Shown piece after piece: positions 1 to 37,403 of a stretch of 37,403 nt of DNA. The DNA comes from Candidatus Magasanikiibacteriota bacterium (GTDB lineage: Bacteria > Patescibacteriota > Patescibacteriia > Magasanikbacterales > UBA922). The stretch spans positions 1 through 37,403 of the forward strand of contig WJJZ01000009.1 in NCBI GenBank assembly GCA_014729395.1, written 5' to 3'. A model generated the notes under the pieces. It saw only the letters and a program-made list of their open reading frames with translations. It was not told where the DNA came from and made no database searches. The translations under genes were made by a program, and so were the position numbers. Numbering within the stretch: the stretch's first letter is position 1; the number at the start of each line of letters is the position of its first letter.

Positions 1-120
1 CGTGGCAATGAAGAGCAAGTAACAAAAGCAAAGAATACGATCATTGCGGCTATAATAGGAATAGTATTGGTGGTCGCGGCTTATGCGATAAGTAATTTCA
101 TAACAGGGGCTTTATTATAA
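1..120 (+). CDS. TrbC/VirB2-like pilin, 5'-truncated by window edge
   Basis: Frame 1 reads RGNEEQVTKAKNTIIAAIIGIVLVVAAYAISNFITGALL*, the same C-terminal motif as the four downstream ORFs. Confidence 0.8.
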   Translation, partial: RGNEEQVTKAKNTIIAAIIGIVLVVAAYAISNFITGALL

Positions 121-124
121 AACG

Positions 125-195
125 TAGGATATAGAATCCAATTTTTGGAAAAACAATATCCAAATTCTGGATTTTAAATTCTGGATTTAAATTTT
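125..195. repeat. Heptamer-period (TAGAATY/RATTCTA-type) repeat tract ending at the ATG
   Basis: AAATTCTGGATTT at 162-174 and 176-188; TAGGATA TAGAATC at 125-138 is a short inverted arm. Confidence 0.55.
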
Positions 196-555
196 ATGCT
201 AAAAACATTATTTATTTCATTGGCTTGTCTTGGTTTATTATTTCCATCTGTGGTTATGGGGCAAGGTCTCCGAGATGCTACCGGAAATTTGCAAGGCGTA
301 GCTCAGCAAGCCCGAGTAGATGACAAAGCTGAACTAAGTGAAGTTGTGGGTTCAATTATTAATGGCGCTCTTACACTTGTGGGACTGGTATTTTTAGTCT
401 TAATGGTCTATGCGGGCTATCTTTGGATGACCGCTCGAGGTAATGAAGAGCAAGTTGAAAAGTCTAAAAAGATTATTACCGCGTCAATAATAGGTCTTGT
501 CATAGTGGTGAGCGCATATGCTATCACTACTTTTGTCACGAGTAGGTTTCAATAA
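196..555 (+). CDS. TrbC/VirB2-like pilin
   Basis: Signal-like N-terminus; two hydrophobic helices around YAGYLWMTARGNEEQVEKSKK. Confidence 0.8.
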   Translation: MLKTLFISLACLGLLFPSVVMGQGLRDATGNLQGVAQQARVDDKAELSEVVGSIINGALTLVGLVFLVLMVYAGYLWMTARGNEEQVEKSKKIITASIIGLVIVVSAYAITTFVTSRFQ

Positions 556-630
556 TACAATAATTTAACGGCAATTATACAATAATTATTGTATAATTAT
601 AGCCAGATTATTGTTAAATTACTGTATAAT
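551..630. repeat. Inverted array of 11-bp units, gene-less copy 1
   Basis: AATAATACAAT AATTTAACGGC AATTATACAAT AATT ATTGTATAATT ATAGCCAGATT ATTGTTAAATT ACTGTATAAT; 573-598 is a perfect 26-bp palindrome. Confidence 0.9.
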
Positions 631-1038
631 ATGAAAAAAATAATAACTACATTAACTATTTTAACTTTGTTAATAATACCGGTGAGTGTATTTGCAATAG
701 ATTTGGGTACAGGTTTGACTGAAGACGCCGCTTTAAGAGCCGGATATTCCGCCGGAACAACTGAAACCACTTTTGCGGAAACTCTTGGTACGGTGGTAAA
801 AGCGGCCTTGTCTCTTGTCGGTATAATTTTTACTTTGCTTTTGGTGTATGCCGGATATCTTTGGATGACAGCGCGTGGTGAAGAGGACAAAGTGAACAAA
901 GCAACAAAGATTATCCAAGCGGCAATAGTGGGATTAATTATAACTCTGGCTGCATATAGTATAACCAACTTTGTAGTGCCAAGAGTCCTGGAAAGAACAA
1001 CCGGAAATACGGGTACAATTGGTAGCCCTGAAGATTAA
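631..1038 (+). CDS. TrbC/VirB2-like pilin
   Basis: ATG 631 (MKKIITT...VFA signal peptide); YAGYLWMTARGEEDKVNKA motif. The upstream 589 start translates repeat DNA. Confidence 0.8.
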   Translation: MKKIITTLTILTLLIIPVSVFAIDLGTGLTEDAALRAGYSAGTTETTFAETLGTVVKAALSLVGIIFTLLLVYAGYLWMTARGEEDKVNKATKIIQAAIVGLIITLAAYSITNFVVPRVLERTTGNTGTIGSPED

Positions 1039-1039
1039 T

Positions 1040-1438
1040 ATGAAATTTTTTTTCTTACTGACATTTTTATTCGTATTTGTTTTCAGTATTTTTGTATTTC
1101 AGGCTGACTATTCACTCGCTCAGGTGGATCTGCAAGATCAAATAACGCAACAATATGAAGCCGGAGCGGGTGCGGCAGAGTTGGGAGAAGCGAGAGATCC
1201 GAGGAGAATAGTAGCTACAATCATAAAAGTTTTTTTAGGTCTTTTGGGAACTATTTTTATGGTTTTGGTTTTTATGGGAGGTTATTGGTTGCTTATAGCT
1301 AGGGGGGATGAAGAAAAAATAAAAAAAGCACAAAATACCATAAAGCGCGCTGTAATTGGATTAATTATCATTATGTTATCATATGCCATTGTGGATTACA
1401 TAGCCAAAGGCTTACAAACCGCAGTCTATGGCGGATGA
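1040..1438 (+). CDS. TrbC/VirB2-like pilin
   Basis: ATG 1040 just after the previous stop; GGYWLLIARGDEEKIKKAQNTI motif and two TM helices. Confidence 0.8.
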   Translation: MKFFFLLTFLFVFVFSIFVFQADYSLAQVDLQDQITQQYEAGAGAAELGEARDPRRIVATIIKVFLGLLGTIFMVLVFMGGYWLLIARGDEEKIKKAQNTIKRAVIGLIIIMLSYAIVDYIAKGLQTAVYGG

Positions 1439-1943
1439 GTTAGTTATTATGACCGATATAAAAAAATGTATTAAATTAAGTTTGCGTTATTTTGCGGCCT
1501 TCTTTTTGATTTTAATATATACTTTCTTTTTTTATATTGTTCCGGTAAATGCTAGTGGTGGTTCAAATAGTTCGGATTTGGCCGAGCAAACCGCTGCCTT
1601 TGCCGGTCAGCAAGGGGCCGGAATTGAAACAGACAGAGATGTAAGAGAAGTTGCTGCATTAATAATCAGAAGTGCTCTGGGTTTGATTGGGATTATATTT
1701 TTAGGATATGGAATTTATGGGGGATATGTAATTATGATGTCAAGAGGAAATGAAGAAAAAGTAGCTCAAGGCAAAAAAACACTTTTGACAGCTGTTATTG
1801 GTGTAATAGTGATTTTAGGAGCCTATGCGATTACATTGGCAATCGCCAGAATTGTAACACCGCGTAGCTATGAGTCCGGAGTAGATGTATGGGTAGAGCC
1901 GGATTATTCAGATTATTATAATAGTGATCCTTTGGGTTTTTAA
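1428..1943 (+). CDS. TrbC/VirB2-like pilin with C-terminal extension (alternative start 1449)
   Basis: YGGYVIMMSRGNEEKVAQGKKTL motif and two TM helices. Confidence 0.75.
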   Translation: MADELVIMTDIKKCIKLSLRYFAAFFLILIYTFFFYIVPVNASGGSNSSDLAEQTAAFAGQQGAGIETDRDVREVAALIIRSALGLIGIIFLGYGIYGGYVIMMSRGNEEKVAQGKKTLLTAVIGVIVILGAYAITLAIARIVTPRSYESGVDVWVEPDYSDYYNSDPLGF

Positions 1944-3043
1944 AATTTTTCCTTTATTACTTTTAGAATTTTATTGGCCCCGTTGGGGATATTTTTTTTA
2001 TGCGAAGAGGGGTTTTTTATATATTTATGCACGTAATACAATAAATCTTCGGGACTGTGCACCACGGATCCCAAATTATTTTGTAAAATATACTCGGCAT
2101 TTCTTTCTTCTTGCCCGGGTATCGGTTCGGTAGCAATAATATATTTGCCGCAAGCGATGCATTCAGTGGTAGTTAAACCACCGGTTTTGGTTATAATCAA
2201 GTCAGAGCATTTCACGTAGTCGTGAACGATGTCGGTCCAGCCAAGGATAGTCATTGAAATATTGTCAGGGTAGTTTATTTTTTCAAGTCTTTTCTTGAGA
2301 GTGGCGTTTTTCCCGGTGATTGCTATGATATGAATATCTTTATCAATTTTTAATAGTGTATTGATGACTTTATCGCTTCTTGTGAAACCTTGGCCACCAG
2401 ACATAACTAAGAAAATACTTTTATCAAGAGGTAAATTCAGTTTTTTCTTTAGAGTGATTGGATCCCTTTTTTCAAAAAAAACCGAATCAATCGGAATTCC
2501 ACTCAGGGTGGATGGAGCCCTGTTGTCGCTGTTCATTATTTTCCATTTCATTTTTTCCGTGGCAACAAAATAGTGACTGACTCCCGAAACAAGCCAAAGA
2601 TTATGCAGGTCATAATCTGTTAGAACAAGAGTAACCGGTACATTGAATTTATATTTTTTAGGAGCATTAAATATAATATCGGCAGGTAAGAAATGTGTAC
2701 AAATTATTATATCGGGCTTATATGAATTAATATATTCGTAAAATTTGTACGAGTTTATTTTTTTTAATTGATTTGTAATTTTGTTAAATTTGCGGCCTAT
2801 GTTATTGTTGTCGGTTTTATCATACAAATAACCCCATAATTCGGGCATTCTTTTTACAATTAGGTCATAAGAATCAATAACGGCTTTTTTCATTGTCAAT
2901 GTGGTGTGATCGATTAAATCAATATGTTTTGTTTCAATGTCGGGAAAATTTTGTTGTGCTTCCTTGTGTATTGCTTGAGCGGCTCGAACATGACCGGATC
3001 CACCCGGAATTGAGATAATTAAAACTTTCTTTTTTTGTTTCAT
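1940..3043 (-). CDS. Diacylglycerol glycosyltransferase (UgtP/MGDG synthase-like, GT28)
   Basis: GSGHVRAA, PDIIICTHFLP, ITKTGGLTTTE and PIPGQEERNA motifs. Confidence 0.88.
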   Translation of the reverse strand: MKQKKKVLIISIPGGSGHVRAAQAIHKEAQQNFPDIETKHIDLIDHTTLTMKKAVIDSYDLIVKRMPELWGYLYDKTDNNNIGRKFNKITNQLKKINSYKFYEYINSYKPDIIICTHFLPADIIFNAPKKYKFNVPVTLVLTDYDLHNLWLVSGVSHYFVATEKMKWKIMNSDNRAPSTLSGIPIDSVFFEKRDPITLKKKLNLPLDKSIFLVMSGGQGFTRSDKVINTLLKIDKDIHIIAITGKNATLKKRLEKINYPDNISMTILGWTDIVHDYVKCSDLIITKTGGLTTTECIACGKYIIATEPIPGQEERNAEYILQNNLGSVVHSPEDLLYYVHKYIKNPSSHKKNIPNGANKILKVIKEKF

Positions 3044-3098
3044 ATAAGCTTATTGTATCGTAAATTTGCTTTATATTCTAGTATTAAAAAATCCCCAA

Positions 3099-3174
3099 TG
3101 GGGTGGCTATCGGGAATTGAACCCGAATTGTCGGCGCCACAAGCCGAAGTAATAACCATTATACCATAGCCACC
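3099..3174 (-). tRNA. tRNA-His(GTG) with G-1 and encoded CCA
   Basis: Minus strand G-GTGGCTA...TCGGC TT GTG GC GCCGA...GGGTTCAATTCCC...TAGCCAC C CCA folds as a cloverleaf. Confidence 0.96.
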
Positions 3175-3200
3175 CCACTAGGGACTTGGATAACAAAAAA

Positions 3201-3229
3201 ATTATAGCAAGATTTTGCTGTTTTGTCAA
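3201..3229 (-). promoter_or_regulatory. Sigma70 promoter for tRNA-His
   Basis: TTGACA-17bp-TATAAT with extended TG on the minus strand. Confidence 0.85.
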
Positions 3230-3293
3230 TAATATTTATTGTTTTTTAAAAATAAAAAACAGCCCTTTTAATGAACTGTTTTTTTAAAGTTAA

Positions 3294-4040
3294 TTATTTA
3301 GTAGCCACTCTTTCAAAAGCTCTTAATACTTCCAAAGGAATCGCAAAAATAACAGTATTTGATTGGTCAGAGCTTAGGTCATTCAAGCTGTTTAGGGTTC
3401 TAAGGTGTAGAGCGCCCGGCTGGTCAGCTAATTTTTTGGCAGCATCAGTCAAGTTTTGTGAAGCAGCCACTTCACCTTCGGATTTAATAATCACCGCTCT
3501 TCTTTCGCGTTCAGCTTCAGCCTGCTTGGCTATAGTTCGTTGCATTTCATCCGGTAAAATAACGTCTTTTAACTCGACACTCTCTACTTTTATTCCCCAA
3601 GGATCTGTTGCTGTGTCAACGATTTCTTTTATTTTTTGAGCGGCTGTTTCTCTATTAGCAAGCAGTTCGTCAAGTTCCAGTTCACCTACCACATTTCTCA
3701 TAGTGGTCTGAGCCAATTGACTAACAGCGAACCAGAAATTTTCCACTTCTAATACGGCTTTGGAGGCGTCGGCTACCTTGTAGTAAATTACAGCATTAAT
3801 TTTTGCCGAAATATTATCTTTTGTAATGGCTTCCTGAAAAGGGACATCAACCGCTTTTACACGCATGTCGACTTTGGTCATGCTTTGGAAAACAGGAATA
3901 ACCAAGCGCCAACCCGGTTTAATTACTCCCTTGAATTTTCCAAGCTGAAATTTAACCCCTCTTTGGTATTCATTTACCTGGCGTATGCTTATTAGCAGTA
4001 CAACACCGATAAAAATTAATAAACTTATAAAACCTGACAT
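3294..4040 (-). CDS. SPFH/band-7 (stomatin/slipin) protein
   Basis: N-terminal TM; ITKDN, AQTTMRNVVG, WGIKVESVELKDV and AEAERERRA motifs. Confidence 0.93.
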   Translation of the reverse strand: MSGFISLLIFIGVVLLISIRQVNEYQRGVKFQLGKFKGVIKPGWRLVIPVFQSMTKVDMRVKAVDVPFQEAITKDNISAKINAVIYYKVADASKAVLEVENFWFAVSQLAQTTMRNVVGELELDELLANRETAAQKIKEIVDTATDPWGIKVESVELKDVILPDEMQRTIAKQAEAERERRAVIIKSEGEVAASQNLTDAAKKLADQPGALHLRTLNSLNDLSSDQSNTVIFAIPLEVLRAFERVATK

Positions 4041-4118
4041 ATTATTTTAGTTTAAAATCTAGAATTATTAAATCCCTTAATTAACTTGGGACGGGTCTAG
4101 AATTTATTAATATAACTT

Positions 4119-4147
4119 AGTATATGTAAAATTCATGGAAAATTCAA
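4119..4147 (-). promoter_or_regulatory. Probable sigma70 promoter for the SPFH gene
   Basis: TTGAAT-17bp-TATACT on the minus strand. Confidence 0.55.
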
Positions 4148-4198
4148 GAGCTCGGATAAAAAAACATACGTCAATTTAACTTTAGTTAAGTAATTTTT

Positions 4199-4254
4199 AT
4201 TGTACAATTATAGTCAAATTATAGTATAATTATTGTAATTTACTGTAATTTACT
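4199..4254. repeat. 11-bp-unit array, right arm only (copy 2)
   Basis: ATTGTACAATT ATAGTCAAATT ATAGTATAATT ATTGTAATTT ACTGTAATTT ACT, then ATG 4255. Confidence 0.85.
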
Positions 4255-5310
4255 ATGAAAAAATTATTATTAATCATTATTTTTACATTCGTTTTATTAC
4301 CAAGCGCTGTTTTTGCGACGGGCGAGACTCAATTTAAGGCCAGAATAGACAATATTGGTGATGATTTTATCAGAGTAGAAAATTTGGATACAAAAAAGAA
4401 ATACACAATTGATGAATCTTTTGAGGTGGGGATGAGGCAGCAGTTAAATATAGGTGACAAAGTGCTGGTAAATGAAATAACAATGCAGGATGGGGTAAAG
4501 AGATATGTCATTACCGATATGATACGCGGCCCTTGGATTTATGTGCTTATATTTATTTTTATGCTTACGGTAGCTTTGATTGGAGGAAAGCAGGGGGTGA
4601 GGTCGCTTTTTAATTTATTTTTGACATTGACTATAATTTTATTTGTTGTCATACCGCTTGTTTTAAAGGGTTGGAATCCGATACTGGTTGTGGTTGGTGG
4701 CGGCTCTCTTGCAATGTTATTCAACATATACATCACGTACGGAATAAATAAAAAATCCCATGGGACATTAATAAGTATAATCGCCAGTTTATTTTTGGCT
4801 GCTTTGATGTCGGCTTTTTTTGTTCGATTTGCTTCTCTTACCGGGTTTGTCCAAGAGGAAGCGAGTTTTATTATCACTCTTGGTTATAGCGATTTGGATA
4901 TGAGGGGAATACTGTTGGCCGCAATTATTGTTGGTACGCTTGGTGTAATCGATGATTTGGCAATAAGTCAGATTTCATTGGTAAGGGAATTATCAAAAGC
5001 AAACAAGAAAATGACCAAGCTTGAGTTATTCCAGTCTGCGTTCAGAGTCGGGAGAGATCATACCAGTTCGATGGTTAATACTCTTGTTTTGGCTTATACC
5101 GGTGCGGCTTTTCCTTTAATGATATTATTTTCCATAGGCAACCCACCATTTGATTCCTTGGCTTCTATACTAAATAATGAAGCTGTTGCGACTGAAATTG
5201 TCCGTACTTTGGTAGGGAGTATTTGTTTGCTTTTTACAATGCCGATTGCTGCCTGGGTGGGGGCCTGGTTATTTCATAACAAAGTTGACAAAAAGACTGA
5301 AAAAGGTTAA
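4255..5310 (+). CDS. YibE/F family membrane protein
   Basis: Multi-TM; LGVIDDLAISQ, VGRDH, MVNTLVLAYTG and EIVRTLVGSI motifs. Confidence 0.9.
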   Translation: MKKLLLIIIFTFVLLPSAVFATGETQFKARIDNIGDDFIRVENLDTKKKYTIDESFEVGMRQQLNIGDKVLVNEITMQDGVKRYVITDMIRGPWIYVLIFIFMLTVALIGGKQGVRSLFNLFLTLTIILFVVIPLVLKGWNPILVVVGGGSLAMLFNIYITYGINKKSHGTLISIIASLFLAALMSAFFVRFASLTGFVQEEASFIITLGYSDLDMRGILLAAIIVGTLGVIDDLAISQISLVRELSKANKKMTKLELFQSAFRVGRDHTSSMVNTLVLAYTGAAFPLMILFSIGNPPFDSLASILNNEAVATEIVRTLVGSICLLFTMPIAAWVGAWLFHNKVDKKTEKG

Positions 5311-5313
5311 AAT
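5285..5313 (+). promoter_or_regulatory. Sigma70 promoter for tRNA-Arg, overlapping the 3' end of the YibE/F gene
   Basis: TTGACA-17bp-TAAAAT. Confidence 0.7.
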
Positions 5314-5331
5314 TTGTGTGTTTTCTTATAC

Positions 5332-5403
5332 GGGCCCGTAGTTCAATGGATAGAATAGAAGCCTTCTAAGCTTTAGATCTAGGTTCGATTCCTAGCGGGC
5401 CTA
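5332..5403 (+). tRNA. tRNA-Arg(TCT), CCA not encoded
   Basis: GGGCCCG...GAAGC CT TCT AA GCTTT...CTAGG TTCGATT CCTAG CGGGCCT A cloverleaf. Confidence 0.95.
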
Positions 5404-5404
5404 C

Positions 5405-5432
5405 AAAAAATCCAGCTCTAGCTGGATTTTTT
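5405..5432. terminator. Bidirectional intrinsic terminator
   Basis: AAAAAATCCAGCT CT AGCTGGATTTTTT between the convergent tRNA and recombinase gene. Confidence 0.75.
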
Positions 5433-6380
5433 TGGTTTATCTTTTCTATGATATTTTTTGTGAACTTTTTTTAATTGTTTATCAGTAATATGTGTATAAA
5501 TTTGCGTAGTTGTAATAGAGGAGTGTCCAAGCATGGATTGAACACTTCTGATGTCTGCCCCGTTTTGTAATAAATCGGTTGCAAAAGAGTGTCGCAATGT
5601 GTGTGGCGTTACTTCTTTGGTGATACCGGCCGCCTTGGTGTATTTTTTTACTGTTCTCTGAACGGTTCTTGAAGTAATGTGGTCATCAGAATCTTTTTTG
5701 GCTGATTTTTGTTTCCCTGTTCTTTTGTCATGTGAGACAAATAAATAAGGATTCATATCTTTTCTGCTTTCCATATATTTTTTTATCCAATGTCGGGCTT
5801 GTTCTGACAAAAAAATAATCCTTGATTTACCGCCTTTTCCGGTAATAGTAAATTCATCTTTTTTTAAATTTATATTTTCTTTCTTGAGCTTAGCAAGCTC
5901 CGATACTCGAAGTCCGCTCGAAAAGAGTAGTTCCAAAATTGCTTTATCACGCAAAGCGATCAATTTGGCGTTTGTGGAAGTGCCGATATTTTTTAATGGC
6001 GCTTCTAAAAGTCGATGTAAATCACTGCCTTCCAAGTATGTTATATCTCTATCCGGCATTTTCATAAGCTCAATTTTTTCAGGTGGGAGTGTTTTTACGT
6101 CTCGTTTGGCAAGATACTTCAAAAAACTTCTTAAAGCTATGAGGTGATAATTTTGCGTGTTCTTTTTCAAAGGTTCACCATGAACATCAATTAATTTATT
6201 GAGCCATAGTCTGTATTTTCTAATATCTTCAGCTGTGACTGAAGTGGGGGATTTGTCACCAAACCATTCTATAAAACGACTTAAATAAAAGTGATAATTT
6301 TGAATGGTCTTATCACTCCTATTTTTTTCAATCTCGAGATGTTCGAGAAAGTCAGTTAAATATTTGGAGAGGGTTTTCAT
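5418..6380 (-). CDS. XerC/XerD-family tyrosine recombinase
   Basis: RDKAILELLFSSGLRVSEL, GKGGKSR, TPHTLRHSFAT and LGHSSITTTQIY give the full R-K-H-R-H-Y catalytic set. Confidence 0.93.
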   Translation of the reverse strand: MKTLSKYLTDFLEHLEIEKNRSDKTIQNYHFYLSRFIEWFGDKSPTSVTAEDIRKYRLWLNKLIDVHGEPLKKNTQNYHLIALRSFLKYLAKRDVKTLPPEKIELMKMPDRDITYLEGSDLHRLLEAPLKNIGTSTNAKLIALRDKAILELLFSSGLRVSELAKLKKENINLKKDEFTITGKGGKSRIIFLSEQARHWIKKYMESRKDMNPYLFVSHDKRTGKQKSAKKDSDDHITSRTVQRTVKKYTKAAGITKEVTPHTLRHSFATDLLQNGADIRSVQSMLGHSSITTTQIYTHITDKQLKKVHKKYHRKDKPKKSS

Positions 6381-6386
6381 AATAAT

Positions 6387-6469
6387 CAGTTCACAGCCAG
6401 CAGTTCACAATGGATTTATCCAATCCGGTTATGTCTCTTTCTGAGAACTGTTAGCTGCGAACTGTTATT
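6387..6469. repeat. Inverted heptamer array (CAGTTCA type) in the recombinase leader
   Basis: CAGTTCA CAGCCAG CAGTTCA CA (6387-6409) is inverted to TGAGAAC TGTTAGC TGCGAAC TG (6442-6464). Confidence 0.8.
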
Positions 6470-6498
6470 ATTGTACGACATATTTATATCTTTTTCAA
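6470..6498 (-). promoter_or_regulatory. Probable promoter for the recombinase
   Basis: TTGAAA-17bp-TACAAT on the minus strand. Confidence 0.6.
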
Positions 6499-6510
6499 GT
6501 AAAAATGCTA

Positions 6511-6539
6511 TTGACAAAGTGCTATTTTTTTGCTATAAT
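6511..6539 (+). promoter_or_regulatory. Consensus sigma70 promoter
   Basis: TTGACA-17bp-TATAAT with extended TG. Confidence 0.88.
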
Positions 6540-6593
6540 ATATATGTTCAATACAAAAAGTTGAACCAAAAATAAAAATAAATACAAAAACAT

Positions 6594-6713
6594 ATGGAGG
6601 AAAAAAATTGGGCCACCGGCTCGGAAAAATTTGAGTTACATTTTCCCTTTTATTACCTTTTAGCAGGTATCGCTTTACTGATAGCTGTTTTTTTATATCT
6701 TCCTGGAGGATAA
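6594..6713 (+). CDS. Small single-TM protein (39 aa), absent from the ORF track
   Basis: MEEKNWATGSEKFELHFPFYYLLAGIALLIAVFLYLPGG*, lying between a consensus promoter and a terminator. Confidence 0.65.
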   Translation: MEEKNWATGSEKFELHFPFYYLLAGIALLIAVFLYLPGG

Positions 6714-6752
6714 AGTATTTTTTTTAACAATTTATATTTTATAAAATAAATT

Positions 6753-6777
6753 TAGCCCCGCAAGGGCTATTTTTTTT
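6753..6777 (+). terminator. Intrinsic terminator
   Basis: TAGCCC CGCAA GGGCTA followed by a T-run. Confidence 0.85.
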
Positions 6778-6868
6778 GAGAAATTCATGTTACATTAATA
6801 CACGACACACGATCCATGTCCGTCTGTCGTTGTCAGGGAAGATTATACAAAATGTAAATCGTATTAAT

Positions 6869-7327
6869 ATGTTTTATCTTATCCTACCCAACATCAGATC
6901 ATGTCACAATGTCGGCGCCATGTTTAGAACCGCCGATGCTTTTGGCATTAGTAGAATTTTTTTAGTAGGTTATACGGCCAGTCCGCCCAAAATTCAAATT
7001 GACAAAGTCGCGCTTGGTGCGGAAAAATGGGTACCTTGGGAAAAAAGGGAAGATTTGGCGAGTTTAATAAAAGAACTTAAAGAAAAAGGAGTAAAAATAG
7101 TAGCTTTAGAAAAAAATGATAAAAGTATTAATATTTCTTTAACAAAATTTGATGCCCCGCTTGCTTTAATAGTAGGTAATGAGGTGGAGGGGGTTGAACC
7201 GGATATATTAAAAATGTGTGATCAGATCGTGCATATTCCGATGTACGGGAAGAAGGAGAGTTTGAATGTTTCGGTTGCAGCCGGTGTGGCGATGTATGTA
7301 ATAAACAATAATTACACAATAATTTGA
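6869..7327 (+). CDS. SpoU/TrmH family RNA 2'-O-methyltransferase
   Basis: ATG 6869; NVGAMFRTADAFG, VGNEVEG and IPMYGKKESLNVSVAAG SPOUT motifs. Confidence 0.92.
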   Translation: MFYLILPNIRSCHNVGAMFRTADAFGISRIFLVGYTASPPKIQIDKVALGAEKWVPWEKREDLASLIKELKEKGVKIVALEKNDKSINISLTKFDAPLALIVGNEVEGVEPDILKMCDQIVHIPMYGKKESLNVSVAAGVAMYVINNNYTII

Positions 7328-7398
7328 CCATAATTACACAATAATTATTTTAATTATCGTCAAATCATTGTTAAATTATCATATAATTATAGTATTCT
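7300..7398. repeat. Inverted array of 11-bp units, gene-less copy 3
   Basis: AATTACACAAT AATTTGACCAT AATTACACAAT ... ATCGTCAAATC ATTGTTAAATT ATCATATAATT ATAGTATTCT; contains the upstream stop codon and ends at ATG 7399. Confidence 0.9.
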
Positions 7399-8067
7399 AT
7401 GAAAACCATAATTTTTGACATCGAAACAATTCCTGTGGATTTTGATTCCTTGGATGAAGCTCAACAATATTATTTACAAAAATATGCGGATACAGATGAA
7501 GAAAAAGAAAAAGTAAAAGATCAAATGGCTCTGTGGGCGCCGACAAATAGGATAGTGGCAATTGGAATGCTTTCGGTAGAATCTGAAAGTGGAGCGGTTT
7601 ATTTCCAGGATGGCGATAAAGAGATTGAGGATTTTGAAGATGGGGAAATTAAATATTCAGCCGGATCTGAAAAAGAAATTTTAGAAAAATTTTGGAAAGC
7701 AATTTCTTTTGCTAATAAATTTGTTACTTTCAATGGACGCGGATTTGACTGTCCGGTGCTTATGTTGCGGTCGGCTATGCTTGAAGTTAAGCCAACAAAA
7801 AATTTAATGCCGTATAGATATAGCGCGGATCAGCATGTTGATTTATTGGAACAGCTGACTTTTTATAATGCGTCCAGAAAGTTTAATTTGGATATGTATT
7901 GCAAGGCTTTTGGAATAAAATCTCCAAAGTCAGGCGGTGTTACCGGTCATGATGTGAAGCCCTTATTTCATGCCGGTGAGTATGAAAAGATAGCTAAATA
8001 TTGTGCCGGGGATTTATTTGCAACACGTGAACTCTATCTTCGCTGGGAGGAGTATATTAAGTTTTAG
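7399..8067 (+). CDS. DEDDy 3'-5' exonuclease related to the PolB exonuclease domain
   Basis: IIFDIETIP, FVTFNGRGFDCP, HVDL and YCAGD motifs. Confidence 0.85.
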   Translation: MKTIIFDIETIPVDFDSLDEAQQYYLQKYADTDEEKEKVKDQMALWAPTNRIVAIGMLSVESESGAVYFQDGDKEIEDFEDGEIKYSAGSEKEILEKFWKAISFANKFVTFNGRGFDCPVLMLRSAMLEVKPTKNLMPYRYSADQHVDLLEQLTFYNASRKFNLDMYCKAFGIKSPKSGGVTGHDVKPLFHAGEYEKIAKYCAGDLFATRELYLRWEEYIKF

Positions 8068-8115
8068 TTGAAACAATAATTCAACCATAATTATACAAAT
8101 ATTATACAATAATTT
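8068..8115. repeat. Left arm of the 11-bp-unit element, upstream of the four-helix-bundle gene
   Basis: TTGAAACAAT AATTCAACCAT AATTATACAAA TATTATACAAT AATTT. Confidence 0.88.
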
Positions 8116-8117
8116 AT

Positions 8118-8510
8118 ATGCCGGGTAAGTATATAGAATTGAAAGATTTGTTTGTTTATAAAATTTCTTTGGAATTGTGTGACATGGCTTGGGAGATTTA
8201 CCATACATTTGATTGGCAGATTAAAAAAATTATTGGTGATCAGTTTATCAGAGCAGTTGACTCAAATGCTGCCAATATAGTTGAAGGCTATGGGAGGTAT
8301 CATTATCTTGATAAAATTAAGTTCTACTATAATGCTAGGGCATCGTTAATGGAGTCAAAACATTGGTGTATTTTGTTGTCAAAAAGAAAGTTGGTCAATA
8401 AAAAAAATTATGATAATTTTTTGAAACAAATTGAACATGTTCACTACCATCTTAATAATTGGATTAACGTTACCTATAAAAATAGAGATCAGTTCGGTAG
8501 TGATAAGTAG
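8118..8510 (+). CDS. Four-helix-bundle protein (23S rRNA IVP / Avd-like family)
   Basis: DLFVY...DQFIRAVDSNAANIVEGYGR...FYYNARASLME signature. Confidence 0.92.
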   Translation: MPGKYIELKDLFVYKISLELCDMAWEIYHTFDWQIKKIIGDQFIRAVDSNAANIVEGYGRYHYLDKIKFYYNARASLMESKHWCILLSKRKLVNKKNYDNFLKQIEHVHYHLNNWINVTYKNRDQFGSDK

Positions 8511-8530
8511 AAAATAATTTATCCGTAATA

Positions 8531-8585
8531 ATTGTGCAATTATTGTGTAATTATTGTATAATTACTGTATAACTATTGTAACCCT
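8531..8585. repeat. Right arm of the 11-bp-unit element, downstream of the four-helix-bundle gene
   Basis: ATTGTGCAATT ATTGTGTAATT ATTGTATAATT ACTGTATAACT ATTGTAACCCT, then ATG 8586. Confidence 0.9.
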
Positions 8586-9284
8586 ATGCATTCTCAAGAC
8601 GTAAAATATACCCTATTTATTTTTAGGGTAGTTTATTCCAAATTACCCCCTCTTGTGCCGGAGGAAATAAGAAAAGAATTAGGCCATGCTTTGGATCACT
8701 TAAAGAGTGATTATGATATTACTTTATCGGAGGCCGAAGAAACCTTGGTTGTGTTTGGTAAAAAAATATGGCCTTTTTGGAAGGCTTTTGAGGAAATGGT
8801 AAATATGCACAAGGGAGAACTGGGGGAAAAATTTTTTATATCAAAACTTCCTCCAAAGATAAAGAAAAAATATTCGGAATTTAAAGAACATGGCGGAGAA
8901 TTTAAGGATTTTGCCACAGGTTCGCCAATGTCATTTTTTGATGATAGTGATCGGCAGTTTTTGACTTCTGTCTTATTGGAAGTTGACAAGGATATTCGCT
9001 TACACACAAGACAGGAAGTTTTGGGTATAGATAAAGATAGGTACCAGGAATTAATCGTTGAATTTGGGGAGGTTTTGGATGGTATTGAGAAAAGACTTGA
9101 AACATTAAGGACAATGGCCGATAGTGAGCAAGAGCACCCACAGCTGGCAGACGAGATTAGAGCACAGATTAAAGCGTTTGAGCATGGGATTTGCTTTTTG
9201 GCACCAAAAATAAATTTGGATGACATTAATAATTCATATGAATTTTTTGTAGAAAGAAAGCAGGAAAAAATAACTCTAAGATAG
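8586..9284 (+). CDS. Hypothetical alpha-helical protein, paralog of 9291-9962
   Basis: Long ORF in operon orientation; shares FGKKIWP and EF.E.GG...DF motifs with the next ORF. Confidence 0.85.
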   Translation: MHSQDVKYTLFIFRVVYSKLPPLVPEEIRKELGHALDHLKSDYDITLSEAEETLVVFGKKIWPFWKAFEEMVNMHKGELGEKFFISKLPPKIKKKYSEFKEHGGEFKDFATGSPMSFFDDSDRQFLTSVLLEVDKDIRLHTRQEVLGIDKDRYQELIVEFGEVLDGIEKRLETLRTMADSEQEHPQLADEIRAQIKAFEHGICFLAPKINLDDINNSYEFFVERKQEKITLR

Positions 9285-9290
9285 TGAAAT

Positions 9291-9962
9291 ATGAAGGAAA
9301 ATATATTAAATTTATTTAAAATACTTATTAATAAAAAACCGGTTGGTGTTCCGACAGAATTGTTAGAAACAGCAAACAAAAAATATCAATATTTCTTGGA
9401 TAATGATGTTTCGGATTCTGAAATAGAAAAAGAGTTGGTTGAATTTGGAAAAAAAATTTGGCCTTATTTGCAAGCTGAACAAGAATTTGTAGATAAGTAC
9501 GGTAAAGAAAAGCATAAAGATTTATTTTTGGAAAAATTGAAGCCTGAATTGAGAAAAAAATGGGAGGAATTTACTGAGCAGGGTGGTGATATACATGATT
9601 TCAGAAAGGGTGACGACTTTGAAAAAAAATTTAATGCTGATGAAAATTATGAAATAGAACAAGCTATAATAAATACAAAGCAAGAAATCCTGCAATTTAT
9701 AGAAAAATTGGCAAAGACTGAAAAAAGTGAGGAATATTTTTCTATAGTTGAAGAATATAAAGAAAGAGAAGAAAAAATTTTAAAAAAGCTTGAAGAATTG
9801 AGACAATTAAAAGAGAGAGGTGACAAGTGGGATGATGAAATTGAAGATCTGATACATTTTTTTGAGAAAGGTTTTGCCGAGTTAGAAGAAAAACCAACAC
9901 TTGAAAAAGTCCAAGCAAAAATTGACTGGTATGAAGGACAGATAAATTCAGGTAATGCTTAA
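9291..9962 (+). CDS. Hypothetical alpha-helical protein, paralog of 8586-9284
   Basis: FGKKIWP, EFTEQGGDIHDF and DEI...FEKG motifs. Confidence 0.85.
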   Translation: MKENILNLFKILINKKPVGVPTELLETANKKYQYFLDNDVSDSEIEKELVEFGKKIWPYLQAEQEFVDKYGKEKHKDLFLEKLKPELRKKWEEFTEQGGDIHDFRKGDDFEKKFNADENYEIEQAIINTKQEILQFIEKLAKTEKSEEYFSIVEEYKEREEKILKKLEELRQLKERGDKWDDEIEDLIHFFEKGFAELEEKPTLEKVQAKIDWYEGQINSGNA

Positions 9963-9983
9963 ATTAATTATTAATGAGTAAAT

Positions 9984-10499
9984 ATGAAAAAAATTCTTTT
10001 TATTGTTGCTGGGCGTGGTTTTCGTCTGGTAGAATATGAGAAGCCAAAAGAAGTATTGGAAAATGCGGACATGAAAGTATATACCGGCAGCGATGTTGAG
10101 GGCGAGGCTGAGTCAGCTGAAAGTACAAAAGTGAAAGTTGATGTCACGTTAGAAGATATCAAAGCAAATGACTATGATGGGATTTTTTTGGTTGGTGGTC
10201 CGGGCGCGCTTGAGCATTTGGATAATCAAAAAGTTTACAATATAATGACACAGGCAGAGGAAGCGGGAAAATTTTATGGAGCGATTTGTATTTCACCTAG
10301 AATTTTAGCAAAGGCCGGTGTGCTTGAAAACAAAAAAGCTACAGGTTGGAATGGAGATAGAAAGTTGGAAGGTATTTTAAACGAATATGGGGCTAGTTAC
10401 AAGCACAAAGGTGTAGTGATTGACGGAAACTTGATAACAGGAAGCGGACCGGATGCGGCAATTCTGTTCGGGGAGACAATTGCAAAACAACTGAGTTAA
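9984..10499 (+). CDS. DJ-1/PfpI family protein
   Basis: YDGIFLVGGPGA, AIC nucleophile elbow and DGNLITGSGP. Confidence 0.92.
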   Translation: MKKILFIVAGRGFRLVEYEKPKEVLENADMKVYTGSDVEGEAESAESTKVKVDVTLEDIKANDYDGIFLVGGPGALEHLDNQKVYNIMTQAEEAGKFYGAICISPRILAKAGVLENKKATGWNGDRKLEGILNEYGASYKHKGVVIDGNLITGSGPDAAILFGETIAKQLS

Positions 10500-10525
10500 A
10501 AAATAGTCCGTTTGGACTATTTTTT
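10499..10525. terminator. Bidirectional terminator
   Basis: AAAAATAGTCC GTTT GGACTATTTTT between convergent genes. Confidence 0.75.
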
Positions 10526-11461
10526 CTTTGACTTTGATTTTTTGTTGTTAAGTCTTTTTGCTTTTTTAACACAGTATTTTATTATTTCTCCGGCTACATC
10601 TCGTCCTGTGGCCTTGGTTATACCTTCAAGTCCGGGGTTAGCATTTACTTCAAGAACTTTTGGCCCGGTTTTCGTTCTAAGGATATCAACCCCCGCTATA
10701 TCCAAGCCCAGAGCTGATACTGCTGCAAAAGCTACATCTTTTTCTTTTCTGGTCATCTCTGCGACTCTCACTCTTCCGCCCAAATGAAAATTGGATCTAA
10801 ATTCTCCTCTTTTTGTGGCAATTCTTTCCATTGCCCCGATAATTCTTTTACCTACAATGAACACTCTTATATCTTTACCTTTTGATTCTTTAACATATTC
10901 TTGGATCATTATAGGAAGAGATGATGATTGATCGGTTAACATACCAACAATAGAATTAAGCCCTCGCCTTGACTCAACTATGGATACCCCCGATCCATGT
11001 GAACCAAAAACAGTTTTCAGAATAACCGGGAAAGAACCAATTTTTTCAGCCATTTCGTCAAGATAATCGGTTGATCTTAATATATATGTTTTCGGAATAG
11101 GAACTTTATGCTTATTGAGTGTTTGCAAGGTTCGAAGTTTATTTTTCGCTTTTAACACAGGTAAATATTTGTTGATGATTGGAGTTTTTATCAATTCAAA
11201 CTGTTTTATTAAACCACTTCTGTATTCCATATAGCTGGAAAGAAAATTTGCTCGAACCAGTAAAATTTTTATGTCTTTCGGTCTTTTATTTCTAATCAAT
11301 AATTGAGGTTTATTAAAAAATTTCATGAAACATTCTTTTTCATATATTATTTCAGCTTCATGACCCAAGTTTTCTGCAGCTTCTTTTAGTAATTCCAGAT
11401 TTTTTTTTGTTACGGGCGTTATAAAATTTCGTGAAGAAAATGTTAATATGTGTATTTTCAT
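10517..11461 (-). CDS. rimK: RimK-family ATP-grasp alpha-L-glutamate ligase
   Basis: GSHGSGV, QEYVKESKGKDIRVFIVG, EFRSNFHLGG, AGVDILR and LEVNANPGLEGI motifs. Confidence 0.88.
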   Translation of the reverse strand: MKIHILTFSSRNFITPVTKKNLELLKEAAENLGHEAEIIYEKECFMKFFNKPQLLIRNKRPKDIKILLVRANFLSSYMEYRSGLIKQFELIKTPIINKYLPVLKAKNKLRTLQTLNKHKVPIPKTYILRSTDYLDEMAEKIGSFPVILKTVFGSHGSGVSIVESRRGLNSIVGMLTDQSSSLPIMIQEYVKESKGKDIRVFIVGKRIIGAMERIATKRGEFRSNFHLGGRVRVAEMTRKEKDVAFAAVSALGLDIAGVDILRTKTGPKVLEVNANPGLEGITKATGRDVAGEIIKYCVKKAKRLNNKKSKSKKK

Positions 11462-12192
11462 AAGAATGATTCTGTTAATGATTTTTTTATTATTTCCACT
11501 GTGTTATCAATCTGTTTATTATTTTTTCTTAATAGATGACTAATTTCCATCTGAACAGCGTAATCATCTCTTTGTTCGTGTTTATGGAATTGAATGGCCG
11601 AGGTTTTACTCCACCCCGAGTAGTGTTTTCCTATGCTTATTTTAGAGGGGTTTTCTTTGACCATGTTTTTACTTAGATTTTTCTTTAATTTTTTTAGAAG
11701 GGAAATCCGCATTGTAATTTTTCCATTATTCTTATGGATAAAATTATAAGCTTTGGCACCATATATAAAATCAGTATATATATTTTTTTTTGCACCGACA
11801 CCAAGATCAATAGCGATTGTATCTGAAACAAATCCATGAATATAAATGCCAAGTGCTTTTTTAAAAGGGCTTTTTTGTCTCGCTAAGTCGCAGTATTCAG
11901 ATATATCATCAAAAAAAGTTTTCATTTCCTTTTTTTTTCGTCCCCACAAATATTTTTTTTTCGTATATGACCAACTTAGTTTGTTAAAATCTTCTATTTT
12001 TTTATTTTTCTTAGTATTGGATTTCTTGCAAAATTTATTATTTAACACAAGGTAGGCATCCATTTGTCTTGACAATCTGGAAGCAATGACACCTGTTTTT
12101 AAGTCATCACCGGCTCCATGAGGTGCAATAATGACAAAGGGTAGGCGGCCTTTTCTTTTTTTACCATATGCTGTTTTTTGAATTTTTTCCAT
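11458..12192 (-). CDS. Hypothetical protein; putative Zn-dependent amidohydrolase (poly-glutamate hydrolase / N-formylglutamate amidohydrolase-like)
   Basis: IIAPHGAGDD, IYIHGF and VQMEIS motifs; 4-bp overlap with rimK. Confidence 0.55.
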   Translation of the reverse strand: MEKIQKTAYGKKRKGRLPFVIIAPHGAGDDLKTGVIASRLSRQMDAYLVLNNKFCKKSNTKKNKKIEDFNKLSWSYTKKKYLWGRKKKEMKTFFDDISEYCDLARQKSPFKKALGIYIHGFVSDTIAIDLGVGAKKNIYTDFIYGAKAYNFIHKNNGKITMRISLLKKLKKNLSKNMVKENPSKISIGKHYSGWSKTSAIQFHKHEQRDDYAVQMEISHLLRKNNKQIDNTVEIIKKSLTESFL

Positions 12193-12236
12193 ATTTTCAT
12201 TTCAGTGCAACTATATAGTCATTTTTTACGTTGATA

Positions 12237-12265
12237 ATTTTATAAAAGAACTAACGGTTTGTCAA
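12237..12265 (-). promoter_or_regulatory. Promoter for the hydrolase-rimK pair
   Basis: TTGACA-17bp-TAAAAT on the minus strand. Confidence 0.7.
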
Positions 12266-12271
12266 TCCGGC

Positions 12272-13216
12272 TTAAAGTTTTTTGATTTGTTTTTGAATAC
12301 CGTTTTTTGACAATAGACCTTTTTGCGCACCAAATTCAGTAATTACTCCACTGGCATTAGCAGTGCCCCATTTCATCGCTTCCGGTATACTTTTGCCGTA
12401 TACAATGGCTGATAAGAAACCACTGGCATAAGCGTCTCCGGCACCGGTTTTGGCTTTGGCTTTTTCTTTCGAAGCCGGAGTAAAAAAGATTTCATTTTCG
12501 TGAGAAGAATAAGAGCCCTTGGTACCATCGGTTATCACAGCAGTCTTAACTCCTTTTTTGTGTAAATATGGAAACAATTTTTTTATTTTTTCGTCTTTTC
12601 CCGTTATTTTTTTAGCTTCTTGTTTGTTTACAAATAATAAATCTGTTTGCTTTAGAATTTTCTTTATTTCTGTCATGGAATTTTTCATCTGGTATGAACC
12701 GGGATTAAAGGCTAATTTAATTTCTTTGTTTTTTTCCAAGAAATTTAGCAATTTTGGAACTATTTTTTCATAATTTTTACTCATTGAAGTAAAATATATC
12801 CATTTACATTTAGGTATTTTTGGTAAAGTGTAATTTCTCTCCGCATGATAAGATAATATGGTTCTTTCACCTCTATAATTTAGTACAATTGAATATCGGG
12901 TCTCTTTGTTTTTAAGGTTTTTTGTCAGATCTGTGTTGACTTTCATTTTTCTCAATTCTTTTTTTACATAATCTCCATTAACATCAGAACCAAGTTCTGT
13001 GATTAGGGCTGTTTTTAGGCCTAATTTTTTACAACCGACAGCAATATTAGCCGCATTACCGCCTATTGAAAGATCACTTTTTGAGATCGGTATTTTATCA
13101 GCGTAATTTATACAAAGTTGGCATTGGCTTTTTTTCAGATCACAATTTACACTGGCTTTGTCAATAACAATAATAGTGTCAACCGTGGTGTCGCCGATTG
13201 AAATTATATCAAACAT
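12272..13216 (-). CDS. PfkB/ribokinase-family carbohydrate kinase
   Basis: GGNAANIAVG, FNPG, VNKQEA, ITDG and TGAGDAYASGF motifs. Confidence 0.92.
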   Translation of the reverse strand: MFDIISIGDTTVDTIIVIDKASVNCDLKKSQCQLCINYADKIPISKSDLSIGGNAANIAVGCKKLGLKTALITELGSDVNGDYVKKELRKMKVNTDLTKNLKNKETRYSIVLNYRGERTILSYHAERNYTLPKIPKCKWIYFTSMSKNYEKIVPKLLNFLEKNKEIKLAFNPGSYQMKNSMTEIKKILKQTDLLFVNKQEAKKITGKDEKIKKLFPYLHKKGVKTAVITDGTKGSYSSHENEIFFTPASKEKAKAKTGAGDAYASGFLSAIVYGKSIPEAMKWGTANASGVITEFGAQKGLLSKNGIQKQIKKL

Positions 13217-13286
13217 ATTTTTTATTTAGAATGCAGGCTAAGTATAGCATAAAATTGATAATTCAGATATGAATATATACGCATTA

Positions 13287-14249
13287 TTATTCCCACTTAT
13301 TGATATATTCTATAGCAGACAAAGCGGCCGTAACTCCATGTCCGGTGGCAATCGCTATCTGTTTATAAGGAATGTTGGTTACATCACCGGCGGCAAATAT
13401 TCCGTTACAGCTGGTGCGGCATTTTATATCTACTTCAATTTCTTTATAATTATTTTTTTGTGCACAATCTACAAAGTCAGAATTGGGAATCATACCAATA
13501 TGCACCATTACGCCGTCTACATCAAGACTTTTTTCTTCATTCGTTTCCATATCATCATATTTTATACCTTCAACTTTATTGTCTCCCATAATTTTTTTGG
13601 TATCGGCGCTATATATTATCTCTACGTTATCCAATTTTTTAACTTTGTCGATTAAAATATTTTCTCCTTTTGGAAAACCACCGTTTTTTTCTTCGCTATC
13701 AGGGTATTTGGTCACAAGATAGGTTTTTTTAGCTATTTTTGACAACATCAGAGCTGATTCAAGAGCGGCATTGCCTGCTCCTATGGTGGCGGTTACTTTA
13801 CCCTTAAATAATGGGCCATCACAAACTGTGCAATATGTGACTCCTTTGCCTTTTAATTCATCTTCACCGGGTATTTCCAGATGGCGGGGATGGATACCAC
13901 TGGCAATAATTACCGAAGTGGTTTTGTATTCTTTTTCTTCGTTTGAGTTATTTTTAGCCTGAACAATATGATAATTTTTTTCTTGCTTAATCTTATAAAC
14001 TTCAAATCCTTCTTCAATATTTACACCATAGTGCTCAACATGTTTTTTAAAATTTTTGGACAATTCGACACCATTGGTTTCTATTATTCCCGGCCAATTT
14101 CTGATTTCTCCGGATAAAGCCACTTCTCCGCCGATATCCTTTGAAACAATTAAAAAGTCTAAATTTCTGCGAGCTGCGTAAATAGCAGCTGCACTTCCCG
14201 CTGCTGCAGCACCGATAATTATTAAGTCGTATATTTTGTCATCATTCAT
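13287..14249 (-). CDS. trxB: Thioredoxin-disulfide reductase
   Basis: N-terminal FAD motif; GKGVTYCTVCDG, IGAGNAALE and GIFAAGDV. Confidence 0.88.
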   Translation of the reverse strand: MNDDKIYDLIIIGAAAAGSAAAIYAARRNLDFLIVSKDIGGEVALSGEIRNWPGIIETNGVELSKNFKKHVEHYGVNIEEGFEVYKIKQEKNYHIVQAKNNSNEEKEYKTTSVIIASGIHPRHLEIPGEDELKGKGVTYCTVCDGPLFKGKVTATIGAGNAALESALMLSKIAKKTYLVTKYPDSEEKNGGFPKGENILIDKVKKLDNVEIIYSADTKKIMGDNKVEGIKYDDMETNEEKSLDVDGVMVHIGMIPNSDFVDCAQKNNYKEIEVDIKCRTSCNGIFAAGDVTNIPYKQIAIATGHGVTAALSAIEYINKWE

Positions 14250-14273
14250 ATTTTTTTATTTAGTCGCAAATTT

Positions 14274-14957
14274 TTACATTAAAGTTAAAGAAGCGATCCT
14301 TTTTTCAATAAGACTATAATTTTCTTGAGGACTGGCCTTGTCATTAAAGATGGCACTGCCCAGACAAATTATATTGGCCCCGGCTTTTATAACCTCATCA
14401 ATGTTGTGATTGTTAACACCACCGTCAACTTCAATATTCAGGGTCGGGTGCATTTGCCTGATTTTTCTAATTTTTTCTAATATATTTTTATTGAATTTTT
14501 GTCCTGATTTGCCGGGATCAACTCCGAGAAGCATAATATATGAAGGTTTTGGTTCTATTTGTTCAAAAAAACCAACGCCTGTTTCAGGCTTAACGGCAAA
14601 ACCTATTTCAATTTTATTATCAAAAATTTTTGTAATATCATTTGCAGTTTTTTCCAGACCGCAACGCTCGTCTCCACAAAGCAATTCTACGTGAAGGATT
14701 GTTCTTGTTATATTTTTAATATTTTTCCATCGTTTAAGTTCGTCTATTGGGTTGTTTGCCATCACATGAAGTTCATAGTCCAATTCGGTTTCAATAAGGG
14801 CGATCTCTATCGGATCGTGCCAATTTTTCCAATTTGTGAATTTACCATCCGCAATATCAATTTGAACCGTGTCAGTAAAACCTTCTACAGCGCGAAGGTT
14901 TTTTATGTATTCTTCTTTTGTTTTTACGTTAAGAGTGGGAATAATTTTTGTTTGCAT
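14274..14957 (-). CDS. rpe: Ribulose-phosphate 3-epimerase
   Basis: IDIADGKF, ELHVM, VDPGKSGQKF, EVDGGV and GSAIF motifs. Confidence 0.9.
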   Translation of the reverse strand: MQTKIIPTLNVKTKEEYIKNLRAVEGFTDTVQIDIADGKFTNWKNWHDPIEIALIETELDYELHVMANNPIDELKRWKNIKNITRTILHVELLCGDERCGLEKTANDITKIFDNKIEIGFAVKPETGVGFFEQIEPKPSYIMLLGVDPGKSGQKFNKNILEKIRKIRQMHPTLNIEVDGGVNNHNIDEVIKAGANIICLGSAIFNDKASPQENYSLIEKRIASLTLM

Positions 14958-14970
14958 ATTTTTTTGGACT

Positions 14971-15050
14971 AAAAATTGGAGACTGGAGATTGGTGATTAG
15001 ATAAACAAAGAAATTGACTTACCAACCTCTAATCACTAGTCTCTAATTTT
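14971..15050. repeat. Inverted heptamer array (TRGAGAY type)
   Basis: TGGAGAC TGGAGAT TGGTGAT TAGATAA is inverted to ACCTCTA ATCACTA GTCTCTA; overlaps the rpiB stop. Confidence 0.8.
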
Positions 15051-15487
15051 TCAATTTTTTTCAGTCTCCGCACATGCCTTTCCTTCTCGCTGAATTCAGT
15101 TTCCAGCCATTTTTTAACAATAGCCATAGAATGTTCTTCAGAAGTGAGTTTAGCTGCCAAGCATAGGATATTAGTTTTGTCATCAGTCATCATGGTTTCG
15201 GCAGCCATCATATTATAACCTATTCCGGCTCTGACACCCTTTACTTTATTTGCGGCTACACAAACTCCTATGCCATTTTTACATATTAAAATTCCTCTTG
15301 AGTCTTCTTCTGCTACTTTTTTTGCCAAGGGAATGGCATAATCGGGGTAGTCATCACCCTCATTATATTTGTAGGGACCCATATCTTCCACTTCAAAATC
15401 GAGCTCATTTTGAAGATAGCGAATTAAGCGTTTTTTTAATTGATACCCTCCGTGGTCAGAGGCGATATATAGGGATCCTTTGTACAT
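15029..15487 (-). CDS. rpiB: Ribose-5-phosphate isomerase B
   Basis: IASDHGG, DDYPD, GILICKNGIG, ANKVKGVRA and RHVRR motifs. Confidence 0.92.
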   Translation of the reverse strand: MYKGSLYIASDHGGYQLKKRLIRYLQNELDFEVEDMGPYKYNEGDDYPDYAIPLAKKVAEEDSRGILICKNGIGVCVAANKVKGVRAGIGYNMMAAETMMTDDKTNILCLAAKLTSEEHSMAIVKKWLETEFSEKERHVRRLKKIEKLETSD

Positions 15488-15511
15488 ATATTACAGATAT
15501 AATGTGTTTGG

Positions 15512-15540
15512 ATTATAGCATTTTAGGCTCCCAATTTCAA
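15512..15540 (-). promoter_or_regulatory. Promoter for rpiB-rpe-trxB
   Basis: TTGAAA-17bp-TATAAT with extended TG on the minus strand. Confidence 0.75.
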
Positions 15541-15619
15541 GGGTTTTTTGTTGTTTTTTCTTTTTTTATGTAAACTAATTAGTAGCGTAGCTGGCAATTA
15601 AAAACAAGGAGGTGCAGGT

Positions 15620-16228
15620 ATGAATCGTCAGCGTTTGAGGAAAATCGCAAAAAAATATGAAAAAAAAGATGTTCTTTACAAAGCGGAAGAAATTGAAAGA
15701 AGAGTGAGGAAGGTTAGTCACATCATTGCCAAAGCTCATCGAGGGACAAAAGATTTGGTTTTGGTTGGTGTTCTAAATGGAGCGGCGATATTCACAAGAG
15801 ATTTGTTATTTTTTCTACACGAGTTCGGAATGAGTCCTCAGTTGGGATTTATAGGTATGTCTCTGTTTGATGATAGTAATAAGAGAAGGTTGGATGGTCC
15901 GAGAATCACCAGCCCTTTGTCAATTGATGTAACAGAAAAAACAGTGATGGTGGCCGAAGATGTAATTGAAACCGGTGACACGATGAGACTTTTGATAAAA
16001 CATTTAAAAAGTCTTGGTGTCCGGAAGGTTGAAATCGTGACTGTTATGGCTAACTACGGATTTAAACCAAATAAATTTGGTCTACCCAAAACTCATATTT
16101 GTTTTAGAAAAATTCCCGAACATTTTATTGCCGGATACGGTATGGATAACAAGGGAATGGATAGAGGTTATCCGCACATATATAGGGTTTATGCCAAAGG
16201 GCAACCCCGTCCGGTAGGACAATTCTAG
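15620..16228 (+). CDS. Divergent hypoxanthine phosphoribosyltransferase-like PRTase
   Basis: VGVLNGA, VMVAEDVIETGDT and FIAGYGMD motifs; SD AAGGAGGT. Confidence 0.82.
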   Translation: MNRQRLRKIAKKYEKKDVLYKAEEIERRVRKVSHIIAKAHRGTKDLVLVGVLNGAAIFTRDLLFFLHEFGMSPQLGFIGMSLFDDSNKRRLDGPRITSPLSIDVTEKTVMVAEDVIETGDTMRLLIKHLKSLGVRKVEIVTVMANYGFKPNKFGLPKTHICFRKIPEHFIAGYGMDNKGMDRGYPHIYRVYAKGQPRPVGQF

Positions 16229-16236
16229 CTCGCTAT

Positions 16237-16274
16237 ACCCCATTGTAAAATATTTTTTGGCAATGGGGTTTTTT
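16237..16274 (+). terminator. Intrinsic terminator
   Basis: ACCCCATTG...CAATGGGGT followed by a T-run. Confidence 0.75.
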
Positions 16275-16429
16275 ATTGACAAATGTTAATAATTATTATA
16301 CTAGTCTGTGTTTCATACTAAGACTCATAATATCATACACCAACTCAAACAGCGTTGGTTTTTTTTAATTTCATTTTCATGTATACTTATGCACATAAGT
16401 TCTTTATTTAAACCTGTAGGAGGTGCATC

Positions 16430-16960
16430 ATGTCCGATTACAAGATCAAAAAATTGATTTCCGGTGATGAGATTCAAATTCGTGCCAAGGAAATGGGGCG
16501 GAAGATTGCCGGGGATTTTGAGGGTAGACCAATTCATGTAGTGGTTGTCCAGTTGGGTGCTTGGATGTTTGGGGCTGATCTGATAAAAAATATTCCGACA
16601 AACCAGTTAACTTTAGACAGTATCCAACTTTCCAGCTATAAGGGCGATACGGAAAGTTGTGGACTGGTGACGGTTGTGCGCGATCTGGTTCGTCGTGTCA
16701 AGGGACAGGACGTTTTGGTAGTGGAGGATATTGTTGACACCGGCCGCACTATTTCTGAGTTGCAGAAGAATTTAAAGCGTCGAGGGGCAGCCTCAGTTCA
16801 AGTGGCTACCATGCTCAACAAGCAAGATGGCCGCGAGATTGACTTTGAACCTGATTATGTTGGTTTTGAGATCCAGGATTGTTTTGTTATCGGGTATGGT
16901 CTTGACTACCAAGAAAGATTTCGTAATTTGCCATATGTGGCAGAAATGGTTTTCTGTTGA
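16430..16960 (+). CDS. hpt: Hypoxanthine phosphoribosyltransferase
   Basis: LSSY loop, VLVVEDIVDTGRT and FVIGYGLDY..RFRNLP motifs; SD AGGAGGT. Confidence 0.92.
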   Translation: MSDYKIKKLISGDEIQIRAKEMGRKIAGDFEGRPIHVVVVQLGAWMFGADLIKNIPTNQLTLDSIQLSSYKGDTESCGLVTVVRDLVRRVKGQDVLVVEDIVDTGRTISELQKNLKRRGAASVQVATMLNKQDGREIDFEPDYVGFEIQDCFVIGYGLDYQERFRNLPYVAEMVFC

Positions 16961-16974
16961 TTAGTAAAGGTTTA

Positions 16975-16999
16975 GCCCTGCATTATTGTGGGGTTTTTT
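16975..16999 (+). terminator. Intrinsic terminator
   Basis: GCCCTGCA TTAT TGTGGGGT followed by a T-run. Confidence 0.65.
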
Positions 17000-17000
17000 G

Positions 17001-17029
17001 TTGACAAAATTATTGTTTTTGCCTAAAAT
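17001..17029 (+). promoter_or_regulatory. Sigma70 promoter of the ileS leader
   Basis: TTGACA-17bp-TAAAAT. Confidence 0.75.
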
Positions 17030-17046
17030 AACCATATAATCATAAA

Positions 17047-17213
17047 AGCTTTGATCCCGGCTATCACCGGGGGAGTTGCCGGAAGAAAACCTGTATCATA
17101 GGTAAGTAGAACCGGCCGGGTAAGCCCGTAATCGCTATATTAAGAGCCACTAAGTTGGAAATGAGGTGGTACCGCCCGGATGGGTCCTCATACACTGGTG
17201 GTTTTTGTTTTTT
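17047..17213 (+). promoter_or_regulatory. T-box riboswitch (Ile, AUC specifier) with ultrashort Stem I
   Basis: GATCCCGG CTATCA CCGGGGGAG Stem I with ATC at 17063-65; GGAAGAA...AGTAGAACC Stem II; CGGGTAAGCCCG Stem IIA/B; ATGAGG-TGGTACC-GCCC GGAT GGGT-CCTCAT discriminator; lies directly upstream of ileS. Confidence 0.92.
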
Positions 17214-17215
17214 AT

Positions 17216-17332
17216 AACTATACTATAATTATACAATAATTTGACGATAATTATACGATAATTTAACAATAATTATTTTTAAATTATGGTCAAATTATAT
17301 TTTAATTATTGTACAATTATTGTTAAATTTTT
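17216..17332. repeat. Inverted array of 11-bp units, gene-less copy 4
   Basis: Five left units (e.g. AATTATACAAT AATTTGACGAT AATTATACGAT AATTTAACAAT), then five right units (e.g. ATGGTCAAATT, ATTGTACAATT ATTGTTAAATT), ending 3 nt before the ATG. Confidence 0.92.
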
Positions 17333-20332
17333 ATGCCCTACAAAGCTAACAAAAATGAAAAAGAAGTCCTAAAATTTTGGGATGAAAATAAAATATTTGA
17401 AAAGTCGGTTGAATCAAAATCAAAGGATGAACCTTATGTTTTTTATGATGGGCCGCCTTTTGCTACGGGTTTGCCTCATTATGGTCATATTGTAGCTTCT
17501 CTTATAAAAGACACCGTACCAAGATTTTGGACAATGCGTGGATATAGAGTAGAGCGTGTTTGGGGTTGGGACTGTCATGGTTTGCCGATTGAAAATATTA
17601 TAGAAAAAGAGCTTGATCTCAAAACCAAGGATGATATTGAAAAATTTGGAATAGCTAAATTCAATGAAGCGGCCAGAAGTAAGGTGCTCATGTATGCGGA
17701 TGAATGGAAGAAAACCGTTCATAGAATGGGACGCTGGGTTGATATGGATAATGCCTACAAAACCATGGATATTGAATATATGGAAAGTATTTGGTGGGTA
17801 TTTAAGCAGCTTTGGGATAAAAAATTGATTTATGAAGGATATAAATCCATGCACATCTGTCCGCGCTGCGTGACGCCACTTTCAAATTTTGAAGTTACAC
17901 AGAATTATAAAGATATAAAAGATATTTCTGTTGTTGCTAAGTTCACAGTTCACAGTGGGCAGTTCACAGAAAAATTGAATTTGGATGGAAATCTATATAT
18001 TTTAGCTTGGACAACAACACCATGGACATTGCCGGGGAATGTTTTATTGGCTGTAGGAGAAGACATTGAATATTTGGTAGTAAATATTGATGGTAAAGAG
18101 GGTTCTTATATTGTTGCGAAAGATAGGGTTGAAGATATTGTGGGCGATGAGAAGTTTGAAGTAAAGAAAGAAATAAAAGGAAGTGAGTTGGTGGGTCTGG
18201 AATATGAACCACTATTTCCATATTTTGCAGATACGGAAAATGCTTTCAGAGTAGTCGCAGCTGATTTTGTGAATACTGAAGAGGGGACCGGTATTGTTCA
18301 TGTGGCACCGGCTTTTGGTCAAGACGATTATGAGCTGGGTCAGCGTGAAGAAACCGGCTGGATTCAGCACGTTACCATGGAAGGAAAATTTACAGAGGAT
18401 GTGTCAGATTTTGCCGGTCAGGAAGTGAAGCCAAAAGATGATCACAGTAAAGCGGACGTGGAGATTTTGAAATGGCTGGCGGCAAATAACAAACTTTTTT
18501 CCAAAATGAAATATGAACATAGCTATCCTCATTGTTGGCGTTGTGATACCCCGCTTCTAAATTACTCAACCGCTTCTTGGTTTGTAAAAGTAACTGATTT
18601 AAAAGAAGATCTGATTGAAAACAACAAAGAAATAACTTGGGTACCGGAACATATTAAAGAAGGTAGGTTTGGGAAGTGGCTGGAGGGAGCGAAGGATTGG
18701 GCGATTTCCAGAAATCGTTATTGGGGAACCCCGTTACCAGTTTGGCGTTGCCAAACTGAAAATCAGAAATCAGAAATCAGAAATCAGAAATTTTGTGATA
18801 ATTTGGTTATTATTGGTTCGGCGGAAGAACTTGAAAAAAGAACTAATCAAAAGGTGGATGACTTGCATAAACATATTGTTGATCAAATGGAATTTGAATG
18901 TGATAAATGCGGTGGCACTATGAAGCGTGTTCCTGAGGTGTTGGATTGTTGGTTTGAATCCGGTTCTATGCCTTATGGACAGATGCATTATCCTTTTGAC
19001 AATAAGCAAAAATTTGAAAAAGGTTTCCCGGCTGAATTTATTGCCGAAGGCCAAGATCAAACTCGAGGCTGGTTTTATACTTTGCATGTTTTGGCGACTG
19101 CCCTAACTCGTGGGAGTGAGCCGTCAATTCCTGTTGGTAGAACCACTTCTTCATTTAAAAATGTAATTGTAAACGGAATAGTATTGGCAGAAGATGGCAA
19201 GAAAATGAGTAAGAGATTACAGAATTACCCGGATCCAATGGAAGTCCTGGAAAAATATGGAGCTGATGCCATGAGATACTATCTCGTTAGCTCACCCGTG
19301 ATGCATGCCGAAAGTCTAAATTTTTCTGAAGAGGGGGTAAGGGAGGTTTATAACAAAGTTTGTAATACCTTGTGGAATGTTTTTAGTTTTTACCGTATGT
19401 TCAGTACCGATTCCACTGATTTAAAAACAGATTATGCGGATTCGGAAAATGTGCTGGATAGGTGGGTTTTGGCGAAATTAAATATTTTGATAAGAGATGT
19501 GACCAAAGGCATGGAAGAATATAAATTGGCGGAAGCCAGCCGACCTATACTTGAATTTGTTACCGAACTTTCTCAATGGTATGTAAGACGTTCGCGTGAC
19601 AGATTCAAAGGTGAAGATGAGAGAGATAAGCAAGCAGCGATTACAACTTTGCGCGAGGTTTTATTGACTCTCTCCAAAGTAATGGCGCCGTTTACCCCTT
19701 TTATGGCTGAGCAGATTTATCAGTATACAGTGGGCAGTTCACAGCCAACAGGGTTTGGTGATTCAGTACACTTGCAAGAGTGGCCGGAGGTGGACAATAG
19801 TAAGATTGATAGTAAAATTTTAAAAGATATGGAAATGGTAAGAAAAATTGTGGAGTTGGGTTTGTCTGCCAGAAAAGATGCTGGTGTAAAGGTGAGACAG
19901 CCTTTGAGTCAATTAGCAATTAACAATGAACAATTAACAAAGGATTTATTGGAGATTATTGCAGACGAACTAAACGTGAAATCCGTAGAGATGATCGACA
20001 GTGCGTCTCAGGGCAAGGACTGGGTTGAAAAAGAGGACGGTAATTTGAAGGTAGCTTTGAATGTAAAAATTGATGAAGAATTAAAGAAAGAAGGTATGGT
20101 ACGGGAGATAGTCAGGGCTATTAATTTAATCAGAAAAGAAAAAGGATATACTATTGATGATAGGATAAAGGTGAGTTATAAGACTTCTGATCCCATGCTT
20201 AGTGTGGTATTGGCTGATTTTAATGATGAAATTTGTAAAGGTGTTTTGGCTGATGAAATAATTGAAGGTGAAGGGGAAAAGGAAGTTGAAGTAAATGATA
20301 GTACTGTGAGTTTGAAAGTGGAGAGTGTTTAA
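17333..20332 (+). CDS. ileS: Isoleucine--tRNA ligase, type 2 (eukaryote/archaea-like)
   Basis: DGPPFATGLPHYGH, GWDCHGLP, WTTTPWTLP, DWAISRNRYWGTP, DQTRGWF and KMSK motifs. Confidence 0.97.
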   Translation: MPYKANKNEKEVLKFWDENKIFEKSVESKSKDEPYVFYDGPPFATGLPHYGHIVASLIKDTVPRFWTMRGYRVERVWGWDCHGLPIENIIEKELDLKTKDDIEKFGIAKFNEAARSKVLMYADEWKKTVHRMGRWVDMDNAYKTMDIEYMESIWWVFKQLWDKKLIYEGYKSMHICPRCVTPLSNFEVTQNYKDIKDISVVAKFTVHSGQFTEKLNLDGNLYILAWTTTPWTLPGNVLLAVGEDIEYLVVNIDGKEGSYIVAKDRVEDIVGDEKFEVKKEIKGSELVGLEYEPLFPYFADTENAFRVVAADFVNTEEGTGIVHVAPAFGQDDYELGQREETGWIQHVTMEGKFTEDVSDFAGQEVKPKDDHSKADVEILKWLAANNKLFSKMKYEHSYPHCWRCDTPLLNYSTASWFVKVTDLKEDLIENNKEITWVPEHIKEGRFGKWLEGAKDWAISRNRYWGTPLPVWRCQTENQKSEIRNQKFCDNLVIIGSAEELEKRTNQKVDDLHKHIVDQMEFECDKCGGTMKRVPEVLDCWFESGSMPYGQMHYPFDNKQKFEKGFPAEFIAEGQDQTRGWFYTLHVLATALTRGSEPSIPVGRTTSSFKNVIVNGIVLAEDGKKMSKRLQNYPDPMEVLEKYGADAMRYYLVSSPVMHAESLNFSEEGVREVYNKVCNTLWNVFSFYRMFSTDSTDLKTDYADSENVLDRWVLAKLNILIRDVTKGMEEYKLAEASRPILEFVTELSQWYVRRSRDRFKGEDERDKQAAITTLREVLLTLSKVMAPFTPFMAEQIYQYTVGSSQPTGFGDSVHLQEWPEVDNSKIDSKILKDMEMVRKIVELGLSARKDAGVKVRQPLSQLAINNEQLTKDLLEIIADELNVKSVEMIDSASQGKDWVEKEDGNLKVALNVKIDEELKKEGMVREIVRAINLIRKEKGYTIDDRIKVSYKTSDPMLSVVLADFNDEICKGVLADEIIEGEGEKEVEVNDSTVSLKVESV
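17940..17969 (+). repeat. In-frame heptamer tandem repeat in ileS
   Basis: AGTTCAC AGTTCAC AGTGGGC AGTTCAC AG (KFTVHSGQFT). Confidence 0.8.
18753..18790 (+). repeat. In-frame heptamer tandem repeat in ileS
   Basis: AAACTGA then four perfect AAATCAG units (QTENQKSEIRNQK). Confidence 0.92.
19405..19443 (+). repeat. In-frame nonamer-like repeat in ileS
   Basis: TACCGATTC CACTGATTT AAA AACAGATTA TGCGGATTC (TDSTDLKTDYADS). Confidence 0.55.
19721..19751 (+). repeat. In-frame heptamer tandem repeat in ileS
   Basis: CAGTATA CAGTGGG CAGTTCA CAGCCAA CAG; shares ACAGTGGGCAGTTCACAG (18 nt) with 17952-17969. Confidence 0.8.
19910..19940 (+). repeat. In-frame heptamer tandem repeat in ileS
   Basis: CAATTAG CAATTAA CAATGAA CAATTAA CAA (QLAINNEQLT). 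Confidence 0.82.
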
Positions 20333-20347
20333 TAAAAAATTAAATAT

Positions 20348-20385
20348 AAAAAATCCCGCTAATCATGCGGGGTTTTTATTTTTTT
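20348..20385 (+). terminator. Intrinsic terminator after ileS
   Basis: AAAAATCCCGC TAATCAT GCGGGGTTTTT. Confidence 0.8.
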
Positions 20386-20446
20386 CTGTTTAGCTTCTTT
20401 GGAAGGCAAATTCAAAACCGCCGGCTTATTTGCTGGTGGTTGATTA

Positions 20447-21073
20447 TTATTTTTTTAAAATTTCCAGTGTTTTTTTGGCTGTGACTGTTCTGCCAAACAT
20501 TTTTGGCCATAGCCATTTTTTCATCAAGGCCTGTAATTCTTGCCTGGTTGGATTATCTGTGGTTTCGATCAAATTTTTTACAATAATAAAATTGTAACCA
20601 CTTGAGAAACCACCCTGTATGGTGGCGTGAACACAACCGTCTCCAAATACCCCGGTAATTATTAAATATTTTACCCCCAGTTTTTTGAGATTTTTATCCA
20701 TTTTTTTATTACTAAAGGCGTCATAACTATTTTTTGTAATAATAATGTCATCTTTCTCCGGTTTAAGTTGGAAAAAATTATTACTAAATCCGGTTTTATC
20801 TTTTGAATAATATCTACATGCCGGATTTTTATACAATTCAACAATATTTTTTTTCAGATTTTCTTCAATCCAGACAGGGTAATTTACGTATATAACTTTA
20901 CCACCTAATTTTTTATAATCTTTAATAAATTTTTTTAATTTAGGTACCATTCTTCTAATTTTTTTAAATGTCATTTTCCACTTTTCCACTTCGCAGTTTT
21001 CATGACAGCAAGAATTTAGTACATCAATCACCAGTAGGGCGGTTTCTCCTATTTTAATATTGTTATTTTTCAT
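20447..21073 (-). CDS. Isochorismatase-family cysteine hydrolase
   Basis: ALLVID, TKNSYDAF and TGVFGDGCV give the D-K-C triad. Confidence 0.9.
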   Translation of the reverse strand: MKNNNIKIGETALLVIDVLNSCCHENCEVEKWKMTFKKIRRMVPKLKKFIKDYKKLGGKVIYVNYPVWIEENLKKNIVELYKNPACRYYSKDKTGFSNNFFQLKPEKDDIIITKNSYDAFSNKKMDKNLKKLGVKYLIITGVFGDGCVHATIQGGFSSGYNFIIVKNLIETTDNPTRQELQALMKKWLWPKMFGRTVTAKKTLEILKK

Positions 21074-21680
21074 ATTTTTTTATTATCCAAGGAAATTTTA
21101 GCTGACAAAGTGTATATTTTTGTTTATCTGAAATTTGACAAGCCAGTCTATCATTTATTCTTTTAAGAATATATCTGATATGGGTATTATAGTTTGTTGT
21201 TTTCGGTAGAAGGTAATGTTTTATTTTATGTTTTTTTAAAAGTTTTTTGATTTTTTTGTCTATCGCTTTTCTAAAGTCTTCATCAGTGGTTCTAAATCCG
21301 TCATCTTTGGCATTAATTTCCAGTTTTCTTGTTTTGAATACCAGATCATATGTACTCATATGTTCAACCGCTCTGGCTTCCCACTCGGAAATATCTCGGT
21401 CAGATACGGCGTTTTGAAAATAGGCAAAGTTGTCCAGGGTGGCTCGGTCGCAAATAAATATTTTATCTTCGTGGTTGACTCCATTTTCTTGTTCCAGATG
21501 TTTGGCTTGTATCCAGGCTTGCGCTTCATAGCTGGTTCTTTCGTTGACCGGAAAAGGACATTCGCGAGAAAGTTCAAATAAAATCGTGGTTCTAAAACCT
21601 AATTGTTTTATTCTTTCATCCAACTTTTGGATTATGGTGGTTTTTCCGGTGGAGTGTGTGCCTATAATGGCTATTTTCAT
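21063..21680 (-). CDS. P-loop nucleotide kinase-like ATPase (AAA_28 / NadR kinase-like)
   Basis: IAIIGTHSTGKTT, ICDRATLD, YDLVF and DDGFR motifs. Confidence 0.82.
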   Translation of the reverse strand: MKIAIIGTHSTGKTTIIQKLDERIKQLGFRTTILFELSRECPFPVNERTSYEAQAWIQAKHLEQENGVNHEDKIFICDRATLDNFAYFQNAVSDRDISEWEARAVEHMSTYDLVFKTRKLEINAKDDGFRTTDEDFRKAIDKKIKKLLKKHKIKHYLLPKTTNYNTHIRYILKRINDRLACQISDKQKYTLCQLKFPWIIKKYEK

Positions 21681-21716
21681 GTTTGTTTATTATGTTTGCT
21701 TCATTATACTCTATAA

Positions 21717-21745
21717 TTGACGTGAAGTTAAGAGCGGGGTAGAAT
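21717..21745 (+). promoter_or_regulatory. Probable promoter for the NIF3-U32-ruvA run
   Basis: TTGACG-17bp-TAGAAT. Confidence 0.65.
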
Positions 21746-21753
21746 GAAGTATA

Positions 21754-21804
21754 TAGAATCTGGAATCTAAAATTAAGAATCTAGATTATAAATTTTAAAT
21801 TCTA
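21754..21804. repeat. Inverted heptamer array (TAGAATY type)
   Basis: TAGAATC TGGAATC TAAAATT AAGAATC TA GATTATA AATTTTA AATTCTA. Confidence 0.8.
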
Positions 21805-21814
21805 ATTTAATATT

Positions 21815-22771
21815 ATGTTGAACGTAAATGAAATTTTTGAACTCGGTTTGAATATGGGGATTAAAGCCGACCCCAGAGGTAAAAAAGGAATCAAAGAGTA
21901 CTTGGAAAGCATCGCAAAACAATACAAAGACATGAAGCCCAAAGAAAAAAAATATTTTGATAAAGAAAAACTAACTAATCCATATTCGGATAGTCGAATT
22001 CATGTTTATGACAAGAAAACTCAAGTAAAACGAGTAATGGCTGGTATCGATATTGGTGATGGGGAGGTTTTGCTCGCCAGTCAACTCGGAGAAAGAGACA
22101 AAAAAATTGATTTGGTAATAGCTCATCATCCTATAGGATCAAGTTTGGCAGATTTGCATACAGTCATGGATATGCAGGTGGATGTGTTTGTAAAAGCGGG
22201 GGTGCCGGTACATGTGGCGGAAAAAATTATGGAAGAAAGAGTTAACGAAGTGGGGAGAGGCGTGCACCCGATAAATCATTACAAAATAATCAATTTGGCC
22301 GAATTATTAAAAGTTAATTTGATAAATACACACACAATCACTGATAATCTTGTTACAGAATATCTGGAAAAATTTATTAGTAAAAGAAAACCACGACTGG
22401 TTGGAGATTTGGTCGATGTTTTGCTTGAAATTCCGGAATATCAAGAAGCAAAAAAGCGCGGAGCCGGTCCAAGTATTTTTACTGGTAATCCAAAACATCG
22501 GGTGGGTGACCACTTGGTTGAGATGACAGGTGGTACCAGTCCGTCAGATAAGGTGTACCAAGAATTATCTCATTATGGAATAAGTACGATTGTCGGTATG
22601 CATATGAAAGACGCAGCCAGAAAACATGCCAATAAACATCATATGAATGTTGTAATTGCCGGTCATATGGCATCTGATTCGCTGGGTATGAATTTGTTTT
22701 TGGATGAGTTAGAGAAAAAAGGAGTTGAGATTGTACCGTGCAGCGGATTGATTAGGGTTAGTAGGAATTAA
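21815..22771 (+). CDS. NIF3-like dinuclear metal-binding protein
   Basis: AGID, IAHHP, HTITD and IAGHMASD motifs. Confidence 0.85.
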   Translation: MLNVNEIFELGLNMGIKADPRGKKGIKEYLESIAKQYKDMKPKEKKYFDKEKLTNPYSDSRIHVYDKKTQVKRVMAGIDIGDGEVLLASQLGERDKKIDLVIAHHPIGSSLADLHTVMDMQVDVFVKAGVPVHVAEKIMEERVNEVGRGVHPINHYKIINLAELLKVNLINTHTITDNLVTEYLEKFISKRKPRLVGDLVDVLLEIPEYQEAKKRGAGPSIFTGNPKHRVGDHLVEMTGGTSPSDKVYQELSHYGISTIVGMHMKDAARKHANKHHMNVVIAGHMASDSLGMNLFLDELEKKGVEIVPCSGLIRVSRN

Positions 22772-22797
22772 CGATACCCCCATTCCAATATCATCAG

Positions 22798-22915
22798 GCA
22801 ACCCACCCCCCACCCCCTCCCTTAAAAAGGGAGGGGGAAATTACTAAGCCAAGTTTGATAAACTTTTTTTGCAAGCTCTCTCCCCTTTTTAAGGGGAGGG
22901 TTGGGGAGGGGTTGC
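22798..22915. repeat. GC-rich palindromic inverted-repeat element
   Basis: GCAACCCACCCCCCACCCCCTCCCTTAAAAAGGGAGGGGG (22798-22837) is inverted to 22876-22915; each arm has an internal hairpin. Confidence 0.88.
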
Positions 22916-22942
22916 AGAGGGCTTGCCCAAAATTATAAAATT

Positions 22943-24229
22943 ATGAACAGAACAAAAATAGAATTACTAGCTCCGGCAGGTAGTATTGAAAAAATGCGTT
23001 ATGCCTTTGCCTATGGTGCGGACGCGGTATATATGGGAATACCGGATTTTAGTTTACGAGTTAGGATAAATAATTTTACATTGGACACGGTAGAGCAAGC
23101 AATTAAAGAAGCACATGATCTGGGCAAGAAAATTTATGTGACGATAAATATATATGCCCACAACGAACATTTGAAAAACCTGCCTGATTATTTGAAAAAA
23201 TTAAAAAAAATGAAACCGGATGCTTTTATTATATCTGATCCCGGTGTAATGCAATTTGCCAAAAAATATGCCGGCCAAATTCCAATCCATGTATCCACAC
23301 AAGCTAATGTTACCAATTGGTCGGCTGCTAAATTTTGGCACAGCCAAGGAGTGGAGAGAGTAATACTCGGCAGGGAAGTGTCAATAGAAGAAATAAAAGA
23401 AATACATGAAAAAGTACCGGAATTGGAACTGGAGCATTTTATCCATGGCGCTATGTGTATGAGCTATTCGGGTCGTTGTATGCTTAGTTCTTGGCTTACG
23501 GGTAGGTCGGCAAACTTGGGAGATTGTGCTCAGCCCTGCCGTTGGAAGTATTCTCCACAATTAGCCGAGCACCATGTTTTAAGTGCAGAGGTGGAAGAAC
23601 CGTTGCGTCCGGGAGTTAAAATACCGGTGGAAGAAGACAAAAATGGTACCTATATTTTCAATTCCAAAGATATGTGTATGATAGAATATTTGCCGGAAAT
23701 GATAGAAACCGGTCTTGTGAGTTTTAAAATTGAGGGGAGAGCGAAAAGTCCTGCTTATTTGGCAAGTGTTGTAAAAGCATATAGACAAGCCTTTGATATG
23801 TTAGAGGGTGAAATAGACAAAAAGAAAGCCAAGAAGAAATTAAAGAAAATAAAAAAAGAAATCTTAGACAAATTGGTTCATCGAGGTTATACGACCGGCT
23901 TTGCTTTTGGTAAAGAGTCAGTAGAACAAAATATTGATAATAGCCATATTGGTGGGGAAGAGCAATTTGTGGGAGAAGTGCTGAACTGTAAAAAACATGA
24001 TAAAAACTATTTGGTTAAAATCAGACCACACAATGCTATTAAACTTGGTGATGAACTAAGAATCATGCGGCCTAAAAGTGAAGATGTTCGGTTAACTATT
24101 AAAAACATGTATAATGAGAAGGGAGAAGAGATTGAAAGCGGACACGGGGGTGCGGGGAAGAATGTTGTATTAGAGTTGGATAGAGGGGTGGAGGAGTTTG
24201 GGATTGTATTTAAGAATTTGGAATTATAA
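22943..24229 (+). CDS. Peptidase U32 family protein (TrhP/YegQ-like tRNA hydroxylation protein)
   Basis: ATG 22943; ELLAPAG, HVSTQANVTN, HGAMCMSYSGRC...CAQPCRW Fe-S motif and SFKIEGR. Confidence 0.9.
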   Translation: MNRTKIELLAPAGSIEKMRYAFAYGADAVYMGIPDFSLRVRINNFTLDTVEQAIKEAHDLGKKIYVTINIYAHNEHLKNLPDYLKKLKKMKPDAFIISDPGVMQFAKKYAGQIPIHVSTQANVTNWSAAKFWHSQGVERVILGREVSIEEIKEIHEKVPELELEHFIHGAMCMSYSGRCMLSSWLTGRSANLGDCAQPCRWKYSPQLAEHHVLSAEVEEPLRPGVKIPVEEDKNGTYIFNSKDMCMIEYLPEMIETGLVSFKIEGRAKSPAYLASVVKAYRQAFDMLEGEIDKKKAKKKLKKIKKEILDKLVHRGYTTGFAFGKESVEQNIDNSHIGGEEQFVGEVLNCKKHDKNYLVKIRPHNAIKLGDELRIMRPKSEDVRLTIKNMYNEKGEEIESGHGGAGKNVVLELDRGVEEFGIVFKNLEL

Positions 24230-24313
24230 ATTTTGAATTTTGAATCAATTTTAAATTCATTAATTAAATAATTAAGAATTCAATCAAAATTTTAAACTCA
24301 AAATTCGAAATTC
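24212..24313. repeat. Inverted heptamer array (TTGAATT/AAAATTC type)
   Basis: AAGAATT TGGAATT ATAAATT TTGAATT TTGAATC ... AAAATTT TAAACTC AAAATTC GAAATTC; contains the U32 stop and ends 5 nt before the ruvA ATG. Confidence 0.88.
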
Positions 24314-24318
24314 TACAT

Positions 24319-24897
24319 ATGATTAGTTTTATAAAAGGAAAAATTTTAAATAAAGAAAAAAATCTTATTACAGTGATGACATCTGGTGGTCTTGGCTTTG
24401 AAATAAATCTATCAAACCTGCATGCCGGTGAATTAAAGATGGATCAAGAAGTAGAATTAAATACTTATTTAAAAGTCAGTGAGAATGCAATGGAATTATA
24501 CGGCTTTAGAACTATGGAAGAAAAAGATTTTTTTGGGCTTTTATTATCAGTTTCCGGAATTGGTCCAAAGGGAGCTATGAATGTGCTTAATTTGGGTTCA
24601 ATCGAACAGATTCAGTCAGCTATCTCAAGAGGCGATACCGCTTATCTTACACAAGTGCAGGGAATGGGAAAGAAGACCGCGGAGAGAGTGGTTGTGGAAC
24701 TCAAGTCAAAAATCAGCAAGCAGCCGGTCGTTAGCGGTAAGCGAGATGAAAAACAAGGAGAAAAATTGGGGGAAGTTATGGATGGTTTGGTTGCTATGGG
24801 GTATTCAAAAGATGAAGCGAAAAGGGCGGTAGTCGGTTTGGAAACAGAAGATAAAACAACAGAAGAATTATTGAAACAAGCTTTAAGTAATAAATAA
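24319..24897 (+). CDS. ruvA: Holliday junction DNA-binding protein RuvA
   Basis: MISFIKG, LYGF, LLSVSGIGPKGA, GMGKKTAERVVVELK and LVAMGYS motifs. Confidence 0.96.
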   Translation: MISFIKGKILNKEKNLITVMTSGGLGFEINLSNLHAGELKMDQEVELNTYLKVSENAMELYGFRTMEEKDFFGLLLSVSGIGPKGAMNVLNLGSIEQIQSAISRGDTAYLTQVQGMGKKTAERVVVELKSKISKQPVVSGKRDEKQGEKLGEVMDGLVAMGYSKDEAKRAVVGLETEDKTTEELLKQALSNK

Positions 24898-24898
24898 A

Positions 24899-24922
24899 AA
24901 AAGCATCTTTTTCGGATGCTTT
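24899..24922. terminator. Bidirectional terminator
   Basis: AAAGCATC TTTTTCG GATGCTTT. Confidence 0.65.
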
Positions 24923-24945
24923 GCTTTGGTCGACCCTATTTTTTA

Positions 24946-25275
24946 TCAGTGCGCAATATCTAGCGCTTTGACATAATTTGAGGTCTCAAATAGATAATAA
25001 TCGTCACGAACATAAATAACCAGATTGCTGCTAGGATTTTTTTTTATTTGAAATCCACGACCCGTAACTTTTTTCATTATAGAAATTACGGCTTCTATAG
25101 AATACATCATGGAACTAGACACCAATAATTTATCATCACCGTCCCAATCAACTAGGGTTAGTTGGCCATGTTCGTTTTCCGGCAGGCGGAACATCTGACA
25201 TGTTTTTGAGTTTCTATCAAAAACAAGTTTAACCACCTTTTGCATATCATTGGGCCTTGTTTCCGGTCGAGACAT
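24946..25275 (-). CDS. Hypothetical protein (109 aa)
   Basis: ATG at 25275 preceded by AAGGAGGT; no recognisable motif. Confidence 0.7.
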   Translation of the reverse strand: MSRPETRPNDMQKVVKLVFDRNSKTCQMFRLPENEHGQLTLVDWDGDDKLLVSSSMMYSIEAVISIMKKVTGRGFQIKKNPSSNLVIYVRDDYYLFETSNYVKALDIAH

Positions 25276-25382
25276 ATTACCTCCTTTTTTAAAGATCTTT
25301 TTCGATTGCGAGAATAAATTATCACTAAAAATATAAAAAGTCAATCAAAAATATTAATTAAATTATAGAGACATTAAAGTAT

Positions 25383-25411
25383 AAAACACACCCGGAGAAT
25401 AGGTGTGTTTT
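25383..25411 (-). terminator. Terminator after gyrA
   Basis: AAACACACC CGGAGAATA GGTGTGTTT hairpin. Confidence 0.65.
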
Positions 25412-25431
25412 GATTTTTTATTATTTTTTAG

Positions 25432-27912
25432 TTAAAGGAGGGCGGTGCCAGCAACCTTGTCACCACCGGCTTTAAATCGCATAATTCTTACTCCCTGCGT
25501 GGCTCTACCAAGTGTGGAAATATTTTTAACCGGCGTTCTGACAACCTGACCTTTTTTGGAGATAAGAAGTACATCTTGGTCTTCTGTTTTATTTATTACT
25601 TTTGCACTTATAATCGGTCCGGTTTTATCCGTAATGTTCATGGTTTTAATTCCACTACCACCTCTACCTTGAACTTTGTACTCATTTATTTTGGTTCTTT
25701 TACCGAGTCCGTTTTCTGATACTACCAATAGTTCCAGGACTTTTTTAGCCACCAGTTTGGGGGGAATAACATCCATACCAACCACTTCATCATTAGATTT
25801 AATTCTTATACCACGTACACCACCGGCGGTTCTACCCATAGCTCGGACACCTTTTTCTTTAAATCGGATAGCTTGGCCAAGAGAAGTAACAATAATGACG
25901 TCGTCTTTACCCGTACTCGGTCTTACCCATTCCAGCATATCATCAGTTTTTAATTTTATTGCTATAAGGCCGGAACGGCGGACATTTTGAAAGTCTTCCA
26001 CTTTTGTTCTTTTAATAGTGCCTTTTTTTGTAACCATTACCAAGTATTTATACTTACTCATATCATCGACCGAACGAATATAGGATACCCTTTCATTTGG
26101 AGCCAACTGTAAAAAGTTTACCAGAGCCTGTCCTTTGGCGGTTCTGGTGGTCTGCGGAATATCATATGCTCGTAATTGAAAGACTCTGCCTCGCGTGGTA
26201 AAGAATAATAAATTATCATGAGTGTTTGTTGATATTACTGACTCGACCACATCTTCTTCCTTTGTGGTTAGACCGATTACACCTTTACCTCCACGCCGCT
26301 GTGTTTTAAATGTGCTTGGGGGAAGCCTTTTTATGTAGCCGTCTCTTGTGGTCAATATTATGGTTGGTTCGTTAGGGATTAGGTCTTCTATTCTGAATTC
26401 CTTTACTCCATGAGCAATTACTTGAGTTCTTCTTCCATCTCCGTATTTTTCTTTTACGTCTTTTACGTCTTTTTTTATAATGTTAAGTATTTTTTTAGGA
26501 TTTTTTAAAATGGATTCCAGTTCTTTTATTAATTCTTTCTTTTCTTTTAATTCATCCAGAATTTTTTGTCTTTCCATATTAGCCAATTGTTGCAATCTCA
26601 TTTCCAATATAGCCGCTGATTGTCTATCGGTAAATTTAAATTTTTTCATCAGGTTGCTCTTGGCCGCATCTTTGTCCTTTGATTTTCTAATGGTATTAAT
26701 AACCGCATCTATTTTGTCTATAGCTTTTTTAAGACCTTCCAATATATGAGCTCTCTCCTTGGCTTTGTTCAAATCAAATTCAGTACGTCTTTTTATTACA
26801 TCTTGACGATGTTTAATATATTCTTCCAAAACCGATTTAAGGTTTAGTAACCTGGGTTGGATACCATCAACCAAAGCAATCATATTTACATGAAAAGTCG
26901 TCTGTAAGTCGGTTAATTTGAAGAGACGATTTAAGACTTTTTTTGGATATGAATCTTTTTTTAGGTCAATTACTATTCGTACGCCATCTTTGTTTGATTC
27001 ATCTCTTAAGTCCTTTATACCATCGATTTTTTTATCTTGAACCAGTTTGGCAATTTTTTCTATAAGATTGGCTTTATTTACTTGGTATGGAATTTCATTA
27101 ACAATAATTTGGAAAGTTCCACGTTTTTTTTCTTGGATATCCGTTTTTGCTCTTATCACTATTCCCCCTCTACCGGTAGCATAAGCGGATAAGATGTCCT
27201 TTTTGTTGTAAATAATACCACCTGTTGGAAAATCAGGCCCTTTAATATATTCCATCAGGTCTTCAATGCTGGTTTTTGGTTTATCAATCAGTGTAATAAC
27301 GGCATCACATAATTCTTCCAGGTTGTGGGGTGGAATGTTTGTCGCCATACCAACAGCAATCCCCATTGTTCCATTAAGCAGTAAGTTCGGTAATTTACTT
27401 GGCAAAACTATTGGTTCTTTTTGTGATCCATCATAATTCGGCATGAAATTGACCGTTTCTTTTTCTATATCAATCAACATTTGTTCAGCTGCCGCTTGAA
27501 GTTTGGCTTCTGTATATCTCATCGCAGCGGCTGAATCACCATCCATTGAACCAAAGTTTCCTTGTCCATAAACCAAAGGTAGGCGCATAGAAAAATCTTG
27601 CGCCATTCTGACCATCGAATCGTAAATGGCAGCGTCGCCATGAGGATGATATTTACCCATCACATCTCCAACCACACGGGCTGATTTAAGAAATTTTGAA
27701 GTATGTTTTAATCCCAATTTCCACATAGCATACATTATTCGTCTGTGAACGGGCTTTAAACCGTCCCTTACGTCAGGTAATGCTCTCGCTACAATAACAC
27801 TCATAGCATAATCAAGATATGAAGTTTTCATCTCTTCCACTATCGGAGCTTCTTCCACATCTCCTATGGGATTTATATCCAAATTTGCTTGTTTTTCTTT
27901 TTTCTTTGGCAT
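25432..27912 (-). CDS. gyrA: DNA gyrase subunit A
   Basis: [29 protein letters not shown] and GyrA-box QRRGGKG; probable start MPKKKEK at 27912. Confidence 0.97.
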
Positions 27913-27925
27913 AAACTTTATTTTT

Positions 27926-28456
27926 TCAGTTGATAGATAAACTTGAACTTGTATGTTCAAAATCAGATAATGTTGAGCTTGCGATTGAGTCTGTGCTGCT
28001 TGCTGAAGATGATGCAGCGTTTAGTTTTATTTCAGTTGAAATTTCACTAAGTATATTTGCAATATCTTCTACATCCATTTTATCTTTTTTTTCTTGCGAA
28101 TTATTATTTTTTGTTTTGTTATTGTCATTTACTTCATCTTGATCAACGCTACTGATGATCGAACCGATATCGGCTTTCGCTTCATTGAAAAAGGAACTTA
28201 CCTCACCATTACCGCTGTTTGATACTTTTTTAAATATTATTCCCGCGTTCCAAACCCACATCACAAAGATTATAGAGCTAATGGACAGGACACCGATCCA
28301 TAACAAAATTCGACTACTGTCCGTTGGGTAATTATTGTATTCTAAATTATTGCGAGTATCATCCTTTTTTTTGCTTTTAGCTGACTCTGTTTTTTTCAAA
28401 TCTGCAGTTTCAACAAAAATTCCGGGTATCCTTTTTTTATTGTTTGTTTTATTCAT
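27926..28456 (-). CDS. Hypothetical single-TM protein with Ser-rich tail
   Basis: One hydrophobic segment ([20 protein letters not shown]); tightly packed in the operon. Confidence 0.8.
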
Positions 28457-28458
28457 AT

Positions 28459-29073
28459 CTATTCTTTACTTAAAACTTCAACCCTTGTTTCGTCTTGGGG
28501 AAGGTCTTTTTTCTTTATGATTATTTTCTTTTCCGGTTTGCCGTTTTTACTGCCAATTTCTTTAAGAAATTTATCAACATCTGCGAAGTTCGGATCATTT
28601 TCACTTTTGAAAGCTATGGGAATAACAATTCGGGGTTCGACTGTATTAACTACTTTAACAGCTTTTTCCGCATCATAACAATCCTTGCCTCCCACCGGAA
28701 TGATTAAAATATCAACACCATTTAATAAAGATAAGTTGTCGTCATTCGGTTCCTTATTTAGCAGACCGAGGAAGCCGACACTCATTTGTTCCGAGTCAAT
28801 TCTAAATATTATCTTATTTTCTTCGGGTGACTGTGAGGCGGCGATTAAAACTCCTTTTGTTTCACATTCTCCGGGCATTGACAGTGTAAACGGTTTGCCG
28901 GAAAGTGTAATTGAATTTTTTTCTCCTCTACTATATAGACCGATATCGGGAGTCAAAGATCGTGGAAATTGACCTTTTGTCGGCTTATATGGGTCCAATA
29001 CAATCGTAATATCCTTATCAAAAGGCTTGGTTTGTATTTTTACACAAGTTGTTCCATGCCATGAAAAATGCAT
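28459..29073 (-). CDS. MBL-fold protein (lactamase B-3-like) with degenerate metal motif
   Basis: SWHGTTCVKI, IVLDPY, PGECE and VDILIIPVGG...EPRIVIP family motifs; HxHxDH absent. Confidence 0.8.
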   Translation of the reverse strand: MHFSWHGTTCVKIQTKPFDKDITIVLDPYKPTKGQFPRSLTPDIGLYSRGEKNSITLSGKPFTLSMPGECETKGVLIAASQSPEENKIIFRIDSEQMSVGFLGLLNKEPNDDNLSLLNGVDILIIPVGGKDCYDAEKAVKVVNTVEPRIVIPIAFKSENDPNFADVDKFLKEIGSKNGKPEKKIIIKKKDLPQDETRVEVLSKE

Positions 29074-29130
29074 ATGTCTTTGTCAAAAATAGATAGATTA
29101 TAACCTTTTTTATCTTAAATATACGCATAT

Positions 29131-29159
29131 ATTATACAGATAAAATTAAGCAATGGCAA
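29131..29159 (-). promoter_or_regulatory. Promoter for the MBL-fold/gyrA operon
   Basis: TTGCCA-17bp-TATAAT on the minus strand. Confidence 0.7.
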
Positions 29160-29184
29160 GGGTTTAATGCGATTATTTCCACCC

Positions 29185-29213
29185 TTGACTGGCTTAAAAC
29201 TTCATGCTATAGT
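29185..29213 (+). promoter_or_regulatory. Promoter for rpsA
   Basis: TTGACT-17bp-TATAGT with extended TG. Confidence 0.75.
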
Positions 29214-29296
29214 AGTCACGCTTTTTAACTTAATTTAAACAATTCTGTAGTAACACAGAACACTCTCCCAGCGAGGGTTAATTTAATTTTTAATTT

Positions 29297-30517
29297 ATGT
29301 CAGAAGACGACAAAAAGAGTGACTTTAAGAAAATGCTAAAAGACTACTTTATCGCGGTTCCAAAAGAAGGCGAAATGGTCAAGGGCGAAGTCATCTCTGT
29401 TGATCACGGGGCGGTCCGGCTTGATGTTAACGGAGTAACAACCGGTATTGTCAGAGGTCAAGAACTTTTTAATGAGTCCTCAGAATATGCCAATATAAAG
29501 GTTGGTGATATTGTGGAAGCAACAGTAGTGGAACAAGAAAATGAGAACGGTGAAGTTGAATTGTCATTTAGAATAGCCGGTCACCAGAGAGTATGGAATA
29601 AGATGGAAGAATATAAAAAAGACGAGATAACTATTCCGGCAAAAGTTATTTCTGCCAATAAGGGTGGTTTGATGGTAAAAGTGGATGCTCTTGTCGGGTT
29701 TATGCCCGTTTCACAGTTAAATCCTGATCATTATCCGCGTGTACCCGGAGGCGATAAAAATAGAATTTTGGAAAAATTAAAAGAATTGATCGGTACGGAA
29801 ATGGAGGTAAAGGTTATTGATGCAGATAAAAAAGAAGAAAAATTAATCGTTTCCGAAAAAGCTGTTTGGGAAGATGAACAAAAAAGTGTGCTGGAGTCCT
29901 ATAATATAGGAGACGTAGTAGAAGGCGAGGTAAGCGCACTAACATCGTTTGGAGCTTTTATAAAATTCGGTGAAGGTTTGGAAGGATTGGTTCATATTTC
30001 TGAAATAGTTTGGCAAAGGATTGATCATCCAAAGGATGTTCTCAAGGTAGGTGATAAAGTAAAAGCGCAAATAATCGATTTAAACAAATCAAAGATTTAT
30101 TTATCCATCAAAAGGTTGGTGGACGACCCTTGGAAAGGGGTTAAAGATAAATACAAGGTTGGACAGATTGTTGAGGGTGAAATTCACAAAATAGAACCGT
30201 TTGGTCTGATGGTTAAACTGGATGAGGATATTCATGGCTTGGCTCATATATCAGAGCTTTCAGATTCAAATATACGAGATGTAAGCGATTTAGAGAAGAT
30301 GTTTGATATTGGAGAAAAAAGAAAATTTGAAATCATGAATATTGAACCGGCTGAACACAGACTTGGTTTAAAACTTGAGGGGATAAAAGGGAAAGAAAAG
30401 CCGGATTCAGATACGGAAAAAATAGAAAAAAAAGAAGAAAACAATACTGAAGAATCAAATAAAGAAGAAAAAGAACCGGCAAAAGAAACGGAAGACAAAG
30501 AGGGAGACAATAAATAA
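29297..30517 (+). CDS. rpsA: 30S ribosomal protein S1 (four S1 domains, acidic tail)
   Basis: NKGGL..GFMPVSQL, FGAFI..GLEGLVHISE and DPW..GLAHISEL repeats. Confidence 0.93.
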   Translation: MSEDDKKSDFKKMLKDYFIAVPKEGEMVKGEVISVDHGAVRLDVNGVTTGIVRGQELFNESSEYANIKVGDIVEATVVEQENENGEVELSFRIAGHQRVWNKMEEYKKDEITIPAKVISANKGGLMVKVDALVGFMPVSQLNPDHYPRVPGGDKNRILEKLKELIGTEMEVKVIDADKKEEKLIVSEKAVWEDEQKSVLESYNIGDVVEGEVSALTSFGAFIKFGEGLEGLVHISEIVWQRIDHPKDVLKVGDKVKAQIIDLNKSKIYLSIKRLVDDPWKGVKDKYKVGQIVEGEIHKIEPFGLMVKLDEDIHGLAHISELSDSNIRDVSDLEKMFDIGEKRKFEIMNIEPAEHRLGLKLEGIKGKEKPDSDTEKIEKKEENNTEESNKEEKEPAKETEDKEGDNK

Positions 30518-30521
30518 TGAT

Positions 30522-30552
30522 AAAAAAACATCCTGAAAACGGGGTGTTTTTT
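30522..30552 (+). terminator. Intrinsic terminator after rpsA
   Basis: AAAAAACATCCTG AAAA CGGGGTGTTTTTT. Confidence 0.8.
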
Positions 30553-30608
30553 AGTACAATAATTATTGTTTAATTATAGTCAAATTATTGTATAGTTATG
30601 GTGTAATA
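30551..30608. repeat. 11-bp-unit array, mostly right arm (copy 5)
   Basis: TTAGTACAAT AATT ATTGTTTAATT ATAGTCAAATT ATTGTATAGTT ATGGTGTAATA. Confidence 0.85.
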
Positions 30609-30610
30609 CC

Positions 30611-30639
30611 TTGATTTTCTCCTTAATTTATACTACAAT
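30611..30639 (+). promoter_or_regulatory. Probable promoter for tRNA-Leu
   Basis: TTGATT-17bp-TACAAT. Confidence 0.55.
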
Positions 30640-30660
30640 GGCTTTACGCTACGGTCCTTC

Positions 30661-30885
30661 TCCGTCCAGATCTCTCACCCCTCGGGTCCGGGACAGGACT
30701 ACGCCGGGTAAATTAGTTTGGTGTATTATGCTGGAGTGGCGAAATTGGTATACGCGCGTGGCTTAGGACCACGTGGGGCAACCCGTGGGAGTTCGAGTCT
30801 CCCCTCCAGCACTCAGAAAAATTAATCGATTTCTCTTGTCCTCCGTAGCTTTATCTTGAGGCTCTGGGTGAGAGACCGGGGCGAA
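30661..30885. repeat. Degenerate inverted repeats flanking tRNA-Leu
   Basis: TCCGTCCAGATCTCTCACCC...CTACG upstream is inverted to CGTAG...GGGTGAGAGACCGGGGCGAA downstream. Confidence 0.65.
30730..30811 (+). tRNA. tRNA-Leu(TAG), CCA not encoded
   Basis: GCTGGAG...CGTGG CT TAG GA CCACG, long variable arm, GGGAG TTCGAGT CTCCC CTCCAGC A. Confidence 0.96.
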
Positions 30886-30895
30886 TAGAAAAAAC

Positions 30896-31165
30896 ATGGT
30901 TATGGACAAAAAAGAAGCTTTAATTTATTCCGCTGAAATAGGTGCGGACATTCCCGAGCTTGATCTCCATGGATTTTATGTTAAAGATGCTCTAGAAAAA
31001 CTAGAGTCTTTTATTTTTCAAAATTACAAATCTGATTCAGTGGTACGGATAATTTATGGGGGAGGGACAGGTAGACTGGAAGAAGCTGTTACCGAATATC
31101 TAAAAAAACATCCCCAAGTGGAAAAGATACTAAAATATTCAGGTAATTGTTTGGTTGTTTTTTAG
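30896..31165 (+). CDS. Stand-alone Smr/MutS2 C-terminal domain protein
   Basis: PELDLHG...IIYGGGTGRL...YLKKHP motifs. Confidence 0.85.
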   Translation: MVMDKKEALIYSAEIGADIPELDLHGFYVKDALEKLESFIFQNYKSDSVVRIIYGGGTGRLEEAVTEYLKKHPQVEKILKYSGNCLVVF

Positions 31166-31299
31166 AGAAAGTTTATACAAATTTTATCTTTTTGTTTTTG
31201 ACCAGCTTAGGTATGTAACGATATAATATTAATGTGTGTGCAAAGTATAAGAGAAACAGGAAGAATGTCATCCACTCCTTTCGGCCATAACTAACTTAA

Positions 31300-31381
31300 T
31301 GTCATTCCCGCGAAGGCGGGAATCTAGGCATAGGACGTATAACATACTTAATTCTGGATTCCCGCCTTCGCGGGAATGACA
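31300..31381. repeat. dRS3/RPE-like palindromic element
   Basis: TGTCATTCCCGCGAAGGCGGGAATCTAG and its inverted copy (27/28 match) separated by 26 nt; core ATTCCC-N8-GGGAAT. Confidence 0.92.
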
Positions 31382-31431
31382 AAACAATGGCACAAGACAA
31401 ACCAATGTTTATACCTTATCAAAGTTTATTT

Positions 31432-31659
31432 ATGAATGAAGATAAAGTTATCAAATTGTTGTTAAAGCGTGGTAAAAATCTAGAATGGATTAAAGATAAT
31501 ATGGTTACAAAAAAAGATCATCGTGAAGTGATGGGAACTTTAGATATATTAGTGGGATTAGCCAGGAAAAAAGATCAAGAGCTTACATTTATGGGGGAAA
31601 GAGTTACAAGAGTTGAGGATGATGTAAGAATATTAAAAAAAGCTACCGGTGTGGCATGA
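31432..31659 (+). CDS. Small hypothetical coiled-coil protein (alternative start 31387)
   Basis: Amphipathic ORF MNEDKVIKLLL...RVEDDVRILKK followed by a hairpin at about 31684-31704. Confidence 0.6.
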   Translation: MNEDKVIKLLLKRGKNLEWIKDNMVTKKDHREVMGTLDILVGLARKKDQELTFMGERVTRVEDDVRILKKATGVA

Positions 31660-31704
31660 TAAATTATTTGTAGAGAAATAAGATCACCTAATATGGGTGT
31701 TTTT

Positions 31705-32172
31705 TTAATAATGATATTTCTTGTTATTTATTATCGTGGCTGCCCGGTAAATTTGTTCTATCAAGATTATTCTGGCAATCTGGTGGGTAAATGTTAGTTT
31801 GGATAACGATACAACATAATCAACTTTTTCAATTATTGATTTATCAAGTCCCAAAGGTCCGCCAATAACAAACTTAATTTCCTCTCCTTTGGTTGAGTTA
31901 TCACCTAAAAACTTAGCAAATTCAATTGAATCCATTTGCTTGCCAGACTCATCCATAGCAACAACAATACCACCACCCAGGTATTTTTTTAATTTCTCCC
32001 CCTCTATTTTTTTAACCCTTTCTTTGTCATCGCCTTTGCCAAAAGACCTCTCAGGCACACTTGTTATAGTTACCTTAGCATAAGGAGACAGTCTTTTGAG
32101 GTATTCTTTCTCAGCTTGAATCCAGTAGTTTTCTTTTAGTTTTCCTATAAGAACAATATGTATTTTTAGCAT
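31705..32172 (-). CDS. rlmH: 23S rRNA pseudouridine-1915 N3-methyltransferase
   Basis: IGKLKE, EYLKRL, FVIGGPLG, SLSKLTFTHQIARIILIEQIYRA and the C-terminal YH motif. Confidence 0.96.
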   Translation of the reverse strand: MLKIHIVLIGKLKENYWIQAEKEYLKRLSPYAKVTITSVPERSFGKGDDKERVKKIEGEKLKKYLGGGIVVAMDESGKQMDSIEFAKFLGDNSTKGEEIKFVIGGPLGLDKSIIEKVDYVVSLSKLTFTHQIARIILIEQIYRAATIINNKKYHY

Positions 32173-32226
32173 AGAAATATGGTCTTATTAACACAAACAG
32201 TGTTTTATAGGGGAAATATGTAAGCA

Positions 32227-32255
32227 TTGACAATTACCACTCACTTTGCTACTAT
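32227..32255 (+). promoter_or_regulatory. Sigma70 promoter
   Basis: TTGACA-17bp-TACTAT with extended TG. Confidence 0.7.
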
Positions 32256-32386
32256 TATATATCAATTTAGAGTAATATGGCCATAGCTGGAACATACTAA
32301 ACAAATTGGTATTTTCCGGCTATGACTGTCAATTCTGTCAGTCAAGTGTTCATTTAACGGCGAAAACCTGGAAAGGAGAAACCGCC

Positions 32387-33025
32387 ATGCACAAACAAAC
32401 AGCCAAGTTCGCGTCTCGCATTTGCGAGAACCTACCTGATTTGTCCGGCAAGGACATGCAGTACTGGATTGAACATCCGAAAGAGTTGCAACAGAGACTG
32501 CGTGACCTATTGAAAATAGTTCAGGTTAAGACTCAGATATCCGAGTTTAAAGTTTGGAAAACCATCAAGCTGGGAACCGGTCCGCAGACAGTTGCTGACT
32601 TACGTTGGGCTCTGGAACAACATAGGATCAATATTGACAAATTGGCCGGCGATATGCTGGGACATCACGCATTCACCATGACTGGCACCGAATTCGAGGT
32701 TGATTTGGTTGTCGTGAGTGTGTCCGAGCTTGGATTTATTGCCCGCGTCACGCGCACGCAAATCTACGAGCGAACCAGAGAGTTGGGGCTTGAGCTTTGT
32801 CCGGCTGACGTTGGTCCTCTGTTGCGCTTGCAGTACAAGGATCAGCCCGTGAACGAGATAATCAGAATGGGCATGGAAGCTATTATTGGGCCGAACCACT
32901 GGCTCTATGTATTTGAACTCTCATGTGATGAGGGCGGTTTGTGGCTCGGTGGAGAGTACGGTATACCTGATCGCTACTATAACGGGGATGACCGTTGGGT
33001 CTTTGTCCTCCCCAGAAAAGGTTAA
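32387..33025 (+). CDS. Hypothetical protein (GC-richer than its neighbours)
   Basis: ATG 32387 after AAGGAG; WKTIKLG, LGLELCPADVGP.LRLQY.DQP and C-terminal LWL...RWVF. Confidence 0.85.
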   Translation: MHKQTAKFASRICENLPDLSGKDMQYWIEHPKELQQRLRDLLKIVQVKTQISEFKVWKTIKLGTGPQTVADLRWALEQHRINIDKLAGDMLGHHAFTMTGTEFEVDLVVVSVSELGFIARVTRTQIYERTRELGLELCPADVGPLLRLQYKDQPVNEIIRMGMEAIIGPNHWLYVFELSCDEGGLWLGGEYGIPDRYYNGDDRWVFVLPRKG

Positions 33026-33045
33026 TTAGCTCTTTTATACACAAT

Positions 33046-33081
33046 CCCCCCTGCCACATCGTTGACAGGGGGTCTTTTTTT
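33046..33081 (+). terminator. Intrinsic terminator
   Basis: CCCCCTG.CA...TGACAGGGGG followed by a T-run. Confidence 0.8.
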
Positions 33082-33230
33082 GTCTAAATTAAGTCAATAT
33101 TTAAGAAAATCATTAATTTTTTCATATATATTCTAAATATAATTGCTTAGAAATATTGCGCATAAATTACCTGTTTTTTTGAATATATTATGGCATTCAC
33201 AACTTCTCCACAGGTTATATGATTCATCTC

Positions 33231-33259
33231 TTGACAACCTTTTTTAATTGATGTATATT
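33231..33259 (+). promoter_or_regulatory. Promoter of the stand-alone 23S-5S unit
   Basis: TTGACA-17bp-TATATT about 350 nt upstream of 23S. Confidence 0.7.
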
Positions 33260-33589
33260 GATGAGGCATTAAAAAACATAAATACATGTCCAATGCACTG
33301 CTTGGACCTCTGAGAAGATTGAAAATTATCACATGATAGTTATTGAACATCTTAGTTACTCAAATAATTCAAGCAGTTAAAGACAAATTAATTTTTGTTT
33401 GCGACCGCTTGAAGGCGGTTTTTTTAAACTCACTTTTTCATCACTTGGACTAGATTCTGGTATAAGCGATAAGAAAGTGAGGAATAAGAGGTTGAAGCGA
33501 GATGGGCTCGTTACAATTCAATCAACAAACAATTAAGCAAATTGTAAGTAAAATCATGATTATATTCAACGATAATCATGATGGGTAAT

Positions 33590-33618
33590 AAGCACAATTT
33601 TGTGTTTTCGTTGTACGC
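33590..33618 (+). other. 5' strand of the 23S processing stalk (pairs with 36822-36850)
   Basis: AAGCACAATTTTGTGTTTTCGTTGTACGC is nearly the reverse complement of GCGTACTACGGAAACACAAAGCTGTGCTT. Confidence 0.85.
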
Positions 33619-34231
33619 AATATAAGGGCGTACGGTGGATGCCTAGACACTAAAAGTCGATGAAGGACGTCGCAGGGTGCGATAAGCCTCGGTTAGGTCC
33701 CAAGCAACCTTTGACCCGGGGATTTCCGAATGGGGGAACCCACCTCTTTGTGAGGTACCTTATACTGAATTCATAGGTATAAGGGGTCGACCTGGCGAAG
33801 TGAAACATCTCAGTAGCCAGAGGAAAAGAAAACAAATTATGCTTCTTTTCTACACCTTGAAAGTTTTAGCTTTTAAGGTGTAGTAAAAAAAGCTGTGATT
33901 CCCTTAGTAGTGGCGAGCGAACGGGGAACAGCTCAAACCTTTATCGTGTTGTCATATTTTATTGGTCTTCGGACTTTCTAGGATATGACTTAAAGGACAG
34001 GCCGTTGCGATTTAGGTGTTGTAGGGTAAAAACGTCGGTAACCTGTTTAGCCGGATATATTATTTTATATATAATTGAAAATCTCTGGAAAGGGATACCA
34101 AAGAAGGTGATAGTCCTGTAGATAAAATATATATGATAATGTGTTGTTTTTATTCCTGAGTAGGGCGGAGCACGTGAAATTCCGTCTGAATCTGCCGCGA
34201 CTATGCGGTAAAGCTAAATACTTTTAGTGAT

Positions 34232-34268
<37 letters not shown>

Positions 34269-34830
34269 CAGCCCGGGAGGGCGATGAAATAGTATCTGAA
34301 ACCGTACGCTTACAATGAGTTGGAGCCCGCTTTTGCGGGTGACAGCGTTCCTATTGAAGAATGAGCCTGTGAGTGTGTAGTTGTTGCAAGCTTAAGAGCC
34401 TATGGTTCGAAGGCGTAGGGAAACCAAGTCTTAACCGGCGATTTAGTAATAATTACACGACCCGAAACCGAGTGAGCAATCCATGACCAGGTTGAACCCC
34501 GACGAAAGTCGGGGGGAGGACCGAACCCACGCGCCGTGCAACACGCGGGGATGAGTTGTGGATAGCGGAGAAATTCCTATCGAACTCGGTAATAGCTGGT
34601 TCTCCTCGAAATAGCTTTAGGGCTAGCTGTATGTGTTCCTGCTGGTGGTAGAGCACTGGATGAGAGCGAGGTCCCTCGGGATACTCCTTTCAATCAAACT
34701 CCGAATGCCAGTAGTCAAAACATGCAAGTCAGACTGTGGGGGCTAAGCTCCATGGTCAAAAGGGAAACAGCCCAGATCGTCAACTAAGGTCCCTAAATCA
34801 CCACTAAGTGTAAAAGGCGGTGAAGATTCT

Positions 34831-34882
<52 letters not shown>

Positions 34883-34950
34883 CAGCTCACTGGTCAAGAG
34901 TCTTTGCGCCGAAAATGTACCGGGGCTAAGTGGTGTACCGAAGTTACGAA

Positions 34951-35109
34951 TTATTGTGTCTCACTAACGTTCGACACTGAATTACGAATTAAGAATTATT
35001 AATTTTGATTCAATTTTGAATTATTTAATGATTAAACATTAGAAATTCAATCAAAATTTAAAATTTTAAATTCAAAATTTGAGTGGCGAGCGATAGCGAG
35101 ACACGATAG
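34951..35109 (+). other. Intervening sequence in 23S helix 45
   Basis: Between TACCGAAG and GGTAGAGGAGC: a stem of about 27 bp capped by an AT-rich heptamer array of about 100 nt. Confidence 0.88.
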
Positions 35110-35589
35110 TGGTAGAGGAGCATTCCTAACTGCTGTGAAGTCGGATCCGCGAGGACCGGTGGAGCGTTGGGAAGAGAGAATGCAGGCACAAGTAGCAAAA
35201 ACGAGGGTGAGAGTCCCTCGCGCCGAAAGTCCAAGGTTTCCAGGGCAACGTGAATCGTCCCTGGGTTAGTCGATCCTAAGGTGAGGCCGAAAGGCGTAGC
35301 CGATGGAAGAGCAGGTTAATATTCCTGCACTTGGCATAGTTTGTTATGATATGCGTATCTCAAAGGTGTGAGCGTTGTAAGGCTACACGTTTCGCAAGAT
35401 AGAGACCAATCCTTCGGGGGCGGTCAATTTACACTGGAGAGGTATCTAGAAAAGTATTATAACGCTAGGCTATGTCAAACCGTACCGATAACCGACACAG
35501 GTGGACAGGTCGAGAAGACCAAGGCGTACGAGAGAAACATGGTTCAGGAACTCGGCAAAACAGCGGCCGTAATTTCGAGATAAGGCCTT

Positions 35590-35708
35590 CCTCCTACGCC
35601 CTTCGTTTCACTTCGGGCTTCGGAGGACAAGTCCTTCTACTTTCAAAGAAATGTAGAATAAAAGGGACTTGTCCTCCGTAGCTCAAGCGGAGCGCAGAGC
35701 GTAGGAGG
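35590..35708 (+). other. Expanded 23S helix 63 containing a palindromic repeat
   Basis: CCTCCTACGC...GCTTCGGAGGACAAGTCC...GGACTTGTCCTCCGTAGC...GCGTAGGAGG long hairpin. Confidence 0.8.
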
Positions 35709-36434
35709 ACGCAGCTAAAGACTCCATGCGACTGTTTACCAAAAACACAGCTCCCTGCAAAAGCGCAAGCTGAAGTATAGGGGGCGATGCCTGGCCAGTG
35801 TCAGAACGTTAAGGGAGCGGGTTATTTGTCCTTGTGGCAAAGAAGCTTGCGACCGAAGCGCTGATGAACGCCGGCGGTAACTATAACCGTCCTAAGGTAG
35901 CGAAATTCCTTGTCGGGTGAGTTCCGACCCGCACGAATGGCATAACGGTGTGGAGACTGTCTTAACCATGTACTCGGCGAAAATACAAGAGTCGTGAAGA
36001 TGCGACTTACCCGCAGCTAGACGAAAAGACCCCGTGAAGCTTTACTACAACTTGACATTGGTATATTGTTTCACATGTTCAGCATAGGTGGGAGCCTTCG
36101 GGCGCCAGTGAGATACCACCCTTGTGTTGTGATATACCTAATCCAATGCCGTGAATCCGGCATGGGAGACAGTGTCTGGTGGGTAGTTTAACTGGGGCGG
36201 TTGCCTCCCAAATTGTAACGGAGGCGTTTACAAAGGTCGGCTTAGCCCGGATGGAAATCGGGCTGGACGTGCAAACGCAAAAGCCGGCTTTACTGCAAGG
36301 GCTACCACCCGCGCAGTCACGAAAGTGGAAGTTAGTGATCCGACCGTACGAAATAGGACGGCGGAAGCTCAACGGATAAAAGTTACTCCGGGGATAACAG
36401 GCTGATCACGCCCAAGCGTCCACAGCGACGGCGT

Positions 36435-36558
<124 letters not shown>

Positions 36559-36594
36559 CTATCTGCTGTGGGCGTTGAACGTTGAAGGAACTCA

Positions 36595-36636
<42 letters not shown>

Positions 36637-36680
36637 CCAGCTGTTCTGCCAAGGGCATTGCTGGGTAGCTAAGTTCGGTG

Positions 36681-36714
<34 letters not shown>

Positions 36715-36970
36715 GTTCCTAAGATTAACGTTCGTTATTAGACTCGTTCGAGACGAGGACGTTGATAGGCGCTAGGTGAAAGGTCCGCAAGGATTTTAGC
36801 CGAGGCGTACTAATATGTCGAGCGTACTACGGAAACACAAAGCTGTGCTTAAAAATAGATCGTGGCCAACAGCCGACCGCCAATTGATACTACCTACGGT
36901 TAATAAATATCCGTAATAGTGTCCGCTGGTAATTGGCAGTTGGTCTTTAAACAAAAAAAAGAAGGTCAAA

Positions 36971-37078
36971 TCTTGGTGGCTGTTGCGGTGGGGGTACACC
37001 CGTTCCCATCCCGAACACGGCAGTTAAGCCCACCAGCGCCGATGATAGCCGCAAGGCAAAAGTAGGTCGCCGCCAAGA
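36971..37078 (+). rRNA. rrf: 5S rRNA (short, about 108 nt)
   Basis: TCTTGGTGGC...CACCCGTTCCCATCCCGAACACGG.AGTTAAGC...AGTAGGTCGCCGCCAAGA. Confidence 0.97.
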
Positions 37079-37119
37079 TTTGACCTTTTTTTATACCACT
37101 AAACCAAAGGGAGGAAATC

Positions 37120-37403
37120 ATGAAAGGATTAAAGGTTGCAGTAGGTTCTGATCATGCCGGTTATAGATTGAAAAAACGTATTTGCAAATATTTAAATGAG
37201 CGTTCTGTAGCTGTTATTGATGTCGGACCGAACGAATTTAATCCTGATGATGACTATCCTGATTTTGCACATATTGTCGGTCAGATGGTTTCGCAAGGCG
37301 AGGTAGATTTTGGAGTTTTGGTGTGTGGAACAGGAAAGGGAATGGCAATTACTGCAAATAAATGGATAGGAGTTCGGGCAGTTACTGTGAAGGATTTATT
37401 TGA
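37120..37403 (+). CDS. rpiB: Second RpiB/LacA/LacB sugar-phosphate isomerase, 3'-truncated by window edge
   Basis: MKGLKVAVGSDHAG...DDYPD...GVLVCGTGKGMAITANK..GVRA; SD GGAGG; absent from the ORF track. Confidence 0.88.
   Translation, partial: MKGLKVAVGSDHAGYRLKKRICKYLNERSVAVIDVGPNEFNPDDDYPDFAHIVGQMVSQGEVDFGVLVCGTGKGMAITANKWIGVRAVTVKDLF

Follow-up and report, generated by a model that had tools for sequence, protein, structure and literature searches.

Inverted arrays of an 11-nt unit between genes of a Patescibacteria genome as probable gene-less members of a dispersed foldback cassette of the 23S rRNA IVS kind

Insertions in 23S rRNA termed intervening sequences (IVS), with or without an open reading frame of the S23p/PF05635 family, are described in passages of PMC4990558 for helix 45 of Coxiella burnetii and, as cited there, for Leptospira and Salmonella. 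According to the same passages, RNase III cuts the rRNA IVS in the stem, and both a 'remnant of transposition' and a 'mobile element whose ORF aids mobility' are still open hypotheses on their nature. Insertions in the rRNA of CPR bacteria have been described (PMC11270868), and PF05635 was reported in cas loci in a section of PMC3936711. The rRNA IVS and the S23p proteins have been known for decades without agreement on their origin and function.

The DNA analysed here (the window) comprises 37,403 nt of contig WJJZ01000009.1 of assembly GCA_014729395.1, a Patescibacteria genome of 1.01 Mb (G000). A genome of the same genus (G001) and further relatives including G008, G013 and G041-G043 were used for comparison. 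Three Markov-3 shuffles served as background for unit spacing, and dinucleotide shuffles for the z values of folds. Five gene-less blocks and one gene-bearing block (8068-8585) were found to be inverted arrays of the 11-nt unit AATTATNGTNN. These features and their context are as follows.

551..630, no strand: gene-less inverted array of 3 left and 4 right units, flanked by two type IV secretion pilin-like paralogues; upstream stop in the first unit, ATG 631 directly after the array
4197..4254, no strand: gene-less array with no left-arm units, made up of right-arm units and two degenerate 10-nt units; ATG 4255 (YibE/F-like gene) follows directly
7300..7398, no strand: gene-less inverted array of 4 + 4-5 units, from a SpoU methylase gene to a 3'-5' exonuclease gene (ATG 7399)
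8068..8117, no strand: left arm of the gene-bearing copy, 4 units of the 'A' haplotype, pairing with the right arm in folds
8118..8510, plus strand: 130-aa four-helix-bundle gene (PF05635 23S_rRNA_IVP / TIGR02436) at the centre of the palindrome
8511..8585, no strand: right arm of the gene-bearing copy, one left-type and then 5 right-type units, with its end 4 nt before ATG 8586
17042..17192, plus strand: T-box leader (context), RF00230 at 53.9 bits (E 1.1e-9), short of the gathering score of 93
17216..17332, no strand: gene-less inverted array of 5 + 5 units, the largest of its kind, which takes up the space from the T-box leader/terminator to the ileS ATG 17333
30553..30608, no strand: gene-less array of one left and 4 right units, from the terminator of an S1 protein gene to a tRNA-Leu promoter-like site

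The five arrays probably belong, as forms without a gene, to a dispersed foldback cassette of the 23S rRNA IVS kind. The full form (8068-8585) would consist of the PF05635 gene between two inverted arms, each of about four tandem 11-nt units, and the gene-less form of the two arms alone. Several traits are held in common with IVS: complementary ends form an extended stem-loop (MFE of the arrays -10 to -23 kcal/mol), a gene of the S23p/PF05635 family is optionally present in the loop (ORF 8118-8510; PF05635 E 3.2e-21, TIGR02436 E 1.9e-21), forms with and without the ORF occur, and the distribution is sporadic. IVS are regarded as selfish. In addition, a sister-family element occupies a 23S helix in the same window, and the arm of a PF05635 gene matches this insertion. 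In contrast to IVS, the five arrays and the gene-bearing copy are located between protein-coding genes and not at a 23S helix tip (9, 25 or 45), the arms are tandem arrays of a short unit, and about 15 loci form a family around a single gene-bearing copy. The IVS build appears outside rRNA as a small family, and a sister family links a protein gene to the rRNA insertion. Word searches of open-access main texts retrieved no description of PF05635 genes bracketed by tandem-unit arms or of gene-less copies outside rRNA.

The coordinates and units of all blocks in the original prediction were borne out by re-reading of the sequence and by period-11 calls of TRF (551-601/584-630, 4197-4238, 7305-7347, 8072-8114, 8526-8580, 17214-17276/17271-17329 and 30559-30607). 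Its recurrent variant units were also recovered, namely ATTGTTAAATT at 610, 7367 and 17319, ATAGTCAAATT at 4210 and 30576, and ATTGTACAATT at 4199 and 17308. The core AATTATNGT alone, with at most one mismatch, was not enriched (2686 genome matches versus 2724-2794 in the three Markov-3 shuffles). The predicted 11-nt periodicity exceeded the background, with 72 same-strand pairs exactly 11 nt apart versus 4, 3 and 5 in the shuffles. Overall, 118 units in 28 arms were counted, positions 1-6 and 8-9 being conserved, and left-type units were followed by right-type units in every array with both arms. Unit number had been predicted to vary; it does differ between loci (3-6), but less than claimed, as 17 of the 28 arms have four units each.

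About 15 loci of the AATTATNGTNN-type array are present in the 1.01-Mb genome, seven of them inside the window. Loci are clustered near the gene-bearing copy, with 7 of 16 counted loci within 3.7% of the genome. The family consists of one gene-bearing and about 14 gene-less copies with common arm haplotypes; two haplotypes were distinguished, each with an identical order of units at different loci, and exact stretches of 34-40 nt are common to C6:107437, C6:186841 and C17:1851. Arms at distant loci agree in unit order and are identical over as many as 40 bases, so the arrays represent copies of a single element family. An origin by local slippage of AT-rich spacer, instead of copying of a mobile element, was already disfavoured and is most improbable. 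The locus-dependent unit number and single unit-like stretches kept at two sites in G001 would agree with slippage, but the ordered multi-unit haplotypes and the long exact stretches at distant loci do not, and the identical unit is found again in other genomes and beside related genes on unrelated contigs.

Orthologous sites were compared, as had been proposed together with the original prediction. The array sites were not conserved: all six window sites (five arrays and the gene-bearing copy) are free of arrays in G001. The junction orthologous to 551..630 has spacers of 9 nt in G001 and 14 nt in G013, the G001 junction orthologous to 7300..7398 has a spacer of approximately 20 nt, and the site of 4197..4254 is an ordinary TATAAT-type region in G001. 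The G001 orthologues of the genes flanking 8068-8585 are approximately 55 nt apart, with the cassette absent. In the ileS leader, the site of the array at 17216 is represented by one unit-like stretch in G001 and by a different inverted array in G013. At the site of 30553..30608, the terminator in G001 is directly followed by the promoter-like site and the tRNA. A stretch of 27.9 kb of contig C10 of G001, which carries orthologues of several window genes, contains no inverted pair longer than 23 nt; pairs in the window reach 55 nt. Unrelated palindromes of G008 and G013 were found at three of the same junctions. Judged by these sites, the arrays are insertions relative to the congeneric genome and not conserved regulatory sites, though old arrays may instead have contracted in G001. 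Inverted arms are present. A search for a transposase, a target-site duplication and defined ends of the arrays gave none of these; filled sites of G000 and empty sites of G001 are too diverged for their junctions to be defined.

A pattern of three consecutive units was found 36 times in G000, once in G013 and not at all in 39 other relatives; reversed-pattern controls gave no match. A scan of public genomes for the same pattern yielded 46 stretches, of which 41 were rejected as the element, appearing by eye as plain direct microsatellite-like repeats of unrelated taxa. In three other Patescibacteria assemblies the pattern occurs in multiple copies with the same architecture. The five arrays had been predicted to be non-autonomous copies of the element at 8068-8585. 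This is supported by the shared unit and haplotypes, the clustering, the absence in G001 and the recurrence of the arms at genes of relatives; the copies would be non-autonomous or decayed.

The arrays occupy short inter-gene gaps, mostly directly 5' of a start codon (12 of 15 loci within 16 nt). The predicted stop codons inside left arms were found at 553-555 and 7325-7327, the latter being that of the SpoU gene. Adjacency to ATG codons was confirmed for 631, 4255, 7399, 8586 and 17333, at distances of 0-14 nt from the last recognisable unit. The copy predicted at 30551-30608 has no adjacent ATG. It is flanked by a terminator on one side and, on the other, by a promoter-like site (TTGATT-17-TACAAT) that precedes tRNA-Leu (30730-30812), and therefore may not be transcribed. 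The array at 17216 is inside the ileS transcription unit, since the T-box leader is located upstream; a promoter-like TTGACA-17-TAAAAT is present at 17001-17029. The gene upstream of 4197..4254 is divergent.

Binding of a sequence-specific protein, either the four-helix bundle or another one, to 11-nt units along one face of the helix, with control of a downstream regulon, is an unlikely explanation. Such operator-like sites would be in accordance with the conservation of the core at 8 of 11 positions in the 28 arms and in three other genomes, the constant head-to-head arrangement, the agreement of unit type with the phylogeny of the central protein, the proximity to start codons and a period near one helical turn. 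However, a period of about one helical turn, part of the original prediction, is not general, as sister cassettes are built from 7-, 8- and 10-nt units. The sites are absent at all orthologous G001 positions, no function is shared by the flanking genes (pilins, YibE/F, SpoU, exonuclease, IleRS, S1, RuvA), several arrays are found inside operons or after the T-box terminator and not at promoters, and the multi-unit haplotypes in common point to copying instead of independent sites.

The use of arrays as portable promoters or UP-like elements, with right-arm units supplying -10 boxes (TATAAT) or AT-rich curved DNA for the downstream gene, is very unlikely. Some unit junctions do read TGTATAAT, the most promoter-like sequence for gene 4255 (TGTACA-18-TATAAT, 10/12) falls within the array 4197-4254, and the tRNA promoter-like site has its -35-like hexamer directly beside the array at 30553. 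The portable -10 box suggested in the original prediction was nevertheless not upheld: TATAAT is formed with the next unit in only 28 of 118 units, its distance to the ATG is not fixed, and perfect sigma-70-type promoters are located outside the arrays, for example at 6511-6539 upstream of the gene string containing 7300..7398. One array lies between the T-box terminator and its gene, and another between convergent genes. Genome-wide, -10-like hexamers form no sharp peak at -7 from starts and become only slightly more frequent at -10 to -7. The idea of leaderless mRNAs was dropped for the same missing peak; the only clear peak reflects T at -1 (77% of starts).

Predicted hairpins of the arrays have energies of -9 to -29 kcal/mol. 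Compared with dinucleotide shuffles, folding is much stronger in four of the five gene-less blocks (z -4.4 to -5.1), namely 551..630 (-20.7 kcal/mol, z -4.7), 4197..4254 (z -4.4), 7300..7398 (z -5.05) and 17216..17332 (z -4.8); for 30553-30610 the difference is not clear (z -1.9). In the gene-bearing copy, both the MFE and the centroid fold of 8062-8590 show the two arms paired with each other on either side of the gene. Sense strands gave the better fold in 10 of 14 arrays, a non-significant difference from the antisense strands. Cis arms were no more complementary than trans arms (double-centred duplex energies, mean cis residual +2.0 kcal/mol, permutation p 0.95), so that no sign of hairpin selection beyond the shared units was seen; because arms share descent, this comparison is uninformative as a test of such selection.

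It is improbable as well that selection maintains the hairpin for translation, with the stem joining the upstream stop and the downstream start so that ribosomes restart on the next gene despite the insert. Such a device would explain why, at 5 of 15 loci, the left arm contains the stop or is no more than 5 nt away from it and the right arm precedes the start, and why the array is placed next to the start in six loci with spare spacer (combined p 0.006 under uniform placement). It would also suit the sister-family arrays 158-193, 21763-21814 and 24213-24316, which end 0-3 nt before an ATG, and the lack of enrichment of Shine-Dalgarno motifs (74 of 734 starts versus a background of 9.7%). On the other hand, arrays precede genes without a co-directional upstream gene (4197, C6:107402) and the T-box-controlled gene (17216), cis arms are not specially matched, and the foot of the predicted stem is often 15-20 nt away from the stop or start codon.

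For a foldback cassette of the IVS kind, most arrays would share a transcript with their host genes and form long A-U hairpins. As with rRNA IVS, these would probably be cut by RNase III, a gene for which is present in the genome, or merely tolerated. An insert directly before an ATG would cost little, because the organism shows no use of Shine-Dalgarno motifs; their absence at array genes was rejected as a special feature, since enrichment is lacking genome-wide. The gene-less copies might spread, or be acted on, via the four-helix-bundle protein of the cognate full copy.

The central protein was analysed by profile searches and structure modelling, and appeared as a four-helix bundle without known catalytic domain. 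The model (pLDDT 93.3, four helices) matches the folds of 2GSC, 2RLD and Avd (4DWL). The protein alone had no match among PDB sequences; a profile of 18 relatives matched 2RLD and 2GSC. Avd, an accessory protein in diversity-generating retroelements (DGR), is the only functionally characterised relative in the structure match list and is part of the solved DGR ribonucleoprotein (8UBE and related entries). The model superposes on Avd chains with TM 0.75/0.90, at a sequence identity of only 12-15%, and neither a reverse transcriptase nor a template/variable repeat is present at the locus 8068-8585.

MITEs and foldback transposons are inverted-repeat elements that lack a gene and descend from a longer coding element, and the arms of foldback elements, which are eukaryotic, consist of tandem short repeats in differing copy numbers. 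The arrays are likewise gene-less inverted repeats beside a longer gene-bearing copy, but neither a transposase nor a target-site duplication was visible, and they have no fixed length. Assignment to MITEs was rejected, as the longer copy encodes a four-helix bundle without known catalytic domain in place of a cognate transposase. REP/REPIN-RAYT systems resemble the family in their many short intergenic palindromes, in a single-copy gene that has these repeats on either side in inverted orientation, and in the logic of autonomous and non-autonomous copies; their central gene, however, is an HUH Y1 transposase. The sole Y1 gene of the genome (PF01797, C7:320-661) is flanked by GC-containing hairpins without AATTAT units, AATTATNGT occurring there as scattered singles, and membership was rejected. 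An iteron or ParR-parC-type array does not fit, the repeats being inverted, present at about 15 unlinked loci and absent at orthologous sites of the congener. A CRISPR array was dismissed since no spacers separate the units and one half is inverted relative to the other. Likenesses to DnaA boxes, LexA boxes, IHF sites and attC were dropped, agreement by eye extending over a few bases only. No Rfam family matched the arrays, either in the whole window at gathering thresholds or at four loci at E up to 0.1. Such arrays account for much of the AT-rich spacer 'junk' in this streamlined genome and should be annotated neither as promoters nor as CRISPRs.

Arms were compared among those 62 relatives of the central protein for which both flanks could be read. 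Three of the seven closest metagenomic relatives carry the same arms (AATTATNGT; L164, L165 and L168, 58-62% identity), the closest one (L163, 64%) has the related unit AATATTTGT, and none of 54 more distant relatives has AATTATNGT-type arms. The four AATTAT-armed genes are inside one 14-row clade of a quick tree, the arm labels requiring 2 changes versus 3.9 in shuffles (0 of 500 shuffles as low). On the contig of L164, a gene-less array is located approximately 900 nt away from the gene. The central gene and its arms thus appear to travel together. Other arms flank the close relatives (52-59% identity) that G013, G041 and G042 encode. None of 23 examined PF05635 genes of G041-G043 has AATTATNGT-type arms although arrays are present there; the cognate gene is therefore not always at hand.

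Sister families of the cassette are represented in the window by the following features.

14971..15058, no strand: hairpin array with an arm resembling that of the PF05635 gene C5:14640
24213..24316, no strand: sister-family (GAATTTT) intergenic inverted array, ending 2 nt before ATG 24319 (ruvA)
34952..35108, plus strand: 23S rRNA helix-tip insertion of approximately 140 nt with inverted GAATT-type 7-nt units, from the cmscan alignment

The helix carrying the 23S insertion is taken to be helix 45. The insertion folds with -39.9 kcal/mol (z -7.9), is 78-83% alike to the intergenic array 24213-24316, and matches an arm of the third other PF05635 gene (C6:39015) over 26 nt at 92%. It is a sister family of the same element class as the AATTATNGTNN arrays. 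It is conceivable, though doubtful, that IVS proteins are repeat-specific nucleic-acid binders (Avd-like, perhaps pentameric), each recognising its own arm unit (approximately 4-5 per arm) and thereby copying or maintaining its own cassette and the gene-less arm pairs. Such a transposase-free selfish system would seed rRNA insertions and inter-gene hairpins, settling where the stem joins a stop and a start codon. The family provides a concrete, testable pairing of protein and repeat. Four PF05635 genes are present in G000 and none in G001; all four are bracketed by inverted short-unit arrays, each with different units. The arms of the three others have look-alikes elsewhere in the genome, and those of two match clear two-armed arrays at C12:4105, C16:8928, C5:125680 and 14971-15058 of the window.

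Five gene-less places in the window and both flanks of ORF 8118-8510 were found to consist of strings of 11-nt units, with left-type units (ACNATAATT-like) first and then their reverse complement (AATTATNGTNN). The period determined with TRF was 11 at every array locus of the window, and the variant units which the original prediction had seen recurring at distant loci were present where it had placed them. Throughout the genome (1.01 Mb, 17 contigs, about 36% G+C), the bare core was not enriched (2686 matches with at most one mismatch versus 2724-2794 in Markov-3 shuffles). Same-strand matches exactly 11 nt apart numbered 72 versus 3-5 in such shuffles, which places the predicted 11-bp periodicity above background. 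Loci were counted by reading 60 clusters of at least three unit matches, resulting in 15 loci with inverted-array build and one doubtful locus on contig C8.

Loci with inverted-array build in the genome, by contig and position
C1: 8696
C4 (window): 551, 4197, 7300, 8068/8511 (gene-bearing copy), 17216, 30553
C5: 132556, 137007, 138683
C6: 107402, 186844, 205269, 272740
C17: 1813

Contig C4, 3.7% of the genome, carried seven of 16 loci when the doubtful one on C8 was included (binomial 8e-7); this value is post hoc, as the window had been flagged for its arrays. Inverted arrays of another kind, with C-rich/G-rich units (CCACCCC / GGGGAGG type), were seen at window 22803-22911 just upstream of a U32 peptidase gene.

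From 28 arms, 118 units were taken by coordinates. The unit was almost invariant at positions 1-6 and 8-9 and variable at positions 7, 10 and 11, a pattern which is partly circular since the extraction demanded at most two mismatches to the core. Four units were present in 17 arms, five in five, six in three, three in two and one in one, and left-type units preceded right-type units in every two-armed locus. In five arms the second unit from the centre was an AATATT-type variant, and in nine to eleven others it had a GTCA ending; the units after the second kept their order within the haplotype. The gene-bearing copy had the first haplotype in its left arm, and exact stretches of 34-40 nt were common to three loci on different contigs. 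As judged from unit order, units are not strung together at random in the arms.

Orthologous regions were compared for empty sites, and six of six window sites proved to be array-free in the same-genus genome G001.

Window array sites and the corresponding regions of G001
551, pilin junction: 9-nt spacer
4197, upstream of YibE/F gene: ordinary TATAAT-type region
7300, SpoU-exonuclease junction: about 20 nt
8068-8585, exonuclease to next gene: about 55 nt, without cassette
17216, ileS leader: T-box, then about 85 nt with a single unit-like stretch only
30553, S1 to tRNA-Leu: terminator, then directly promoter-like site and tRNA

Over 27.9 kb of contig C10 of G001, which carries orthologues of several window genes, nine inverted pairs were detected, the longest of 23 nt; the same search gave 31 pairs of up to 55 nt in the window. 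A three-unit pattern was found 36 times in the genome under study, once in the relative G013 and not at all in 39 further relatives, G001 included; reversed-pattern controls gave zero. The wider scan, performed with one genome per species, yielded 46 stretches, five of them with inverted build; these five came from three assemblies of Patescibacteria, one of which is titled Candidatus Falkowbacteria. On visual inspection the remaining stretches, from unrelated taxa, were simple direct repeats and were discarded. Other palindromes occupied the same junctions elsewhere: G008 had one of TACGAAA-type units and another unrelated one, and the ileS leader of G013 carried a different inverted array.

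Two pilin-like paralogues flank the inserted array at 551-630; such type IV secretion paralogues form long tandem runs at window 196-1943 and in three relatives (G001:C19, G013:C2, G008:C91; 12-15 matches per genome). Between a promoter-like site (TTGATT-17-TACAAT, 30611-30639) and tRNA-Leu, about 90 nt of GC-rich sequence (30640-30729) had no Rfam match and no counterpart in G001, where the promoter-like site directly precedes the tRNA.

The product of ORF 8118-8510 was assigned to the 23S rRNA intervening-sequence (IVS) protein family (PF05635 / TIGR02436) as a four-helix-bundle protein. The predicted model, built on 18 relatives, had four helices (pLDDT 93.3). Its best fold matches were the uncharacterised family members 2GSC and 2RLD, together with Avd, the accessory protein of the diversity-generating retroelement (DGR) of a Bordetella phage (4DWL), and Avd chains in DGR ribonucleoprotein structures; a profile of 18 relatives matched 2RLD and 2GSC. 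PF05635 had at least one match in 19 of 40 relatives (0-13 per genome) and none in G001.

All four PF05635 genes of the genome were bracketed by inverted arrays of short units in tandem, the unit being different for each. Such arrays also flanked nearly all of 23 PF05635 genes examined in the relatives G041-G043 and most of 62 metagenomic loci that encode a relative of the central protein (80 loci were returned, of which 18 were dropped by eye because the match touched the locus end or the row was a near-duplicate). Unit periods were mostly 7, 8, 10 or 11, and the suggested period of one helical turn is therefore no property of the class. The arms of two other PF05635 genes of the genome recurred at gene-less two-armed arrays (C12:4105, C16:8928, C5:125680 and window 14971-15058); some further BLAST matches were one-armed or doubtful.

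Judged from arm sequences and a quick tree, the type of unit tracks the protein. Among the seven relatives closest to the central protein (58-64% identity) are three metagenomic loci (L164, L165, L168) with AATTATNGT arms, and a fourth locus (L163) has the related unit AATATTTGT; among the 62 loci analysed, such arms occurred in none of 54 more distant relatives. The four genes with AATTAT arms, the arm type of the central gene, fell within one 14-row clade (SH-aLRT 88), and the arm labels required two changes versus 3.9 in shuffles, with none of 500 shuffles as low. At L164, a gene-less array of the same unit as the arms was located about 900 nt away. Evidence against a strict pairing of protein and unit comes from a G013 gene (59% identical) and from genes of G041 and G042 (52-53%), all with other arms. 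In G041-G043, no PF05635 gene detected had AATTAT arms, though these genomes hold 12-29 pattern matches. By N-terminal IleRS identity to the genome under study (G041 72%, partial; G042 65%; G001 and G013 70% each), G041 and G042 are about as distant as G001 and G013. On G013:C1, left-type units (ACAATAA[CT]T) form a single-armed run that ends at an ATG (locus L100, 160-225); a PF05635 gene 1.3 kb away has arms of its own, built of a different 10-nt unit.

In the 23S rRNA gene of the window, alignment showed about 140 nt inserted at the tip of one helix (model positions about 1200-1218). The inserted sequence consists of GAATT-type 7-nt units in an inverted array and has a predicted fold of -39.9 kcal/mol (z -7.9). 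The insertion was 78-83% alike to the intergenic array 24213-24316, which stops 2 nt short of the ruvA start, and over 26 nt was 92% identical to one of the arms flanking the PF05635 gene at C6:39015. We presume the helix to be helix 45, based on the numbering of PMC4990558. That source describes helix 45 as the classical IVS site and the Coxiella IVS there as a selfish element that carries an S23p ORF and whose terminal stem of 28 bp is cut by RNase III, and it lists hypotheses for the mobility of the element (PMC4990558). In other sources, PF05635 ORFs and also ORF-less insertions are reported from CPR rRNA genes (PMC11270868), PF05635 genes from cas loci (PMC3936711), and the family is named in a figure legend (PMC10910872). 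In literature word searches, neither arms of tandem units nor gene-less copies lying between protein genes were found described. The evidence fits the gene-less arrays being dispersed, insertion-polymorphic copies of an IVS-type foldback cassette with 8068-8585 as full member, in agreement with the original prediction of non-autonomous copies of that element. No transposase for the array copies was found. The only Y1 (IS200/RAYT-like) transposase gene of the genome (C7:320-661, on a 2.7-kb contig) is flanked by short GC-containing hairpins and was rejected as a partner of the AATTAT arrays because its flanks differ.

The evidence does not fit conserved operators or promoters. The proposed abutment of arrays on start codons held for 12 of 15 loci, which end at most 16 nt from a start (the start codons at C5:132556 and C17:1813 are our own reading); of the others, two are located 121-155 nt upstream of tRNA genes, and convergent genes flank the third. 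An upstream stop codon, also predicted, was in or at most 5 nt from the left arm at five of 15 loci. Short native spacers account for part of the start-codon adjacency. At six loci with spare room the array was still beside the start; under uniform placement the combined p is 0.006, a value that depends on crude ORF calls. A stringent generic search gave 53 foldback loci genome-wide versus two in a shuffle; 51 were intergenic, 24 of these within 25 nt of a start codon. About one third of the foldback loci are members of another palindrome family, 82 nt long and GC-richer (window 31300-31381 and, elsewhere in the genome, about 15 loci such as C1:47057, C2:13044 and C6:121293), which has 24-26 of 26 arm bases paired and is distinct from the AT-rich arrays.

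Genome-wide, no sharp -10 peak was seen at -7 from start codons. Perfect sigma-70-type promoters were located at 6511-6539 and 17001-17029, and positions 17042-17192 matched the T-box with a score below the Rfam gathering score; these features suggest that the arrays at 7300, 8068-8585 and 17216 lie inside transcription units. Among 734 start codons, T preceded the start at -1 in 77%, and Shine-Dalgarno motifs were not enriched (74 of 734 versus 9.7% background). This start context is unusual and may bear on translation initiation in the lineage.

Predicted fold energies of the arrays ranged from -9 to -29 kcal/mol. Arms in cis were no better matched than arms of other loci, as expected if all arms stem from one sequence, and the comparison is therefore uninformative on hairpin selection. 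In 10 of 14 arrays the fold of the sense strand was better than that of the antisense strand, a proportion that was not significant. RNase III is encoded in the genome (C6:273757-274416); the array C6:272740 is located about 0.9 kb from this gene, probably by coincidence.

What the first reader, a model, noticed from the sequence alone, without database searches (positions are those of the whole stretch)
8068..8585. Candidate new element: four-helix-bundle (Avd/IVP-like) gene clasped between the two arms of an 11-bp inverted repeat array
Seen: upstream of the gene there are only left-arm units (AATTATACAAT type, 8068-8115) and downstream only right-arm units (ATTGTATAATT type, 8531-8585). The arms match at about 34 of 42 positions as inverted repeats (hand alignment). 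Elsewhere in the window the same arms are joined directly with no gene. The cassette starts right after the exonuclease stop (8067) and ends right at the next ATG (8586), so a transcript could loop the gene out and juxtapose its neighbours. Established: this protein family was first found inside hairpin-bounded 23S intervening sequences, and its homolog Avd is the nucleic-acid-binding partner of DGR reverse transcriptases; it is not a known transposase. Inference: a full/empty element pair, analogous to IS/MITE or RAYT/REP, whose only cargo is a non-catalytic nucleic-acid-binding protein that may recognise, spread or silence its cognate repeat. No RT or transposase gene is visible in this window.
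Basis: partly seen in the sequence, partly recalled or inferred. Interest (0 to 1): 0.92.

Follow-up and report, generated by a model that had tools for sequence, protein, structure and literature searches.

The report
Hairpin-clasped four-helix-bundle gene cassette

Summary
Arms 8073-8114 and 8538-8579 are 34/42 complementary and fill the spacers from the exonuclease stop (8067) to the next ATG (8586).

The gene is PF05635/TIGR02436. All six copies in this genome are flanked the same way.

Inverse flanks scoring at or above 26 (control 99th percentile 25) occur in 29 of 36 family loci and 39 of 77 loci from many phyla. The stricter criterion marks 1 of 902 control genes.

At the orthologous exonuclease/next-gene site, relatives show no array, gene-less arrays, or other four-helix-bundle genes.

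Inverted arrays number 1 per 800 kb in five genomes without the gene and 30 per 798 kb in six genomes with it.

A gene-less array of a dispersed family forms the helix-45 intervening sequence of this window's own 23S rRNA.

Best reading: an intervening-sequence-type selfish cassette living in operon spacers. Neither reverse transcriptase nor Y1 transposase is required.

RNase III excision and protein-repeat recognition are inferred only. No RNA-wobble signature was found, and no deep code links protein to repeat unit.

The parts
7399..8067 (+). Upstream host gene, a PolB-exo2-type 3'-5' exonuclease. Its stop codon abuts the left arm.
   Evidence: Pfam PF10108 at E 1e-25. The ORF was listed. 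A contig from a roughly 94%-identical relative departs from the window right after 8066.
8068..8117 (+). Left arm, about four 11-bp units of the ACAATAATTNN type (core 8073-8114).
8118..8510 (+). [quoted passage not shown]
   Evidence: PF05635 scores 76 bits (cut-off 33.8) and TIGR02436 scores 76.3 bits (cut-off 24). The AlphaFold2 model has pLDDT 94.8 and four long helices. The best PDB matches are 2gsc (TM 0.83, rmsd 0.8) and 2rld, then Avd 4dwl.
8511..8585 (+). Right arm, about five 11-bp units of the AATTATTGTNT type (array 8526-8580). It ends at the ATG of the next gene.
8586..9284 (+). Downstream host gene with no known family. It is conserved in 97 of 101 family genomes and has a tandem paralog at 9291-9962.
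7300..7398 (+). Gene-less (empty) 11-bp inverted array that fills the spacer between the SpoU methylase gene and the exonuclease gene.
   Evidence: It folds as a hairpin at -16.6 kcal/mol, z -3.3.
551..631 (+). Empty 11-bp inverted array that ends at an ATG.
   Evidence: Hairpin z -4.9.
17214..17333 (+). Empty 11-bp inverted array, the longest one, ending at an ATG.
   Evidence: Hairpin z -3.7.
4197..4255 (+). Array of right-arm-type 11-bp units only, ending at an ATG.
30555..30610 (+). Array of right-arm-type 11-bp units only.
34963..35102 (+). ORF-less intervening sequence in the helix-45 loop of the 23S rRNA gene (33611-36831). It is built of inverted GAATTTT-type heptamer arrays and belongs to a dispersed family of the genome.
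   Evidence: cmscan places a 140-nt insertion in the hairpin at model positions 1206-1226. The insert is 67-77% identical over about 105 nt to seven intergenic copies, and 95% identical over 42 nt to C1:56200-56241.

Best explanation
Window 8068-8585 is one copy of a widespread cassette that carries no transposase. The cargo is a roughly 120-130-aa PF05635/TIGR02436 four-helix-bundle gene. It is bracketed by two short arrays of tandem units in inverted orientation: 4-5 units of 11 bp here, usually 3-5 units of 7 bp elsewhere. The cassette is inserted in sense orientation exactly between one gene's stop codon and the next gene's start codon.

It is the same kind of element as the ORF-bearing intervening sequence (IVS) of 23S rRNA, but it lives in an operon spacer.

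Shown here:
- The arms are part of the element and travel with the gene.
- The site is polymorphic among relatives.
- Gene-less copies with the arms joined are dispersed, cluster near the cognate gene, and include the helix-45 IVS of this window's own 23S rRNA.
- Inverted arrays are nearly confined to genomes that carry such genes.

Inferred:
- The cassette is co-transcribed with its neighbours.
- The arms pair into a stem of about 30-40 bp that RNase III cuts, as shown experimentally for 23S IVSs. This would insulate the flanking genes.
- The four-helix-bundle protein, probably a pentameric ring, acts on the arrays in trans to maintain or spread them. The DNA-level mechanism is unknown and needs neither reverse transcriptase nor a Y1 transposase.
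For: Family membership.

Flanks of the gene:
- All 6 PF05635 hits in this genome have tandem arrays upstream, and 4 of 4 complete ones have inverse arrays downstream.
- An inverse-flank score of 26 or more occurs in 29 of 36 family loci and 39 of 77 cross-phylum loci. The control 99th percentile is 25.
- With the added periodicity criterion the counts are 23 of 36 and 25 of 77, against 1 of 902 control genes.
- A left arm's own right arm is the best match among all 113 right arms in 49 loci.
- The same design is present in RefSeq cyanobacterial plasmids, for example between cas10/cmr2 and cmr3.

Orientation: both neighbours are co-directional in 36 of 36 family loci. In cross-phylum loci the split is 58 '++' against 1 '--'.

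Mobility:
- One element with 9-mer arms meets two different upstream and two different downstream contexts. Identity starts and ends at the arms.
- The exonuclease/next-gene site in 13 relatives holds a bare promoter (6), arrays of other units (4 clear cases plus L036, not classified), or other four-helix-bundle genes with AAGATT arms (2).
- The atpD|atpC site is empty here and full in G047.
- The ybaB|recR site has three states within one genus.
- PF05635 is present in 66 of 101 family genomes, with up to 18 copies.

Co-occurrence and clustering:
- Inverted-array loci number 1 per 800 kb in 5 gene-free genomes and 30 per 798 kb in 6 gene-bearing ones. This includes two same-genus contrasts. 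G000 has 24 per 1014 kb.
- 6 of 13 loci of the 11-mer family lie on this contig, which is 3.7% of the genome (P = 3e-6).
- Thiohalocapsa shows the same local clustering.

Link to the IVS:
- (the window's own helix-45 insertion).
- The Coxiella IVS has a 28-bp stem, RNase III cuts in the stem, and tandem heptamers upstream of the S23p ORF (PMC4990558, passages read).
- An RNase III gene is present in G000.

No known mobiliser is needed: 23 of 66 gene-bearing genomes have neither an RT nor a Y1_Tnp hit.
Against: - No RNA-level signature: mismatches in 68 arm alignments are G:U-compatible on the sense strand 45 times and on the antisense strand 49 times, and 154 of 248 are transversions.
- No expression or processing data exist for this organism.
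- Arms resemble each other only when the proteins are at least 60% identical. The Mantel correlation is r = 0.06, with 38 of 999 permutations as high. A specific protein-to-unit code is therefore not shown.
- The most abundant gene-less family (GAATTTT, including the 23S IVS) has no cognate gene in this 95%-complete assembly.
- G067 has 8 genes but 0 inverted loci in the 100 kb sampled.
- The automated criteria miss about half of the cross-phylum loci.
- No target-site duplication is seen at the two-copy element.
- No gene remnants are found in the loops of empty arrays.
- Genomes compared are relatives, not independent samples.
Confidence: 0.7

Rival explanations
1. Host regulatory system. 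The four-helix-bundle protein is a DNA- or RNA-binding regulator, and the arrays are its operators in front of target genes. The gene is flanked by its own sites for autoregulation, and nothing is mobile.
For: - Arrays end 0-60 nt before start codons.
- Arrays co-occur with the gene at genome level.
- The arms have a consistent strand polarity. GC skew is +0.25 on the left and -0.29 on the right. TAG outnumbers CTA in the left arm in 71 loci against 19. This fits single-strand or sense-RNA recognition.
- The Geobacter genome paper guessed that such heptamer sets are global-regulator sites (PMC2700814, passages read).
Against: - The gene is patchy: 35 of 101 family genomes lack it, including the same-genus genome.
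- There are up to 18 diverse copies per 1 Mb genome.
- Different states occupy one orthologous site within a genus.
- An identical element appears in two contexts.
- Relatives at 46-66% identity are found in many phyla and in archaea.
- A copy sits inside 23S rRNA.
- No conserved set of downstream genes was seen.
Confidence: 0.12
2. Passenger in pre-existing hairpins. Slippage-prone inverted arrays arise on their own in spacers, for example as terminators. The four-helix-bundle gene merely targets or survives in their loops, so the arms are the target and not part of the element.
For: - Empty arrays far outnumber full ones: about 12 to 1 for the 11-mer family.
- One site can hold arrays of different units.
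- Unit sequences turn over fast relative to the protein.
- Heptamer arrays have been described without reference to this gene in Xanthomonas, Nostoc, Beggiatoaceae and Geobacter.
Against: - Inverted arrays are almost absent from genomes without the gene: 1 per 800 kb.
- The two copies of the 9-mer element share their arms exactly.
- Close protein relatives share units at different sites and in different genera.
- Bare orthologous sites have no array at all.
Confidence: 0.13
3. Chance or low-complexity artefact of an AT-rich genome.
For: The genome is 36% GC. Tandem Repeats Finder at low score lists 1134 arrays.
Against: - The flank score of this gene ranks first of 905 genes.
- The strict criterion marks 1 of 902 controls.
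- Shuffles give 0-1 loci against 11 observed.
- GC-rich hosts show GC-rich arrays of the same design.
Confidence: 0.01

Closest known systems
ORF-bearing intervening sequence (IVS) of 23S rRNA (Leptospira, Coxiella and others), which encodes the S23p/IVP protein
   Same: The same protein family sits in the loop. Terminal inverted repeats form a stem of about 28-40 bp. Tandem short units lie in the stem just upstream of the ORF: GACAGAT x3 in Coxiella, variable among strains. The element is patchy and looks selfish. This window's own 23S gene carries an ORF-less member.
   Different: This cassette lies between protein-coding genes, not in rRNA helix 25 or 45. Its unit is 11 bp. Its arms fill the spacers from stop codon to start codon. 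RNase III processing is not shown here.
Avd, the accessory protein of diversity-generating retroelements
   Same: Same fold: 4dwl_D has TM 0.74. Pfam PF05635 also recognises Avd-like proteins (PMC10053308).
   Different: The Avd equivalog model scores 18.5 bits against a cut-off of 80. No reverse transcriptase or template/variable repeats lie nearby; the only RT hit is on another contig. 33 of 66 gene-bearing genomes have no RT.
IS/MITE and RAYT/REP pairs
   Same: An autonomous-looking full form exists alongside many short gene-less forms with the same inverted ends. The copies are dispersed, intergenic and hairpin-forming.
   Different: The cargo is not a recognisable transposase. No target-site duplication is seen. 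A Y1 transposase is absent from 37 of 66 gene-bearing genomes. The ends are tandem arrays rather than a single palindrome.
Intergenic heptanucleotide tandem repeats: cyanobacterial STRR (name recalled), GGGAATC in Xanthomonas, TAACTGA in Beggiatoaceae, and the four- or five-heptamer sets of Geobacter
   Same: They are 3-6 tandem heptamers in spacers. They often occur as convergent inverted pairs (70-75 pairs in Xanthomonas). They often end just before a start codon.
   Different: In the passages I searched, those papers contain no mention of the four-helix-bundle gene. The word counts for 'four-helix' and '23S' were 0, and their supplements could not be read. Whether those arrays belong to the same system is untested.

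Membership tests
PF05635 / TIGR02436 (23S rRNA intervening-sequence protein; four helix bundle protein) | Profile score above the curated cut-off | tested here: met
   PF05635 scores 76 bits against 33.8. TIGR02436 scores 76.3 bits against 24.
PF05635 / TIGR02436 | Up-down four-helix bundle like 2gsc and 2rld | tested here: met
   The model has pLDDT 94.8 and four long helices. 2gsc_D matches at TM 0.83 and rmsd 0.8 over 111 columns. The profile hits 2gsc at E 6e-34.
PF05635 / TIGR02436 | Conserved R-x3-S-x3-N-x2-E motif on helix 2 | tested here: met
   Q42, R45, S49, N53, E56 and E79 are invariant in 34 sequences. The motif was reported as GxxRxxxSxxxNxxE in PMC3936711. The first position is Q here.
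PF05635 / TIGR02436 | Homopentameric ring | not tested
   Both PDB entries hold 5 chains. The pentamer is stated in PMC4990558, citing Lin 2006. No complex was predicted here.
DGR accessory protein Avd | Equivalog model NF033474 at or above its cut-off | tested here: not met
   18.5 bits against 80.
DGR accessory protein Avd | Adjacent reverse transcriptase with template and variable repeats | tested here: not met
   The only PF00078 hit of the genome is C11:140565-141194. None is on this contig.
23S rRNA intervening sequence | Inserted in helix 25 or 45 of 23S rRNA | tested here: not met
   The cassette lies between two protein genes. The ORF-less array at 34963-35102 does meet this feature.
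23S rRNA intervening sequence | Terminal inverted repeats that close a long stem around the ORF | tested here: met
   The arms are 42 nt at 81% complementarity. They pair in both the minimum-free-energy and the centroid fold.
23S rRNA intervening sequence | Excision by RNase III | not testable with these tools
   An RNase III gene is present at C6:273787-274182. No RNA run is available.
MITE / insertion-sequence-like transposon | Target-site duplication and a transposase | tested here: not met
   The junctions of the two-copy element show no shared flanking duplicate. The cargo has no transposase domain.
REP/RAYT | Associated Y1 (RAYT) transposase | tested here: not met
   One Y1_Tnp hit lies on contig C7, not adjacent to the cassette. 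37 of 66 gene-bearing genomes have none.

The most novel reading that the evidence does not exclude
The four-helix-bundle 'IVS protein' family is the trans-acting partner of a ubiquitous class of mobile elements that carry no transposase and whose ends are inverted arrays of tandem heptamers (here 11-mers). This one system would explain three things: the 23S rRNA intervening sequences, the insertion of these small genes inside conserved operons (ATP synthase, ybaB-recR, cas/cmr), and the long-unexplained intergenic heptanucleotide repeat arrays of cyanobacteria, Xanthomonas, Geobacter, Beggiatoaceae and CPR bacteria. Spread would be cis-preferential from the gene.
Probability: 0.4. Interest if true: 0.92.

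Novelty: new variant of a known kind. Interest (0 to 1): 0.82.

Why it matters
PF05635 is among the commonest uncharacterised small proteins of bacteria. Its relative Avd is essential to diversity-generating retroelements. The origin of 23S rRNA intervening sequences has been open since about 1990.

Four observations turn 'function unknown' into a testable model:
- The gene nearly always comes clasped by inverted tandem-repeat arrays.
- Gene-less arrays are close to absent from genomes without the gene.
- Arrays cluster near their cognate gene.
- One such array is the helix-45 intervening sequence of the same genome.

The model also offers a common explanation for scattered reports of enigmatic heptamer repeats. 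It points to a way of moving DNA, or insulating an insertion at the RNA level, that uses no recognisable transposase or reverse transcriptase.

In practice, these arrays break assemblies (as at four contig ends here) and reshape 5' leaders of essential operons.

In the six full-text searches I ran, no paper linked the gene family to flanking inverted arrays in general. The only exception is the heptamers noted inside the Coxiella intervening sequence.

Tried and rejected
Ideas dropped:
1. Five units per arm to match a pentamer. Arms hold mostly 3-5 units (counts 2:8, 3:21, 4:15, 5:8, 9:1 over 53 loci), so there is no sharp peak at five.
2. Unit lengths never being multiples of three. 9-mers occur.
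3. Right arms as extended -10 promoters. TGNTATAAT has 5 matches in the window, none of them in arrays, against 3.0 expected. Only plain TATAAT occurs in the units.
4. RNA-wobble support for a sense-strand stem. The test was negative.
5. Decayed gene remnants in the loops of empty arrays. No tblastn hit was better than E 0.14.

Methods that failed or were weak:
- My first strict array detector was too insensitive, marking 10 of 36 and 15 of 79 loci. It was replaced by the score-plus-periodicity test.
- No relatives were found in the phage collection.
- There were no PADLOC defence-family hits.
- The look-up of sequencing runs listed no RNA holder and only one DNA run, with a 0.07 share of words. 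When that run was laid, parts of 8131-8565 had no or only scrappy cover, which says nothing either way.

Closed or unavailable sources:
- PMC47033 (Ralph and McClelland 1993) is not held, so its content is known only through citing papers.
- Supplements were not opened. The supplementary figures and tables of PMC2700814 and PMC4679880 may list genes next to heptamer sets and could bear on the novelty claim.
- No structure-based complex job was sent.
Full report
**What is there.**
The window is a whole 37.4-kb contig of a 1.01-Mb, 36% GC, 17-contig genome.
- ORF 7399-8067 is a PolB-exo2-type exonuclease.
- ORF 8118-8510 is a 130-aa PF05635/TIGR02436 protein.
- ORFs 8586-9284 and 9291-9962 have no family.
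- The 50 nt between the exonuclease stop and the ATG at 8118 hold about four 11-bp units. The 75 nt between the stop at 8510 and the ATG at 8586 hold about five units of the inverse type.
- Gene-less versions lie at 551-631, 7300-7398 and 17214-17333. Right-arm-only arrays lie at 4197-4255 and 30555-30610. Each ends at or just before a start codon.
- The empty arrays fold as hairpins with z -3.3 to -4.9.
- In the fold of 8060-8595 the two arms pair across the gene in both the minimum-free-energy and the centroid structure. The total energy is unremarkable (z -0.88).

**The protein.**
- The AlphaFold2 model (34-row alignment, pLDDT 94.8) shows four long helices.
- The best PDB matches are XCC0516 (2gsc; TM 0.83, rmsd 0.8) and BT_0352 (2rld), then the DGR protein Avd (4dwl; TM 0.74, 12% identity).
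- The Avd equivalog model scores 18.5 bits against a cut-off of 80.
- Q42, R45, S49, N53, E56 and E79 are invariant in 34 family sequences.
- There is no PADLOC hit.

**Every copy of the gene in this genome is clasped.**
- PF05635 hits six places: four complete genes and two identical 5' fragments at contig ends.
- All six have tandem short-unit arrays just upstream, and the four complete ones have the inverse arrays downstream. Each copy has its own unit: the 11-mer here, then ATCATAA, GAGATT-type, ATTTTGC-type and 9-mers of the AAAGGCCTG type.
- Among 905 ORF-called genes, the two best inverse-flank scores belong to four-helix-bundle genes (44 and 41; median 14; 99th percentile 25).

**The arms travel with the gene.**
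- The 3' ends of contigs C1 and C16 share their last 141 nt: left arm plus gene start. They follow different genes, a murB-like gene and atpA.
- The 5' ends of C10 and C16 share their first 141 nt: gene end plus right arm. C10 then continues with atpG.
- The 141 nt is the assembler's overlap, so identity begins exactly at the first unit and ends at the last.
- One element therefore stands in at least two contexts in the genome or its population.
- No target-site duplication is visible.

**Relatives.**
- The downstream gene is found in 97 of 101 genomes of the taxonomic family.
- In 13 of the 29 relatives' loci fetched, the exonuclease gene lies directly upstream.
- Six of those have an 18-50-bp spacer holding only a TGnTATAAT-like box before the ATG.
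- Four hold arrays of other units without a gene: CAGAATA, an 11-bp-like unit, AATGTCT, and a direct GGTTAAA set. L036 I did not classify.
- Two (G076, G023) hold four-helix-bundle genes with AAGATT arms. Their proteins are 27-29% identical to the window's but close to this genome's GAGATT-armed paralog.
- PF05635 is present in 66 of 101 family genomes, with up to 18 copies per roughly 1 Mb. It is absent from the only other genome of the genus.
- The atpD|atpC spacer holds an empty 9-mer array here and a 9-mer-armed gene in G047.
- Within one genus (RecR 87-94% identical), the ybaB|recR spacer holds a gene with AGCCAAT arms, a gene with AGTTCTT arms, or unrelated hairpins.
- A metagenome contig about 94% identical over the exonuclease gene departs from the window directly after 8066 and continues with a TGGTATAAT-bearing sequence.

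**How general, with controls.**
- The inverse-flank score is a Smith-Waterman alignment of the 90 nt upstream against the reverse complement of the 90 nt downstream. It reaches 26 or more in 29 of 36 family loci and in 39 of 77 loci found across phyla.
- With an added periodicity criterion the counts are 23 of 36 and 25 of 77, against 1 of 902 control genes.
- The 77 loci come from other CPR lineages, Bacteroidota, Acidobacteriota, Elusimicrobiota, Lentisphaerota, Gammaproteobacteria, Clostridia, Planctomycetota, Chlorobi, Verrucomicrobiota, Ignavibacteria and Methanophagales archaea. Their units match host composition.
- Several misses are start-codon miscalls or arms lying further out, so these counts are lower bounds. 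The automated test still leaves about half of the cross-phylum loci unscored.
- Own arms match each other (median 28) far better than arms of other loci (median 14). In 49 of 113 loci the own partner is the best of all 113.
- Arms are 23-33 nt long (interquartile range) and 88% complementary. The period is 7 or 14 in 49 of 68 loci, 8 in 14, 9 in 4 and 11 in 1, the last being the window.
- Annotated RefSeq plasmids of Nostoc punctiforme, Picosynechococcus PCC 7003 (between cas10/cmr2 and cmr3) and Anabaena sp. 90 (between cas6 and cas4) show the same clasp. Nostoc PCC 7120 pAlpha shows an array on one side only.

**Orientation and polarity.**
- Both neighbours are co-directional with the gene in 36 of 36 family loci. 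In cross-phylum loci the split is 58 '++', 8 '+-', 5 '-+' and 1 '--'.
- Each spacer is about 43-51 nt.
- On the sense strand, left arms are G-rich and TAG-rich and right arms are C-rich and CTA-rich. GC skew is +0.25 against -0.29, with left greater than right in 94 of 115 loci. TAG outnumbers CTA in left arms in 71 loci against 19.
- Stop codons in all three frames occur in 72 of 115 left arms, 30 of 115 right arms and 400 of 906 control upstream regions.
- This polarity cannot come from pairing alone and remains unexplained.

**Arrays go with the gene at genome level.**
- The detector required Tandem Repeats Finder period 7-11, at least 2.5 copies, and an inverse partner within 700 bp.
- Five genomes without PF05635 gave 0, 1, 0, 0 and 0 inverted-array loci in 800 kb. 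The single locus is A/T-rich.
- Six genomes with the gene gave 10, 13, 0, 1, 4 and 2 loci in 798 kb. This genome has 24 in 1014 kb.
- Tandem arrays of period 7-11 number 77 against 307.
- Two contrasts are within a genus: G000 against G017, and G060 against G009.
- The 11-mer family has about 13 loci, 6 of them on this contig, which is 3.7% of the genome (P = 3e-6).
- The 9-mers cluster in the atp operon beside their gene.
- In Thiohalocapsa halophila, arrays of the gene's unit occupy about 8 sites, 6 of them on the gene's own 51-kb contig. The control pattern has 0 hits.

**Link to rRNA intervening sequences.**
- The window holds a 23S rRNA gene (33611-36831).
- A 140-nt ORF-less insertion (34963-35102) sits in the hairpin loop at model positions 1206-1226. 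I take this to be helix 45 from recalled E. coli numbering.
- The insertion consists of inverted GAATTTT-type heptamers. It is 67-77% identical over about 105 nt to seven intergenic copies, and 95% identical over 42 nt to one of them.
- A relative (G088) has a four-helix-bundle gene with GGAATTT arms.
- From passages read in PMC4990558: the Coxiella IVS has a 28-bp terminal stem, is cut in that stem by RNase III, and carries tandem GACAGAT heptamers of strain-variable number just upstream of its S23p ORF.
- This genome has an RNase III gene.

**What is not needed, and what was not found.**
- RT hits occur in 33 of 66 gene-bearing and 6 of 35 gene-free genomes.
- Y1 transposase hits occur in 29 of 66 gene-bearing and 4 of 35 gene-free genomes.
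- 23 gene-bearing genomes have neither, including G012 (99% complete, 12 copies, 5 inverted loci per 100 kb).
- Arm mismatches show no sense-strand G:U excess (45 against 49).
- Left-arm similarity rises only for protein pairs at 60% identity or more (mean score 21-26 against about 13). The Mantel correlation is r = 0.06, with 38 of 999 permutations as high. By eye, the clades of a 36-protein tree do share unit cores.

**Reading.**
It is best filed with the ORF-bearing 23S IVS and differs from it by living in mRNA spacers.
- Shown: anatomy, generality, site polymorphism, co-occurrence, clustering, and the rRNA member.
- Inferred: co-transcription, stem formation, RNase III insulation, and a trans role of the protein.
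- Unknown: how the DNA moves, why the ends are tandem arrays, and why the arms have a fixed strand polarity.

**Literature.**
- Six full-text searches returned no paper that links PF05635 genes to flanking inverted arrays in general.
- PMC3936711 notes such genes inside cas operons.
- A 2024 preprint and its published version, PMC11270868, find them in CPR rRNA insertions.
- PMC4692102, PMC4679880 and PMC2700814 describe heptamer arrays. In the passages searched they do not mention the gene.
- Supplements were not read.

Noticed in passing
window 33611-36831: The 23S rRNA gene is 3221 nt against a 2925-position model. Besides the helix-45 insertion it has further insertions of about 58, 57 and 21 nt in the 5' domain. 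A 5S rRNA follows at 36972-37078.
   Followed up: partly
window 30620-30890: The tRNA at 30730-30811 is embedded in GC-rich flanks that look mutually complementary (ctctcaccc... / ...gggtgagag). A right-arm-type 11-bp array lies just upstream.
   Followed up: no
window 8586-9284 and 9291-9962: These are tandem paralogs (31% identical) with no Pfam or NCBIfam family. The first is conserved in 97 of 101 genomes of the taxonomic family.
   Followed up: partly
L011, L012, L015, L021 (relatives' exonuclease/next-gene spacers): Spacers of 18-48 bp hold a TGnTATAAT-like box 8-25 nt before the ATG and no Shine-Dalgarno-like sequence. This suggests very short or absent leaders in this lineage.
   Followed up: no
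window 14975-14998, 17940-17969, 18760-18791, 19910-19940, 24214-24245: Solo tandem heptamer arrays without an inverse partner nearby: ATTGGAG, AGTTCAC, a perfect AAATCAG x4.6, CAATTAA and GAATTTT. Two of them share units with four-helix-bundle gene arms elsewhere in the genome.
   Followed up: partly
G000 C1 and C6, first about 130 nt: The two contigs begin with the same sequence except for one difference, which points to another repeated element that breaks the assembly.
   Followed up: no
G000 C7:320-661 and C11:140565-141194: The genome's single Y1 transposase hit lies on a 2.7-kb contig. Its single reverse-transcriptase hit is a 422-codon open frame. The types of both were not determined.
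   Followed up: no
G040 (relative), many contig ends: There are 27 Y1_Tnp fragments, mostly at contig ends, which suggests a recent IS200/IS605-like expansion in that genome.
   Followed up: no
L089, L092, L093, L102, L140 (cross-phylum loci): Some hosts carry very long arrays (up to about 10 units). Some carry two different unit families stacked next to one gene, or arrays that look direct rather than inverted (L069).
   Followed up: no

Follow-up and report, generated by a model that had tools for sequence, protein, structure and literature searches.

The question raised by this locus is how the coding sequence of an essential tRNA synthetase has come to contain tandem repeats of seven nucleotides, a unit length that shifts the reading frame with each copy, and whether these repeats belong to the protein or to the DNA. 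The stretch analysed, referred to below as the window, comprises 37,403 nt of a Candidatus Magasanikiibacteriota genome. Heptanucleotide repeats have been on record in bacteria since 1990 and, to our knowledge, no mechanism or function has been accepted for them. In the literature searched, no paper describing in-frame heptamer arrays in these bacteria was found.

Heptamer patches in the IleRS gene

The open reading frame at 17333-20332 of the forward strand, host of the patches, encodes an IleRS of type 2, in which the Pfam domains tRNA-synt_1, Anticodon_1 and DUF5915 are recognised and whose best solved relatives are eukaryote-type/IleRS2 structures (8wnd, 7d5c, 8c8u, 1ile). A first-pass annotation, made from the letters alone, had described five in-frame repeat patches in this gene, and its numbering is kept here, together with the corresponding sites of the protein. 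The features considered are the following.

6387..6467, strand not assigned: intergenic element of the CAGTTCA family, with left arm CAGTTCACAGCCAGCAGTTCACA, a spacer and an inverted right arm at 6441-6467
14975..14998, strand not assigned: intergenic array of the (GGAGATT/GGAGACT) family, in the same window as IleRS
17333..20332, + strand: IleRS (type 2) coding sequence, 999 aa, from Pfam and structure matches
17940..17969, + strand: patch 1 (site 1), (AGTTCAC)-type array of 4.3 units with one variant unit, CAGTGGG; product FTVHSGQFT at the entry of the editing domain, aa 203-213
17952..17969, + strand: first copy of the 18-mer ACAGTGGGCAGTTCACAG, codon phase 1
18760..18791, + strand: patch 2 (site 2), perfect (AAATCAG)4 + AAAT, 32 nt; product NQKSEIRNQK, flanked by two Cys
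19400..19445, + strand: patch 3 of the first-pass annotation, no repeat in this genome; variable loop (site 3)
19727..19752, + strand: patch 4 (site 4), CAGTGGG-CAGTTCA-CAGCCAA-CAGG, a single arm of the CAGTTCA family; product TVGSSQPT, in a block of 19 residues against a median of 13
19727..19744, + strand: second copy of the 18-mer, codon phase 0
19910..19940, + strand: patch 5 (site 5), (CAATTAA)-type array of 4.4 units; product QLAINNEQLT in a strand-turn, of the same length as in orthologs

Three period-7 arrays were reported by TRF within the gene, at 17940-17969 (AGTTCAC, 4.3 copies, 73% matches), 18760-18791 (AAATCAG, 4.6 copies, 100% matches) and 19910-19940 (CAATTAA, 4.4 copies, 87% matches), and no rows were returned at 19405 and 19721. 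Patch 2 matched itself fully at lag 7 (1.00), patches 5 and 1 scored 0.88 and 0.74, and patch 4 (19727-19752) scored 0.58. By TRF and lag-7 self-match taken together, patches 1, 2, 4 and 5 consist of head-to-tail 7-nt units. At 19400-19445 the best lag was 9, with a score of 0.38, the median value for 46-nt windows drawn at random from this gene; patch 3, placed at 19405 in the first reading, is therefore no repeat, and only the other four patches stand.

The likeness between patches 1 and 4 lies at the DNA level, as had been claimed. In fact, the 18 nt ACAGTGGGCAGTTCACAG occur exactly twice in the genome, both times in the window, at 17952 and at 19727, and two matches of this string were obtained in 0 of 100 shuffles. 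Since the two copies start 619 and 2394 nt from the ATG, their reading frames differ and the products are TVHSGQFT and YTVGSSQP.

Regarding the protein, patch 2 stands in the context RC-QTENQKSEIRNQKF-C, where relatives have C-x2-C, C-x4-C or no Cys, and its block is 12 aa longer than the ortholog median. In the structure model, pLDDT falls below 50 in two segments only, 477-485 (patch 2) and 802-807 (patch 4). The proposal that the patches occupy tolerant loops holds in that they sit where orthologs vary, but patch 5 is modelled with confidence as a strand-turn and not as a floppy loop. The coding patches are also single arms, as first described, no inverted partner being present within 400 nt of them.

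Period-7 arrays and repeat families across the genome

The genome (1.01 Mb, 94.7% complete, about 88% coding; G000 below) contains 934 CDS and 541 intergenic regions. Perfect arrays of at least 3.5 copies numbered 12 at period 7 and 0 at each other period from 4 to 15, and at a threshold of 19/21 matches there were 17 arrays at period 7 (10 of them in CDS) against 0-4 at periods 4-13. A period-7 array was present in 42 of the 541 intergenic regions, periods 5, 6, 8, 9 and 10 giving 4-8. Chance, codon bias or an assembly artefact has a virtually negligible probability as an explanation: 20 codon shuffles of all 934 CDS produced 0 period-7 arrays at 19/21 or better against 10 real ones, and at 17/21 a mean of 1.25 (maximum 3) against 20; the 18-mer pair was never reproduced by shuffling; and the arrays are in frame and present in independent genomes as well as in metagenome contigs. 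What speaks for such an origin is the background score of patch 3 and the all-CDS lag-7 autocorrelation, which at 0.2708 is likewise at background. At the lowest TRF threshold period 7 is not the commonest (136 arrays, fewer than the 153 of period 9). The period-7 excess is limited to discrete high-identity arrays.

Over the genome and 769 kb of relatives' loci, the longest perfect run was 34 nt and lengths clustered at 30-34 nt; no long arrays were present in this material, intergenic DNA included. The host genes include IleRS, LeuRS, ArgRS, MnmA, TsaD, TrmD, QueA, Fmt, MurB, UvrA, PGK and others, all with open frames, and tRNA-handling enzymes are over-represented among them. Intergenic arrays form inverted pairs adjoining gene starts, and inverted pairing is found only in the intergenic copies.

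The arrays fall into families, namely AAAATTC and AAGTGAT with 8 arrays each, CAATTAA-type, to which patch 5 belongs, and CAGTTCA-type with 7 each, AACTTAC with 6 and GGAGACT with 4. The CAGTTCA-type family comprises patch 1, arrays in MnmA and TsaD, and intergenic members. Patches 1, 4 and 5 have exact strings of 17-25 nt in common with other family copies. Patch 1 shares 17 nt with the CAGTTCA-family arrays C6:215177, C13:18154 and C16:26627, of which two lie within TsaD and MnmA; the patch 4 string CAGTTCACAGCCAACAGG is found again in the intergenic arms C1:87200 and C5:83158; and patch 5 shares 24 nt with the intergenic C5:57107 and 17 nt with C6:231199. The copies matching patches 4 and 5 are arms of intergenic hairpins, and the strings common to coding patches and intergenic arms include variant units. 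The kinship with intergenic arrays that had been proposed is thus supported for patches 4 and 5 by exact strings of at least 17 nt and for patch 1 through its family, and a common writing process is what we infer for them; it does not extend to patch 2, whose unit has no other copy of at least 17 nt in this genome. At k=14 sharing was uninformative, 6.5% of CDS 14-mers being recurrent, and at k=18 IleRS showed four repeated segments, patches 1, 4 and 5 among them. Genome-wide there are 1131 repeated 18-mer segments, most of them without periodicity.

Recurrence at the same sites in relatives

Among 30 related genomes and in a metagenome scan, the nearest genome or locus was 65-68% identical to this IleRS in amino acids. 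The 67 IleRS loci of relatives at least 49% identical (29 + 38 loci, 310 kb) contained 13 perfect arrays of at least 3 copies, and 35 more distant loci (155 kb) contained none. All 14 of the relatives' arrays at 19/21 fall on sites 1, 2, 3 or 5, and at a looser threshold the array of locus L176 falls on site 4. At site 3 heptamer arrays are carried by four relatives. The units used at these sites are others than those found here, varying by array and, at the same site, by genome.

Expressed against the median of array-free orthologs, the length of the block changed by -1, 0, 0 and +1 aa at site 3, by 0, 0, -1, +2 and 0 at site 5, by +12 and +10 at site 2 and by +9 and -1 at site 1. Of 12 independent IleRS arrays, 8 add no length, the nine at sites 3 and 5 give a net change of -1 to +2 aa, and gains of +9 to +12 occur only at sites 1 and 2. 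The first-pass annotation had pictured whole units inserted into the gene, only some lengths being tolerated; this is not the main picture, since most arrays at sites 3 and 5 swap the sequence at unchanged length. Longer blocks are seen at patches 2 and 4. ArgRS and MnmA of relatives behave likewise, one ArgRS loop having been struck in three lineages, and in MnmA most arrays have lengthened the protein, by +7 to +15 aa net.

It is highly improbable that the arrays are functional, either as binding sites of a heptad-reading protein lodged in tolerant coding loops of a genome that is about 88% coding, or as useful 7-aa-periodic peptide loops. Such a function would suit the inverted pairs beside gene starts, the repeated strikes on the same loops and the enrichment of hosts in tRNA-handling enzymes, but the units at the same site differ per array and per genome, so that neither a single reader nor a single peptide is conserved, and perfect repeats point to recent copying, not to selection on single bases. 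The omega repressor reads WATCACW heptads, and the TATCACT unit of the AAGTGAT family fits this consensus. Nevertheless, RHH_1 (PF01402) gave 0 hits in this genome (94.7% complete), with a control positive in 11 of 14 genomes; Omega_Repress (PF07764) gave 0 hits here, its control being likewise silent in all genomes.

Concerning the units themselves, the perfect arrays of two relatives, G008 (ACTTTCG) and G007 (AGTCAAA), are singletons within their own genomes. The 32-nt string (AAATCAG)4AAAT, which is site 2 of IleRS here, occurs twice in G065, at IleRS site 3 and within another CDS; two more of its CDSs hold arrays, one of them shorter, with three AAATCAG units, and the other a variant. G065 belongs to another taxonomic family than G000, and both have the CAGTTCA, AAATCAG and CAATTAA unit families. 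Of 101 genomes in the order, 18 contained the CAGTTCA family, which gave 15 hits here and 78 in G065 but none in G001, a member of the same genus; the unit vocabulary is common to G000 and G065 and not to G001, a pattern that a horizontally spreading element would explain no less well than templated copying.

A relative about 97% identical is represented by metagenome contigs only, in pieces (three runs of one study). One contig spans patch 1 gap-free; contigs end at 18733 and at 19724/19746, so that patches 2 and 4 are not bridged; and one contig bridges patch 5, the segment 19906-20087 being of the same length and too diverged to align. With the nearest genome at 65-68% and these contigs gap-free only at patch 1, slippage, conversion and insertion are not told apart directly. 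In another metagenome contig the 31-nt patch 5 string appears alone, with unrelated flanks.

Origin of the arrays and comparison with known repeats

On balance, the patches are probably heptanucleotide repeats of a known bacterial class that spread as DNA through templated copying and are then sieved by selection. The arrays exist in excess over chance, fall into families, recur at the same sites, keep the length at sites 3 and 5 and respect a size cap; the copying mechanism and the neutrality of the patches are what we infer from there. The patches would be members of genome-specific families of heptanucleotide modules, with about 4.5 units each and perfect runs up to 34 nt, and would represent the small-genome, coding-region face of the bacterial heptanucleotide-repeat (LSSR/STRR) class. 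Such modules may arise and spread as DNA by templated miscopying in 7-nt register, either locally, where miscopying would homogenise a tract, or between loci, where an existing array would be copied over another place, the outcome often being a tract replaced at unchanged length and not an insertion. Selection would keep a module in a gene only if its unit is stop-free in every coding-strand frame and if the site tolerates a new hydrophilic peptide with a period of 7 aa. Since 7 is not a multiple of 3, an array gives the same 7-residue-periodic peptide in every frame and can therefore land in any codon phase. IleRS would offer five tolerant sites, which may be why unrelated arrays recur in it, and the patches would be tolerated passengers of no service to the enzyme; the fact that relatives carry their own arrays at the same spots suggests that it is DNA-level copying, and not protein function, that writes them. 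Against templated copying stand the singleton arrays of G008, G007 and patch 2, which between-locus copying fails to explain, the relatives' MnmA arrays, which are mostly net insertions, and the sharp cap near 34 nt, which plain slippage would not predict.

Purely local polymerase slippage in 7-nt steps, the origin proposed for bacterial heptanucleotide LSSRs, with selection purging the out-of-frame states, no copying between loci and recurring units that are simply slippery, stop-free heptamers, is improbable. The same singletons would suit it, as would certain loops that have grown by about +7, +10 to +12 and +14 aa, and 7 nt has been proposed to correspond to the polymerase footprint (Mrazek 2007, as summarised in PMC4679880 and PMC4692102); yet stepwise +7 intermediates would frameshift essential genes, the arrays at sites 3 and 5 are length-neutral, distant loci have 18-25-nt strings in common with the same variant units, and long arrays are absent even from intergenic DNA.

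A dedicated micro-mobile element or enzymatic writer is conceivable, if unlikely; here a specific, length-measuring protein (nuclease, recombinase or reverse transcriptase) would cut or synthesise modules of about 32 nt and paste them, and the modules would move horizontally between lineages. It would account for the sharp cap at 34 nt and the cluster at 30-34 nt, for the identical (AAATCAG)4AAAT in three contexts of two genomes from different families and for the patchy CAGTTCA family (18/101 genomes), but transposition would not give length neutrality in 8 of 12 independent IleRS arrays, and no terminal repeats or target duplications were seen. An inverted AAGTGAT array occupies the spacer upstream of a reverse transcriptase gene at C11:140349-141593, which is of an unassigned, UG/DRT-like type and precedes an ABC-ATPase-like gene; this link, however, involves one of the eight AAGTGAT arrays. 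Cas1 (PF01867) gave 0 hits in this genome, with a control positive in 7 of 14 genomes, and CRISPR-type spacer integration, considered for the size of about 32-33 nt, was discarded on this ground. The sole strong Y1 transposase, a RAYT (PF01797) hit, lies on the 2.7-kb contig C7 beside an IS4-like ORF and a sensor gene, presumably Bacteroidota-like; the hairpins on its flanks are GC-rich REP sequences and contain no heptamers, and the contig's gene content is unlike that of this lineage. Rather improbable, too, is a length-measuring DNA-writing activity of these ultra-small bacteria by which heptamer-periodic sequence, taken from a genome-specific and horizontally exchangeable vocabulary, would be written over tracts of about 32 nt; if true, a micro-mobile element or templated patch editor of a new kind would be at work, able to rewrite surface loops of essential proteins at constant length.

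Any mechanism is constrained by the fixed module of about 4.5 units, by length-neutral replacement at loops of conserved length, by genome-specific vocabularies patchily common to families and by independent strikes on the same IleRS, ArgRS and MnmA loops. The arrays also reveal a route to the wholesale rewriting of surface loops of essential enzymes in streamlined genomes, ten residues at once, which matters to alignment, phylogeny and structure prediction of candidate-phyla proteins.

Heptanucleotide STRR units were reportedly described in Calothrix by Mazel in 1990, and small dispersed repeats in cyanobacteria are said to have been treated by Elhai in 2008. Other classes were compared and set aside. 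RPE-like transposition of a palindromic element, of which the first reading was reminded, is not what the coding patches look like. RPEs are palindromic, of about 150 bp, and add tens of residues in frame to unrelated housekeeping genes (as excerpted from PMC10969869); the patches resemble them in forming repeat families in housekeeping genes, with a peptide of their own per family at fold-compatible positions, and differ in being single arms of 26-32 nt, without palindromic partner and mostly length-neutral. The 100-150 bp palindrome with terminal inverted repeats of an RPE or MITE was thus absent, as was, at sites 3 and 5, the in-frame length gain (-1 to +2 aa for their nine arrays). For a REPIN-RAYT system a cognate Y1 transposase flanked by the repeat would be expected, and the C7 hit has no heptamers. 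Phase-variable contingency loci do not agree with the hosts either, these being IleRS, ArgRS, MnmA, TsaD and others with open frames and not dispensable surface genes.

Closest is the heptanucleotide LSSR class of prokaryotes, whose 7-nt units are over-represented, diverse and without known function, with a replication-linked origin proposed (Mrazek, Guo & Shah 2007, as summarised in PMC4679880 and PMC4692102); according to the summarised account, units of a length multiple of three are those expected in coding regions. The arrays described here agree with this class in their tandem 7-nt units, diverse and in excess over other unit lengths. Unlike in that summary, they are capped below 5 units (34 nt), 10 of 17 strict arrays lie in genes, some of them essential, and several lineages carry them in the same protein loops, often length-neutrally. 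Of this class one would expect unusually long arrays, with an open-ended copy number that changes between strains; perfect runs here are of 34 nt at most, and in the relative about 97% identical it is patch 1 that the contigs span gap-free.

The GGGAATC and GGGGA(T/C)T heptamers of Xanthomonas and Nostoc are G-rich and intergenic (Rehm 2015, in the parts of PMC4692102 consulted, where the Calothrix STRR heptanucleotides are also cited). They are similar in forming intergenic arrays, at times as inverted hairpin-capable pairs, and in varying between close relatives; according to the same excerpts they have G-quadruplex potential, are long (26-mer and more) and only intergenic, in contrast to the A/T-rich or CAGT-type units found here, with short modules of fixed size and coding copies.

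Finally, the TAACTGA direct repeats of marine Beggiatoaceae, cyanobacteria and Bacteroidetes are patchy over phyla, which suggests horizontal spread, and some lie in ORFs, in an orientation set by stop codons (MacGregor 2015, in the parts of PMC4679880 consulted). Their CAGT/ACTG core is that of the present family (reverse complement TCAGTTA, compared with CAGTTCA). In those parts of that account one unit dominates and is found mainly right before start codons, its copies in ORFs being at protein ends, whereas here many unit families coexist, inverted pairs occupy the spacers and copies lie deep in essential enzymes.

The IleRS gene and its heptamer arrays

The window corresponds to contig C4 of a genome that comprises 1,014,364 bases in 17 contigs with a G+C content of about 36%, and its IleRS is of the eukaryote-like type 2, the closest solved structures being 8wnd, 7d5c, 8c8u and 1ile. 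Five patches of in-frame 7- or 9-bp repeats had been reported in this gene by the first-pass annotation. Four of them are real, since TRF returned three period-7 arrays within the gene (patches 1, 2 and 5) and patch 4 has a lag-7 match of 0.58, but the stretch at about 19405 (patch 3) reached a best-lag score of only 0.38, which equals the median of random 46-nt windows from the IleRS gene.

Features of the IleRS gene (window coordinates)
17333-20332, + strand: IleRS ORF, isoleucyl-tRNA synthetase, 999 aa
17940-17969: patch 1, AGTTCAC, 4.3 copies, 73% matches (TRF)
18760-18791: patch 2, AAATCAG, 4.6 copies, 100% matches (TRF)
19727-19752: patch 4, shorter array with CAG-type units like those of patch 1 (lag-7 match 0.58)
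19910-19940: patch 5, CAATTAA, 4.4 copies, 87% matches (TRF)

The 18-mer ACAGTGGGCAGTTCACAG occurs exactly twice genome-wide, at 17952 and 19727, and two matches to it were obtained in 0 of 100 shuffles. The two copies differ in codon phase, which bears out the earlier reading of an 18-nt identity translated in different frames. Likewise, the description of the patches as single arms holds, none of them having an inverted partner within 400 nt.

A second class of repeats in the window, period-11 arrays built of ATAATTATACA and its complement, lies in spacers only and is often arranged as back-to-back inverted copies (17214-17329, 551-630, 4197-4254, 7305-7347, 8072-8114, 8526-8580 and 30559-30607); the 116-nt array stops 4 nt short of the IleRS start codon. 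Upstream of the IleRS gene of a relative (L003:1-80, at the start of contig C24 of G008), a perfect 10-nt tandem repeat, AACGTATCTC, is present in 8 copies.

Period-7 arrays across the genome

Of the periods from 4 to 15, only period 7 has perfect tandem arrays of at least 3.5 copies (12 of them). Series of four CAG or four CTG spaced by 7 nt occur 13 and 14 times, and none occurs with spacings of 5, 6 or 8-11. A period-7 array is found in 42 of 541 intergenic regions, as against 4-8 for periods 5, 6, 8, 9 and 10. At 19/21 matches there are 17 period-7 arrays, of which 10 are coding, 6 lie in intergenic DNA and 1 straddles the two; when the codons of all 934 CDS (crude calls) were shuffled twenty times, the 10 coding arrays had no counterpart; at 17/21, 20 real arrays compare with a shuffle mean of 1.25. 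The proposed scan of all CDS thus gave an excess of discrete arrays, but the overall lag-7 autocorrelation of CDS stayed at background level, and at the lowest TRF score period 7 was not the commonest (136 arrays vs 153 at period 9). The period-7 signal is therefore confined to discrete, high-identity arrays.

Unit families in the genome
AAAATTC: 8 arrays
AAGTGAT: 8 arrays
CAATTAA-type: 7 arrays, patch 5 among them
CAGTTCA-type: 7 arrays, among them patch 1 and arrays in MnmA and TsaD
AACTTAC: 6 arrays
GGAGACT: 4 arrays

The intergenic arrays are inverted pairs flanking a spacer of 10-70 nt, and a relationship of the IleRS patches to them had been suggested. This stands for patch 4, whose CAGTTCACAGCCAACAGG is found again in the intergenic arms at C1:87200 and C5:83158, and for patch 5, which has 24 nt in common with intergenic C5:57107, the variant unit CAATGAA included, and 17 nt with C6:231199, but not for patch 2, without a second copy of at least 17 nt in the rest of the genome. 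Patch 1 has 17 nt in common with three other loci of the genome. In a metagenome contig (run X1), only the 31-nt patch-5 string (window 19911-19941) matches, and the sequence on both sides is unrelated, so that in that community the module sits in another context.

The annotated array-bearing CDS, which alone make up the host list, comprise tRNA-handling genes (IleRS, LeuRS, ArgRS, MnmA, TsaD, QueA, TrmD, Fmt), methyltransferases with other roles in translation (PrmC and an RsmI-like methylase), further housekeeping genes (UvrA, MurB, PGK, RibE, a citrate-synthase-like protein), envelope-related genes (GT4 glycosyltransferases, a Wzy-like protein) and one of unknown identity. The tRNA-handling genes, 8 of about 22 annotated hosts, appear far above their genome share in a post hoc comparison unmatched for length or conservation. 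LeuRS (C1:76333-79158, L105:134-2959) carries a perfect (AATTCAA)4.6 array and also, following its editing domain, an inserted NUDIX domain (residues 384-493 by Pfam).

Recurrence and accommodation of arrays in IleRS orthologs

The closest IleRS is only 65-68% identical. Perfect arrays of at least 3 copies were counted in three sets of loci: 29 from relatives (148 kb) have 4, the 38 metagenome loci of at least 50% identity (162 kb) have 9, and the 35 of less than 50% identity (155 kb) have none. Periods other than 7 are nearly absent from these loci. At 19/21 matches, all 14 of the relatives' arrays fall on the sites corresponding to the five patches. At a looser threshold, site 4 is occupied by an AAGGAGT/AAGGAAT array in L176, with same-unit arrays in the flanking spacers, and L177 has one array off the five sites.

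Arrays at IleRS sites in relatives (L numbers are loci), with the length of each array-bearing block, measured from one invariant anchor to the next, as its difference from the median of orthologs that lack arrays (53 distinct sequences)
Site 1, aa 202-218: TCAAATC (L003), AAGTTCA (L031); +9, -1 aa (array-free median 18)
Site 2, aa 475-490: TTGCGAG (L037/L038); +12, +10 aa (array-free median 13)
Site 3, aa 692-707: AGTCAAA (L009), ATACAAA (L037/L038), CTACAAC (L059); -1, 0, 0, +1 aa (array-free IQR 22-25)
Site 5, aa 859-872: ACTTTCG (L003), AGTTACC (L013), AATTTTC (L033/L034), CAATTAA (L036), and in addition AAGTCAA (L048) and a decayed NAATTAA array (L046); 0, 0, -1, +2, +2 (near-duplicate), 0 aa (array-free IQR 24-24)

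As a 31-35-nt array spans about 10-12 codons and yet the blocks at sites 3 and 5 keep close to the median length, the arrays there have replaced pre-existing sequence; the choice between insertion and replacement thus falls on replacement at these two sites, and on gains at site 2 and in one of the two cases at site 1. Relatives' ArgRS and MnmA behave alike, a single ArgRS loop having been struck in three lineages; lengths change by -1 to +3 aa in ArgRS, and most MnmA arrays come with net lengthening, by +7 to +15 aa.

In an AlphaFold model of IleRS (42-sequence alignment, mean pLDDT 88.8), only residues 477-485 and 802-807, corresponding to patches 2 and 4, are predicted below a pLDDT of 50, which would agree with the proposed location in tolerant loops. 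Site 3 is modelled as coil (pLDDT 56) and patch 1 as a strand end and turn (pLDDT 82-86). Patch 5, in contrast, would lie in a confident strand-turn preceding a helix and so departs from that proposal, although this position fits the strict length conservation of site 5. In the IleRS of two relatives (L023 of G017 and L026 of G027), about 190 aa are inserted after residue ~505; the insert begins with ...FVRHGE(S/T)E..., a motif which we take to resemble that of a histidine-phosphatase (PGAM-like) domain.

Origin of the modules

Because the unit length is not a multiple of 3, any frame yields, from the code itself, one 7-residue-periodic peptide, and a stop-free unit can consequently land in any phase, the orientation of CAGTTCA within genes being fixed by the TGA in its reverse complement. 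We argue that the patches are products of copying at the DNA level, filtered by selection, with no role in IleRS, since perfect repeats occur, strings that include variant units are common to distant loci, replacement is length-neutral, arrays of different units recur at the same sites, and the vocabulary is patchy. Copying would write the heptamer modules, and selection would then filter which of them stay.

This vocabulary can be followed across the order. The CAGTTCA pattern (up to 3 mismatches) is present in 18 of 101 genomes: the genome studied has 15 matches, G065, which belongs to a different family, has 78, G086 has 8 and G013 has 6, and the same-genus G001 has none. (AAATCAG)3 is present in 4 of 101, in G065 within four CDSs including IleRS, where the array, at site 3, is translated as GANQKSEIRNQKSDNV; at site 2 of the window's IleRS it is translated as TENQKSEIRNQKFC. 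CAATTAA arrays also occur in G065, a case in which the control is invalid since the reversed pattern is the identical repeat. Five genomes were searched for AAGTGAT and GGAGACT arrays, and none had any; G008 and G007 each hold their perfect array as a singleton. Over the genome studied and 769 kb of loci from relatives, perfect period-7 runs bunch at 30-34 nt and never exceed 34 nt.

Such a capped length, together with one module common to different families, would suit a dedicated writer or micro-mobile element making the modules, a rival explanation that we regard as the less likely one; no supporting gene was found in the genome. Neither Cas1 nor an RHH protein was found in it. The single reverse transcriptase gene (C11:140349-141593, L201:1850-3094), which PADLOC places in an unassigned UG/DRT-like type, shares an overlap with the 568-aa ABC-ATPase-like gene downstream of it. 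The spacer upstream of the reverse transcriptase gene holds an inverted AAGTGAT array, a weak tie by position. The only RAYT lies on a contig (C7) of gene content unlike that of the lineage. This contig (2747 bases) bears a Y1 (RAYT-like) transposase with GC-rich REP hairpins on either side, as well as an IS4-like ORF and the beginning of a presumably Bacteroidota-like sensor gene, and may be foreign to the genome.

Under the preferred reading of DNA-level copying, the arrays belong to the bacterial heptanucleotide-repeat class (Mrazek 2007, as summarised in PMC4679880 and PMC4692102), which also includes TAACTGA repeats (PMC4679880) and Xanthomonas/Nostoc repeats (PMC4692102), in an unusual form, namely short fixed-size modules, many of them coding. 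The likeness to Rickettsia palindromic elements (PMC10969869) extends to the outcome but not to the anatomy. No paper on in-frame heptamer arrays of candidate-phyla bacteria was found in the literature search.

At the level of the whole genome, exact repeats of at least 18 nt form 1131 segments, mainly non-periodic and of 18-37 nt, and about 7.7% of its intergenic bases lie within repeated 20-mers, short dispersed identity above what one would expect of 1 Mb.
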